In this document: piece after piece, positions 1 through 40,361 of the stretch | Position numbering within the stretch: position 1 is the stretch's first letter | Layout: every line of letters starts with the position of its first letter | Origin: Candidatus Anderseniibacteriota bacterium | GTDB lineage: Bacteria > Patescibacteriota > Andersenbacteria > UBA10190 | DNA: 40,361 nt | Direction of reading: 5' to 3' | Assembly (NCBI GenBank): GCA_040881505.1 | Contig: JBBEDC010000012.1 | Span: forward strand, 1 to 40,361 | Program-made: the position numbers and the translations under genes | The notes under the pieces: generated by a model | Told to the model about the DNA's origin: nothing | Databases searched by the model: none | The model's input: the letters and a program-made list of their open reading frames with translations, nothing else

Positions 1-23
1 GCCCTTTTGATAAGGATACCGCC

Positions 24-395
24 ATGGTGTGGTTCACCGCTGTTGTCTTGGTTATCGCCCTCTTGATTTGCTTCCGGTTGAAGCAAACCTTGGATCGGAG
101 GCGCCACGCAGCCATCAAGGCCTCCTTGTCGTCGCTGGCTGCCGACATGGCCTACGCCTTCGGCACCTTTCGCCACGGAGATCGGGAGATCCAACTTCAA
201 GAGTTGGCTGACCGTCTCGGGCAGCTTTCAAGTGATGAGGCCGCCCATTTGCGGACCCTCGCGCTGGAAGCGATCCGGACTGGAAATCTTCCGCCACCCA
301 TTGTGCGGGAGACAAACAAACGTGAGTTTGCGTTCGTCTCACACTGTATCGGGACAGTGTGTGGGCAGACACAAGCGGCGCTTCAGCGTCCCTAG
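24..395 (+). CDS. hypothetical membrane-anchored protein (N-terminal TM helix, helical C-terminal part)
   Basis: 123-aa ORF. AAGGA at 12-16 lies 7 nt before the ATG. N-terminus VWFTAVVLVIALLICF is hydrophobic. Mostly G/C-ending codons. Followed by an intrinsic terminator at 420-450. No family recognised. Confidence 0.45.
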   Translation: MVWFTAVVLVIALLICFRLKQTLDRRRHAAIKASLSSLAADMAYAFGTFRHGDREIQLQELADRLGQLSSDEAAHLRTLALEAIRTGNLPPPIVRETNKREFAFVSHCIGTVCGQTQAALQRP

Positions 396-419
396 TAGCT
401 GTCCCGTCCGATCAACCAA

Positions 420-450
420 CCGCAGGGCCTTGCCCAGCGGTTTTCTTTTT
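420..450 (+). terminator. rho-independent terminator
   Basis: CCGCAGGGC-CTT-GCCCAGCGG hairpin (9 bp, one mismatch) followed by TTTTCTTTTT. Lies between convergent ORFs 24-395 and 458-796. Confidence 0.6.
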
Positions 451-457
451 GAATTGT

Positions 458-796
458 TTACCTTTCTAACGCCGTCATCCGACGACCAAGCTCGTACGTT
501 TTGTTCTCGACGTAGTCCAGCCGTTCGGGCATATCTTCTTGATGGCGAACTCGTCTGTCGAGTGCCGTCATTGCGGAGGTATTTGCATCAACCTTCTGGG
601 AAATTTCTTTATTAAACTGCCTTTGTTTCTTCCAGTTTTCCTTTTGCTCTGATCTAAATTCTTTCAGCTCTGTTGTAAACTCCTCCTTAAGTGTCTTAAT
701 CTCTTGCAGTAAATAACTCCCAACTTCTTTAATTGTGTCGGTAATTTCCACGAGTTGGCGCTGGGTAGCTGGCTTATCAAGATCCTTTTTTGGCAT
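458..796 (-). CDS. hypothetical coiled-coil protein
   Basis: 112-aa ORF rich in K/E/Q heptad-like sequence (KTLKEEFTTELKEFRSEQKENWKKQ). AT-rich. Downstream of and co-oriented with the CDPS gene. No family recognised. Confidence 0.45.
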   Translation of the reverse strand: MPKKDLDKPATQRQLVEITDTIKEVGSYLLQEIKTLKEEFTTELKEFRSEQKENWKKQRQFNKEISQKVDANTSAMTALDRRVRHQEDMPERLDYVENKTYELGRRMTALER

Positions 797-923
797 GCGT
801 GTATCGTACCATCATGAGATCACGAGAGAAATAGTGTTTCGCAGCATGGACCGCGTTCAAACCTGGTTTAAAAAAGAATTCTGGCAATTTTCACCTACTA
901 AATTTTGCAAATCAAGTAGTTGG

Positions 924-1556
924 CTAGGCTTTCGTTACAATCTGGAAACCAAGTTTATTTCTTGGTTTTCCATCATAGGCACCGTTAATGTACTTCTCAT
1001 ACACCATCCAATGCGCGTGATACACATAGGTAACTTTGGCTGCACTGAAAAAAGTTGGAGCAAATTCAAGAAACGCTAATTCTGACAACAGGTAGTGATT
1101 AGCAATTTGAGTGGCGACTTGAATATCTAAATCCTCCTTCTTTAAACCTTTCAAAACAAATGCGGTTGTGTCATCAGTATCTTTACGAAAACTTCCATTT
1201 TCGTCGTACATTTTTCTTACAATTCCATAATGCCGCCGATACTCTAAGTTTTCTTCAATCTCATTCTTCCAATCGACTACATGAACATCTTTTTTATCGA
1301 GATTCAGTTTCTCAATCGCTCTTGCAACTTTATTTTTTAAGTTATTGCTTTTTAAAACTGCCTTTGCCCGTGCTTCCTTTTCTGAGTAGCCAACAGCTGT
1401 GTATGTCGAGATCGCGGGAATATCGGCAATAAAAACAGAAACAGTGCCGTATTGTTTCGCAACCTTTTGCAATAACCACTCAATAATCTCCTCGCTAAAA
1501 TAGCTGTTGCCTGGACTCATTCCAACCACTGGTACGTTTTGTACTACTTTTGACAT
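924..1556 (-). CDS. tRNA-dependent cyclodipeptide synthase (CDPS), NYH-type motifs
   Basis: 210-aa ORF. VGMSPGNSYFS matches the CDPS catalytic-Ser motif (AlbC GISAGNSYFS, YvmC GISPFNSRFS). HYLLSELAFL matches the Y-x3-E motif (YvmC YVIAELPFF). VYHAHW matches the YH motif (YvmC AYHRPW). Comparison is from memory of family sequences; no search was run. Confidence 0.8.
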   Translation of the reverse strand: MSKVVQNVPVVGMSPGNSYFSEEIIEWLLQKVAKQYGTVSVFIADIPAISTYTAVGYSEKEARAKAVLKSNNLKNKVARAIEKLNLDKKDVHVVDWKNEIEENLEYRRHYGIVRKMYDENGSFRKDTDDTTAFVLKGLKKEDLDIQVATQIANHYLLSELAFLEFAPTFFSAAKVTYVYHAHWMVYEKYINGAYDGKPRNKLGFQIVTKA

Positions 1557-1626
1557 AGAGAATAAACCATATTCTATTTTCTAGAATATCTCAAAAACAT
1601 CTTATCTTTTAATCGCCTTAAGCCAG

Positions 1627-1697
1627 TTCCCGGGGAAGGATTCGAACCTTCGTTAGGGGATCCAAAGTCCCCCGTCCTGCCGCTAGACGACCCGGGA
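1627..1697 (-). tRNA. tRNA-Gln (anticodon UUG)
   Basis: The reverse complement folds as a 71-nt cloverleaf. Acceptor TCCCGGG/CCCGGGA, D stem GTCT/GGAC, anticodon stem GGGGA/TCCCC with loop CTTTGGA (TTG), T arm GAAGG-TTCGAAT-CCTTC, discriminator A. CCA is not encoded. Confidence 0.9.
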
Positions 1698-1815
1698 ATA
1701 TGGGTCACAATACCGATATTTTACCGTTGTAGCAAGCTTGTGGAAAAACAAGCATAGAACAGTCGTACAGTATCTGTTCTGGTGGTAAAATATATAAGTA
1801 TTAAACTTCCTTTGT

Positions 1816-2541
1816 ATGCCCGCTAAGCTCGAAGAGCGCAAACGCGCTATAGTATTACGTAAACAAGGATTTTCCTATAAGGAAATCCAACACAGCGTTC
1901 CTGTTTCAAAAGCTTCTTTGTCGCTTTGGCTTAGAGAAGTTTCCCTTACACAAAAGCAAAAACAGCGACTAGCTCGCTTATCTCTCGTGGGTCAAGAAGC
2001 TGGCGCAAGAGCTCAACGCGTCAAAAGATTGGAAGGAATAAGTCAATTGGCAGAAGAAATTAGAAAAGAGTTACCTAGGCTACTTCAGGATCCCTTTTTC
2101 GTAACAGGTCTTTCGCTATATTGGGCAGAGGGAACTAAGCAAAAACCGTGGAATGTATCTCAGCAGGTCACATTCGCAAACTCTGACGAAAGGACCATTG
2201 TTCTTATGCAAAAGTGGTTGTGTCGATACCTTAGGCTAGATGAGAAGCAACTAGTGTATCGTCTCCATATTCATGAAACGGCTAATATTGAAAGCGCGAA
2301 ACGAAAATGGAGCAAAATACTTAACGTTAGACCTGCCATTCTTCAGGTTACTGTTAAAAGAAATAATTCCTTGTTTCGAAAAAACACACATCGCAACAGC
2401 CTCAGCGGATACAAGGGACTAATTGTGATCAAGGTAAGAAAGAGCGCATGGTTTAACAGACGAATTGACCTATGGACTGATGGCATGTCTGAACACTTTC
2501 TGAAAGCAACCTCTTACACCTTAACCCCAAATACTTCTTGA
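1816..2541 (+). CDS. HTH-domain protein with LAGLIDADG-like homing-endonuclease-like core (tentative)
   Basis: 241-aa ORF. The N-terminus RKRAIVLRKQGFSYKEIQHSVPVSKASLSLWLREV looks like a helix-turn-helix. GLSLYWAEGTK plus VTFANSDERTIVLMQKWL resemble LAGLIDADG-type motifs. The 3-prime end overlaps the dnaX stop by 28 bp (convergent). Confidence 0.45.
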   Translation: MPAKLEERKRAIVLRKQGFSYKEIQHSVPVSKASLSLWLREVSLTQKQKQRLARLSLVGQEAGARAQRVKRLEGISQLAEEIRKELPRLLQDPFFVTGLSLYWAEGTKQKPWNVSQQVTFANSDERTIVLMQKWLCRYLRLDEKQLVYRLHIHETANIESAKRKWSKILNVRPAILQVTVKRNNSLFRKNTHRNSLSGYKGLIVIKVRKSAWFNRRIDLWTDGMSEHFLKATSYTLTPNTS

Positions 2542-4058
2542 ACGTCTTTTAGATGCTTTTCCTCTTGTTCACGCTTCTCTGCTCGAAGCTCAGATAAAGA
2601 CTTTCCATTTGATTCCAGTACAACAGTAACAGTGACAGACTGCCCTAACAGCTCGCTCAATATCTTTTCAACCAGTTGCCTGTTCTCCCCCTTCTCAAAG
2701 AAGTTTCGATGAAGCGGAAACTGCACTCGTAGACTGATCTGATTTCCATCTATCCCTGTTGCCTCCGTTGCTCGCAAGAAGGTAGAGCTAACGGGATTAC
2801 TTTTTTTGATATTGTCTATGAGGGACGGCCAAGCTTCTTTGATCTGATCAACTGTGACGACGCCTGTGGTGGGCACTGGAGTCGGAGTTTGGGGGGCGAC
2901 TGGAGCTTGTTTTGGTTGAGCTGGCGGCTGGACAGGAACGGCCTTAGGCGCCTGGGCTACGGGAGCCTGTACTTTCGGTGCTGCAACTGCTTGAGGTTGT
3001 GGTGCAGCCGTTGTAGGCGTACACACCGTTAACGCTGCTAGTTGTAAGGCGATGATTGGCTGCGGTACGTACGTAATGTCTTGGGTGGCTTGAATTAAGG
3101 CGCGGATAATGGCGGGCAGCTTTGCGCCAGCACCAGGCTCGGCCGCAAAGGCCAGCGGATATGTTTCATTTTTCGTCAGTGCCACTAAGCCGTCACGCGC
3201 GGTACGAACTGTTTCCTGGATAAACTGTTCGGGATCTACTCCTTCTTGAAATAGCGTATCAACAACTGCCACTGCCTCGGGGCCGTTGTTTTTTATAAGG
3301 GCGGCGAGGAAGTCGTTAATGTATTGAGGAGATGGCATGCCCAGGAGCGTGCTTAAACTATCAAGCGATACCGTTTTTTCGTCACTGGAAAGTATTTGGC
3401 CCAGTAAGCTTTCAGCGTCGCGATAACAACCATCACTGCGGGAGATGATGAAAGAAATAACATCATCGGCTACATCTCGCTTTTCTTGCTTCAAAATCCT
3501 GCCTAAGCGGGTACGCATTTCAGTATCACTAGCTCGTCGAAACCGAAAGACCTGACAGCGAGATAAAACTGTCGGCGGAATCTTGTGAAGTTCCGTGGTG
3601 GCGAGGATAAAGATTGCGTGCTTAACAGGCTCCTCTAGTGTCTTTAACAGTGCCGCAAACGCTTCGTTTGTTAACATGTGCACTTCATCGATGATGTACA
3701 CCTTGTATGTTCCGATATTGGGAGCTAAAGCAATTTGTTCGCGCAACGCTCGAATATCATCAATACCGCGGTTGCTGGCTGCATCGATTTCAATAATATC
3801 GACATTGCGGTGCTCCTGAGTGGCTACGCACAGCTTACATTTCCCGCATGGCTCCACTCCCTTGGGTTTGGTGCAGTTTAGGCGCTTAGCTAAAAGCCGT
3901 GCAGTCGTTGTCTTTCCGGTGCCGCGCGGGCCTTGGAATAGATAGGCGTGAGCTACACGATCTTTAAGAATCGCCTGTTCAAGGATGTTGGTTACATGAT
4001 CCTGGCCTACAACCTCGCCGAAGGTTTGAGGTCGGTATTGTCGGTAAATAGCAGGCAT
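2514..4058 (-). CDS. dnaX: DNA polymerase III subunit gamma/tau
   Basis: 514 aa. YRPQTFGEVVGQDHV, Walker A GPRGTGKTT, Zn module CTKPKGVEPCGKCKLC, DEVHML, SRCQ sensor, then a Pro/Ala/Gln-rich linker and a C-terminal domain. Confidence 0.95.
   Translation of the reverse strand: MPAIYRQYRPQTFGEVVGQDHVTNILEQAILKDRVAHAYLFQGPRGTGKTTTARLLAKRLNCTKPKGVEPCGKCKLCVATQEHRNVDIIEIDAASNRGIDDIRALREQIALAPNIGTYKVYIIDEVHMLTNEAFAALLKTLEEPVKHAIFILATTELHKIPPTVLSRCQVFRFRRASDTEMRTRLGRILKQEKRDVADDVISFIISRSDGCYRDAESLLGQILSSDEKTVSLDSLSTLLGMPSPQYINDFLAALIKNNGPEAVAVVDTLFQEGVDPEQFIQETVRTARDGLVALTKNETYPLAFAAEPGAGAKLPAIIRALIQATQDITYVPQPIIALQLAALTVCTPTTAAPQPQAVAAPKVQAPVAQAPKAVPVQPPAQPKQAPVAPQTPTPVPTTGVVTVDQIKEAWPSLIDNIKKSNPVSSTFLRATEATGIDGNQISLRVQFPLHRNFFEKGENRQLVEKILSELLGQSVTVTVVLESNGKSLSELRAEKREQEEKHLKDVQEVFGVKV
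2765..2807 (-). promoter_or_regulatory. candidate programmed -1 frameshift / slippage site in dnaX (A7 run + hairpin)
   Basis: Minus strand reads ATC AAA AAA AGT AAT in frame (IKKSN). The -1 frame after the A7 run (2807-2801) reads AAG TAA. A 9-bp bulged hairpin CCGTTAGCTC...GAGCAACGG (2794-2765) starts 6 nt after the run. Confidence 0.3.
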
Positions 4059-4142
4059 AGCTCCTTAAGTATTACGGTAGCTAGCGCTTTGGGGCAAGTA
4101 CGTTATAGAAAATATTAGTATGCTTAGTAACATTTCATTGTG

Positions 4143-4493
4143 TTAAAACTTACTTAAGAAAATCGGTATATTTAGGAAGAGCGATATCCACAAGTAAAAG
4201 AGAGCAGCTGTTCGTACGAACTGTTTAGACACTCTCTTTTGGAAAAATACATGACCATAATAGCTAAGAAAGGAATAGTCATATTTAAGGCGTGGATCTT
4301 CTTGTTTTCTTAACATGAATTCCCATTTTGTTAAGAAGCAGTGTCCCAAGACTGTTTCAGACACAAGAGTTGCTATGAGCGTCAAGAGGTAGAGAAAGTA
4401 AAGCGGAGTAGTAGAGCTCCAGCCCGTAAGCAGTATTGCAACAATGAGAACGTGAACCAGTACTACCACGTTAGCTAGCAGTGTGGATAGCAT
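4143..4493 (-). CDS. DUF2784-like small membrane protein
   Basis: 116 aa with about 4 hydrophobic segments. GHCFLTKWEFMLRK resembles the CPLT..E..LR motif of DUF2784. AT-rich. Confidence 0.55.
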   Translation of the reverse strand: MLSTLLANVVVLVHVLIVAILLTGWSSTTPLYFLYLLTLIATLVSETVLGHCFLTKWEFMLRKQEDPRLKYDYSFLSYYGHVFFQKRVSKQFVRTAALFYLWISLFLNIPIFLSKF

Positions 4494-4513
4494 ACTCGTA
4501 TCCTATGCTATTG

Positions 4514-5008
4514 TTATTTCTTCTTGCCGAAGATAAGGAATTTCGAACCAAAGAAGTTCAGGAATAGGATAATACCAATGGCCAAGGCTTTGGCGATATT
4601 GTCCTTTTGACTGCCAAAGATAAGGGCGATAAGAGGAACGTGGAAGGTGAAGAAGGACGTTACGATCTGATTGAGAATGAACGTAAATCCATTAAGGGCA
4701 AAGTACCCTGCTCCCTGGGTCGCCGCATTGCCACCCGTTGCGTGAAATGTCCAGTAGCGGTTTAGGATAAAGTTGCTGGTAATAGCCAAAAAGACGCTCA
4801 CAAGATTAGCCGCGATTATTTGATATCCAAAAATCTCATAGGTGTCTGTCCAGCCAATTCCGCGAGTGAGGATGTTATAGCTGCCAAAATCAACTACGGC
4901 TCCGATAACGCCGACAACGGCAAACTTCATAAACTGCCGGGCGGTGTTTTGCAGCCGCAGGGGCAGAATATTAATGAATCGTAGTGCTAATTCTTGGACC
5001 ATGGACAT
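4514..5008 (-). CDS. GtrA-family membrane protein
   Basis: 164 aa. FMKFAVVGVIGAVVDFGSYNIL and NRYWTF are typical GtrA-like motifs, with 4 TM segments. The start overlaps the upstream stop (TAATG). Confidence 0.85.
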   Translation of the reverse strand: MSMVQELALRFINILPLRLQNTARQFMKFAVVGVIGAVVDFGSYNILTRGIGWTDTYEIFGYQIIAANLVSVFLAITSNFILNRYWTFHATGGNAATQGAGYFALNGFTFILNQIVTSFFTFHVPLIALIFGSQKDNIAKALAIGIILFLNFFGSKFLIFGKKK

Positions 5009-5529
5009 TAACTTTTATGAATAACATGTTCGACGGCTCCCCATTCCGCCTCGCCGTGCTTAGGAAGAAGAATGGTAACTTCATCCCCTTCGTTAGCTCG
5101 GTAGAATGTAACGCTCGCCAATAACACCTTGTAGGTCTTTTCGGGAGTTTTGACGGCGAAATTGCCCTGGTCATCTACCACAAGCGTACCCACGGATCGA
5201 TCTCGGTCGATTGGACTGATTTGTTTGTACGTAAAGGATCCGTCCGTACCAATGGTCAGCTTGAGCACGTCTCCTTCTACCAGTTTCGATTTAGAGGCGT
5301 AGTTCGGTGGAACCGGGTATTCTTCACCATCGTTGCCTTGCATATTTTGCCCATCAAAGACGCCCTCAATGATGCGTTCCTGATCAGAGGCAATAGATGG
5401 TGTATCTGCACCTGCACTGGATATACCCGCCTCCCCTTCTTCAAGGGCCTGGCGGACATACTGGATATTTCGTTCTGCATCATCAAGCCGTTGCTTAATG
5501 AGAGCGAGAGTGCGGGAATCAATAGCCAT
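5008..5529 (-). CDS. hypothetical protein (N-terminal coiled coil, beta-rich C-terminal part)
   Basis: 173-aa ORF translationally coupled to the GtrA gene. No family recognised. Confidence 0.55.
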   Translation of the reverse strand: MAIDSRTLALIKQRLDDAERNIQYVRQALEEGEAGISSAGADTPSIASDQERIIEGVFDGQNMQGNDGEEYPVPPNYASKSKLVEGDVLKLTIGTDGSFTYKQISPIDRDRSVGTLVVDDQGNFAVKTPEKTYKVLLASVTFYRANEGDEVTILLPKHGEAEWGAVEHVIHKS

Positions 5530-5638
5530 AGGGCAAAATCATGTTGGTGTTTGAGGGCAAATCGTTGGCTTTATAGTACATGAATATACCAAAAGCAACC
5601 ACTTTTTCTTAAAGGCACTCTTGCGCTACACTGTGGAG

Positions 5639-7231
5639 ATGAAGCGTGGTCAAGCTCTAGCTCTATTACTCCTGTTATTGCTTTTTGCTGGAGCTATTCG
5701 CAGTTATGAGCTTACTGCCCGCAGCTTGTGGTTTGACGAAGCGTTCTCCTGGCGCCTGATTCAGTTCTCTCTGCCGGAAATGATTGCCCGAGACGCAGCC
5801 GATGTTCACCCGCCCCTGTATTACATATTCCTCAAAGGATGGGGGGCAGTCTTCGGCACATCCTTACTATCGCTTCGATCATTTTCTGTCACATTGGGTC
5901 TAGCGGCTATTGCCATGGCCTACGGCTTTGCTGCATCAGCCTGGCGATCGAGAGCGGTTGGCATACTTGCCGCTACACTCATGGCGCTGGCCGGCTGGCA
6001 GATTCAGTACGCCTGGGAAGCTCGCATGTACACGCTGGGGATTTTCTTTACGCTCTTATCTTCCTGGCTGCTACTGCAGCTCGTACGGACCACGCTGCAG
6101 CGCCAGGCAGCTAGCTGGCTTTTGGCTGTCTTGTACGGCATCACTGCCGCAGCTTTAGCGTACGTCCATTACTTTGCGTTCTTTACGCTGGCCGCCCACG
6201 CTTTATTTGTATTAATGATATTAGTGCGTCGAACGCGTTGGCGTTTGGGCGAGATGCTCGGCTCCCAGTTATTATGGATAGCTGCCGCCTCAGGAATACT
6301 AGCGGTTGTGCTGTATGCTCCTTGGATTCCGGTATTCCTCGCTCAAAACCAGCAAGTGCAGGATAGCTACTGGGTGCCTCCCATTGGCGGCTGGTCTATC
6401 CCCGACACTTTTTACCGTATGCTTATCCCCACTTCCGGCATTCCACCACATACCGGCCCCGAGCTTGTCTTCTCCGCCCTCCCTATTCTCGCAGTGCTCG
6501 CTTTGTGGATTTGGCTACTGGTGGGCTGCAAGAAAAGATCAGAAAGCCCACTAGCTCTTAAAGGAAAGGCGCAGGCCAGTGTTGTTCATGAGGACACCTG
6601 TGAGGCGGCTTGGCTGGTTATGTTAAGTGCCAGTGTTCCGTTTTTTCTGGCCATTGGCATATCCTTTATCGGCCAATCGCTCTATCAGGATCGCTTTTTG
6701 GTCTTTACCCATGCTTTTATCCTCATAGGATTGGCGGCGTTTCTGGTTCGTATCCGCCCTATATGGCTGCGACGCACAGCCATTACCGTTGTCATCCTGC
6801 TCTTCGCTGTTCTCTCCGTTCGGTTCTGGAATGAGATAGAGGTGCGCAATAAACCCGGTGCCGCTGGCGCAACTGCTCATATATTTGAGCAGCGCACAGA
6901 TGACGAGCCGGTATTTGTCAGCTCTGCGTTCGTATATTTTGCCGTCGAGCACTATGCCCATGAGGACTTTGATGGAGCAACTGATCCAACTCTATTGGCC
7001 GAAGGAGCAGCGCTGCATTTTGCCGGGGGCCCTATTCTTACGGACGCCGATGTTATCAGTCCAGCTGTACTGGATACTCTGCCTCAAGATAGTTTCTGGC
7101 TGGTAGATACTACGGGCTTTGGCGGATCTGAGCTTGAAGTGGTCGGCTGGCGGTCAGTGGAGCGGACTGTATATCCCGAAGTATTTGCTCATCAAGCTGA
7201 CGTTATTGTTCATCGCTACGTTCGGCAGTAG
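5639..7231 (+). CDS. GT-C fold membrane glycosyltransferase (family 39 / ArnT-PMT-like)
   Basis: About 530 aa and polytopic. SLWFDEAFSW near the first loop is typical of GT39/PMT_2 proteins. The ORF track starts at a TTG at 5621; the ATG at 5639 (MKRGQALALLLL) is more likely. Confidence 0.8.
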   Translation: MKRGQALALLLLLLLFAGAIRSYELTARSLWFDEAFSWRLIQFSLPEMIARDAADVHPPLYYIFLKGWGAVFGTSLLSLRSFSVTLGLAAIAMAYGFAASAWRSRAVGILAATLMALAGWQIQYAWEARMYTLGIFFTLLSSWLLLQLVRTTLQRQAASWLLAVLYGITAAALAYVHYFAFFTLAAHALFVLMILVRRTRWRLGEMLGSQLLWIAAASGILAVVLYAPWIPVFLAQNQQVQDSYWVPPIGGWSIPDTFYRMLIPTSGIPPHTGPELVFSALPILAVLALWIWLLVGCKKRSESPLALKGKAQASVVHEDTCEAAWLVMLSASVPFFLAIGISFIGQSLYQDRFLVFTHAFILIGLAAFLVRIRPIWLRRTAITVVILLFAVLSVRFWNEIEVRNKPGAAGATAHIFEQRTDDEPVFVSSAFVYFAVEHYAHEDFDGATDPTLLAEGAALHFAGGPILTDADVISPAVLDTLPQDSFWLVDTTGFGGSELEVVGWRSVERTVYPEVFAHQADVIVHRYVRQ

Positions 7232-8048
7232 GCGCAGCAACCGCTCCGGTGTGCAACTTGTAGTAGACACGGTTACTGATCCGTAAATCAACATAATCAA
7301 TACGCTGCCGGTCTTCTTCAGACAGTGTATGGTCCAGCAACCGATCAAGTACCGTTAGCTGTGTTGTTAGGGGCCGAGTCGTATCAAATCGAATCAACCA
7401 GTTGTTATCAAGCAGTACGTGTACTTCCCGGGCGGACAAAGATGGAACACGCATCTCGACAATCTCAGCTTCAGTGATCTTGGGGACTTCTTCTTGAGCT
7501 TGGAGAATAAAGGAGACGAAAGATTCTTCTACGGCTGGTTGTCCAGTCTGAAGGCTAGCACCAGAATCGTTATTTTTAATTACGGGGAGAATGATACCGG
7601 GTAAGGTTTCCAGGCGCGCTTCCTCGTAGGCCAGGCCGCCGTCGTCAACAAAGAAGTATGTTGCGTTTGAAAGCATTAAAAATGTCGGCTCTTTTTCCTG
7701 CACCACAACTCGGATCGTGTCAGGTAGTTTGTGCGTTATATACACATCCTGCACTTGCGGCAGCGTGGACAGAATTCTTTGTTCCAAGACAGGCGTTTGG
7801 AGGAATAGGATATTTCGTCCTAAGAGCTGCTCTGTGAGCGCTTCGATCGCGACAACGGTATGATCTCTCGCATCAACCACCGTTACAGCTCGTACGTGGA
7901 ATGTGGAGGTGAATAAGACAAGCCAGGCTAAAATTCCCACTGGAACAACTACCAAGCTTACCAGAAGCGCGATCGAACCCCATTCGATCAAGCGCTGACG
8001 GATTGCTGGCCAGGAAAATCGGCCGAATATGCGGGAACGTAACTGCAC
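7203..8048 (-). CDS. ftsQ: cell division protein FtsQ/DivIB (POTRA domain)
   Basis: 281 aa. N-terminal TM followed by a POTRA-like segment FHVRAVTVVDARDHT...ILFLQTPVLEQRILSTLPQVQDVYITHKLPDTIRVVVQEKEP. GTG start. The 3-prime end overlaps the GT39 end by 29 bp. Confidence 0.8.
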   Translation of the reverse strand: MQLRSRIFGRFSWPAIRQRLIEWGSIALLVSLVVVPVGILAWLVLFTSTFHVRAVTVVDARDHTVVAIEALTEQLLGRNILFLQTPVLEQRILSTLPQVQDVYITHKLPDTIRVVVQEKEPTFLMLSNATYFFVDDGGLAYEEARLETLPGIILPVIKNNDSGASLQTGQPAVEESFVSFILQAQEEVPKITEAEIVEMRVPSLSAREVHVLLDNNWLIRFDTTRPLTTQLTVLDRLLDHTLSEEDRQRIDYVDLRISNRVYYKLHTGAVAAPTAERSDEQ

Positions 8049-8060
8049 TCCCCTATCTTA

Positions 8061-9326
8061 TCATTTATTCGCTCCAGATTTGATTGTCGTAAACGGAAGA
8101 TAGGTATGGAGGGCCTGCGGGATAGAAATAGAGCCATCTGGCCGCTGATGGTTTTCGATAATGGCGATGAGGATTCGGCTTAAGGCAATGGCGGTACCGT
8201 TGAGCAGGTGAGCCTTCACACTCTTTCCTTCAGCGGTGCGGGTACGGATATTCAGACGCCGTGCCTGATAGTCGGTCGTGTTGCTGGCTGAATGGGTTTC
8301 CCGGTACGTCCGCTCGCTGGGGATCCATGTTTGGATATCGTATGTTTTGGCCGAAGGCGATCCAGTGTCGTGAGCTGCCAGCTTTACCACGCGGTACGGC
8401 AGCTCTAAGGCATCCATGATAGCTTTCTGCTGCGCAACAATGAACTCGTGTTCGGTATTTGAATCTTCCGGGCGCGTAAAGCTGAACATCTCCACCTTAT
8501 CAAACTGATGCAGTCGCAGGATTCCTTTTACGTCCTTGCCGTGGCTACCGGCTTCGCGGCGAAAACATGGAGAGATACCGACATATCGCAGCGGCTTCTC
8601 GAGATCCAGAATTTCGTTGCTGTGCATCGGCCCTAATGCCTGCTCGCTGGTTCCGACGAGGTAGAGGTTATCTTGCGTGCGGTATACCTCTTCTTTTCCA
8701 GCTTGGTCTAAATATCCCATGCCGGCCATCGAGTCTTCCTTGACTAGGACGGGCGGGATAACGGGAGTGAATCCTTGGGGAGTAAGCTGATCGACAACGT
8801 AACTGACAAGCGCTAACTCTAAGCGCGCCAGCTGTCCTTTTATATACACAAACCGGCTGCCGGAAACCTTTGCCGCTCGCTCAAGATCAATCTCATCTCC
8901 GAGAAGAGACAGGTAATCGCGCTGAACACTCTCTGGCTGCTTAACGCTTCCCTCGTACGATATTTCAAAATCATCTTCTCCGCCGTCGGGTACGTCGTCG
9001 GATAGTATATTCGGAAGACTGCGCCACAGCTGATCGCGTTGCTCGGCTGCGGATTGCAGCTCACCAGCAAGGTCTTTTTCTTGTGCAGACACCTCTCTCA
9101 TTTCAGCAATCAGTGTCTGACGCTGCGCATCGGGCGCGCTTTGTATTTGCTCATTGGCTGTATTCTTCTGAGCCCGCAGGCTCTCCACTTGCTCCGCTAA
9201 TTCTCGCCACTTAACATCTGCTTCCAGCAGCTGGTCAATCTGTGCCCCATCAACGCCGCGCCGTTTGAGAGCGGATATGCATGCTTGCCTGGTGTCTTCA
9301 TTTCGCAAAAGGGTAATATCAATCAT
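8061..9326 (-). CDS. serS: serine--tRNA ligase
   Basis: 421 aa. N-terminal coiled-coil arm and class II core (FRREAGSHGKDVKGILRLHQFDKVE, NGTAIA..R). ATGA overlap with the lysS stop. Confidence 0.95.
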   Translation of the reverse strand: MIDITLLRNEDTRQACISALKRRGVDGAQIDQLLEADVKWRELAEQVESLRAQKNTANEQIQSAPDAQRQTLIAEMREVSAQEKDLAGELQSAAEQRDQLWRSLPNILSDDVPDGGEDDFEISYEGSVKQPESVQRDYLSLLGDEIDLERAAKVSGSRFVYIKGQLARLELALVSYVVDQLTPQGFTPVIPPVLVKEDSMAGMGYLDQAGKEEVYRTQDNLYLVGTSEQALGPMHSNEILDLEKPLRYVGISPCFRREAGSHGKDVKGILRLHQFDKVEMFSFTRPEDSNTEHEFIVAQQKAIMDALELPYRVVKLAAHDTGSPSAKTYDIQTWIPSERTYRETHSASNTTDYQARRLNIRTRTAEGKSVKAHLLNGTAIALSRILIAIIENHQRPDGSISIPQALHTYLPFTTIKSGANK

Positions 9327-10795
9327 CGCTCTGGTCTTAGAAGAGGAAAGAGAATGGTATCACGCAGAGTAGCGCTATCAGTCAGTAGCATCGTTAAGCG
9401 ATCTACACCCAAGCCGAAGCCGGCCGTCGGCGGCATGCCGTATTCCATTGCTCGCAAATATGCCTCATCAACTTCCTGAGCTTCTTCATCACCCGCTTCG
9501 CGTGCGGCTTGCTGCTCTTCGAAGCGAGCGCGCTGCTCAACCGGATCATTTTGTTCAGTATATGCTTTTACAACTTCAGTGCCGGCAACCAACAGCTGGA
9601 ACATTTCGGCAATGCGAGGATCAGATACGCTGCGTTTAGCCAGAGGTACCATCTCGTATGGATAGTCGTAAATGAGAGTCGGCTGTACTAATGTAGGGCG
9701 AACCAGTTCCTTATATAGCTCATCGACGAGCTTGGCATATCCCTGCGCTTTTGGCACTTCAATTCCTTCTTTTTCCAGCATTTGAACATATACGGCCGGA
9801 TCTTTTTCTTCGAGAATATCAACTCCCAGCCGTTCGCTCACCAGCGTGACATACCGCTCTCGCTTGAACGGTGCAGCAAATGACAGCTTGTGATCTTGCC
9901 AGGTCACCGTGTCCGTACCTTTGAGTTCTTGAACTAATGAGGCAACCATCTTCTCTGTCATATCCATTGCATCTTCGTAATCAGCGCCAGCCCAGTAATA
10001 TTCGAGCATGGTGAATTCGGGATTATGCTGTTTGCTAATTCCTTCGTTGCGAAAGTTACGCCCGATTTCAAATACTTTTTCAAATCCTCCGACGATCAAG
10101 CGCTTGAGATATAGTTCGGGAGCAATTCGCAGATACAGCTCCATGTCGAGTGTGTTGTGGTGAGTTGCGAACGGACGCGCAGCTGCTCCGCCGGCAATGG
10201 GCTGCAGGATTGGCGTCTCAACTTCTAGGAATCCATCGACGGTAAGATATCTGCGCAACCAGTCTGTAATTTTTCCGCGCATCAAGAACGTTTCGCGCAC
10301 GTGTTCATTTAAAAGAAGATCAACCTCACGCTGCCGGTAGCGAGTTTCATGGTCTTTTAAGCCAAACCAAGTATCAGGAAGCGGTCGAATCGCTTTGCTG
10401 ACCACATGAAACTCAGACACGGCTATGGTCTGAGTGCCTCGCTTGGTAGTCGTTAGAACCCCAGCGGCCTCAATCCAGTCGCCGGTGTCGAGTGTCTCTA
10501 GTCGATCGAATATTTCTGACGGTACCTCATCTTTTGTAAGCTGCAGCTGGAAGGTGCCGGTGTAGTCAGTGAGATCAATGAAGGCTAGGGCGCCGTGTTT
10601 GCGGATAGAAGTAATACGTCCCCAGACGACTACGGGCGTACTTTCAGCCTGGAGCTGTTCAAATTGCTCTACCAGCTGGGCTGTCGTATGGCTGCGGCGT
10701 ACCTCAGCCGGGTATGGCACCTGTCCGCTCTCTAGCAGCTTCTCACGCTTTTCCAGGCGGCTGGATCGCATCTCTTCTAGTCGTGGCGTTGTCAT
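9323..10795 (-). CDS. lysS: lysine--tRNA ligase (class II)
   Basis: OB-fold N-terminal domain plus class II core (FRNEGIS.QHNPEFTMLE, GFGLGVDRLTMLL). The ATG at 10795 (MTTPRLEEM) is preferred; the ORF track extends to a TTG at 10840. Confidence 0.93.
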   Translation of the reverse strand: MTTPRLEEMRSSRLEKREKLLESGQVPYPAEVRRSHTTAQLVEQFEQLQAESTPVVVWGRITSIRKHGALAFIDLTDYTGTFQLQLTKDEVPSEIFDRLETLDTGDWIEAAGVLTTTKRGTQTIAVSEFHVVSKAIRPLPDTWFGLKDHETRYRQREVDLLLNEHVRETFLMRGKITDWLRRYLTVDGFLEVETPILQPIAGGAAARPFATHHNTLDMELYLRIAPELYLKRLIVGGFEKVFEIGRNFRNEGISKQHNPEFTMLEYYWAGADYEDAMDMTEKMVASLVQELKGTDTVTWQDHKLSFAAPFKRERYVTLVSERLGVDILEEKDPAVYVQMLEKEGIEVPKAQGYAKLVDELYKELVRPTLVQPTLIYDYPYEMVPLAKRSVSDPRIAEMFQLLVAGTEVVKAYTEQNDPVEQRARFEEQQAAREAGDEEAQEVDEAYLRAMEYGMPPTAGFGLGVDRLTMLLTDSATLRDTILFPLLRPER

Positions 10796-10851
10796 AGCCG
10801 TAAGCGTAGCGCAGAACGCCGCCAGGCTCAATACGCACAAGCCTTTAGTTA

Positions 10852-11307
10852 TTAGCTAATCTGCTTGACCTTGCATTCCTTCTCTCCAGTTGGAGTTGGA
10901 ATGCTAACCTTCTCGCCTTTCTTGCGACCGAGTAAAGCTTGCCCCATCGGAGATTCGTTACTGATCTTTCCTTCCATTGGATTCGCTTCATTTGATCCAA
11001 CGATACGATACGTCTTTTCACTGCCAGAGCAGTCAAGCGTTACCGTGTTGCCGATGCTCACTTCACCGTTATCAGCATCTTTAATGACTTGAGCATTTTT
11101 TAGTGTTGATTCTAGTTCAGCGATTTCCTGCTCAAGCCGGTTTTGTTCCTCTTTTGCACTTTGATACTCCGCGTTTTCAGACAGATCTCCCTGTTCTTTT
11201 GCAGTATGGATGGCTTCAGCGATTTCACGGCGGCGGGTAGTTTTGAGGCTATGCAGTTTTTCCTGTAAGTCAGTTAAACCTTCTTGAGTTAGGTATTGCT
11301 CTTTCAT
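10852..11307 (-). CDS. greA: transcription elongation factor GreA
   Basis: 151 aa. Coiled-coil N-terminus with GDLSENAEYQSAKEEQ, and the C-terminal FKBP-like domain. Confidence 0.95.
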   Translation of the reverse strand: MKEQYLTQEGLTDLQEKLHSLKTTRRREIAEAIHTAKEQGDLSENAEYQSAKEEQNRLEQEIAELESTLKNAQVIKDADNGEVSIGNTVTLDCSGSEKTYRIVGSNEANPMEGKISNESPMGQALLGRKKGEKVSIPTPTGEKECKVKQIS

Positions 11308-11441
11308 ATGCTGCTTTTAGTGAGTTAAAAAAAGGAGAGCTCTAATGGCCCATAAATTTCGTATGTGGAGCTAGTGTATCTAGTTAAAGGAAACGGTCAA
11401 GGAGGAGTTTTTCACACTTTGTCATATCTTTTTGACAGCCA

Positions 11442-13253
11442 TTACTCCTCTATCCGGTTATCAGCCCACCACTGCCATATTTCCTTAGCAAACGGCACTG
11501 CATCCTTATCTCCTTCTCCTCCTTTCTCCAACAAGACTGTTAATACAAGCTCTGGTTGCTCATAGGGTCCAAAGCTGGCAAACCAGGCGTGGGTAGCTTC
11601 TGTGCCTCCAACCTGGGCTGTTCCAGTTTTACCGGCTAGGGAGATAGGGAGGGATTCCAGCAGCCGGCCTGATCCCTCCGTTACCGTTTGCCGCATCCCT
11701 TCTCGTACCTCGTGCACGACCTCGGAGGATACCGGCAAAGCCTGCTGCCCTACATCGTCCGTATTCACTAAATGAGGTCGGTAAAGATATCTGCCGTTTG
11801 CGATACCGGCGGACGCCACGGCAATCTGCAGCGGCGTAACTAATACATCCCCTTGTCCGATTCCTAGGTGATATGTATCTCCAATATACCAGCGCTCTTG
11901 TTTAACTCGCTCCTTCCATTCAGGAGTCGGCAGGAGACCCGAGGCTTCTGAGGGCAGGTCAATGCCCGTTTTAGATCCCCAGTTAAACCCAGCCAGGTAT
12001 TCAACGGTCTTTTCAACTCCGAGCCCTCTGCGCTGCTCATCGCCGCCGGTAATGAGATAGAAGAAGGTGTTAACCGATTCGGCGATCGCTTTGTGGACGT
12101 CGGTTACGCCATGGCCACCGGCTTTCCAGTCTGGGAAAGACCAGGGGCCAATCGATATGCCGCCGGTGGATAGGAAGGTGGTACTGGGTGTTACAATTCC
12201 TTCCTGTAGCGCAGCGGAGGCAATGAACGGTTTTATAACCGACCCGGAGGCGAACGTACCGTCAACAGCCCGATTGAACAGTGGGTTGAGCGAATCTTGG
12301 AAGAAGGCGCTGACTTCTCGTTGCTTGGAAGGTTGAGAGAACGCGTTCGGATCGAATGCTGGGTAGCTGACGAGTGATATAACCTCCCCGTTGCGGGGAT
12401 CGATAGCAATGACTGCGCCGCTGACCGGATCACCACCCTCTTCCTTCTTCTTTTGATCACGTTCGGAGAAAAGGCTGTAGATAAACGACTGCATTTCGTT
12501 ATCGATCGTTAACTGGATATCCTGACCGGAAATAGGTTCAGTATGTCCTAAGTCTGTTTGCGATTTTCCGGCAGCATTGATTTCGGTTTGGGCAGTTCCG
12601 TGCGTACCGCGCAGGATTTGCTCATACACTTTTTCAATACCCTGTTTTCCGGTAGTGTCGGTGGGATATAGGGTTGGATCTTGTTCCAGTTCCTGGGCCG
12701 TTACGCTGTTGGTATATCCAAGGAGGTGGGCGGCAAACGGCCCTTGCGGATATTTACGGACCAAGGAAGACACGAGCTTGGCGCCCGCAATGGTACTGCC
12801 GGCCTCTTGGAGGCGCAGAACGGTGTTGTGATCCATGGCTTTCATTAATAATACCGGCTGCTGCCTCGTTCGGGCTTTGGCAATTGCCTCCGTGATAGTC
12901 GTTGCCGGTATATCAGGCAGCAGTGGCACCAAGGCATCAATGAGCGAGCTTTCGTTTTCAGTCGCCGGTAGCAGCCGCGGGTCGATAACTAGATCAGTGC
13001 TTGATATATTTTCCACCAAGGCCGTGCCGTGGCGATCGTAAATGATGCCGCGGGCGGCTGGAACCAAGGATACATCCACTCGGTTGTGCTCTGCGGTTTC
13101 TCGAAACCGCGAACCCTCCACTACTTGCAGGAAGAAGCTGCGAGACACTAAGGCAATGACAGTTATCCAGAGAATAACCCACAAAAAAGAGAACCGCCGT
13201 TTATCAGGGCGAGGCTTAGGGGCTGTACTTTCAATAAAGGAAATGTCGTTCAT
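11442..13253 (-). CDS. mrdA: penicillin-binding protein 2 (elongasome transpeptidase)
   Basis: 603 aa. N-terminal TM, SVIK (SxxK) and KTGTA motifs. Located directly after mreBCD. Confidence 0.9.
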   Translation of the reverse strand: MNDISFIESTAPKPRPDKRRFSFLWVILWITVIALVSRSFFLQVVEGSRFRETAEHNRVDVSLVPAARGIIYDRHGTALVENISSTDLVIDPRLLPATENESSLIDALVPLLPDIPATTITEAIAKARTRQQPVLLMKAMDHNTVLRLQEAGSTIAGAKLVSSLVRKYPQGPFAAHLLGYTNSVTAQELEQDPTLYPTDTTGKQGIEKVYEQILRGTHGTAQTEINAAGKSQTDLGHTEPISGQDIQLTIDNEMQSFIYSLFSERDQKKKEEGGDPVSGAVIAIDPRNGEVISLVSYPAFDPNAFSQPSKQREVSAFFQDSLNPLFNRAVDGTFASGSVIKPFIASAALQEGIVTPSTTFLSTGGISIGPWSFPDWKAGGHGVTDVHKAIAESVNTFFYLITGGDEQRRGLGVEKTVEYLAGFNWGSKTGIDLPSEASGLLPTPEWKERVKQERWYIGDTYHLGIGQGDVLVTPLQIAVASAGIANGRYLYRPHLVNTDDVGQQALPVSSEVVHEVREGMRQTVTEGSGRLLESLPISLAGKTGTAQVGGTEATHAWFASFGPYEQPELVLTVLLEKGGEGDKDAVPFAKEIWQWWADNRIEE

Positions 13254-13774
13254 GAGCGAAATGTATGAGGGTTAGCAGCGTCTTGCTGCGGAGGAAACAC
13301 CTCATACCATAAGATTATACCCATATACATCACTATCGTAGTGGTAGATGCACTAAGAAGGAAAGGAGTGATTGGCAGCGAATGCCATATTTGACGCCAC
13401 ATATCCATTGTCTGCCACATGGGAATGAGAGGCGCAACCCCAATTAAAAGAAGCTGGAGAGCCACCGTTAGGCTTACTACCGCTAAAAAACTGCCTGATA
13501 GACGAGGTTCTACCTTCGAAAATACTCGGTGAGAGCCAAACGGCAGCAATACAACTGCCGTTGCAACTCCAGGAGGGAGGAAGGAAAATAGTTCGGCTAA
13601 TACAACGAGGAGAACGACGACTGGGGCAGGCGCGATCGTAAAGGCCATAAACAGGGATATCGTAACTGGCGCAACGAGGTAAGAGGCCAGATAGTCCTGC
13701 AGTATTACATGCATCAAGCTCAAGAAGACGATGCCAATGCCCAGAAAGAGATATTTACGGCCAGTTGTCCTCAT
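13250..13774 (-). CDS. mreD: rod shape-determining protein MreD (by position and topology)
   Basis: 174-aa polytopic membrane protein. Overlaps the mreC stop and the pbp2 start by 4 nt each. Confidence 0.6.
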   Translation of the reverse strand: MRTTGRKYLFLGIGIVFLSLMHVILQDYLASYLVAPVTISLFMAFTIAPAPVVVLLVVLAELFSFLPPGVATAVVLLPFGSHRVFSKVEPRLSGSFLAVVSLTVALQLLLIGVAPLIPMWQTMDMWRQIWHSLPITPFLLSASTTTIVMYMGIILWYEVFPPQQDAANPHTFRS

Positions 13775-14532
13775 GGAGCAACCAGAACAGTAACAGTATC
13801 CACCCGGTCGAGATCGTACGGCAGCGCCACACGGGCCTGCTGGTAGGCTTCGTGTTCTTGATTATGGATGTTTGTCAGCGACCCGAGCATTAAGCCCCCT
13901 GGAATGGCAGTGTCTTGCGAGGTTGTTACTACCGCCTGCCCGTCCTGCAGTGGCAGATCGCGCGGTACAGTCGTCATGTGCAGTGAGGTAAAGTTGCGCG
14001 ATTCTAATAATCCCCGTCCAGCAGGATCATCGCTGTCTTGCGGAATGGTTTCCACCGTTAGGCTCGTTTGCGGGTGCAGCAGCGAAGTTATAACAGCGGA
14101 GCGTTCCCCCACCTCGCTGACAAGCCCCACCAGCACAGAGCCGTTGATAACGGCGGGAGCGTTAATCGTAATCCCGTCTCTGATTCCCTTGTTAATCACC
14201 AACTGAGATTGAAAGGTATTGAGCGGACGCGCGATAACGCGAGCGGCGACTCCCTGATATGACTCGAACGCTGGAGAGCCGAGTTGAGCTTGAAGCCGGG
14301 CGTATTCCTGCAGTTGGGATTTCAGGCGGACGTTTTCAGCCCGCAGCTCGTTGAGTTGGGTATATACAGCCTCCTCGGGATAGATGCGAGTACCGCCTAT
14401 TCTGGCAACCGTAACCGTCGCGACAGTCCAGGCTGCGTCTCGAATCGAGCGCATGATTGGTGTTTGCAAGAATGCAAAACCAAGCAGGACAACGGCGAGT
14501 ATGATAAGCGCTACTATGCTGCGTGTTTGCAT
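13771..14532 (-). CDS. mreC: rod shape-determining protein MreC
   Basis: 253 aa. TM anchor, coiled coil (LRAENVRLKSQLQEYARLQAQL), then a beta-rich domain. Positioned after mreB. Confidence 0.85.
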   Translation of the reverse strand: MQTRSIVALIILAVVLLGFAFLQTPIMRSIRDAAWTVATVTVARIGGTRIYPEEAVYTQLNELRAENVRLKSQLQEYARLQAQLGSPAFESYQGVAARVIARPLNTFQSQLVINKGIRDGITINAPAVINGSVLVGLVSEVGERSAVITSLLHPQTSLTVETIPQDSDDPAGRGLLESRNFTSLHMTTVPRDLPLQDGQAVVTTSQDTAIPGGLMLGSLTNIHNQEHEAYQQARVALPYDLDRVDTVTVLVAP

Positions 14533-14585
14533 AGGTATAGCGTAGCGAAAATGGCTCTCGGCTGGAAGTGAAACAAAAACAAGGC

Positions 14586-15644
14586 TTACTTAAGCTGTGA
14601 GTTATGCACTGATGGGAGGAGGACTTCCTGAAGAGATTCCAGATCCTCCAAAACAATACCCGTACCGCGCACCACTACAGTGAGTGGATCATCTGCCACG
14701 TGGGTTCGAATTTGAGTTTCTCGGGCAATCGTCTCATCCAGTCCGCGCAGCAGCGCTCCTCCGCCGGCCAAGAATATGCCTTGCTCGATAATATCGGAAA
14801 TGAGTTCTGGCGGCGTTGCCTCGATAACTTCCTTTACCGCCTCGACGATGCTATGGATCGAGCGCTGCATCGCCTCTCTGGCTTGAGGGGCGCTCATGAT
14901 GATCTCCTTAGGCAGTCCGGTTACCAGATCCCTCCCGCGGATCGGAGCTTCTAAGGAATCGTCAGAATCAACCGCGCTGCCGATGCGAATCTTTATTTCT
15001 TCCGCACTGCGCTCGCCAATTAACATATTGAAATGGTCGCGAACGTACTGAACGATATTTTCGTTGAGTTCGTCCCCAGCAATACGCAGAGTTCGATTTA
15101 CGACGATACCTCCTAGGGAGATAACGGAAATCTCGGTCGTTCCGCCGCCGATATCAACTATGATATTCCCTTTTGCTTCATGAATCGGCATGCGGGCCCC
15201 GATAGCCGCCGCCATAGATTCTTCAATTAAAAACACTGCTCGGGCCCCGGCTCGCAGACTGGCTTCTTCTACGGCTCTACGCTCTACTTCCGTAACCGAG
15301 GATGGAATGCCGATAACGATTCGCGGGCGGGGCATGAAGTGGAACCCGTTTTCGTGCACTTTTTGAATGAAGTAACTTAACATCTGTTCGGTTACTTCAA
15401 AGTCCGAGATAACTCCATCGCGTAGTGGACGTACAGCAACGATATGAGCCGGGGTTCGCCCCACCATGCGCTGGGCTTCCTTTCCGATCGCCAATACCTG
15501 TCCTGTTTTCTTATTAATTGCCACAACCGAAGGTTCATTAATAATGATCCCTTCGCCTGGTACGTATACTAAAGTATTGGCTGTTCCCAAATCGATGCCG
15601 ATGTCTTGGGAAAACTTGCCAAGCATGTTATTTACAAATCCCAC
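14586..15644 (-). CDS. mreB: rod shape-determining protein MreB
   Basis: Actin-fold motifs DIGIDLGTANT, VDIGGGTTE, LAGGGALLRGLD. The true start may be the ATG at 15626 (MLGKFSQDIG). Confidence 0.95.
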   Translation of the reverse strand: MGFVNNMLGKFSQDIGIDLGTANTLVYVPGEGIIINEPSVVAINKKTGQVLAIGKEAQRMVGRTPAHIVAVRPLRDGVISDFEVTEQMLSYFIQKVHENGFHFMPRPRIVIGIPSSVTEVERRAVEEASLRAGARAVFLIEESMAAAIGARMPIHEAKGNIIVDIGGGTTEISVISLGGIVVNRTLRIAGDELNENIVQYVRDHFNMLIGERSAEEIKIRIGSAVDSDDSLEAPIRGRDLVTGLPKEIIMSAPQAREAMQRSIHSIVEAVKEVIEATPPELISDIIEQGIFLAGGGALLRGLDETIARETQIRTHVADDPLTVVVRGTGIVLEDLESLQEVLLPSVHNSQLK

Positions 15645-15656
15645 AACTTATTTCAA

Positions 15657-16889
15657 TTAATTGGTAATCTGCTCAAGGCAAGTATCAAGGCTCATCAGTT
15701 CCGCGTCTGTCTCACCCCTGCGCTTTACTTCTATCTGATCCCCGGTTTTTTTCGATACAACCAGGCGGTATGGAATACCTAGTAGGTCAGCATCAGAAAA
15801 CTTGTCACCTGGTGACACCTTCCGATCGTCATACAACACATCAACACCAGCCTCGGTGAGGGTGTTGTAGATCGTTTCAGCTTGAGCGTGAACTGTTGGA
15901 TCATCTCCATTCAGCTCCGCTAGATACACTATGTAGGGAGCAACGCTCATCGGCCAGAGTATTCCACGCTCATCATGGAATTTTTCAACCAGCACGCCCA
16001 TGATGCGACTCGTACCAATGCCGTAGCAGGCCATGTGTACCAGCTTTTGCTGTCCGTCTTCGTCCTGAAATCGATACCCGAAGGCTTCAGTATACTTCGT
16101 TCCCAGCGGGAAAATATTTCCGACCTCGGTTGCAGTATATTCGACGGATGTAGCCTGTACCTTGTCGCTTGCCACTTCCTTGTTCCAACCTTCCCCGTTT
16201 TCTTCTATGTAAATGGTATCCTCTCCGGTTTCACACGCAGTCTGGAATTCGTGGGAATAGTCTTTGGTAAAATCTCCGCCTGATGCTTTAACGATATATG
16301 TATCATCTCCTAAGCCCACTCGCCTGAAGACGTTCATATATACCTCTTTGGCTTTCTCGTAATACTCCTGCAAGTCTTCGGGACTCGCATGGAAGCTATA
16401 TAAATCTTTCATACGAAATTCCCGGCCGCGCATTAGCCCGGACTTTGGCCGCGCTTCATTGCGGAACTTTGTCTGGATTTGGTAAACGGCAAACGGCAAG
16501 TCCTTGTAGCTCGGCTTCATTTTTTGAGCAATGGGCGTAACCAGTTCCTCATGAGTCGGATTGATAATGAACGAACTATCGTTCTTCTTGAGTGATGTTT
16601 CATTAGCGCCTCGAGCTTCAAGTAATATATCAATTCCAGTTCGTTTTGTTTGCTCCCATAAACTACGGGGAGATAGTGTAGGCATTAACATCTCAGATCC
16701 AATTGCATTCATTTCCTCCCGCACGATGTTCTCTATTTTCGTGAGCACACGCAATCCAAGCGGTAAATATGAATACACACCAGCCATCGTCTGGTCGATA
16801 AAGCCCCCTTTGATTAGATAGGTGGCGTTAATTGAATCGTATTGTTTAGATTCTTTAGTTGTCTTCAGGAGAAGCTGAGAGTATCGCAT
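15657..16889 (-). CDS. proS: proline--tRNA ligase, short form without INS editing domain
   Basis: 410 aa. The N-terminus MRYSQLLLKTTKE...AGVYSYLPLGLRVL is ProRS-like, with a class II core and a C-terminal anticodon-binding domain. The length leaves no room for the ~180-aa bacterial INS insertion. Confidence 0.88.
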   Translation of the reverse strand: MRYSQLLLKTTKESKQYDSINATYLIKGGFIDQTMAGVYSYLPLGLRVLTKIENIVREEMNAIGSEMLMPTLSPRSLWEQTKRTGIDILLEARGANETSLKKNDSSFIINPTHEELVTPIAQKMKPSYKDLPFAVYQIQTKFRNEARPKSGLMRGREFRMKDLYSFHASPEDLQEYYEKAKEVYMNVFRRVGLGDDTYIVKASGGDFTKDYSHEFQTACETGEDTIYIEENGEGWNKEVASDKVQATSVEYTATEVGNIFPLGTKYTEAFGYRFQDEDGQQKLVHMACYGIGTSRIMGVLVEKFHDERGILWPMSVAPYIVYLAELNGDDPTVHAQAETIYNTLTEAGVDVLYDDRKVSPGDKFSDADLLGIPYRLVVSKKTGDQIEVKRRGETDAELMSLDTCLEQITN

Positions 16890-16893
16890 ACCA

Positions 16894-17970
16894 TTAAATA
16901 TATCGCTGCACGTCTTTGAAGGTAATCAACACCATTAAGGCGATGAGAAATACAAATCCGGCAGTATGTACAACTGATTCTATCTTGCCGGGAACTCTCC
17001 GGCCCAGGATCTTTTCTAGTATAACAAAGAGGATACGGCCTCCGTCCAGAGCTGGAAACGGCAGTATGTTTATAATCGCAAGATTGATACTAATTAAAGC
17101 CGCAAACTCAAGCAGGTACGGCAATCCCATCTGCGTCGCCTCGTTGGTATATACCGCGATGGCTATCGGGCCTGATAACGCCTCCCCCACCTGGCCTTCG
17201 CTGAACAGACGCTGAAGCAGAAGGCCGAACTGAGTGACAATGGCGACTGTTAGCTGCCCGGTCCGCTTTACTCCCTCCCACGGAGTTTTCCACCAAGCAG
17301 TTTTTTCAAGTCCAGTAGAGGCCAGCGAGATACCCAGCGCTCCTTCGCCTTCTGGCGGGTTAGCTCGCGCCAACACTTCCTTATCAATCCGCTGGCCCTG
17401 CCGATCGATCTCCAGCGTCAGGGTTTCACCAGAACGTTCTTGCACAATAGTTTGGACGTCATCGACGGTTGGGTCCATAACTGATCCGATGCTCACAATG
17501 CGATCAAATTCTTTTAGCTCTGCCTCAGCTGCGGGCGTATCTTCTCCAACCCCCAAAATGTATGTCTTGTGATCAGTCAGCAGGTGCGCATTCTCATCTG
17601 TGACGAGTGTTGGAGCACCAATGCCGGATTGAATACCTAATAGAACAACCGCCAAGACAATATTCATTACAACACCAGCAGCCAGGATAATAATGCGCCA
17701 GGTGGCAGACTTGCTGGCAAAGCTGTCGGGCCCGGGATCCTCCTGATCCATATTCTCCCCCGTAATTTTCACGAACCCACCGATTGGCAACAAGTTAAAG
17801 GACCATCGCGTTCCGTTTTTCACAAACGAGGCTACCCGAGGCGGGAATCCAAAGCCGAATTCCTCCACGGTACACCCTGCTTTTTTAGCAGCGAAATAAT
17901 GGCCCCACTCGTGCACTAACACGAGTACGAGAAGCATGACGATAAAGACAATCACGGCAAGCCAAATCAT
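16894..17970 (-). CDS. rseP: RIP metalloprotease RseP (site-2 protease)
   Basis: 358 aa. HEWGHY (HExxH) in TM1, one PDZ-like segment, and a C-terminal LDGG motif (PFPALDGGR). Confidence 0.9.
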   Translation of the reverse strand: MIWLAVIVFIVMLLVLVLVHEWGHYFAAKKAGCTVEEFGFGFPPRVASFVKNGTRWSFNLLPIGGFVKITGENMDQEDPGPDSFASKSATWRIIILAAGVVMNIVLAVVLLGIQSGIGAPTLVTDENAHLLTDHKTYILGVGEDTPAAEAELKEFDRIVSIGSVMDPTVDDVQTIVQERSGETLTLEIDRQGQRIDKEVLARANPPEGEGALGISLASTGLEKTAWWKTPWEGVKRTGQLTVAIVTQFGLLLQRLFSEGQVGEALSGPIAIAVYTNEATQMGLPYLLEFAALISINLAIINILPFPALDGGRILFVILEKILGRRVPGKIESVVHTAGFVFLIALMVLITFKDVQRYI

Positions 17971-18016
17971 GGGGTTCAGCGTACCGGGAATTAGCTGGTT
18001 TTACTAGCCTTCCTTC

Positions 18017-18045
18017 TTGCTATATATACAAATATATGAGATATT
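18017..18045 (+). promoter_or_regulatory. possible sigma70-like promoter of the NYN cassette
   Basis: TTGCTA, 17 nt, GATATT, about 45 nt upstream of the ATG at 18090. Only 4/6 matches in each hexamer. Confidence 0.3.
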
Positions 18046-18089
18046 CACCATAGTTTTGAACATTGTCAATGAAACGAAAGGAGAGACCC

Positions 18090-18653
18090 ATGGATTCGCA
18101 GCGGTCTGTGATGGTTCTGTGGGACTTGGAAAACTGGCTCTACTTTCCACGCAAAAAGAGGTGGCCGCTGTCGTAAGAAGCTCAGCGCGGATTTGCCTGT
18201 CGCATCCATCAGGACATAGAGCGATATTTTTCCTTGCAAGGGATGATAATCCCCGTTGGATGAAAGCTCGCGTTCCCACGCGATGACCTTGTAGACAAGG
18301 ACGCTATCAAGACCATGGCAAGTGAGAAGGGGTACACCTTTTACACTACGGATGAGCATGAGAAAGACGCGGCTGATAAGCTCATGATCAATAAGGGGTG
18401 TGAAATTTTGGAAGACCGGCCTCGGTTGATCACGGATGTCGTGCTCATGACCGGCGACACCGACTTCATCGACTTCGCTGGAGGTTTGCGCTCCGACGGG
18501 CATGATGTGTGGATTATCATGCCCGGAAAAGAAGAGTACCCCGTTCACGAAGCTGCACGGAAGTACAGGACCGTAACGAATTACGTGCTCTCGTTGGAGG
18601 ATGTCCGCGCGTTCGTTCGCAATAAAAGGTCTGAGGCTCTTAGCTCGGCGTAG
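18090..18653 (+). pseudogene. NYN-domain (LabA/DUF88-like) RNase-family gene interrupted by two in-frame stop codons
   Basis: A single frame from ATG 18090 (AAGGAG 6 nt upstream) reads MDSQRSVMVLWDLENW...S*(TAA 18174-18176)EAQRG...PVG*(TGA 18261-18263)KLAF...VVLMTGDTDFIDFAGGLRSDGHDVWII. The D-x-x-N start and the GDTDF/GxxV motifs are typical of NYN domains. No frameshifts. Confidence 0.65.
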
Positions 18654-18667
18654 CTCTGAGCTTTTTT
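18642..18667 (+). terminator. weak candidate terminator after the NYN gene
   Basis: AGCTC...GAGCT 5-bp stem with an 11-nt loop, followed by TTTTTTATTT. Confidence 0.3.
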
Positions 18668-18853
18668 ATTTCAACTCACCGACTCGTCCTAGATCTTCTT
18701 ACCAAGGTTGTGCTGTTCCACCCTTTTTGTTTTTTAGCGACACGTTTTCGAATAGCATCAATTTGGACACGAATCTGCTTTGTGCTTAATGCGGATGCGC
18801 CTGTTTGATTGTTTATCTGTAGCATGTAAAGCTAGCTGACTTAGGCTAACCCC

Positions 18854-19414
18854 TTATATCGTCGTAATCTCCTCTTCCTTCTTTTTAATAATCCCATCTA
18901 TATCCCCGTTCGCCTTTCCGATTAACTCATCGAGGTCTTTTTTCCCGTCGTAGAAATCATCTTCAGTAATATCGCTCTTCTCCTTTTCTTCTTTAAGAGT
19001 TTTTAAAGCCTCATCACGTGCTTGTCGCAATCGCACGCGCGTATCTTCAGCCTTGGCGTGGAGAACCTTTAAAGTTTGTTTGCGGGACTCTTCAGTTAAC
19101 GACGGAAATGCGAGGCGAATAATACTACCGTCAACGGCTGGGTTAACCCCGAGGTTCGCGTTTGTTACAGCTTTTTCAATATCACTGATCACTCCTTTGT
19201 CGAACGGAGAGATAACCAACGTCCGGGCATCACTGCTGGAAACCGAAGCAAGGCTTTTCAGCGGACTGCGAGCGCCGTAGGCCTCAACCGGAATTGAATC
19301 AACTAAGTCTGGCTTAACGCGGCCGGTACGCAGGCCCGCGATTTCTTTCTGAAACCATTCAAGCGCTTCTTGCTTGGCTGATTCAAACTGCGGTTTAACG
19401 GTAGAGAATGGCAT
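18854..19414 (-). CDS. frr: ribosome recycling factor
   Basis: 186 aa with RRF-like sequence throughout (LRTGRVKPDLVDSIPVEAYG, ISPFDK, NLGVNP). Confidence 0.95.
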   Translation of the reverse strand: MPFSTVKPQFESAKQEALEWFQKEIAGLRTGRVKPDLVDSIPVEAYGARSPLKSLASVSSSDARTLVISPFDKGVISDIEKAVTNANLGVNPAVDGSIIRLAFPSLTEESRKQTLKVLHAKAEDTRVRLRQARDEALKTLKEEKEKSDITEDDFYDGKKDLDELIGKANGDIDGIIKKKEEEITTI

Positions 19415-19440
19415 AAAAGTATAGTTAGGTAAATGTAATA

Positions 19441-20118
19441 TTAAGTATTCCGTACCTGGCTCAACGTAGCAAGTAATACTGTGCTGGCAAATTTCTCGTT
19501 GCCGCGGCTGGCTCTGATCTTGTAATAGTCGCGCAAGCGGGTTAAAGCCGCCTTTACGGCCGGATCTGCGCCCTCCTCTCTACTGCGCTCTATTAAGAGA
19601 GTGGTAATAGCTGACAGCTCCTCGTCCGTTAACTGATCTCGCTTAGTATTTTTAACGAGCTCCGCGATAGAAACTTGCGAAGGCTCGGAGGCTGCTCGCG
19701 CATGGGGCATACGAATACTCTGAGATCTTGAGACAATTGTCGGCAATACTCTTCCGGGAAACGGAGTAATAAGGATAAAGCGGTTAGCGGCTGAGCTTTC
19801 CTCGAGTTCCTTTAAGAGCGCATTGGCGGCTACGATTTCAATGCGGTCGATTGACTCGATAAAAATAAGGCGGCGGTCAGTAAAGGAAGTGCGTGACAGA
19901 TGATGCAGCAGCTCTCGCACGGGCTTGATTTTAATCGTGTGCTCATCGGGAGCCAGGCGATGTACTTCTGATCGAGCGGGAGCGATAGCAGTAATTGTTT
20001 TAACTAACTCCTGTATGTCGTATTCATACGGAATAACAACCAGCAGTGGCTGCTGAACGCCGTCAGATGTAAGCGTGCGCGAGATTGTCTGCCAAAACGG
20101 ATGCGTATCATCCTTCAT
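19441..20118 (-). CDS. holB: DNA polymerase III subunit delta-prime (short form)
   Basis: ANALLKELEE and TIVSRSQ motifs. The real start is the ATG at 20118, which forms an ATGA overlap with the secF stop. The 304-aa track ORF runs 237 nt into secF and is over-extended. Confidence 0.75.
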   Translation of the reverse strand: MKDDTHPFWQTISRTLTSDGVQQPLLVVIPYEYDIQELVKTITAIAPARSEVHRLAPDEHTIKIKPVRELLHHLSRTSFTDRRLIFIESIDRIEIVAANALLKELEESSAANRFILITPFPGRVLPTIVSRSQSIRMPHARAASEPSQVSIAELVKNTKRDQLTDEELSAITTLLIERSREEGADPAVKAALTRLRDYYKIRASRGNEKFASTVLLATLSQVRNT

Positions 20119-20993
20119 GAGCGCTTGGAGAGGAAGATAAGGACGGGTGGAGCGATAAACCAGGAGGAGTATGTTCCCGCGATAGTACCAACGATCAAGG
20201 CGGCGATAAACCAGTGGATGGTAGTGCCGCCAAAGAGGAAGAGTGCGAATAGAACAAGCAGCGTAGTAAAGGACGTATTGAATGACCGGCCAAATGTCGC
20301 ACTGATCGCCTGGTTTATAACATCCAACAACGAAGCGCGTTTGGCGTGTCGCCATTGGGTCCGCATGCGCGCGAAGAGGATAATTGTATCGTTAATGGAG
20401 TAGCCAAGGATTGCTAGCAGAGCGGTAACAAACAGCGTATCGACAGGCGCCCCCCACAGCTTTCCGAAGATTGCAAAGGCAGCTGCAACAACGAGAATAT
20501 CGTGCAGCAAAGCTACGACAGCTGCGACTCCGAACTTCCACGGCTCTATCAACCCCTTCATGGTGCGGAATGTGTAGGCGAGGTAGATAATCATGCCGAC
20601 AACCACAACCGTGATCGCTAGAATTGATTTACGACGCAACTCCTGCCCTATCGTTGGGCCTATCGACTCAAAGCGCAGCTCCTGTCCCTCGATAATCTGT
20701 TCTTCTTGCAGAGCTGATACGATCTCGTCTTTTCGCTCCTGAGATATTTCCGGCAGACGCACAATCAGGGATTCTTCCTGTGTTGTTTGAATAGAGGCGT
20801 CGAGATCAAACCGTTCACGCAGCAGGGTTGTAGCAGGGGCTGCTTGTTCTGATGACCCTTGTATCTCTAACAGGGATCCTCCAACGAAGTCGATGCCCCA
20901 GTTGAGGCCTAAGCTGAAGATAACAATAAGGCTTACGGCGATAGTGCTTACAGTAACTCCCAACCACACCATTGGTTTTTTCAGCAGGGTCAT
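20115..20993 (-). CDS. secF: protein translocase subunit SecF
   Basis: 292 aa. GIDFVGGS motif and a 6-TM SecF pattern. ATGA overlap with the secD stop. Confidence 0.95.
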   Translation of the reverse strand: MTLLKKPMVWLGVTVSTIAVSLIVIFSLGLNWGIDFVGGSLLEIQGSSEQAAPATTLLRERFDLDASIQTTQEESLIVRLPEISQERKDEIVSALQEEQIIEGQELRFESIGPTIGQELRRKSILAITVVVVGMIIYLAYTFRTMKGLIEPWKFGVAAVVALLHDILVVAAAFAIFGKLWGAPVDTLFVTALLAILGYSINDTIILFARMRTQWRHAKRASLLDVINQAISATFGRSFNTSFTTLLVLFALFLFGGTTIHWFIAALIVGTIAGTYSSWFIAPPVLIFLSKRS

Positions 20994-22327
20994 GCGGATT
21001 CTCCTTTCTTGGCTCCTAGTAAAAGCGGCTTATGGGTTGCTTTAGGACTTAACACTACCGTCAACATTCCCCGGGTTATAACAATAGCGGTAAACATAGA
21101 CAGCAGGATACCCAAGGCAAACGTTACGGCAAAGCCGCGTATTATCGAGGTTCCAAATGCATACAAAATGAAGGCGGTAAACAAGCTGGATACATTAGAC
21201 GCGTAAATAGATTCCCACGCTTCAGTGAATCCTTCTTTTAAGGCATACGAGGGTGTTTTACCACCGCGAATATTTTCTCGAAACCGTTCAAATATCAAAA
21301 CGTTAGCATCAACCGCCATTCCAATCGACAAGATAAAACCTGCGATTCCCGCCAGTGTAAGGGTTACCGGAATGAGCTTGATGATAGTCAGGAAGAATAC
21401 GGCGTAAATAGCTAGGGCGACAGCGGCTACCAGTCCTGGTAAGCGGTAGTAGACCACCATCCAGACAACAACGGCCAGAAGACCGTACAACCCGGCACGA
21501 ATGCTTTGATCGATGGATACCTGCCCTAGTGTTGGTCCGACAACTTGCTGCCCAATTAACTCAACTGGAACCGGCAATGCTCCAGCATTCAGGCTTCGAG
21601 CTAAGTCGTTAGCTTCCTCGATGGTAAATCCGCCGCTAATAACAGCGGTACCGTTGGTGATCTCTGCTTGTACAACGGGAGCGCTACGCGGAACGCCATC
21701 AAGGTAGATAGCAATACGCTTGCCGAGGCTTTCCCGCGTTAGTTCAGCAAACAGCCCCGTCCCTTCTCGGTCAAAGTTGAGGCTAACAGTTGGAATCCCG
21801 CTGACTGGGTCAAATTCCACCACCGCGTTATCAAGATGCTCCCCGGTTAAGCCCGTGGGTTCAAACAGTTGCGGAACAATAATGTTCTCTCCATCAACAT
21901 TTAATTCAGTTTCGGCGTTGTCTATCTCCCGTCGAAAGTCCAGCTGTGGAGTTTCGCCGATTCGGGCAATTGCCTCATCTGGATCATGAACACCGGCAAG
22001 CTCGACAATGACTCGATATTCCTCCCCTACTTGATTGGTTTGAATGACAGGCTCTGATACTCCAAAGGCGTTCACACGGCGTTCGATCACGTCTCGCACC
22101 CCAGCCAAAGCTTCAGCTGGCTCTTGAATAGCGTCTTCGTTCAGCCGGGCACGATAGATCAAGTGAGAGCCTCCTTGCAAGTCTAACCCCAGCTTAACGT
22201 TAAGATCCCGATGAAACTGACCAATCGTAAGCGATGGATGATACGGGCTGGCAACCCAGGCGGCTAGAGCCACGGTAGCTACAAGTCCTACAGTTCCCAG
22301 TATTCGGTTTCTGGTGCGGGTTTTCAT
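20990..22327 (-). CDS. secD: protein translocase subunit SecD
   Basis: 445 aa. LGLDLQGG motif, periplasmic domain, C-terminal 5-TM bundle. Confidence 0.95.
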   Translation of the reverse strand: MKTRTRNRILGTVGLVATVALAAWVASPYHPSLTIGQFHRDLNVKLGLDLQGGSHLIYRARLNEDAIQEPAEALAGVRDVIERRVNAFGVSEPVIQTNQVGEEYRVIVELAGVHDPDEAIARIGETPQLDFRREIDNAETELNVDGENIIVPQLFEPTGLTGEHLDNAVVEFDPVSGIPTVSLNFDREGTGLFAELTRESLGKRIAIYLDGVPRSAPVVQAEITNGTAVISGGFTIEEANDLARSLNAGALPVPVELIGQQVVGPTLGQVSIDQSIRAGLYGLLAVVVWMVVYYRLPGLVAAVALAIYAVFFLTIIKLIPVTLTLAGIAGFILSIGMAVDANVLIFERFRENIRGGKTPSYALKEGFTEAWESIYASNVSSLFTAFILYAFGTSIIRGFAVTFALGILLSMFTAIVITRGMLTVVLSPKATHKPLLLGAKKGESA

Positions 22328-22493
22328 ATATATAACGGTTGATTGTATCCTAGCTGGATTAGAACGAAAAGTGGAGAGTGGTTACAAATGCGGGGTTCGA
22401 ACGTTGATTCACGGCCTACGGCCTTATATGAAAACAGGCTCTAATATTGCGCGTGTCTCGAAGCCAAAGGACAGAAGCCCAAAGAGTGATGTG

Positions 22494-22521
22494 TAAAGAA
22501 AAACACCCCAGTCGAGGTGTG
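22494..22521 (-). terminator. candidate rho-independent terminator of the 165-aa gene
   Basis: Minus strand: ACACCTC-GACT-GGGGTGT (one mismatch) followed by TTTTTCTTT, about 20 nt after the stop. Confidence 0.4.
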
Positions 22522-22542
22522 GTGGTTGAGTGAGCGGGAGGG

Positions 22543-23040
22543 CTACTTGGGACCCAATTCCTTAGGCCACAGGTATCGCAGGCTCTCGCGCATCTCGTTG
22601 ATGTCATCGCTGTCGACGTTGCCGTTTTCCTCGTGAAATGTGATCAGCTGCATGAAGAAAACCAAGCGGTATGCGGCATACAGGTGCCGCACAGCCTTTG
22701 GAACGTGCGCCAACTCGATCTTGAGCGCTTCAAGGCAGCGACCTCTCTTGCCTGCAAGTTCAGTCATCTCAACGATTTCGTGCAAAGCGCAGTAAGGACG
22801 AAAGGTCGGAGGAGTGTCTTCCGACACTAGGACGTAACCAGCAATGTAGGCAACGAAACCCTCGAACCGCTTGGCCTCATCGCTGAAGTCTCGTTTCGCT
22901 ACGGCGTACGTGTGAGTCACTCCTTTGTACTCCACGGTTTCCGCTGCCACTGCGATGTTCCTTAGCCATGCTGGCCAGTCATCGGGAATGGGTACTCCGT
23001 TGTAGAAAGTGCCAGGCGGGACTTGCTGGATGGAAGGCAT
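22543..23040 (-). CDS. hypothetical protein (orphan, GC-rich cassette)
   Basis: 165-aa ORF. GAGGAGG lies 5 nt upstream of the ATG, with a near-consensus promoter upstream. Contains CALHEIVEM. No family recognised. Confidence 0.6.
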   Translation of the reverse strand: MPSIQQVPPGTFYNGVPIPDDWPAWLRNIAVAAETVEYKGVTHTYAVAKRDFSDEAKRFEGFVAYIAGYVLVSEDTPPTFRPYCALHEIVEMTELAGKRGRCLEALKIELAHVPKAVRHLYAAYRLVFFMQLITFHEENGNVDSDDINEMRESLRYLWPKELGPK

Positions 23041-23085
23041 TTGTTCCTCCTCTTGTACGAGTCTTGTGGTTAAACCAGCAGACAG

Positions 23086-23114
23086 ACCATACCTATTAGT
23101 TGTCCTGGTGTCAA
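23086..23114 (-). promoter_or_regulatory. near-consensus sigma70-type promoter
   Basis: Minus strand: TTGACA (23114-23109), 17 nt, TATGGT (23091-23086). Lies about 45 nt upstream of the ATG at 23040. Confidence 0.5.
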
Positions 23115-23128
23115 TTGTCTCCGTTCCC

Positions 23129-23305
23129 CTATTTCTGACTTACTATGGAAGGTATCTGGGCCAAAGTATCAAATATACTTCGCTCTTCTGCTTGTGCTGG
23201 ATTGTAGCTCGCACCCACCCCTGCTATACAAATAGCCGCTCCGACTAAGAGTGAAATAAAGCGCATTAAAAAGGATGTGGTGCTTGAGGGAGAGGCATAT
23301 TCCAT
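23129..23305 (-). CDS. possible small secreted peptide (below the ORF-track length cutoff)
   Basis: Hand translation gives MEYASPSSTTSFLMRFISLLVGAAICIAGVGASYNPAQAEERSIFDTLAQIPSIVSQK. The internal Met at 23266 begins a signal-peptide-like segment with an AQA-E cleavage-like site. No SD before either ATG. Confidence 0.25.
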   Translation of the reverse strand: MEYASPSSTTSFLMRFISLLVGAAICIAGVGASYNPAQAEERSIFDTLAQIPSIVSQK

Positions 23306-23406
23306 AGTGACAATATGTTACGGATCTTTATGTCTCTAGTCTGCTATCCTCACATAGACAGTACAATGCTTGCCTACCTCCTCTTTGTCAGCTTCCCTGA
23401 CAGCCC

Positions 23407-23688
23407 TTATGCCAAGAGTTCTTCTTGATACTCCGGAAAATGTGTTGTGATTTCAGTCAAATCAAACTCAGTGAGAATTGATTCTTTGGGTTCACGCTGC
23501 AGAAGAAACTCAAATGAGGCGGATATGAGCTCATCAGGGCTGTCGTAAATCTCTGCAAACGGCTCCCAAAAATTCTCTTCGATGGTGACCAGGTGAGTCG
23601 TGGTATCCGACCCCTCTCCCACCAATACTTCAAACTCCCACCCGTCGGAGGTCTCATGTTTCTTTTCAATTGATACTTCTTCCATCAT
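23407..23688 (-). CDS. hypothetical small acidic protein
   Basis: 93-aa ORF, strongly acidic (WEFEVLVGEG...FEFLLQREPKESILTEFDL). No family recognised with confidence. Confidence 0.5.
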   Translation of the reverse strand: MMEEVSIEKKHETSDGWEFEVLVGEGSDTTTHLVTIEENFWEPFAEIYDSPDELISASFEFLLQREPKESILTEFDLTEITTHFPEYQEELLA

Positions 23689-23730
23689 ACGGTGTTTACA
23701 CTGCGAAAAAATCAGAAAGTTTGCAAGTCC

Positions 23731-24075
23731 TTATTCCGCTTCTTTAAAAGGCTGATGGAGAAGGTACGAGAGGAGGGAGAGAACGATGCTGAAAAGCACG
23801 GCCCACCAAAAGCCAGCGACAAAGAATCCCGGTACTACTGTACTGGCCAACATGATCATCAGCGCGTTTATAACCAAGAGGAATAGGCCGAAGGTTACGA
23901 TCGTAATCGGCAGGGTTAGAACAATAAGGATTGGTTTTATAATCACATTTACTATCCCTAATACTGCTGCGGCTATCAGCGCCGCCAGAAAACCATCTAC
24001 CGACACCCCTGGCAAAATATAGCTGGCGATTAATACCGCAAGCGTTGTAATTAACCAACGCAATAAAATATTCAT
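23731..24075 (-). CDS. phage-holin-4_2 / DUF360 family membrane protein
   Basis: 114 aa with 4 TM. LRWLITTLAVLIASYILPGV...NVIIKPILIVLTLPITIVTFGLFLLVINALM is typical of DUF360. Confidence 0.75.
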   Translation of the reverse strand: MNILLRWLITTLAVLIASYILPGVSVDGFLAALIAAAVLGIVNVIIKPILIVLTLPITIVTFGLFLLVINALMIMLASTVVPGFFVAGFWWAVLFSIVLSLLSYLLHQPFKEAE

Positions 24076-24132
24076 GATTACTACTGTACGGATGTGAGTG
24101 GAGTTGTCGAGCGGAGAAATACACAGCCCTTG

Positions 24133-25050
24133 TCACAACTCAGATACGAGCTGTGTTAACGCCTTAAAGTTTGCTCGGGTAGCGTTTGTTTGAGGCTCAG
24201 GTACTACATACACATCCTCACGATCTTTGAATATATGGAGCAGTTCTTTGAGTTGATCGCGCGAAGGAAAGACAGTTTGCCTAAAATCATCTTCTGTTAT
24301 TCCCGTATGTGAGTCAGTTCCGTTATATGGAGGGGTGACAGTGTTAAGATGAATGAGACGCGTTGCCGGCGCTACCGCGCGTGAAAACGCATAGAGTTTT
24401 TCCCACATTACAGCGGGGGTTGGGTTTTCCATTGCTAGCTGCGCAGCTGTGTGAGTTATATCATTAGCGATATACCATCCTTCTTGAGTCATTCTTTTCA
24501 TTAAAGATAGCGGTGCGTTGTCTGGTATATAGATATCGCTTCGGTTCTCTTCTAGGCGGGCTTCCGCCGCCGGTAGCGTTTCGATCGTAAGGACGATATT
24601 TTTACTGGCAGCGTATTCTTGTAAATACTGCACGCTTTGGAAAAATAGCTCGTCTGACTCATCGTCAGGAGTACGGGAGTCTTTTACGAGTTCTTGAGCT
24701 GCGGTATCAAGGTTGAGCGTTTCTAAGTACCTGCTGCCAGGATGCGCATTCACGTAGGCGGGACGTTTAAGTGTGCTTGCGATATCAATGGTGCGTTGAA
24801 TCTGTTCAATTGTCTCGTGCCGCACACTCTCGTTATTCGTCATCAAGTTCGTTTTGTACTTCTCTTCTACTACTCCCCAGTGATGTAGGCCAATAGCCAC
24901 ATCATGTTCTTGAAGCCAAACCAGCATGTCATCATAGTGGCTTTCGTTGTGAATATTGAACCATATTTCGGACATGGCAGCGCTATCTTCGAGGATGGCA
25001 GCTTTACCGTCTTCCCAGTTTTTGGGACCTGTTTTGATGCCGAGGATCAT
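24133..25050 (-). CDS. xylose-isomerase-like TIM-barrel protein (sugar phosphate isomerase/epimerase, AP-endonuclease-2 family)
   Basis: 305 aa. Motif series VNAHPG, LTIETL, NDITHT, IHLNT...GTDSHTGI matches the family metal-binding pattern. Confidence 0.7.
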   Translation of the reverse strand: MILGIKTGPKNWEDGKAAILEDSAAMSEIWFNIHNESHYDDMLVWLQEHDVAIGLHHWGVVEEKYKTNLMTNNESVRHETIEQIQRTIDIASTLKRPAYVNAHPGSRYLETLNLDTAAQELVKDSRTPDDESDELFFQSVQYLQEYAASKNIVLTIETLPAAEARLEENRSDIYIPDNAPLSLMKRMTQEGWYIANDITHTAAQLAMENPTPAVMWEKLYAFSRAVAPATRLIHLNTVTPPYNGTDSHTGITEDDFRQTVFPSRDQLKELLHIFKDREDVYVVPEPQTNATRANFKALTQLVSEL

Positions 25051-25086
25051 AGAGCTGGTTTAATATACGACAGATTTGGTTGAGAT

Positions 25087-25117
25087 GAAAAAAGAAACGC
25101 TCCCGACGAGGAAGCGT
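25087..25117 (-). terminator. rho-independent terminator of the methyltransferase cassette
   Basis: Minus strand: ACGCTTCC-TCGTC-GGGAGCGT (one G-U pair) followed by TTCTTTTTTC, starting 7 nt after the stop. Confidence 0.6.
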
Positions 25118-25123
25118 GTGGGG

Positions 25124-25693
25124 TTAAGCCTTGCGGAGCATGAGCTCCAAAACGTCATGTGTGTGTTCGAATGGCTCGCGGTCGGTCCGTTGGAATTGGT
25201 GGCGATGAACGATCTCAAACGCTCGCACGAGCCTGTGGATGGTTTCTTCTTTTTGCTCGTAGTCGACGTGCCCAGTGCGATTGTCGACGATTTGCAAATT
25301 GAAGTGGATCAGGAACAGTCCTCTCGGACGCAGGACTCGAAAGGCTTCCGACAAGGCCCGCTGCGGATCCACGTAGTGAATGACGTTGACCATATAGAGG
25401 GCGTTGATGAGGTTGTCTCCGAACGGAAGAGCCTCGACGTCAGCAGTCTCGAACCGGGCATCGGGGTAGTTGAGTTTCGCGATCCCAACTTCCTCCTCGG
25501 ATTTGTCGACCCCGATTACATTCAGGCCGAGGTTGAAGAGAAAGGCGGTGTCACGACCAGAGCCACACCCGAGATCCAGGATGGGCCCGTTGCAGTTGCC
25601 CAGGGCTTCTGCGAACCGCCTCACGTAGGTCGTCGGATGACGATCCCAGTGACGACCCTCTCTGTATTTCAAATAAAGTGAGCTGTTGTGCAT
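25124..25693 (-). CDS. class I SAM-dependent methyltransferase
   Basis: Motif I ILDLGCGSGRD plus downstream VIGVD and ALYMVNVIHYV. ATG at 25693 with AAGGA 8 nt upstream; the track ORF extends to 25741. GC-rich, mostly G/C-ending codons. Confidence 0.85.
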   Translation of the reverse strand: MHNSSLYLKYREGRHWDRHPTTYVRRFAEALGNCNGPILDLGCGSGRDTAFLFNLGLNVIGVDKSEEEVGIAKLNYPDARFETADVEALPFGDNLINALYMVNVIHYVDPQRALSEAFRVLRPRGLFLIHFNLQIVDNRTGHVDYEQKEETIHRLVRAFEIVHRHQFQRTDREPFEHTHDVLELMLRKA

Positions 25694-25790
25694 TGCACAG
25701 ATCCTTGTTCTGATGCCATGGAATGAACATATCCGCCACAAAATACTATTCGTTTGTGTCTAACTGTGTCAACAGTACCGCGGTGTGTAA

Positions 25791-26222
25791 CTATACATTC
25801 AATCTAAGTGGCTCTATATCCCCGTTTAGTATTTCTGGTCGAATAACTGCAACTTCATGTGCCCACCTATATTCTTTTGGGTCTGGGCAGGGGTACATAA
25901 GGTAAATCTTCTTCTTGAGATAATACGCCAAGCCTAACTCCATCAACGAAGATGTTCCGACATAGCCTTCAATACCGTTCTTTGGCAGGTTGAGAAAAAT
26001 AACGGCGTCACTACCGGCAAGGAGGTCAAAGCATTTTCGCAAGATATTATTCTCGATAACATGCTCTCGATTCTCCTCAAGTTGGTCAATTAGATCCGGG
26101 TTTTCAATATGCAGGTCAGTATCGCACGGCACTTCAACGGCATGCCCAAAGTTTTGAAGGTGCTTTTGGAGTTCCAACATCTCTTTGGCAAAACTCATAC
26201 TGCCGCAAATCATTATCTTCAT
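25791..26222 (-). CDS. nucleoside 2-deoxyribosyltransferase-like protein
   Basis: 143 aa. MKIMICGSMSF N-terminus and GTSSLMELGLAYYLKKKIY (the GT..E.G.A motif of the family). AT-rich. Confidence 0.55.
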   Translation of the reverse strand: MKIMICGSMSFAKEMLELQKHLQNFGHAVEVPCDTDLHIENPDLIDQLEENREHVIENNILRKCFDLLAGSDAVIFLNLPKNGIEGYVGTSSLMELGLAYYLKKKIYLMYPCPDPKEYRWAHEVAVIRPEILNGDIEPLRLNV

Positions 26223-26241
26223 ATTAGTACTGCTCTTAGAA

Positions 26242-26682
26242 TCATAGTTCTAGTTTTTGTTTTTTAAATCCGTATAACCTTTCGCAAATCAATTCAATTT
26301 TGGACGGTCTGACAACATACCAAGAATCTCCGTTCAGAACGTCCTCGTCTCTTTCTGGGTTTGGTTTTTTTCTCTTCTTGTAGTGCTTCGTTACTAAATC
26401 GTATCTGTCGCCATCTATTTTTTCAGCTACACCCTCGAATTGTATCCCAAGATTATCTTCTCCTTGGCCGCTTATTGTTATAGTTCCAGCTACTTGATTG
26501 TTTTGTAGCAGTGCTTGCGAGTGACGTGCGTCCGGATCAGACATCCAATAGATGCTGAGATTGTCATCATGAATATATATAACATCTGCAACCCATGGTC
26601 CAGAACCGTCTACCGTAGCCAGGCTCATCAGATAGCCGTTACCTAAAACATCGTGGACTATTTGCTTAACATTCTCTAACAC
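26242..26682 (-). CDS. pyridoxamine 5-prime-phosphate oxidase-like (FMN-binding split-barrel) family protein
   Basis: 146 aa. LATVDGSGPWVADVIYIHDDNLSIYWMSDPDARHSQAL is typical of the PNPOx-like/general-stress-26 fold. GTG start 3 nt after the secA stop. Confidence 0.7.
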   Translation of the reverse strand: MLENVKQIVHDVLGNGYLMSLATVDGSGPWVADVIYIHDDNLSIYWMSDPDARHSQALLQNNQVAGTITISGQGEDNLGIQFEGVAEKIDGDRYDLVTKHYKKRKKPNPERDEDVLNGDSWYVVRPSKIELICERLYGFKKQKLEL

Positions 26683-26685
26683 ACC

Positions 26686-29367
26686 CTATCCCTTATGCTC
26701 TGGCGCGTTTATAAGCCCACATTTTTTAAATTTCTTTCCGCTCCCGCATGGACATGGGTCATTCCGCCCCACGTCCTTGTGCTCATTCACCAGCGGCTCA
26801 TTGGATTCTGGTTGAGACGTTGTTGGATTAGCTGACGGTGCACTCTCTCCTACTTGCTCGGCAATACTGTGTGGAGCTGTTGCGGATTGATGGGTGGCTT
26901 TGCCTTGATATTGTTCTTGCGGAACAGCATGTGCGTGGTAAATCGTTTCTACACACGAATCCTTAATCGTCGCCAGGAGTTGTTGGAACAAGCGATGGCC
27001 TTCCTTTTGATACTCCACGAGCGGATCTCGCTGTCCGTACCCACGCAACCCAATTCCTGTCCGCAGATAGTCCATCGTATCCAGGTGCTCCATCCAGTGT
27101 ACGTCTATAGCGCGCAAGGCTGCGGCCAGCTCCAGCTTTTTCATCATCTCCTCACCTAACTCCGCCTGCTTTTCTTTCAAGCGGTTCAATAATGCTTCAG
27201 ACACAACAGTCTCCAAGGCCTCTCGCCCCTCTTCTGGTTCTTGCCCGCTATGTTCTTTCAGTATTTCTGAGAATCTTGCATTCAGTCCTCCTAAGTCTCC
27301 ACCGGTTAATGAATGGACAGACTCGGCGATCTCTTTCCCATTCCAGGTAGATGAGTCCCCTTCTCCGGTATGAATCGCGACCAACGCAGTTGCTTGCTCG
27401 GCAACTAATCCTTCTACGCGTTCGTGAATAGGGAGAGCGTCTTGGTTAGGTTCTTTCCAAGTCTCATTACGCAGCAGGCCGCGTCGTAGCGTATATATGG
27501 CATTACGCTGCTTGTTCAATACGTTATCGTACGACAACACTTGCTTGCGCATATCAAAGTAATGGCCTTCTACTCGAGTCTGCGCATTCTCAATTGCCCG
27601 GCTGATCAATTTATGCTCAATCGGTTCATCTTCCGGCAGCTTGAGACGCTCCATTAACCCTTTGATACGAGAGCCGCCGAAGATGCGCATGATGTCATCA
27701 TCAAGGCTGACATAGAACTGAGACTCTCCAGAATCCCCTTGTCGTCCTGACCGTCCACGCAGCTGGTTATCAATACGCCGCGCCTCATGGCGTTCGGTAC
27801 CCATCACGGCCAGTCCGCCTACTTCTTTCACCCCTTCCCCTAATTTAATATCCGTACCTCGTCCAGCCATGTTGGTGGAAATAGTGACGGCGCCTTTTTG
27901 ACCCGCATCCCCTACAATCTCCGCTTCTCGAGCGTGGTGTTTGGCATTAAGAACTTCATGAGGAACACCTTCTTTTTTCAGGAGCGCTGATAGATATTCG
28001 GATTTTTCAATCGCGATAGTACCAACAAGCACGGGCTGTCCCTTTTGATGTTTTTCTTTGATCGCTTGCACAACCGCATTAAACTTCGCTTCTTCGTTTA
28101 CGTAAATGCGATCTGACTTATCATCACGTATCAGGGACTGATTGGTGGGAATAACGACAACATCGAGGTTGTATACCTTTTCAAACTCTTCAGCGGAAGT
28201 TACAGCCGTTCCGGTCATACCGCCTAAATGAGCGTATTCGCGGAAGTAGTTCTGGAAGGTAATGGAGGCAAGCGTTCGGCTTTCTTGCTGTACCTTCACT
28301 TTTTCTTTAGCTTCAATTGCTTGGTGCAGCCCTTCAGCGTACCGGCGACCCTGCATCAGGCGTCCGGTAAATTCGTCGACAATAACGACCTGTCCTTCTT
28401 GGACTACATAATCCTTATCACGGTGATACAGCGTATGGGCTCGCAGAGCTTGCTCTAAGTGATGAACGAATCGAATTCCCTTATCAGCATATATGTTATC
28501 AATCCCCAAGCTCTTCTCGACAAACGAGATACCGTCATCGGTTAATGTTGCCGCTCTACGCTTTTCGTCGAGGTTGTAATGGACATCGACCTTTAAATTT
28601 GGCACTAAGCGAGAAAATTGAACGTATAGGTCGGTTGATTCCGCGTCAGGAGCTGAGATGATCAACGGCGTCCGGGCTTCATCAATTAAAATGCTATCCA
28701 CCTCATCTACTAAAGCGTAATACAAATCACGCTGCGTCATATCCTCTACTCGCTGGGCCATGTTGTCTCGCAGATAATCAAACCCAAACTCGTTATTCGT
28801 CCCGTACGTAATATCAGCTCCGTACGCTGCCCGTTTTTCCTCCGGGCTTTGTCCGGACAAGATAACGCCGAGGCTTAGCCCAAAAAACTCATACACCGGA
28901 CGCATCCACTCTGCGTCTCGCTGAGCCAAGTAATCGTTAACAGTAACCAGATGCGCTCCTTTGCCGACGAGGGCATTCACAATCAATGGCAAGGTAGCCA
29001 CTAACGTTTTTCCTTCACCGGTTTTCATCTCGGCGATGTTGTCGCGCAGGAGCGCCAACCCACCCATGAGCTGTACGTCAAAGTGGCGCATTTCAAGCGT
29101 GCGTTTGCCAGCTTCCCGGACAGCTGCGAATATTTCCGGCACAGCCGCCTCTATCTCTTTTCGATCTTTTCCTTTATACGCCGCAACAGTCTGTTTGAGC
29201 TCCTCGTCAGACAGCGCCTTCATTTTGTCTTCCAGTGCATTGATTGCAGCTACCTTTGGTCGGTATTGCTCAGCCGCCTTCTCGTGCCGAGAAGTGCCGC
29301 CAAAGCCCAGTTTTTGCAAGAATGAGGCCATATGTAATACAGGCAGAGTACCGGCTTTGTACCCCAT
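26686..29367 (-). CDS. secA: preprotein translocase ATPase SecA
   Basis: 893 aa. MKTGEGKT Walker A, DEVDSILIDEARTPLIIS, TNMAGRGTDI, C-terminal Zn motif CPCGSGKKFKKC. The start may be the ATG at 29331 (MASFLQKLGFGG). Confidence 0.97.
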   Translation of the reverse strand: MGYKAGTLPVLHMASFLQKLGFGGTSRHEKAAEQYRPKVAAINALEDKMKALSDEELKQTVAAYKGKDRKEIEAAVPEIFAAVREAGKRTLEMRHFDVQLMGGLALLRDNIAEMKTGEGKTLVATLPLIVNALVGKGAHLVTVNDYLAQRDAEWMRPVYEFFGLSLGVILSGQSPEEKRAAYGADITYGTNNEFGFDYLRDNMAQRVEDMTQRDLYYALVDEVDSILIDEARTPLIISAPDAESTDLYVQFSRLVPNLKVDVHYNLDEKRRAATLTDDGISFVEKSLGIDNIYADKGIRFVHHLEQALRAHTLYHRDKDYVVQEGQVVIVDEFTGRLMQGRRYAEGLHQAIEAKEKVKVQQESRTLASITFQNYFREYAHLGGMTGTAVTSAEEFEKVYNLDVVVIPTNQSLIRDDKSDRIYVNEEAKFNAVVQAIKEKHQKGQPVLVGTIAIEKSEYLSALLKKEGVPHEVLNAKHHAREAEIVGDAGQKGAVTISTNMAGRGTDIKLGEGVKEVGGLAVMGTERHEARRIDNQLRGRSGRQGDSGESQFYVSLDDDIMRIFGGSRIKGLMERLKLPEDEPIEHKLISRAIENAQTRVEGHYFDMRKQVLSYDNVLNKQRNAIYTLRRGLLRNETWKEPNQDALPIHERVEGLVAEQATALVAIHTGEGDSSTWNGKEIAESVHSLTGGDLGGLNARFSEILKEHSGQEPEEGREALETVVSEALLNRLKEKQAELGEEMMKKLELAAALRAIDVHWMEHLDTMDYLRTGIGLRGYGQRDPLVEYQKEGHRLFQQLLATIKDSCVETIYHAHAVPQEQYQGKATHQSATAPHSIAEQVGESAPSANPTTSQPESNEPLVNEHKDVGRNDPCPCGSGKKFKKCGLINAPEHKG

Positions 29368-29438
29368 TTAGCAAGGACAGTTAAAACCTGCTACCGTTGA
29401 GTTTGGAGGTTCGTTCATTCAATACAAGGAGCTATCCG

Positions 29439-30260
29439 ATGCTTCATTTTCAGAGCTCAGGATCCGATTTGGTGCCAGCTCGGTACGAGATTCAATGTGA
29501 GGATGAGGGCACAACCTTAATTCTCAATATCCGAGCTGAGCTGTGGCCGCACGTGCTGTCCCGTCTGCGGAATTGGGCATACCTTCCGTACTTGGAGAGG
29601 GATCTGCAGGTTCCTCATTTCATTTCGCCGCACGGACTACCCTGGGGGTTTGGACCGGTGCTGATGGAGGAAAAATCAGCCGACTCTCAGTGGCACCGCA
29701 TTCGATGCGAGCTGCCCCAATTCTTTCGCGGCACCTTTGTGCATGAAGGAGATCCGTGGGGGAAGGCGTTTGGGCTCTCTGCTTCTCTGTGGGCGGTGCT
29801 TAGCCTGGCAAGCTATGAAGTGCCGGATGTGAATCTTTCGCCCGAACTGGTGCAGATCGTTGAGGTGATGATCGGTGCGCGCAGAAACAATATGGGCAGC
29901 AGCTGCGCCACGGCAGCCGCGTTTTCACCACAGCTGTGCACATGGATTGCAGCGCAGGATTTAGATAGGCTCTGTTGTCACTTGACGCAGCAGATGACAA
30001 ATGCCTACCTGCGTCTGTATGGGCTGGATGAGGTTGATTCTTTCGGCCGGCATGAGTTGGGTGCTCGGGTGATCGAATTTCCTTACATCCTGTTCTCATG
30101 CCCCGGAGATCGCTGCTCGCTGTATCGCAGCGTTGGTACAAACTGGCGGTACGGCCAGGGGTACGAGTTGATGGATCATAACGTCGACACGCCCATGCAA
30201 CAGCTCGTGTTGCTCATGGGAGTTGCCGCGCTGACAACGGCATATCGCAATTCTCAGTAA
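29439..30260 (+). CDS. hypothetical Cys/Trp-rich protein (orphan, GC-rich cassette)
   Basis: 273 aa from ATG 29439, with AAGGAG 7 nt upstream; the track starts at a TTG at 29397. 8 Cys and many Trp, no TM or signal peptide. Own terminator. No family recognised. Confidence 0.6.
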   Translation: MLHFQSSGSDLVPARYEIQCEDEGTTLILNIRAELWPHVLSRLRNWAYLPYLERDLQVPHFISPHGLPWGFGPVLMEEKSADSQWHRIRCELPQFFRGTFVHEGDPWGKAFGLSASLWAVLSLASYEVPDVNLSPELVQIVEVMIGARRNNMGSSCATAAAFSPQLCTWIAAQDLDRLCCHLTQQMTNAYLRLYGLDEVDSFGRHELGARVIEFPYILFSCPGDRCSLYRSVGTNWRYGQGYELMDHNVDTPMQQLVLLMGVAALTTAYRNSQ

Positions 30261-30265
30261 TTGCT

Positions 30266-30291
30266 ACCCGCGCTACCTTGCGGGTTTTTTC
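30266..30291 (+). terminator. rho-independent terminator
   Basis: ACCCGC-GCTACCTT-GCGGGT followed by TTTTTCTT, starting 6 nt after the stop at 30260. Confidence 0.7.
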
Positions 30292-30296
30292 TTGTC

Positions 30297-30599
30297 TCAA
30301 TGCGCTTTTTGCTTCTCGTAATATTTCTGCAATTCGTTTTTTAGCGCTCCGATACAATCATCGATGACGGTCTGTACATCATCTCCGTTGCGATCAGCGT
30401 GAAATACTTTTTTACCCTGTTGGATATTAATACGACATTCTACGACATTTCCGTGGAGGCGTCGGGCATTATGGCTAATTGTTACATCCGTTACAAAGGG
30501 TGGGGTGAGATGCTTTTCCAGTCGAGCTAACTTCTTTTCCAGCTGATCTTGATCAAATTCAGAGATCTCCATATGTTCTAAACGGATGTTGTACTTCAT
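30297..30599 (-). CDS. hpf: ribosome hibernation promoting factor / RaiA family (short form)
   Basis: 100 aa with the beta-alpha-beta-beta-beta-alpha pattern of the sigma-54 modulation/S30EA family (LEKKLARLEKHL, ECRINI..GKKVFHA, VIDDCIGALKNEL). Confidence 0.8.
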   Translation of the reverse strand: MKYNIRLEHMEISEFDQDQLEKKLARLEKHLTPPFVTDVTISHNARRLHGNVVECRINIQQGKKVFHADRNGDDVQTVIDDCIGALKNELQKYYEKQKAH

Positions 30600-30628
30600 A
30601 TGATGAAGGTTGTTTTAAGGATATTACC

Positions 30629-31759
30629 TTAAGTGTTCCGCAGAATCAGTGCTTCTTCAACCTGTTTAAGTATCTCTGCCTGGAAGCGAATGCGAGAAAA
30701 TCGCAGTGCTTGGCGTTGCAATAGGCTGGGAATGAAATCTTGCTCAATTAACAAGAACTGCCGCATGGCCTCAGCCAAGGCTTCGGTCCGCTGTTCAGTA
30801 TACAAATAGCCGTGACGCCTGTGCTCCACGATCTCGAGCACCCCGCCTGCCCCGTACGCTATGACGGGGGTGCCGCAGCCCAAGGCTTCAGCCGCTGTCA
30901 TACCAAAGTCCTCTACTCCCGGCTGGATTAAAGCGCGGGCTCTACGGTAGTAGTTACGGAGCTCCTCATCGGGTACTTTACCGATGAAGCTGGTATGCTT
31001 TCCGGCGAGCTTGCGTAAATTATGCTCGTTATGTCCTGCCCCTATAACAACCAGTGGCAGTTGAAGCTTCTCGCATACCGCGATTGCCTGTTCGAAATAC
31101 TTCAAAGGCGTCAGTCGTCCGACAATCAGAAACGGATCCTGGCTGGACCACAACCGTTCATTAGATTTGGGCGTAAAGTAGGTGGTATCAATCGGCGGAT
31201 AGATCACCTGGCTGGGTCGACGGTAATATGAAGCGATGCGTTGCTGGGTGTAGCGGGAGTTCGCAATCAGTTGGTTGGGGCGCTGGGCTGCCGCATAGTC
31301 GGCAATGCGCAAGTAGTGCTGCAAAAAAGCTCCTCCAGCCCTTGTTACCCACGATCGGTTTTTGATAACTGTATGTGCTTCTTCCCACAGGTATCGCGTT
31401 GGGGTGTGGATGTAGCTTAAGTGCGGCACTGACGCGCGGGTTATAACCCCCTTAGCGAATCCGCTTGAGCTACTAATCACCAGATCGTACTGGGATAGAT
31501 CAAGCTGCTCGGTAGCATGAGGCAAAAGCGGAAGTATGCGTCCTGGGTGTCTGCGGAACCACATAGGCAGGTGCTGAATGAAGGTAGTGTGGATGTGATA
31601 TTTGATACCTTCAACAGTTAGATACGGAGTATTGCTGCTGTATAGGGCGTATACATCGGACTGGGGGAATAAACGGACGAGCTCTTCGAATACGTGCTCT
31701 GCCCCTCCTCGGCGAACCAATTCATCATGTACGAGCGCTATGTTCAGGTCTGAAGACAT
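30629..31759 (-). CDS. GT4-family (GT-B) glycosyltransferase
   Basis: IALVHDELVRRGGAEHV N-terminus and C-terminal EDFGMTAAEALGCGTPVIA (E-x7-E region). ATG at 31759. The 438-aa track ORF reads through an upstream terminator and is over-extended. Confidence 0.85.
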   Translation of the reverse strand: MSSDLNIALVHDELVRRGGAEHVFEELVRLFPQSDVYALYSSNTPYLTVEGIKYHIHTTFIQHLPMWFRRHPGRILPLLPHATEQLDLSQYDLVISSSSGFAKGVITRASVPHLSYIHTPTRYLWEEAHTVIKNRSWVTRAGGAFLQHYLRIADYAAAQRPNQLIANSRYTQQRIASYYRRPSQVIYPPIDTTYFTPKSNERLWSSQDPFLIVGRLTPLKYFEQAIAVCEKLQLPLVVIGAGHNEHNLRKLAGKHTSFIGKVPDEELRNYYRRARALIQPGVEDFGMTAAEALGCGTPVIAYGAGGVLEIVEHRRHGYLYTEQRTEALAEAMRQFLLIEQDFIPSLLQRQALRFSRIRFQAEILKQVEEALILRNT

Positions 31760-31819
31760 CAGATCACGATAACGGGACGGGCGCATATTCGCAATAACGA
31801 GTATTTGAAGGGCCCTATA

Positions 31820-31847
31820 AATGAAAAAGGCCGCAACGTATGCGACC
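31820..31847 (-). terminator. rho-independent terminator upstream of the GT4 gene
   Basis: Minus strand: GGTCGCA-TACGT-TGCGGCC (one G-U pair) followed by TTTTTCATTT. Confidence 0.6.
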
Positions 31848-31859
31848 GCGAAGGCAGTT

Positions 31860-32027
31860 TCACAAACCAGCGTCAGGGGGCGCTTGAGATCTGCACAGCA
31901 GGCACAGCGTCTCGAGCGGAGAGCAGGCGTGAAACTTAGACCCACAGCTGCAGGTTACCTGGGTGTAGCGGGGGCCGTCTTGGTCTGAGAGAACTGCAGG
32001 CTCTGTCTTAACTTCTTCCGTGAGCAC
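31860..32027 (-). CDS. possible 55-codon Cys-rich small protein (GTG start)
   Basis: GGAAGGAAC lies 6 nt upstream of the GTG at 32027. Product ...YTQVTCSCGSKFHACSPLETLCLLCRS has pattern CxC-x6-C-x6-CxxC. The stop is 13 nt before the terminator at 31847. The region is also rich in hairpins, so a noncoding RNA is an alternative. Confidence 0.35.
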   Translation of the reverse strand: MLTEEVKTEPAVLSDQDGPRYTQVTCSCGSKFHACSPLETLCLLCRSQAPPDAGL

Positions 32028-32104
32028 GATCTTGTTCCTTCCGATCGTAAGACAGTGAATATCAGATGCCCGATGCAATCTGATAGTACTTAAGTCTACA
32101 GCAG

Positions 32105-33115
32105 TTACTTCGTCAGCAAAATACTTCGCTTGTAGTTATCAAGATTTTCTAAAGCAGCGCCCGCTCCTTTGACGACGCACACCAGCGGATCATCGGCGAT
32201 ATAGCAGGGAACTTGTGTTGCTTGAGAGATTAGTTGGTCAACATTGCGCAGCAGCGCTCCGCCACCACTGACTACAATTCCCTTGTCTATAACATCGGCG
32301 GCAAGTTCTGGAGGCGTCTCCTGTAATACATGCTTGATAGCTTGTAACATCTCCAGCAGCGGATCCCGCAGCGCCTCCGTCACCTCGCTTGAGCTTATAA
32401 TAGCCTCCTTAGGCAGACCAGACGCCAAGTCCCGTCCTCGAATCTTGAGCTCTTTAGGTTCTTCTTCGTGAATAGCGGAACCGATATTCTTCTTTACATA
32501 CTCAGCCGTCGGCTCCCCGATCATCAACCCATATCTTCGTCGAATATGTTCTGTGATTGCTCGATCAAAGGCGTTGCCTCCAACACGAGCTGAGTGCGCG
32601 GTTACGATGCCGCCGAGAGAAATAACGGCAACCTCGGTCGTACCTCCACCGATATCAACGATCATGTGTCCAGAGCTCTCCCCAATTGGAATATTCGCAC
32701 CAATTGCTGCAGCCACAGGCTCCTTAATTAAATATGCCGCCTTAGCCCCGGCGGAGACGGTCGCATCTACCACCGCTCGGCGTTCGGTGCTGGTAATACC
32801 GGCCGGAACCGATACCAGCACTTCCGGACGCAAAAACTTTACGGACGCCCCGGTTTGCTTAAGCAGGTATCGCAGCATTGCCTCGGCAACGCGGTAATCA
32901 GCAATGACGCCATCCTTTAAAGGTCGATGCGCCACAATCGTATCGGGTGTGCGGCCAATCATATCTTCAGCTTCCTTTCCAACAGCCAATACTGCATTAT
33001 CATCTACCGAAACTGCTACCACCGATGGTTCGTTCAAAACGATGCCCTTCTTGGGGACATACATCAGCGTGCTGGTGGTGCCTAAATCAATTGCGATCTT
33101 CCGTGTCCATGCCAT
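32105..33115 (-). CDS. MreB-family actin homolog (second paralog)
   Basis: 336 aa. IAIDLGTTSTLMYV, VDIGGGTTEVAV, VSGGGALLRNVD. Clearly homologous to, but distinct from, the MreB at 14586-15644. Confidence 0.9.
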   Translation of the reverse strand: MAWTRKIAIDLGTTSTLMYVPKKGIVLNEPSVVAVSVDDNAVLAVGKEAEDMIGRTPDTIVAHRPLKDGVIADYRVAEAMLRYLLKQTGASVKFLRPEVLVSVPAGITSTERRAVVDATVSAGAKAAYLIKEPVAAAIGANIPIGESSGHMIVDIGGGTTEVAVISLGGIVTAHSARVGGNAFDRAITEHIRRRYGLMIGEPTAEYVKKNIGSAIHEEEPKELKIRGRDLASGLPKEAIISSSEVTEALRDPLLEMLQAIKHVLQETPPELAADVIDKGIVVSGGGALLRNVDQLISQATQVPCYIADDPLVCVVKGAGAALENLDNYKRSILLTK

Positions 33116-33126
33116 ACGTGTAAACG

Positions 33127-34392
33127 TTACTCCTCCCGGGAAATATCAGCGCCGATAGCTTGTAGGCGTTCAGTTAAGTTAGCATATCCGCGGTCGATAA
33201 TCTCCGCGTTATCAATCACGGTTTGTCCTTGAGCCACCAGCCCGGCCATTAATAGTGTTGCCCCTGCCCTAATATCCAAACTTGGAATCCGTCTGCCCTT
33301 GAGCGGAGTGGGTCCGGATATAATAACGCGGTGCGGGTCGCACATGACCGCATCAGCCCCCATTTTGCTTAACTCGGTAATATGCTTAAATCGCCCCTCG
33401 TACATCGGATCATGAATCAAGGAGCTACCTTGTACCTGAGTGGCGATTACCGAGAATGTCGCTTGCAGGTCTGTCGCGATACCCGGATATGGCAGTGTTT
33501 GTATCTTAAAGGATCGCATCTGACTGGGAGTGACATGCACATTAGCAACCCCCTCAGTTTCATTTTGAACATCATACGCAATTCCAATATCATCGAGCTT
33601 CTTGAAAAAAAGCAGCAGATCATTTACCGGAACGCCTTTGACGGTAACCGTTGAGTGCGTTGCTGCTGCCAAGAGAATGAAGAGTCCCGCTTCCAGCATG
33701 TCTTGAATATTCTGTACGGTAGCTCCGTGCAAAGACTTTGATCCGGTAATAGTGATTGTATGAGTACCAGCGCCGGTCACTTCAGCTCCCATGGCGTTCA
33801 ACATCTCAGCTAGCGCTACGATATGCGGCTCTGCCGCCGCTATCTCGATCGTGGACGTGCCGGGCAGTGTGGCGCAGACGAGCATCATGTTCTCCGTAGC
33901 TGTTACAGAAAACTCTCGCAGGACAACACGGCCGGCAGCTAGGTTCGCGCCGTCGATTGTAACTATGTCATCTTCTTCATTGATAGCCGCGCCGAGCTGC
34001 GCAAAGCCGTCCAGGTGGACATCAATCGGGCGGGCGCCAATGATATCTCCTCCAGGAAGAGGCAGCTTAACCGAACGGGTGCGACCGAGCAGGGCTCCAA
34101 GTAAAAGAATTGAGCCGCGCAGTGCCCCTACGTCAGCAATGGAGATTGCTTCTGGCGATACTTGCTTTGCGTGCACGCTCAGCCTTTGATCGTCATATTC
34201 AACCTCAACCCCTATTGAACTCAAAATATCCGACATTTTGTATATATCGGCAATGGCTGGAATGTTGGAGATTGTCACTCGCTCTGCGGTAAGCAGTGAG
34301 GCGGCAATGAGCGGTAGGGCTGCATTTTTGGAGCCAAACACCGGAATCTCTCCCGAGAGCTGTTTTCCTCCTTCAATAACAAAATGAGACAT
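33127..34392 (-). CDS. murA: UDP-N-acetylglucosamine 1-carboxyvinyltransferase
   Basis: 421 aa. GSKNAALPL, LPGGDIIGARPIDVHL, and the C-terminal RGY..L..L..LGA pattern. The active-site position is Asp116 (GAT at 34047-34045) rather than Cys. Confidence 0.95.
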   Translation of the reverse strand: MSHFVIEGGKQLSGEIPVFGSKNAALPLIAASLLTAERVTISNIPAIADIYKMSDILSSIGVEVEYDDQRLSVHAKQVSPEAISIADVGALRGSILLLGALLGRTRSVKLPLPGGDIIGARPIDVHLDGFAQLGAAINEEDDIVTIDGANLAAGRVVLREFSVTATENMMLVCATLPGTSTIEIAAAEPHIVALAEMLNAMGAEVTGAGTHTITITGSKSLHGATVQNIQDMLEAGLFILLAAATHSTVTVKGVPVNDLLLFFKKLDDIGIAYDVQNETEGVANVHVTPSQMRSFKIQTLPYPGIATDLQATFSVIATQVQGSSLIHDPMYEGRFKHITELSKMGADAVMCDPHRVIISGPTPLKGRRIPSLDIRAGATLLMAGLVAQGQTVIDNAEIIDRGYANLTERLQAIGADISREE

Positions 34393-34466
34393 AACGATAG
34401 CCTACAGAATAGAGTGAAATAGGTACAATGACAATGAAGTTTCTGATATAGGCAGTACCTCTAGGT

Positions 34467-34499
34467 AAAAAAAGACCCATGACACCGCGCGTCATGGGG
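34467..34499 (-). terminator. rho-independent terminator of the 160-aa membrane-protein cassette
   Basis: Minus strand: ACCCCATGAC-GCGCGGT-GTCATGGGT followed by CTTTTTTT, starting 8 nt after the stop. Confidence 0.7.
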
Positions 34500-34506
34500 T
34501 TGCGGT

Positions 34507-34989
34507 TCACTGCTGTCCGCTTTGCCGGTGCAGCTCTGCCAGGTGGAGTGCCTCTTCGACTCTCTGGGGCTGCATTTTCTGGAGTTCGCGGATGAAATCC
34601 GGATTCTCATCCACGAAGCGGGACACTGTCGGCGCGCGGAGAGTGTCGTGCTTCTTGGCGACTATTATCTTTCTCCAGTCGCTGTGCCAGACGCGTATAG
34701 CTAACAGTATCGGAATTCCAAAAGCAAGATACACGACTGAAGCGCCCCAAGGATCAGGTGCGCTAAACAGCAAAGCCACATAGGCAAGGAAGAGCAGCCC
34801 ACAAGCCATCACCATTGTGCGAGTGCTGAGCGACGGGCACCTGTGTGACAGGAGTGTTTCGAGCTCCTCCGCCTTCTTCGCGCCCTCTTGCGTCAGCTCG
34901 AATTGGTCCTCTCGATCCTCCTTGATCTCCTGAAGGCCGTTCGGACCCTCTACTTTGTGGATCCAAACGTGCCGCTCGTAGTACCGCAT
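34507..34989 (-). CDS. hypothetical two-TM membrane protein (orphan, GC-rich cassette)
   Basis: ATG at 34989 with GGAGGTG 5 nt upstream. Two central hydrophobic helices (MVMACGLLFLAYVALLF, VVYLAFGIPILLAI) flanked by charged regions. No family recognised. Confidence 0.6.
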   Translation of the reverse strand: MRYYERHVWIHKVEGPNGLQEIKEDREDQFELTQEGAKKAEELETLLSHRCPSLSTRTMVMACGLLFLAYVALLFSAPDPWGASVVYLAFGIPILLAIRVWHSDWRKIIVAKKHDTLRAPTVSRFVDENPDFIRELQKMQPQRVEEALHLAELHRQSGQQ

Positions 34990-35155
34990 TAGTTCACCTC
35001 CTACCTGTTTGAGTGTACACACTGCTAAATAGCTCGCTTGTCTGAGCAGTGGAATCAGACACCATATTAAAGCACAATATCAATGAATAAGCAAGATTGC
35101 TTGCGCAACACTCTTCATTGTGTAAGGCTCCCCCTATTAGGTAACATACAAAGAC

Positions 35156-36505
35156 ATGAATCGTCTTACCCGCCGCATACTTCTCATAGTCTCCGTATTG
35201 GTGTTTCTCGCCATAGCTCCGGCTGTGGTGCTCTACGCTATCGGATATCGTCCGCCAACATCAGGACGGATTGTACCGGATCCCGTTGGTGTTTTGCTGG
35301 TGGATGCGATTCCTGCAAGAGCAGAGGTAGTAGTAGATGGCAAACAGGTTGGTCGTCTTCCCCGCTCAGTGTCGAACCTTGTTCCTGGAGAGGTTCTCGT
35401 AGAAATCACAAAACAGGGATACCAGCCATGGAACAAGCGGCTAGCGATTGAACCAGCTCGTGCTACTGAAGTGCGGGACGTGAGGCTTTTTCCTGAATCA
35501 CCTGCCGTAGAACAACTATTGCGGGATGTAGAAGATTTTAGCCTAGCACCGAATCGATCTCTGCTTGCCGCCGTTTCATCTGATCGGACCTTGCGCGTTA
35601 TCAGCCAGGCAGGAGAAACTCTCATTTCTCCAGTCGCCCTAGCTGGCACACCAACTGAAATTCTCTGGTCCCCCGACAGCACGTTGATCCTCATTCGTTA
35701 TGCAAATGGCGCCCACACCCTTGTTGACGTCACGAAAAAGGAAAGCATTGAAACCGTGCTTCCTCAACTAGCGTCAGCTACGCAGACTCAATGGGATCCG
35801 CGCGTACCTGGCCGCGTATTCTACGTCACTCCCGGACTCGCGCTATCTTCTACGAGTGTCCTATCAGGCACTACAACCACGCTTGTACCACGAGTAGCCT
35901 CATTCGGCGTCAGTTCCCGCCATCTGTATGTCATTAATCAGGCAGGAGAGTTTACTCGACATACGCTTCAAGGCCAGCTCGCGCATTCATTTGATCCGCT
36001 AACAGATCCAGTTCAGGGAATCGCAGTAACGCCCGCGGGAGCGGTGAGCGTGCATTTTGCGGATGGACGAGTTGGAATTTTAAATGACGACGATGAGTTA
36101 GTTGATATTGCACCGCATGCCGAGCGGGTAAGCTGGTCACCGGATGGGCGAATGCTAATGCTGCAGACGGCAGTCAGTGAGTTGCAGATGTATAACGTGG
36201 GGAATGAGAGGCGTTTTGATATTCCAATCAATCAGCTCCGTTTAGTGGTACGGCTGTCGCGCCCGATCAGTCATCCGCAATGGTTTGCCGGCGGCAACCA
36301 TCTAATCTATCAAGTGGAAGACGAAATTGTTATTACCGAAATCGATACCCGCGACTACCCTGCTACATATACACTTGATTCAACAAACACCGGAGAAGCT
36401 CATGTGTCGGTTGGTGAAGAAGGAGAAACAGTATTCTATGTTAAGCGAAACGGGGACTCGCAGAATCTTGTATTCGCGCATTTGCTAACGGCTGAAGATA
36501 GGTAA
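35156..36505 (+). CDS. PEGA-domain protein with TolB-like (PD40) beta-propeller repeats, N-terminal TM anchor
   Basis: 449 aa. TM helix ILLIVSVLVFLAIAPAVVLYAIGY. PEGA segment VDAIPARAEVVVDGKQVGRLP...GEVLVEITKQGYQPW. WSPD motifs (ILWSPDSTL, VSWSPDGRM). Confidence 0.7.
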   Translation: MNRLTRRILLIVSVLVFLAIAPAVVLYAIGYRPPTSGRIVPDPVGVLLVDAIPARAEVVVDGKQVGRLPRSVSNLVPGEVLVEITKQGYQPWNKRLAIEPARATEVRDVRLFPESPAVEQLLRDVEDFSLAPNRSLLAAVSSDRTLRVISQAGETLISPVALAGTPTEILWSPDSTLILIRYANGAHTLVDVTKKESIETVLPQLASATQTQWDPRVPGRVFYVTPGLALSSTSVLSGTTTTLVPRVASFGVSSRHLYVINQAGEFTRHTLQGQLAHSFDPLTDPVQGIAVTPAGAVSVHFADGRVGILNDDDELVDIAPHAERVSWSPDGRMLMLQTAVSELQMYNVGNERRFDIPINQLRLVVRLSRPISHPQWFAGGNHLIYQVEDEIVITEIDTRDYPATYTLDSTNTGEAHVSVGEEGETVFYVKRNGDSQNLVFAHLLTAEDR

Positions 36506-36520
36506 CGCGAAGATAAGGCT

Positions 36521-36550
36521 AAAAAAATACCGCAGGCGAGGTGCCGGCGG
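36521..36550 (-). terminator. rho-independent terminator of csrA
   Basis: Minus strand: CCGCCGGC-ACCTC-GCCTGCGG (one mismatch) followed by TATTTTTTT, 28 nt after the csrA stop. Confidence 0.6.
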
Positions 36551-36577
36551 TGTGAGCGAAAAGGGGGCGGGCGAATG

Positions 36578-36805
36578 CTAGGCGCTCTTCTCGAGCGCGT
36601 CTTCGACTGCTTCGTCGGGCGAGGTGTGAGCATTGGCCGAGCGATCCCTTTGAATTGCGAGGTAGACTTCCTCGCGGTGGACGGAGACCTCCTTGGGAGC
36701 TTCGATGCCGAGGCGGACCTTGTCGCCGCGGATTTCGATCACCATCAGGGTGATGGAGTCCCCAATGATGATCTTCTCATCCTTCTTTCGGCTGAGAACC
36801 AGCAT
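36578..36805 (-). CDS. csrA: carbon storage regulator / translational repressor CsrA
   Basis: 75 aa from ATG 36805. MLVLSRKKDEKIIIGDSITLMVIEIRGDKVRLGIEAPKEVSVHREEVY is a canonical CsrA sequence. AAGGAAGG lies 7 nt upstream. By hand count, 58 of 75 codons end in G/C. The track ORF is over-extended to 36901. Confidence 0.9.
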   Translation of the reverse strand: MLVLSRKKDEKIIIGDSITLMVIEIRGDKVRLGIEAPKEVSVHREEVYLAIQRDRSANAHTSPDEAVEDALEKSA

Positions 36806-36808
36806 GGT

Positions 36809-36828
36809 GTCACCTTCCTTTATGTGAC
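36809..36828 (-). promoter_or_regulatory. SD-sequestering hairpin presenting GGA in its loop (candidate CsrA autoregulatory site)
   Basis: Minus strand: GTCAC-ATAAAGGAAG-GTGAC, ending 3 nt before the csrA ATG. The loop contains the SD and an A(N)GGA-type motif. Confidence 0.35.
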
Positions 36829-36901
36829 AATGGGGCGGGGCGTGTGGCACGACCATCGTGCCGGTGGGAATGTGCAAGCGCTCAGTATACCCAGTATACA
36901 C

Positions 36902-36927
36902 AAAAATACAACCCCGTGCGGGGTTGT
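36902..36927 (-). terminator. rho-independent terminator after rpsI
   Basis: Minus strand: ACAACCCC-GCAC-GGGGTTGT (perfect 8 bp) followed by ATTTTTG, starting 5 nt after the rpsI stop. Confidence 0.75.
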
Positions 36928-36931
36928 ATCG

Positions 36932-37336
36932 TTATCGCTTGCTGAACTGAGGCGCTCTGCGGGCTCCTCGAAGCCCTGGTTTCTTACGCTCCTTCGCACG
37001 CGGGTCGCGGGTTAGCAGGCCTGCTTTTCGCAGCTGCTTCTTGTATCCCTCATCGACTCCAATGAGGGCGCGGGCCATAGCCAGGCTGGCTGCCTGAGCC
37101 TGGGCCAGTTTGCCCCCACCCTGAACCTTTAACCGAAATCCATACACATCATCCTGAGATGAAGTTGTGAGGGTGCGCAGGGCAATAGATCGCATGATCG
37201 CAGTTGTAAAATATTCTTCAAACGGCTTCTCGTTTACAGTGCGCGCCTTGTCTTCTGTAGTTAACAGCACTTGTGCAATCGCTGTTTTGCGGCGACCGAG
37301 TCCGTGAATTCCTTTTGTAGTAGTTGTATCGCTCAT
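36932..37336 (-). CDS. rpsI: 30S ribosomal protein S9
   Basis: 134 aa. GRRKTAIA, GGG..AQA.A...A.ARAL, C-terminal KPG.RGARR..QFSKR. Confidence 0.97.
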   Translation of the reverse strand: MSDTTTTKGIHGLGRRKTAIAQVLLTTEDKARTVNEKPFEEYFTTAIMRSIALRTLTTSSQDDVYGFRLKVQGGGKLAQAQAASLAMARALIGVDEGYKKQLRKAGLLTRDPRAKERKKPGLRGARRAPQFSKR

Positions 37337-37352
37337 ATGGTAGTTGGAAGCC

Positions 37353-37787
37353 TTAGGAAGTTATCTGCGCTTCGTGCGGATGCTCTTGAGTTGGGTACAC
37401 CAGCAGATTTTTCATCCGATGTGCTCGTAAACTATTCTTCGGCAGCATGCCAAAAACAGCCATCTGGAAAATTACGCGGGAGTCCCGCCCCATTTGATCA
37501 GCCATGTTTCGCTCTCGCAGTCCACCTGGGTACCCCGTGTATCGACGGTACATCTTTTGATCGTACTTTTTACCAGTTACCTTTACCTTGTCGGTATTTA
37601 GAACAACCACGCGAACAGGGGCTATCTGATGAGCGGCATAGTCAGTGCGGTGTTTACCGAGCAACAATTCAGCAGCATGGGTTGCGGTACGCCCGAGCGG
37701 ATCAACGCTGGCGTCAATCAGGTGCCACTCAACTTTCTTCGGAGCGGATACCGGTTTCTTCTTTGTTTTAGTAGTCGATTTTGCCAT
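37353..37787 (-). CDS. rplM: 50S ribosomal protein L13
   Basis: 144 aa. WHLIDA...LGR.A...A..L.GKH, Y.R.TGYPGG, MLPKN. Confidence 0.97.
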   Translation of the reverse strand: MAKSTTKTKKKPVSAPKKVEWHLIDASVDPLGRTATHAAELLLGKHRTDYAAHQIAPVRVVVLNTDKVKVTGKKYDQKMYRRYTGYPGGLRERNMADQMGRDSRVIFQMAVFGMLPKNSLRAHRMKNLLVYPTQEHPHEAQITS

Positions 37788-37789
37788 AG

Positions 37790-38149
37790 CTAGTTCTTGT
37801 CTATAAGTTCAACGCGCATTTGTGGAGCACTGTCAGCTCGCGTAACAGGCAGGTGCGTCAGACGCAGGTATCCGCCAGCCCGCTTGCTGTTTGCCTTCGC
37901 AATTTCCGCCAATGTATCCAAATCTTCTTTATGTAGCAATCGAGAAGTAAGCAAACGGCGGTTAGCCAGCGTCATTTCCAGCTTTGCTCGCGTAATCAGC
38001 GGCTCCACATGCTTGCGCAGCTCTTTGGCCTTTGCCTCAGTCGTAACAATTGCCCCATGGCGCAGCAGCGAGCTAGTCAAGTTCTGCATGAGCTGCTTGC
38101 GGTTGTGGCTATTACGCCCAAGTATTCGATTACTGTGCTTATGTCGCAT
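37790..38149 (-). CDS. rplQ: 50S ribosomal protein L17
   Basis: 119 aa. MRHKHSNRILGRNSHNRKQLMQNL...I.TT..KAKELR..VE.LIT.AK. Confidence 0.95.
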   Translation of the reverse strand: MRHKHSNRILGRNSHNRKQLMQNLTSSLLRHGAIVTTEAKAKELRKHVEPLITRAKLEMTLANRRLLTSRLLHKEDLDTLAEIAKANSKRAGGYLRLTHLPVTRADSAPQMRVELIDKN

Positions 38150-38166
38150 GATAGTTCAAGAGATAA

Positions 38167-39129
38167 TTAGGCATTATCCGTTCCCTGTGTTCGGGTGCGG
38201 TAGTCTTCGCGAGACTTCTTCACATCTTCAATCGCCTTAGCTCCTAGACCAGGAATGTCTTGGATCTGCTCGTCCGTTAAGTCTATTACCTGTTCAACGG
38301 TTGTAATACCAATCCGCTCTAATGCGTTATGTACGCGGGATGGAAGTTGTAGAAGATTTAATGTGTTTTCCGGCATTTCAGGTTCTGGTTCCTCTGATGC
38401 CTCTTCAACCATCTGAGGACGCTGGGCAGTTAGCCGAGCTTCCAGGTCTCCTGACAGCTCTTCAAAGTGATCCTTGAGAATAGAGGCAGCCTGACTGAGT
38501 GCATTCTGAGGTGATATGGTTCCGTCAGTTGTAATAGTGAGCTTCAGTGCGTGATAGTCAGTGGCTTGTCCGACACGAACATTTTCAACTGTGAAACTAA
38601 CTCGCTCTACTGGAGTGAATACTGCGTCCAGTGCCACGGTTCCGATTGAACGCTCTCGTGCGTTTTGAGTTTCAGATGGGACGTATCCACGACCCTGTTC
38701 AACAGTACAGATAAGTTCAAGCTTAGCGTCAGCGGCAGTGAGGGTTGCGATATGGTGATCAGGATTGCCGACAGTAACCTCGGGTGGAGTTTTAAAATCA
38801 GCAGCAGTCACAGTCTTCTTGCCGGTTACATTGAGTCGGATCTCAATTGGCTCCTCGCTTTGAGAGCCAAGCTTTACTCCTTTTAGGTTCATCATGATGG
38901 ACACCAGATCCTCTTTAACACCAGGAACTGTTGAGAACTCGTGATCGGCGCCTTCTACCTTCATCTGCGTAATTGCAGCACCAGGAAGAGACGACAGCAG
39001 GACGCGTCGTAGCGCGTTTCCTACAGTAGGACCATACCCTGGGTGGTAGGGCTGAATAGTAAAGGTGGCTGTGTTAGCCTCTGTCTCCTCTGCGGAGATA
39101 TTCTCTGGGAGATAAATTGGTTGTAGCAT
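38167..39129 (-). CDS. rpoA: DNA-directed RNA polymerase subunit alpha
   Basis: 320 aa. GYG.T.GNALRRVLLSS.PGAA N-terminal domain and a C-terminal domain with L.L..R..N.L....I.T..... In the conserved S13-S11-S4-RpoA-L17 order. Confidence 0.97.
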   Translation of the reverse strand: MLQPIYLPENISAEETEANTATFTIQPYHPGYGPTVGNALRRVLLSSLPGAAITQMKVEGADHEFSTVPGVKEDLVSIMMNLKGVKLGSQSEEPIEIRLNVTGKKTVTAADFKTPPEVTVGNPDHHIATLTAADAKLELICTVEQGRGYVPSETQNARERSIGTVALDAVFTPVERVSFTVENVRVGQATDYHALKLTITTDGTISPQNALSQAASILKDHFEELSGDLEARLTAQRPQMVEEASEEPEPEMPENTLNLLQLPSRVHNALERIGITTVEQVIDLTDEQIQDIPGLGAKAIEDVKKSREDYRTRTQGTDNA

Positions 39130-39163
39130 AGGTCGTGAATTACCAATGAATAATTAATTATTA

Positions 39164-39766
39164 TTATCGCGCGAAAAGCTCAACGATTGCCCGGATATCA
39201 ACACCAAGGGCTGCTTCTTCGGCAGTGGGCAAGTTCGTTACTTTAAAACTAAATGCCTTTGGTGTCAACTCGATCCACGAAGGAACACGGGCATTCTGAA
39301 CTCGCTTCTCGAAGTTCGTGAAATATGCTGAAGATTGCTTGCTCTGGCGGACTGCTATCTCGTCTCCGGGGCGCAGGAGGTAAGATGGAATATCAACCGA
39401 ACGACCGTTTACCTGGAAAAACCGGTGAGTGGTCATCTGGCGGGCCTGCTTGCGGGTCTGAGCAAAACCAGATCGGAAGATAGCGTTATCGAGGCGGCGT
39501 TCTAGTAGCACAACCAAGTTATCACCTGTTTGTCCGCCAGCACGCTTGGCTTCACGATAGTACTTGCGAAGCTGTTCTTCTCGGATGCCGAACGTTCCTT
39601 TGAGGTCCTGCTTTTCTTGAAGCTGGGTACCATACTGGCTCTTGCGTCGAGGACGTTTGCCTCGGAGTTGCTGCTGAGATCGTCCAGCGCCACCTCCAGG
39701 GGTGTTCTGTGTTGGAGCTGCGGCCGCCTTCTCTGCTGGTGCTTTCGTTGTAGTTTCTTCGTTCAT
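39164..39766 (-). CDS. rpsD: 30S ribosomal protein S4
   Basis: 200 aa. YG.QL.EKQ, LE.RLDN..FR.GFA.TR.QARQ...H, and the S4 RNA-binding domain. Confidence 0.97.
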   Translation of the reverse strand: MNEETTTKAPAEKAAAAPTQNTPGGGAGRSQQQLRGKRPRRKSQYGTQLQEKQDLKGTFGIREEQLRKYYREAKRAGGQTGDNLVVLLERRLDNAIFRSGFAQTRKQARQMTTHRFFQVNGRSVDIPSYLLRPGDEIAVRQSKQSSAYFTNFEKRVQNARVPSWIELTPKAFSFKVTNLPTAEEAALGVDIRAIVELFAR

Positions 39767-39784
39767 AAATACGTAGTGGTTATG

Positions 39785-40183
39785 TTATACGCGGCGGCGC
39801 TTAGGTGGTCGAACTCCGTTGTGTGGGATGGGGGTGATATCTCGAATGGAGGTGATCATCAAACCGCTCGAGCTAAACGCACGCACGGCTGATTCGCGAG
39901 CACTCCCGATACCGCGAACAACAATTTCCGCCTCTTCCATGCCAAACGGCTTTAGTCGCTCCATTACGTCCGCAACAGCCCGTCCGGCAGCGTATGGGGT
40001 TGCCTTACGAGCGCCGGAAAACCCTACCCGACCAGCGCTGCTGCTTGCCAGAACATTTCCGGCAGCGTCAGCAATAGTCACCAGGGTATTGTTGTAGGTG
40101 GACTGGATGGTGATAATCCCCTGCTTGACCTTGCGGCGGCCTTTTGATTTCTTCTTGGTAGTAGTTTTAGTTGCTTTTGCCAT
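39785..40183 (-). CDS. rpsK: 30S ribosomal protein S11
   Basis: 132 aa. I.IQST.NNT.VTI.D..GN, G..G.RKATP.AA, GPGR..A.R, I.D.TPIPHNG.RP.K.RR. Confidence 0.97.
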   Translation of the reverse strand: MAKATKTTTKKKSKGRRKVKQGIITIQSTYNNTLVTIADAAGNVLASSSAGRVGFSGARKATPYAAGRAVADVMERLKPFGMEEAEIVVRGIGSARESAVRAFSSSGLMITSIRDITPIPHNGVRPPKRRRV

Positions 40184-40201
40184 AGGTAAATAAGTGCAGG
40201 A

Positions 40202-40361
40202 TTAGGTCTTTTCAGCTGCTGATTTCTTTCCGCTTCCAGCTGTTCTACGAACGTTGCCGCGCACTGTGCGGTTATTTGTCTTGGTGCGCTGACCGCGCAC
40301 GGGCAGCCCCTTTGCATGCCGGCTGCCGCGGTAGCTGTTAATGTCCTTGAATCGCTTAATA
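40202..40361 (-). CDS. rpsM: 30S ribosomal protein S13 (3-prime part, truncated by window edge)
   Basis: Hand translation of the minus strand gives [52 protein letters not shown], with TAA at 40204-40202. This matches the S13 C-terminus. Confidence 0.9.

Follow-up and report, generated by a model that had tools for sequence, protein, structure and literature searches.

An SD-free housekeeping backbone and eight small stand-alone SD-led genes with a different codon bias in a contig from an Andersenbacteria MAG

Between the conserved genes of lambdoid prophages lie autonomous promoter-gene-terminator units known as bacteriophage "morons". Translation that is poor in Shine-Dalgarno (SD) sequences, with an SD-led minority of genes, is known from Bacteroidota and from the leaderless-rich Actinobacteria and Deinococcus, and in E. 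coli and Bacillus CsrA autoregulates via GGA motifs overlapping its own SD. The stretch analyzed here (hereafter the window; 40,361 nt) bears likeness to all of these. It is a whole contig from a "Candidatus Andersenbacteria" MAG (Parcubacteria group), i.e., from an uncultured ultra-small (CPR) bacterium. An earlier note on this DNA had set an SD-less housekeeping backbone against eight SD-led genes richer in G/C-ending codons, and had read the latter as single genes repeatedly acquired from SD-using, higher-GC donors, possibly a host.

The window holds two gene classes, an SD-free housekeeping backbone and eight small stand-alone SD-led genes with another codon bias (hereafter cassettes; Table 1). 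Per-gene statistics were computed on this one contig, for the eight flagged genes against the 39 others (47 in all). The codon contrast, first judged by eye, proved cleaner once measured: GC3 was 0.62-0.78 in 8/8 flagged genes and at most 0.571 in 39/39 others, the two groups being non-overlapping (Mann-Whitney p=1e-5). The cassettes were also outliers in synonymous codon usage, ranking as the top eight of the 47 genes by leave-one-out score (p=6e-9). This bias was not found in the ribosomal-protein genes, and amino-acid composition did not differ between cassettes and other genes. A canonical SD lies 5-8 nt upstream of the start in all eight, and the median anti-SD duplex energy over positions -20 to -1 was -8.2 kcal/mol for cassettes vs. 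-1.7 for the rest (p=9e-5), as scored on the canonical anti-SD, from which the organism's own 16S 3' end may differ. When the classes were set by GC3 alone, a dG of -5.5 or lower was reached by 8/8 cassettes and 5/39 others (Fisher p=4e-6); indeed, GC3 tracks SD strength across the contig genes. Backbone starts showed no SD enrichment relative to random window positions, with a mean dG of -1.84 vs. -2.90 and 12.8% vs. 14.5% at dG <=-6. Own hairpin and T-run terminators, initially reported for most cassettes, were present 3' of all eight (six by scan; orf123 and csrA by eye, the former having been missed because of an internal mismatch in its hairpin), the scan of 17.5-37.4 kb giving 37 sites vs. 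18.6 expected. Promoters with a TTGACA -35 box stand upstream of orf165 and MTase, the former being the near-consensus promoter already described.

Table 1. Coordinates of cassette features and backbone examples in the window (dG in kcal/mol).
Feature	Position	Strand	Remarks
orf123 CDS	24..395	+	123 aa, N-terminal TM helix; GC3 0.677, dG -6.0
orf123 SD AAGGA	12..16	+	7 nt 5' of ATG
orf123 terminator	420..450	+	hairpin CCGCaGGGCcttGCCCaGCGG then T-run; by eye
NYN-domain pseudogene	18090..18653	+	strand opposite to backbone; GC3 0.72/0.66
NYN SD AAAGGAG	18077..18083	+	6 nt 5' of ATG
NYN terminator	18642..18671	+	terminator scan
orf165 CDS	22543..23040	-	165 aa, ORFan; GC3 0.651, dG -12.0
orf165 SD GAGGAGG	23046..23052	-	5 nt 5' of ATG
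orf165 promoter TTGACA-17-TATGGT	23086..23114	-	leader ~40 nt
orf165 terminator	22495..22520	-	terminator scan
MTase CDS	25124..25693	-	189 aa, Class I SAM methyltransferase (Methyltransf_11), Pfam 2.3e-21; GC3 0.684
MTase SD AAGGA	25702..25706	-	8 nt 5' of ATG
MTase promoter TTGACA-16/18-(A)ATAGT/TAGTAT	25743..25772	-	promoter scan
MTase terminator	25088..25117	-	terminator scan
orf273 CDS	29439..30260	+	273 aa; opposite strand, between secA and hpf; GC3 0.620
orf273 SD AAGGAG	29426..29431	+	7 nt 5' of ATG
orf273 terminator	30266..30293	+	terminator scan
orf55, putative gene	31860..32027	-	55 codons, Cys-rich, GTG start; GC3 0.625
orf55 SD GGAAGGA	32036..32042	-	8 nt 5' of GTG; predicted hairpin loop
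orf55 terminator	31819..31847	-	terminator scan; within longest GT4 ORF
murA, backbone	33127..34392	-	orthologs with leaderless-type promoter
orf160 CDS	34507..34989	-	160 aa, predicted membrane protein, ORFan; GC3 0.671, dG -14.5
orf160 SD TAGGAGGTGA	34994..35003	-	complements canonical 16S 3' tail over 10 nt
orf160 candidate promoter TTGCTT-17-TTTAAT	35066..35094	-	by eye; weak
orf160 terminator	34467..34498	-	10-bp stem; terminator scan
csrA CDS	36578..36805	-	75 aa, Pfam CsrA 8.9e-25; GC3 0.776
csrA SD AAAGGAAGGTGA	36810..36821	-	GGA in loop of predicted 6-bp hairpin
csrA candidate promoter TTGTAT-16-TATACT	36884..36911	-	by eye; overlaps rpsI terminator
csrA terminator-like hairpin and T7 run	36521..36551	-	by eye
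rpsK-rpsD-rpoA-rplQ-rplM-rpsI	36932..40183	-	SD-free backbone example; dG +1.4 to -3.6

Some gene models could be refined. The NYN frame is broken by in-frame TAA (18174-18176) and TGA (18261-18263) stops according to frame analysis, while its read-through translation matches Pfam NYN over residues 7-158 with 28.1 bits (gathering threshold 24.2); a single frame with two in-frame stops makes it a pseudogene, where a gene had been listed. The MTase start at ATG 25693 is supported by the predicted transcription start, which falls downstream of the alternative TTG 25741. Because the orf55 terminator lies inside the longest GT4 ORF, the GT4 start is placed at 31786; orf55 itself may not be a gene. 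The promoter region of orf123 is cut off by the contig edge.

The backbone seems to dispense with SDs by relying on translational coupling and on promoters of the leaderless type. About a quarter of the housekeeping genes begin at most 15 nt behind the upstream gene, such closely spaced genes being probably translationally coupled, and about a quarter to a third carry a -10-like box 5-9 nt 5' of ATG. Among 96 regions upstream of starts in five genomes, -10-like hexamers were most frequent 6 nt 5' of the start (15 vs. about 1.5 expected per position), and -35 support was better for these start-proximal hexamers than for those at other positions (p=0.01). This is illustrated by the murA orthologs of two relatives, L082 and L081 (TTGACA/TTGACT-17-TATTCT/TATAAC, 6 nt, ATG). 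With such motif positions, the mRNAs would be leaderless or nearly so. In the window, 11 backbone starts are coupled, 10 leaderless-like and 19 other, about half thus being neither of the first two; none of the eight cassettes is leaderless-like. The SD-like motifs of secF (AAAGGAG at 7-nt spacing, missing in relatives) and dnaX (AAGGAG at 2-nt spacing) fit the chance rate. Both mreB genes had been listed as lacking an SD; mreB2 does have GGAGGAG, though 15 nt from its ATG. In more distant CPR loci, an SD dG <=-6 was found at only 1.6% of 183 housekeeping starts. For about half of the 16S genes of Parcubacteria no anti-SD motif was detected (PMC9297842), which makes SD-independent initiation plausible in the group. 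The conserved SD spacing of csrA in four genomes, together with that of orf273 and its five closest sampled homologs, nevertheless suggests that the anti-SD still works in this organism.

Comparison with relatives lent partial support to the proposal of repeated single-gene acquisition, and this for seven units. For these seven of the eight, the syntenic relatives (n=4; L001, L081, L082 and, for part of the region, L166), whose SecA is 65-70% identical, lack a homolog. The gene order rpsK...rpsI-csrA-PEGA-murA-mreB2-GT4-hpf-secA-(variable)-secD-secF-holB-frr-rseP is kept in L001, L081 and L082, and the orthologous gaps are short where measurable, with junctions of 2-250 nt where the window holds orf160, orf55, orf273 and NYN; the orf55 segment between mreB2 and GT4 takes 318 nt vs. 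2 nt in L001 and 32 nt in the outgroup L119. Since the frr-rseP, PEGA-murA and mreB2-GT4 junctions are also tight in the more distant outgroups L119 and L107, NYN, orf160 and orf55 are gains in the lineage of the window. In the tree, the window is the sister of L001, L081 and L082, and for orf273, orf165 and MTase presence/absence alone fits a gain by the window as parsimoniously as a loss by its sister clade; orf123, at the contig edge, is without comparator among relatives. The seven cassettes occupy at least five separate precise intergenic sites, with syntenic genes on both sides and every flanking gene intact. No mobility gene, integrase, tRNA target, target-site duplication, flanking repeat or attC-like shared repeat was found at or around the cassettes of the contig, the search for short repeats shared by their flanks, suggested earlier, being likewise negative.

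The eighth unit, csrA, behaves differently. Its orthologs are flanked by rpsI and the PEGA/WD40 gene in the three relatives covering the locus (L001, L081 and L082; 66-72% identity), each having a canonical SD as well as a hairpin with T-run that resembles a terminator, the SD being therefore present in 4/4 genomes. Hence csrA is not a recent import, contrary to the earlier note, but is, judging from this conserved locus, ancestral to the bacterial family. It has the highest GC3 of all contig genes although it is vertically conserved, and its GC3 is elevated in three of the four genomes (0.47 vs. about 0.30 in L081); high GC3 by itself therefore need not indicate a recent import. The csrA leader is GGA-rich, and in both the window and L082 its SD is predicted to lie in a hairpin loop; the SD has probably been kept through CsrA repressing its own translation by binding the SD GGA. 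This would be in line with the CsrA autoregulation of E. coli and Bacillus, with the difference that csrA here stands amid genes almost all without SD.

orf273 is the only cassette traceable to a wider family, an uncharacterized one of 467 representative clusters retrieved by exhaustive HMMER search; its AF2 model (pLDDT 95) had no fold match in PDB or BFVD. Other CPR-like genomes, and one archaeon, carry members as a lone gene at differing sites, at no more than 43% identity. L166, from the window's own bacterial family (69% SecA identity), carries a copy only 34% identical at another site, while the copies of L165 and L169 are closer (41-42%) in unrelated contexts, and both phylogeny and position of orf273 conflict with the backbone. 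The family would thus travel between CPR-like genomes as a single gene, reaching an archaeon, with direction and mechanism of transfer conjectural. Family GC3 is offset from neighbor genes by +0.13 to -0.15. The five closest sampled homologs (33-42% identity) have an SD 4-8 nt 5' of the start amid SD-poor neighbors, whereas the more distant ones (L170, L171 and L172) are not SD-led. Judging by the former, the cassette SD appears to be kept functional within a pool of mobile accessory genes, and to be more than a leftover of a foreign donor.

Taken together, these data make it fairly probable that the cassettes are autonomous gene units resembling phage morons, inserted into an SD-independent genome. 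Seven single-gene expression units would have landed in a conserved gene order after the split from the nearest sampled relatives, each with a sigma-70-type promoter, a leader of ~40-90 nt, a canonical SD 5-8 nt before the start, an ORF rich in G/C-ending codons and an intrinsic terminator. Their promoters are putatively functional, judging from their motifs. As the units carry their own signals, they would be expressible wherever they land between operons, and their common codon bias would indicate a GC-richer source pool. The NYN unit is already decaying, and csrA shares the same leadered, SD-bearing, terminated layout while being ancestral.

Alternatively, the cassettes could have been taken straight from an SD-using, higher-GC host of an epibiont. 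The seven new cassettes all shift to higher GC3 (probability ~0.008 if direction were random), their SDs are complementary to up to 10 nt of the canonical anti-SD, and the low-GC accessory genes of the window (PNPOx, CDPS and NDT-like) are SD-less, as expected if donor type sets both properties. However, no donor was found for any cassette, and no host origin was shown. The databases searched, which for four ORFan cassettes were the smaller ones, held no close homolog of any cassette protein, 72,556 plasmids and the viral contigs gave no matches, orf123 had no family match in Pfam, PHROG or NCBIfam, and orf165 had no family, viral or plasmid matches. The nearest-taxa check resolved orf273 to the CPR-like and archaeal contexts described above, and yielded for MTase only remote homologs (<=45% identity, with roughly half of the protein covered). 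Besides, the amino-acid composition is not moved toward GC-rich donors. Direct transfer from a host is accordingly considered unlikely. The eight genes could instead be native, forming a leadered SD-dependent class, possibly CsrA-controlled, with codon bias due to selection and lost in relatives. Indeed, csrA has exactly this architecture with vertical conservation and raised GC3, the nearest orf273 homologs retain the SD in different genomes, and GGA motifs occur in predicted hairpin loops of the csrA and orf55 leaders. Such an origin is unlikely given that seven of the eight genes are missing in syntenic relatives, three insertion sites are tight junctions in outgroups, orf273 is at odds with the backbone, NYN is a pseudogene and the ribosomal-protein genes are free of the bias. 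Chimeric assembly or mis-binning of fragments from a GC-richer organism, conceivable for a MAG contig whose counterparts in the Logan assembly of the same run (SRR27977658) are short, is very improbable, as that independent assembler reproduced two cassette junction sets, orf160's among them, the precise intergenic sites are flanked by intact syntenic backbone, and the non-coding flanks have a backbone-like GC of 0.39-0.47.

Like morons, the cassettes that we favor as inserted autonomous units are single genes with their own promoter and intrinsic terminator, a composition unlike that of their neighbors and accessory or unknown cargo, lying between genes adjacent in relatives. Unlike them, they reside among housekeeping genes on the cellular chromosome of a CPR bacterium rather than in a prophage, no phage genes near the cassettes nor viral homologs having been found, and they also differ from their surroundings in translation-signal type. 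Integron gene cassettes are likewise small, single-gene and mobile, but they lack promoters, form an array at a single attI site and end in attC, whereas the units described here are scattered, promoter-bearing and devoid of a shared attC-like repeat. As in genomic islets of horizontal transfer, with atypical GC3 or codon usage and patchy distribution, the cassettes are codon outliers absent from syntenic relatives, one of them (NYN) decaying into a pseudogene; they differ in comprising one gene each and in being spread over at least five sites within 40 kb, without integrase, tRNA target, flanking repeat or identifiable donor. Finally, as in Bacteroidota, Actinobacteria and Deinococcus, housekeeping genes lack SDs while few genes keep strong ones, and the -10 box 6-7 nt 5' of ATG recalls leaderless genes; in this locus, however, the SD-led minority consists almost entirely of lineage-specific accessory genes, together with csrA.

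The contig, named by NCBI as 'Candidatus Andersenbacteria bacterium' (CPR/Parcubacteria group; locus tags WEC84_005xx-006xx) and making up the complete window (40,361 bp, 49.7% GC), carries mostly minus-strand housekeeping genes according to Pfam annotation. After start codons had been set by reading the sequence 5' of each candidate, GC, GC1-3 and the best duplex energy (dG) of positions -20 to -1 against the anti-Shine-Dalgarno (anti-SD) tail CACCUCCUUA were computed for every gene. The eight SD-led genes, hereafter cassettes (orf123, NYN, orf165, the methyltransferase gene MTase, orf273, orf55, orf160 and csrA), showed a third-position GC (GC3) of 0.62-0.78, whereas the remaining 39 genes all stayed at or below 0.571, without overlap (p=1e-5). 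The median SD energy was -8.2 kcal/mol in the cassettes versus -1.7 in the others, and a core SD motif was located 5-8 nt 5' of the start in 8/8 cassettes (dG -5.7 to -14.5). When the classes were split by GC3 alone, which was not the criterion of the earlier note, they were associated with the SD (Fisher p=4e-6). The division proposed there, between an SD-less backbone and SD-bearing, GC-richer cassettes, is therefore confirmed on this one contig, where the GC3 separation is complete and linked to the SD. Indeed, backbone starts were no richer in SDs than random window positions (mean dG -1.84 versus -2.90; -6 or lower in 12.8% versus 14.5%), so that the five SD-like backbone cases (secF, dnaX, mreB2, ftsQ and PNPOx) occur at chance rate; the motif of secF is missing from 3/3 relatives.

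Regarding synonymous codon usage, the eight cassettes were the top eight among 47 genes in a leave-one-out log-likelihood score (p=6e-9), and neither the Arg/Lys ratio nor the GARP/FYNKI amino-acid content differed between cassettes and backbone. The contrast is therefore one of codon choice, with NNC and NNG favoured, and not of protein composition. A codon bias due to high expression was ruled out, since the ribosomal-protein genes do not display it. The non-coding flanks had a GC content of 0.39-0.47 around the cassettes (0.56-0.60 for those of csrA itself), and the SDs are therefore no by-product of GC-rich surroundings.

Besides, an intrinsic terminator of its own was found at 8/8 cassettes, six by scan and two (orf123 and csrA, hairpin plus T-run) by eye. 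Between 17.5 and 37.4 kb, the scan returned 37 sites versus 18.6 expected, and 6/7 of the strongest lie directly 3' of cassette stop codons. Perfect TTGACA -35 boxes were present 5' of orf165 and MTase, orf160 and csrA had weak promoter candidates only, and no promoter was found for the remaining cassettes. As the MTase promoter puts the transcription start 3' of an alternative TTG, the SD-led ATG is supported as the true start of this gene. The cassette flanks were also searched for shared repeats, direct repeats, attC-like sites and target-site duplications, none of which was found, and no recombinase or integrase was annotated by Pfam in the window. Integron cassettes were ruled out, given the lack of shared inverted repeats and of an integrase. 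No prophage setting was found either: the neighbours are housekeeping genes, and PHROG matches of a structural or phage-specific kind were obtained for none of the cassettes. orf55, without homologs, is a putative ORF.

Features of the window and of the compared loci, with coordinates where available
Feature	Genome or contig	Coordinates	Strand	Setting and signals
rpsK-rpsD-rpoA-rplQ-rplM-rpsI	window			backbone block (Pfam)
murA, mreB2, GT4 glycosyltransferase, hpf, secA	window			backbone block (Pfam)
secD-secF-holB-frr	window			backbone block (Pfam)
rseP-proS-mreB1-mreC-mreD-PBP2	window			backbone block (Pfam)
greA, lysS-serS-ftsQ, dnaX	window			backbone block (Pfam)
low-GC corner	window	400-2541		GC 0.38-0.42
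unannotated 112-aa ORF	window	458-796	minus	low-GC corner
cyclodipeptide synthase	window	924-1556		low-GC corner
tRNA-Gln(TTG)	window	1626-1697		low-GC corner
241-aa HTH-like ORF	window			low-GC corner
two mreB paralogs	window	14586-15626 and 32105-33115
NYN gene	window	18090-18653	plus	in-frame TAA 18174-18176 and TGA 18261-18263
secA-secD interval	window	22328-26685		variable hotspot
MTase start codons	window	25693 and 25741		SD-led ATG and alternative TTG, respectively
orf273	window	29439-30260	plus	between secA and hpf
csrA	window	36578-36805		CsrA/RsmA family; CsrA domain PF02599
csrA locus	window	36578-36930
csrA locus	L001	4100-4450
csrA locus	L081	6850-7160
csrA locus	L082	6700-7000
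orf273 homolog	L163			in array of small hypothetical genes
array of small hypothetical genes	L163 (GCA_964507875.1, CAZDQX010000002.1)	2000-15800
orf273 homolog	L165			between LOG-family gene and alaS; SD-free neighbours; AAGGAA SD, GC3 above neighbours
orf273 homolog	L166 (window's own bacterial family)			between PMT_2 and GT4; GGAGG 7 nt before ATG
orf273 homologs	L167 and L169			SDs strong, terminators present; GC3 equal to or lower than in neighbours
orf273 homolog	L170 (ENA ERZ27247977, 256-kb contig)	6001-6804	opposite to cluster	in archaeal cluster; GC3 0.60 versus ~0.8 in neighbours; TATA box, without SD
orf273 homolog	L171			no obvious signal
orf273 homolog	L172			TATAAT box, 6 nt, then ATG: leaderless arrangement

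Relatives were retrieved from GTDB species genomes with SecA as the anchor and from metagenomes with MreB as the anchor. The backbone order is kept in L001 (SecA 70% identical, GC ~0.50), L081 (GC 0.39), L082 (GC 0.54) and a fourth relative, L166 (SecA 69% identical). In these four loci, no homologs were found of orf160, orf55, NYN, orf165 or MTase, nor of orf273 at its window site. Where the window has orf160, L001, L081 and L082 have gaps of 68, 81 and 248 nt, respectively; the corresponding lengths are 2, 97 and 729 nt for orf55, and 29, 121 and 127 nt for orf273. For NYN, they are 54 nt in L001 and 244 nt in L081, L082 ending before the site. A neighbour-joining tree of seven proteins placed the window as sister to these three relatives, so that gain and loss are not separable by presence or absence alone. 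In more distant loci, including the outgroups L119 and L107, frr and rseP are 14 nt apart, PEGA and murA ~100-150 nt and mreB2 and GT4 32 nt, and this tightness of the junctions shows NYN, orf160 and orf55 to be gains. An independent Logan assembly of SRR27977658 reproduced the successions PEGA-orf160-murA and hpf-orf273-secA-PNPOx, which is evidence against chimerism.

In every genome (the window and all four relatives), the interval between secA and secD is a hotspot of variation. It holds eight genes in the window (PNPOx, NDT-like, MTase, AP_endo2, a holin-4 family protein, orf93, orf58 and orf165), one 570-aa gene of 37% GC on the opposite strand in L001 and AP_endo2 alone in L081; in L166, where the NDT-like gene recurs, it is accompanied by three NUDIX genes, a pyrophosphatase and AP_endo2. 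As it is found in both L081 and L166, AP_endo2 is native to the interval. A Logan contig from SRR27977658 (L162, 4949 nt) breaks off within the final codons of the NDT-like gene, right where the MTase promoter is bordered, and this end could reflect strain-level presence/absence of the MTase cassette. Elsewhere in the window, the genes of the low-GC corner all lack an SD and have -10-like boxes near the ATG; this corner may represent a second, low-GC class of accessory DNA. The two mreB paralogs are ~49% identical and their positions are conserved in all relatives and outgroups, mreB1 being grouped with mreC-mreD-PBP2 and mreB2 coming after murA. An Rfam scan of the window returned tRNA-Gln only, and rRNA was absent from the window and from the fetched loci.

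One of the cassettes, NYN, is a pseudogene. Its single frame contains two in-frame stop codons and no frameshifts, and the read-through translation matches the Pfam NYN model over residues 7-158 (28.1 bits versus a gathering score of 24.2); its SD now serves a 28-codon stub. A reassignment of TGA (genetic code 25) was rejected, since it would not account for the TAA stop and code 11 gives intact reading frames for every other gene. NYN sits in antisense orientation between frr and rseP, the pair separated by 14 nt in the outgroups, and the NCBI annotation covers its C-terminal 112 aa only.

Within the backbone, 11/40 window genes start at most 15 nt from, or overlap, an upstream same-strand stop codon and are candidates for translational coupling. 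In addition, 96 backbone upstream regions pooled from the window, L001, L081, L082 and L166 were analyzed for -10-like hexamers (A at position 2, T at position 6, at least 4/6 matches). These hexamers peak sharply at an end position 6 nt 5' of the start (15 versus ~1.5 expected per position), positions 7-9 being also raised, and -35 partners are better for those of the peak than for hexamers at other positions (p=0.01). This is most clearly illustrated by murA, with TTGACT-17-TATAAC-6-ATG in L081, TTGACA-17-TATTCT-6-ATG in L082 and TATAGT-7-ATG in L001, and the same arrangement of a -10 near the ATG was found for hpf in four relatives. Hexamers ending 6-7 nt before the ATG were observed at murA, hpf, proS, rpoA, mreB2, secD and PEGA across the pooled genomes. 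Such a leaderless geometry concerns ~30% of backbone starts (10 genes in the window) and 0/8 cassettes, which suggests that leaderless mRNAs are common in this CPR family, as judged from motif position and not from mapped 5' ends. In more distant CPR loci, an SD dG of -6 or lower was found at 1.6% of 183 housekeeping starts, and cores without SDs are thus common in this region of the CPR. This is in line with a previous report in which no anti-SD motif could be detected in roughly half of the Parcubacteria 16S genes (PMC9297842). The -10 position signal was noisy in the more distant AT-rich CPR loci and was not counted as support.

The csrA gene has another history than the other seven cassettes. 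It encodes a CsrA domain (E=8.9e-25, 86.9 bits versus a cut-off of 27), and the gene stands between rpsI and the PEGA/WD40 gene in L001, L081 and L082 as well (66-72% identity), directly 3' of the rpsI terminator in 4/4 genomes. Each copy has a hairpin plus T-run and a canonical SD (AAAGGAAGGTGA in the window, AAAGGAGGG in L001, AAAAGGAG in L081 and GGAGGGTG in L082), and the gene is missing from the rpsI-adjacent position in the outgroups. As it occupies the same locus in the relatives and is absent there in the outgroups, csrA is ancestral to the bacterial family. The earlier note had read the cassettes as repeated single-gene acquisitions: this reading is partly supported, as insertion agrees with the findings for 7/8, which are absent from the relatives' loci and codon-atypical, and has to be abandoned for csrA as a recent import, the gene being found at the same locus and with an SD in three relatives. 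Its GC3 is raised despite vertical conservation (0.78 versus 0.49 in the window, 0.47 versus ~0.30 in L081).

Canonical repression by CsrA consists in the binding of GGA in the SD, so that the action of CsrA would be almost limited to leadered, SD-bearing mRNAs. In a genome nearly devoid of SDs, the targets within its reach would be its own mRNA and those of SD-led accessory genes; in the 40-kb window, the leadered, SD-bearing mRNAs are those of csrA and the acquired cassettes. In the leaders of csrA (window and L082) and of orf55, GGA is predicted to sit in the loop of a hairpin. H-NS is a xenogeneic silencer operating at the transcription level, and one could imagine that the SD is a foreign-versus-native tag read by CsrA, which would then keep incoming genes in check at translation, as an H-NS-like gatekeeper or xenogeneic silencer; we regard this as quite improbable.

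Among the insertions, orf273 belongs to a large family. An exhaustive search returned 467 representative clusters, full-length and with a best identity of 39-43%, and no Pfam model covers them. The homologs were lone genes in 9/9 genomic contexts inspected. The archaeal cluster at L170 comprises L19e...SecY-adk-cmk and Cbf5...S13-S4-S11-RpoD. orf273 is 34% identical to the same-family copy in L166 versus 41-42% to copies in unrelated contexts. Variable contexts, a disagreement of position and phylogeny with the backbone, and a GC3 offset running both ways indicate that the family is mobile among CPR-like genomes and even across domains; the L170 copy in particular suggests cross-domain spread. 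Its members stand as lone genes within conserved housekeeping clusters of CPR bacteria and of an archaeon. The family may conceivably be a self-mobilising selfish gene. A correctly spaced SD is kept in the five closest sampled homologs, which argues for working SD-dependent initiation in those organisms. The AlphaFold (AF2) model of orf273 (pLDDT 95.2, pTM 0.93) displays a two-repeat beta-beta-alpha-alpha-beta3-alpha layout, and the conserved motifs are W69-G70, CPGDxCxL and H247-N-x-D250-x-P-x-Q-Q. Foldseek searches of this model against PDB and BFVD gave nothing at E<=0.001, and the top fold match, a LAGLIDADG homing endonuclease, was discarded as insignificant (E=0.012, TM 0.16-0.19). In L163, the array that includes the homolog consists of ~12-14 hypothetical genes of small size, all led by strong SDs and separated by spacers of ~250 nt. 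They are GC-richer than the flanking SD-less genes and than those interspersed among them (HAD, MscL, DSPc and cupredoxin); a PemK toxin gene lies nearby. Across seven other loci, a biased sample as they were chosen for orf273 homologs, Pfam-less genes made up 15/18 of the SD-led ones versus 23/68 (p=3e-4).

The origin of the cassettes was searched for in several collections. Scans of viral contigs with orf273, orf165, orf160, MTase and an alignment of the orf273 family yielded no relatives, and tblastn of orf165, orf273 and orf160 against 72,556 plasmids gave no match. PHROGs and NCBIfam returned a generic methyltransferase only, PDB sequence searches with orf165 and NYN gave nothing significant, and MTase has remote homologs only. 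A higher-GC, SD-using donor, as first proposed, would agree with the uniform direction of the GC3 shift; however, these searches identified no donor, and the suggested origin from a host is unsupported.

Taken together, the best-supported reading is that of a genome with two mRNA architectures. The first would be a core without SDs, made up of coupled and leaderless genes, and the second would gather leadered, SD-led and individually terminated genes, namely, within this window, seven lineage-specific, codon-atypical insertions and the conserved csrA. Hardly any work has addressed translation initiation in CPR/Patescibacteria: the searched literature reports only the missing anti-SD in many Parcubacteria 16S genes and holds nothing on leaderless initiation or CsrA function in CPR. 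The locus therefore offers a concrete, testable picture, in which an SD-independent, partly leaderless core is set against a leadered, SD-dependent minority. If this pattern were genome-wide, an SD would be an inexpensive means of flagging recently gained genes in these lineages, gene callers with a single RBS model would mis-start one of the classes, and which mRNAs CsrA targets in a genome with hardly any SDs would become a sharp question. Besides, single-gene, moron-like insertion is shown here in highly conserved operon neighbourhoods of reduced genomes, and orf273 brings to light a protein family, widespread and of unknown fold, which appears to travel as a single gene across CPR bacteria and archaea. 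The pattern is a variant of known phenomena, bringing together islets of horizontal gene transfer or morons and an SD-poor, leaderless mode of translation, in a lineage whose translation signals have barely been examined. The insertions are alike in build to phage morons but do not lie within a prophage.

Follow-up and report, generated by a model that had tools for sequence, protein, structure and literature searches.

A predicted cyclodipeptide synthase encoded directly behind tRNA-Gln in a Candidatus Anderseniibacteriota contig

Why a gene resembling a cyclodipeptide synthase (CDPS), an enzyme that uses aminoacyl-tRNAs, should lie directly behind a tRNA gene in a bacterium of this kind, and whether it is an intact enzyme, a remnant or a passenger, is the question raised by the DNA analysed here. 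The window, i.e., the whole stretch of 40,361 nucleotides of contig JBBEDC010000012.1, is a housekeeping backbone with genes for ribosomal proteins, RpoA, a MurA-type enzyme, MreB/MreC, PBP2, SecA, SecDF, RRF, several aminoacyl-tRNA synthetases, GreA, dnaX and holB. The neighbours of the CDPS gene are tRNA-Gln, a 241-aa ORF, dnaX, and genes for DUF2784 and GtrA [Table 1]. From our analysis we read the ORF, with a probability of roughly 85%, as a predicted functional, stand-alone CDPS of the NYH subfamily which would make a 2,5-diketopiperazine. On this reading it belongs to a clade centred on CPR and DPANN genomes and forms with tRNA-Gln a vertically inherited unit beside dnaX, expressed by read-through from the tRNA and/or from a promoter in the spacer between the two genes.

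Table 1. Features of the CDPS locus (positions refer to the window)
Feature	Position	Strand	Remarks
3' non-coding stretch after the CDPS stop	833..923	(-)	77% identity with L001, not conserved in L069; end of the 878-nt block shared with L001
Stand-alone CDPS gene	924..1556	(-)	ATG start, 210 aa, NYH subfamily
tRNA-to-CDPS spacer	1557..1625	(-)	69 nt; promoter-like element and palindrome
tRNA-Gln (anticodon UUG)	1626..1697	(-)	ARAGORN; Rfam RF00005, 62 bits
Candidate tRNA promoter	1718..1746	(-)	TTTCCA, 17 nt, TAAAAT; ~20 nt upstream of tRNA-Gln; consensus scan only
241-aa ORF	1816-2541		Low GC, between dnaX and tRNA-Gln; absent from syntenic L069
DUF2784 gene	4143-4493		Low GC; absent from syntenic L069

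The preliminary description, made from the letters alone, had recognized the ORF as a CDPS by three signature blocks (a catalytic Ser14, Y-x3-E and a YH dyad), and all of them are found in the protein as G12-M-S14-P-G-N17-S-Y-F, Y155-x3-E159 and Y179-H180. The catalytic residues are S14, Y155, E159 and Y179, and the subfamily markers are N17 and H180. Profile searches, alignment to solved enzymes and structure prediction all agree with that identification. The protein scored far above the cut-offs against both Pfam PF16715 (113.2 bits, E = 2e-32; cut-off 27) and NCBIfam TIGR04539, tRNA-dependent cyclodipeptide synthase (130.3 bits; cut-off 45), and it falls short of the Pfam model by about 20 positions at the N-terminus. 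Among solved structures, its best sequence matches are YvmC, BtCDPS, AlbC, the S. haemolyticus cLL synthase and Rv2275. An AF2 model built on 35 relatives (pLDDT 96.1, pTM 0.91) has the Rossmann-type fold, similar to class-Ic aminoacyl-tRNA synthetases, that is characteristic of CDPSs; when it was compared with the PDB using Foldseek, the best 47 matches were all CDPSs (TM 0.63-0.84), led by YvmC, AlbC and Rv2275 (TM 0.79-0.84), and TyrRS came next. In the family alignment S14, N17, Y155, E159, Y179 and H180 are invariant across the 35 relatives, and S14, Y155, E159 and Y179 align with AlbC Ser37, Tyr178, Glu182 and Tyr202, which are nearly strictly conserved in active CDPSs (PMC7566563). In AlbC numbering the NYH subfamily has Asn40, Tyr202 and His203, and the XYP subfamily X40, Tyr202 and Pro203; the window protein carries N17, Y179 and H180 at these positions. 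A K/R-rich helix (residues 59-83, 8 K/R) is the counterpart of the alpha-4 helix, which has been proposed to bind tRNA in NYH enzymes. Judged by its sequence and its predicted structure, the window protein is a real, intact CDPS of the NYH subfamily. Its cyclodipeptide-forming activity and its product are predictions by homology, at ~23% identity to the solved CDPSs.

Comparison with the closest homologue, the CDPS of locus L001 (72% identical), gave identities of 0.81, 0.85 and 0.65 at codon positions 1, 2 and 3, which is indicative of purifying selection on the protein. We considered whether the fold might serve a different activity, such as aminoacyl transfer to a non-tRNA acceptor, or whether the window holds a decaying, inactive copy. 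Approximately half of the clade is fused to a C-terminal SBP_bac_3 (PF00497) ligand-binding domain, hinting at an additional small-molecule partner; the window copy has unusual residues in its second pocket; and several CDPSs from metagenomes showed no activity in E. coli (PMC5816076). However, the window CDPS retains all four catalytic residues and the NYH markers, none of which varies in the family alignment, the ORF is full-length and carries the signature of purifying selection, and its pockets map one-to-one onto AlbC positions, so that we give this explanation a very slim chance.

For the substrate pockets we used the AlbC positions 33-35-65-67-119-185-186-200 for P1 and 152-155-156-159-204-206-207 for P2 (PMC5816076), and our mapping exactly reproduces the motif pairs that the supplement of that study gives for two members of the clade. 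The window CDPS reads VGFAWFLY in P1 (V10, G12, F42, A44, W96, F162, L163, Y177) and TFVGAWM in P2, as against a clade consensus of [IV]G[LMF]AWF[LM]Y for P1 and T.V.[KR]W. for P2. Since P1 consists entirely of hydrophobic and aromatic residues, a hydrophobic first substrate is suggested by the sequence. P2 is unlike that of the closest relatives, with A181 and M184 where they have R/K and P; this deviation could reflect altered specificity or some decay. The pockets could be mapped as the preliminary description had proposed, but the prediction of substrates from them failed: no characterized CDPS has the window motif, and the nearest published one is that of the inactive CDPS 79 (VGMAWFFF). 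P1 motifs similar to that of the window occur in producers of Phe-, Pro-, Leu- or Trp-containing products (PMC5816076 supplement).

We then looked for genes whose products might modify a cyclodipeptide. No oxidase, P450, methyltransferase, prenyltransferase or 2OG oxygenase gene, by which a CDPS-dependent biosynthetic gene cluster would be recognized, adjoins the CDPS gene up to the contig end 923 nt past its stop; the sole generic methyltransferase and PNPOx-like genes are found 24 kb from it, surrounded by housekeeping genes. In the syntenic relative L069, the CDPS is followed by two small ORFs and TruD, with no tailoring gene, and an all-against-all neighbour comparison of 68 loci yielded no recurrent partner family. 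The designation of the gene as an orphan in the preliminary description therefore agrees with what is visible in the window and in L069, but it can be assessed on one side only, as most of the downstream side lies beyond the contig end, where a tailoring gene may still be located. Because neither the window locus nor L069 has a tailoring gene, the product is probably left unmodified. Upstream of tRNA-Gln, the 241-aa ORF had no sequence match in Pfam, NCBIfam, PHROG or the PDB, and its confident AF2 model had no fold match in the PDB; a LAGLIDADG-type homing endonuclease, which we considered for it, is unsupported by sequence or fold.

It had also been suggested that such an enzyme is unexpected in a streamlined genome, and here the comparisons point the other way. 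NCBI already lists the identical protein under the name 'MAG: tRNA-dependent cyclodipeptide synthase [Candidatus Andersenbacteria bacterium]', along with numerous relatives at 37-72% identity. A scan of GTDB species representatives revealed close relatives at 67 loci, most of them in Patescibacteria or DPANN; the hosts include many Patescibacteria classes, DPANN archaea (Woese-, Micr- and Nanoarchaeota), Melainabacteria/Obscuribacterales, Bdellovibrionota and a few others. Among 1.84 billion 50%-identity representatives, 489 proteins were found at E<=1e-3 and 40 at E<=1e-30, and a metagenome scan for further close relatives added one distant locus only, leaving the subclade with tRNA-Gln at three members. 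Clade members from CPR genomes, including the fused form, were already filed under 'NYH CDPSs' in a supplementary table of Gondry et al. (2018) (PMC5816076). In the literature on CDPSs in connection with the candidate phyla radiation, solute-binding domains or tRNA genes, we found no dedicated study and only that table listing clade members, and no biochemically characterized member of the clade was found. The presence of a CDPS in this reduced genome is thus typical for the clade. The C-terminal SBP_bac_3 domain of its fused members (~230-260 aa) is not part of the window CDPS, whose ORF ends at 210 aa, and a tblastn search with 36 SBP halves found no remnants in the window, L001, L069 or L070; we therefore reject the idea that the window gene is a truncated fusion. 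With the gene annotation and the family already known, what is new is mild, namely that the clade repeatedly sits directly behind tRNA genes.

The AT-richness noted in the preliminary description is borne out by the composition of the gene: its GC is 0.384 and its GC3 0.365, compared with 0.498 +/- 0.043 and 0.504 +/- 0.075 in the 41 other genes of the window, and the low GC extends around it from about 450 to 2540. Low GC also marks the CDPS genes of L069 (0.393) and L001 (0.398). These values, together with the adjacent tRNAs in several unrelated lineages, the other low-GC insertions close by (the 241-aa ORF and the DUF2784 gene) and the patchy distribution of the clade over distant phyla, would be consistent with a small mobile island that carries the CDPS and inserts itself at tRNA 3' ends. 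Classical islands of this kind place the integrase next to the tRNA, whereas here the CDPS itself abuts it. No integrase or recombinase gene was found in the window, L001, L069 or L070, nor does a direct repeat of the tRNA 3' end flank the CDPS between positions 1 and 3000. A tRNA-targeted island is consequently unsupported, and we consider it improbable.

Long vertical residence is indicated by the comparison with L069, a syntenic locus whose gene order reads PMT-like, 172 aa, GtrA, dnaX, tRNA-Gln (TTG) and CDPS. Between the window and L069 the CDPS is 59% identical, in step with DnaX (52%), GtrA (65%) and the 173-aa protein (75%), and this matched divergence together with the synteny is indicative of vertical inheritance. 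It also means that the low GC is not a sign of recent transfer, and recent horizontal acquisition, which might be read from base composition, is contradicted. Going by gene order in the two sequences, the dnaX-tRNA-Gln-CDPS arrangement is ancestral to both lineages. L001 has the most similar CDPS in a neighbourhood unrelated to that of the window, with YdjM, ABC/FtsX and a release factor upstream and a PLP enzyme downstream; a tRNA-Gln with anticodon CTG lies 78 nt upstream of the CDPS in the same orientation. The sole DNA common to the two loci is a block of 878 nt at 75.6% identity (blastn, L001 7847..8723 = window 1701..833), spanning the tRNA 5' end to ~90 nt beyond the CDPS stop. Its 3' non-coding part has no significant RNA fold.

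The tRNA-Gln itself, the sole tRNA in the 40 kb window, has a U1-A72 acceptor pair and no encoded CCA, and by its sequence looks like a canonical housekeeping tRNA. The preliminary description had placed the CDPS directly behind it on the same strand; adjacency and orientation are as described, but the gap is 69 nt and not 70. A tRNA-Gln precedes the CDPS in all three closest members, namely the window, L001 and L069. Across the clade, counting upstream tRNAs within 350 nt, the nearest upstream feature is a co-oriented tRNA for 9/64 CDPS genes versus 14/725 other genes of the same loci (14% vs 1.9%; Fisher OR 8.3, p = 3e-5), a figure drawn from phylogenetically non-independent loci that represent about six independent events (Gln, Thr, Leu, Gly, Ser and His). 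Some of the junctions are extremely short, with 6 nt after tRNA-Leu (L051), 9 nt after tRNA-Gly (L026) and 19 nt after tRNA-Thr (L070); in L069 the gap measures 42 nt. An NJ tree places the window subclade (Gln) next to L070 (Thr) and the Bdellovibrionales copies (Leu), and a tRNA precedes 6 of the 7 stand-alone genes in this part of the tree.

Conceivably, the neighbouring tRNA could mark a dedicated substrate, so that Gln-tRNA(Gln) or the transamidation intermediate Glu-tRNA(Gln) would be turned into a Gln- or Glu-containing cyclodipeptide. CDPSs do use aminoacyl-tRNAs, with the tRNA body involved in recognition of the second substrate (PMC7566563), and tRNA-Gln has been kept in the three closest members despite the CUG anticodon and the changed flanks in L001. 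Nevertheless, P1 is near-invariant across the clade whether the neighbouring tRNA is Gln, Thr, Leu, Gly, Ser or none, both pockets of the window enzyme are hydrophobic and show no residue that would evidently pair with an amide or carboxylate side chain, and the tRNA appears to be an ordinary chromosomal tRNA-Gln beside dnaX. The near-invariant P1 and the hydrophobic pockets make a substrate relation to tRNA-Gln highly unlikely, and as a main explanation we reject it, since the pocket motifs do not co-vary with the tRNA next door.

Transcription offers another reading of the adjacency. The spacer has neither a terminator nor a Shine-Dalgarno sequence, and in the absence of a terminator between tRNA and CDPS, read-through into the CDPS is to be expected from a tRNA promoter, for which the site at 1718..1746 is a candidate. 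In L051, L026 and L070 the junctions of 6-19 nt leave no room for a separate sigma-70 promoter, implying co-transcription there. At the same time, the spacer of the window contains a promoter-like element, TTGAGA (1594-1589), 17 nt, TATGGT (1571-1566), which is overlapped by a palindrome, ATATTCTA-GAAAA-TAGAATAT, at 1589-1569. A 30-nt core of the spacer (1596..1567) is identical to L001 at 28/30 positions versus 65% at third codon positions, and it ranks second in conservation among the 30-nt windows of the whole shared block. The ATG of the CDPS lies 9 nt past the -10-like box; given this distance and the missing Shine-Dalgarno sequence, an mRNA begun in the spacer would have little or no leader. 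L069 lacks the element, and shuffled sequence gives at least as many promoter-like matches as the region does. The palindrome appears as a hairpin in the RNA folds of both the window and L001, with non-significant z-scores near 0; with these scores, and with tRNA as the only Rfam hit at E<=1 over the region, a riboswitch, T-box or other known RNA in the spacer is ruled out. The transcript shared by tRNA and CDPS that the preliminary description had envisaged is hence plausible, in view of the missing terminator and the short gaps of the relatives, but the spacer also holds a conserved promoter-like element of its own.

The adjacency might also carry no functional meaning, being inherited synteny in which a short gap is rarely broken and the CDPS relies solely on its own promoter. 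The conserved promoter-like box just before the ATG in the window and L001 would fit this, as would the 55/64 clade members without an upstream tRNA, a terminator hairpin between tRNA and CDPS in L011, and the fact that the three tRNA-Gln cases amount to one evolutionary event. However, the enrichment over background, the occurrence of at least six tRNA identities in separate lineages, junctions as short as those in L051, L026 and L070, and the retention of the tRNA-CDPS unit in L001 although both flanks have changed all speak against it, and we regard it as a serious possibility that falls short of even odds. At the other extreme, the CDPS of this clade may be deliberately wired into tRNA transcription units as a selected feature. 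It would then be the 3' cistron of a tRNA-mRNA precursor, tRNA 3'-end processing would release a near-leaderless mRNA, synthesis would be coupled to tRNA supply, and the arrangement would have been rebuilt behind Gln, Thr, Leu, Gly and Ser tRNAs. We hold this only tentatively and think it rather unlikely. Overall, the evidence favours reading the tRNA adjacency of the clade as transcriptional coupling, a tendency that is statistically supported but modest.

In the reading that we prefer, a functional stand-alone CDPS in a vertically inherited unit with tRNA-Gln, the gene would most likely be expressed by read-through of the tRNA-Gln transcript, the mRNA being freed by tRNA 3' processing, and/or from the conserved promoter-like element of the spacer as a near-leaderless mRNA. 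By homology to AlbC, YvmC and Rv2275 (PMC5816076, PMC7566563), a first aminoacyl-tRNA would bind with its aminoacyl group in P1, and this group would move to Ser14. A second aminoacyl-tRNA would then supply its aminoacyl group via P2, giving a dipeptidyl-enzyme with the assistance of Y155, E159 and Y179, and intramolecular cyclization would free the 2,5-diketopiperazine. The product may have a role, for example, as a signal or antagonist toward a host.

The annotation of the window gene is already correct and holds no conceptual surprise. If active, the window CDPS would add to the very small number of secondary-metabolite-type enzymes in CPR bacteria, which are ultra-small and host-dependent, and its diketopiperazine could mediate interaction with the host cell. 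Since members of the clade are common in lineages of episymbionts and predators (Patescibacteria, DPANN, Melainabacteria and Bdellovibrionota), a single identified product would provide annotation for dozens of species. Concrete leads on expression and regulation come from the recurrent tRNA-CDPS junctions and the SBP fusions, and if the CDPS is wired to tRNA units, an enzyme that drains charged tRNA would be made in step with tRNA supply.

Among known systems, the archetypes of the NYH subfamily are YvmC, the cyclo-Leu-Leu synthase of Bacillus licheniformis (PDB 3oqh/3oqj), and AlbC, the cyclo-Phe-Leu synthase of Streptomyces noursei (PDB 3oqv). The window CDPS has the same fold (Foldseek TM 0.79-0.82, E ~1e-10), carries the catalytic Ser, Tyr, Glu and Tyr and the N/Y/H markers at equivalent positions, and shares with both the K/R-rich helix. 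It differs from them in its low identity (~20-24%), in an N-terminus shorter by ~20-30 residues (Ser14 vs Ser37) and in a distinct pocket motif, and it has no adjacent tailoring enzyme; albC is paired with the AlbA/B oxidase and yvmC with the P450 CypX. The only characterized CPR CDPS that we found in the literature is ParaCDPS (CDPS 90) from Parcubacteria bacterium RAAC4_OD1_1, which makes cyclo-His-Pro and cyclo-His-Glu (PDB 7qaq/7qay/7qaw). Like the window protein it is a CDPS from a CPR genome with the same general fold and tRNA-dependent chemistry, but it belongs to the XYP and not the NYH subfamily, its fold match to the window protein is weaker (TM 0.63, E ~5e-5), and its pockets (GAYAWELY/FEWKYTR) are unrelated. 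The clade of the window CDPS also includes two putative NYH CDPSs listed in DataSheet4 of Gondry et al. (2018) (PMC5816076) with no predicted product, Kerfeldbacteria OGY85379 (VGLAWFLY/TAVGKWT) and Moranbacteria OGI43181 (IGFAWFLY/TGVGKWE). Both carry a C-terminal domain of ~250 aa, termed 'ABC transporter domain' there and SBP_bac_3 here, whereas the window enzyme stands alone, and the window P2 lacks the K/R and P of its clade relatives. Like the window protein, these two are of the NYH type and come from candidate-phyla genomes, with ~45-50% identity at the loci examined and P1 motifs nearly identical to the VGFAWFLY of the window.

Comparisons of the tRNA-Gln genes linked to the cyclodipeptide synthase (CDPS) were made across the window, L001 (the locus of the closest CDPS homologue) and L069 (a syntenic relative). 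The tRNA of L001 is identical to that of L069 at 62/72 positions and to that of the window at only 50/72, and the stems of the window tRNA are now GC-richer through paired changes. Since the L001 tRNA resembles that of L069 to this extent despite the different anticodon, the sequences suggest an orthologous tRNA-Gln whose anticodon has switched (CUG in L001, UUG in the window and L069).

Features in the window and at loci of relatives bearing clade CDPSs
Feature	Location	Strand	Details
112-aa ORF	window 458-796	-	127 nt downstream of CDPS, co-oriented
tRNA-Gln, CDPS-linked	window 1626-1697		anticodon UUG
tRNA-Gln, CDPS-linked	L001:7851-7922		anticodon CUG
tRNA-Gln, CDPS-linked	L069:4064-4136		anticodon UUG
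241-aa ORF	window 1816-2541	+	between dnaX and tRNA-Gln
DUF2784 gene	window 4143-4493	-	116 aa, GC 0.393, between GtrA and dnaX
MreB/Mbl paralogue	window 14586-15644	-	full-length, PF06723
MreB/Mbl paralogue	window 32105-33115	-	full-length, PF06723
tRNA cluster with CDPS-SBP gene	L026:2127-4363		Nomurabacteria genome
CDPS-SBP fusion ORF	L030:5971-7329
CDPS-SBP fusion ORF	L004:5983-7365
CDPS-SBP fusion ORF	L043:5983-7425
CDPS-SBP fusion ORF	L007:3081-4517
CDPS-SBP fusion ORF	L050:5896-7422

Low GC is also seen around the window CDPS. The 112-aa ORF, rich in charged residues, lies inside the low-GC stretch; a family search with it returned nothing above threshold, and it has no counterpart 3' of the CDPS in L001 or L069. 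Compared with L069, in which GtrA and dnaX adjoin, the DUF2784 gene represents another low-GC insertion, the second besides the 241-aa ORF. The 241-aa ORF (GC 0.42), with a 28-nt overlap at the dnaX stop, likewise has no counterpart at L069. It belongs to a large family of hypothetical proteins (265 matches, ∼228 aa), in which one member is labelled as coming from a CPR bacterium (Kaiserbacteria). Family members have an HTH at the N-terminus, which in some of them is HTH_23, and the motif LYWAEG.K is invariant. The AF2 model of the ORF is confident (pLDDT 91) and gave no fold match among PDB structures (best E 8e-3, TM ≤ 0.25). It is possible that this gene is selfish or mobile. Elsewhere in the window, the two MreB/Mbl paralogues (468 and 448 bits against PF06723) are less than 18 kb apart and are accompanied by MreC and PBP2.

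In 36 of 66 loci of the clade (the 36 lying among L002-L068), the CDPS forms the N-terminal half of a single ORF of 450-508 aa, the C-terminal ∼230 aa of which are an SBP_bac_3 solute-binding domain (Pfam, E 1e-13 to 1e-19). These fusions group as a single large derived clade in the NJ tree, and their hosts include Patescibacteria, Melainabacteria, Bdellovibrionota, one Woesearchaeote, and others. At L026, the fusion gene is embedded in a tRNA cluster in the order tRNA-Arg, tRNA-Gly, a 9-nt gap, the CDPS-SBP ORF and, downstream on the same strand, tRNA-Pro. The fusion pairs a cytoplasmic ligand-binding domain with a tRNA-dependent enzyme. We found no dedicated study of a CDPS-fused solute-binding domain in the literature; for two proteins, the extra domain was described as an ‘ABC transporter domain’ (Gondry et al., 2018; PMC5816076).
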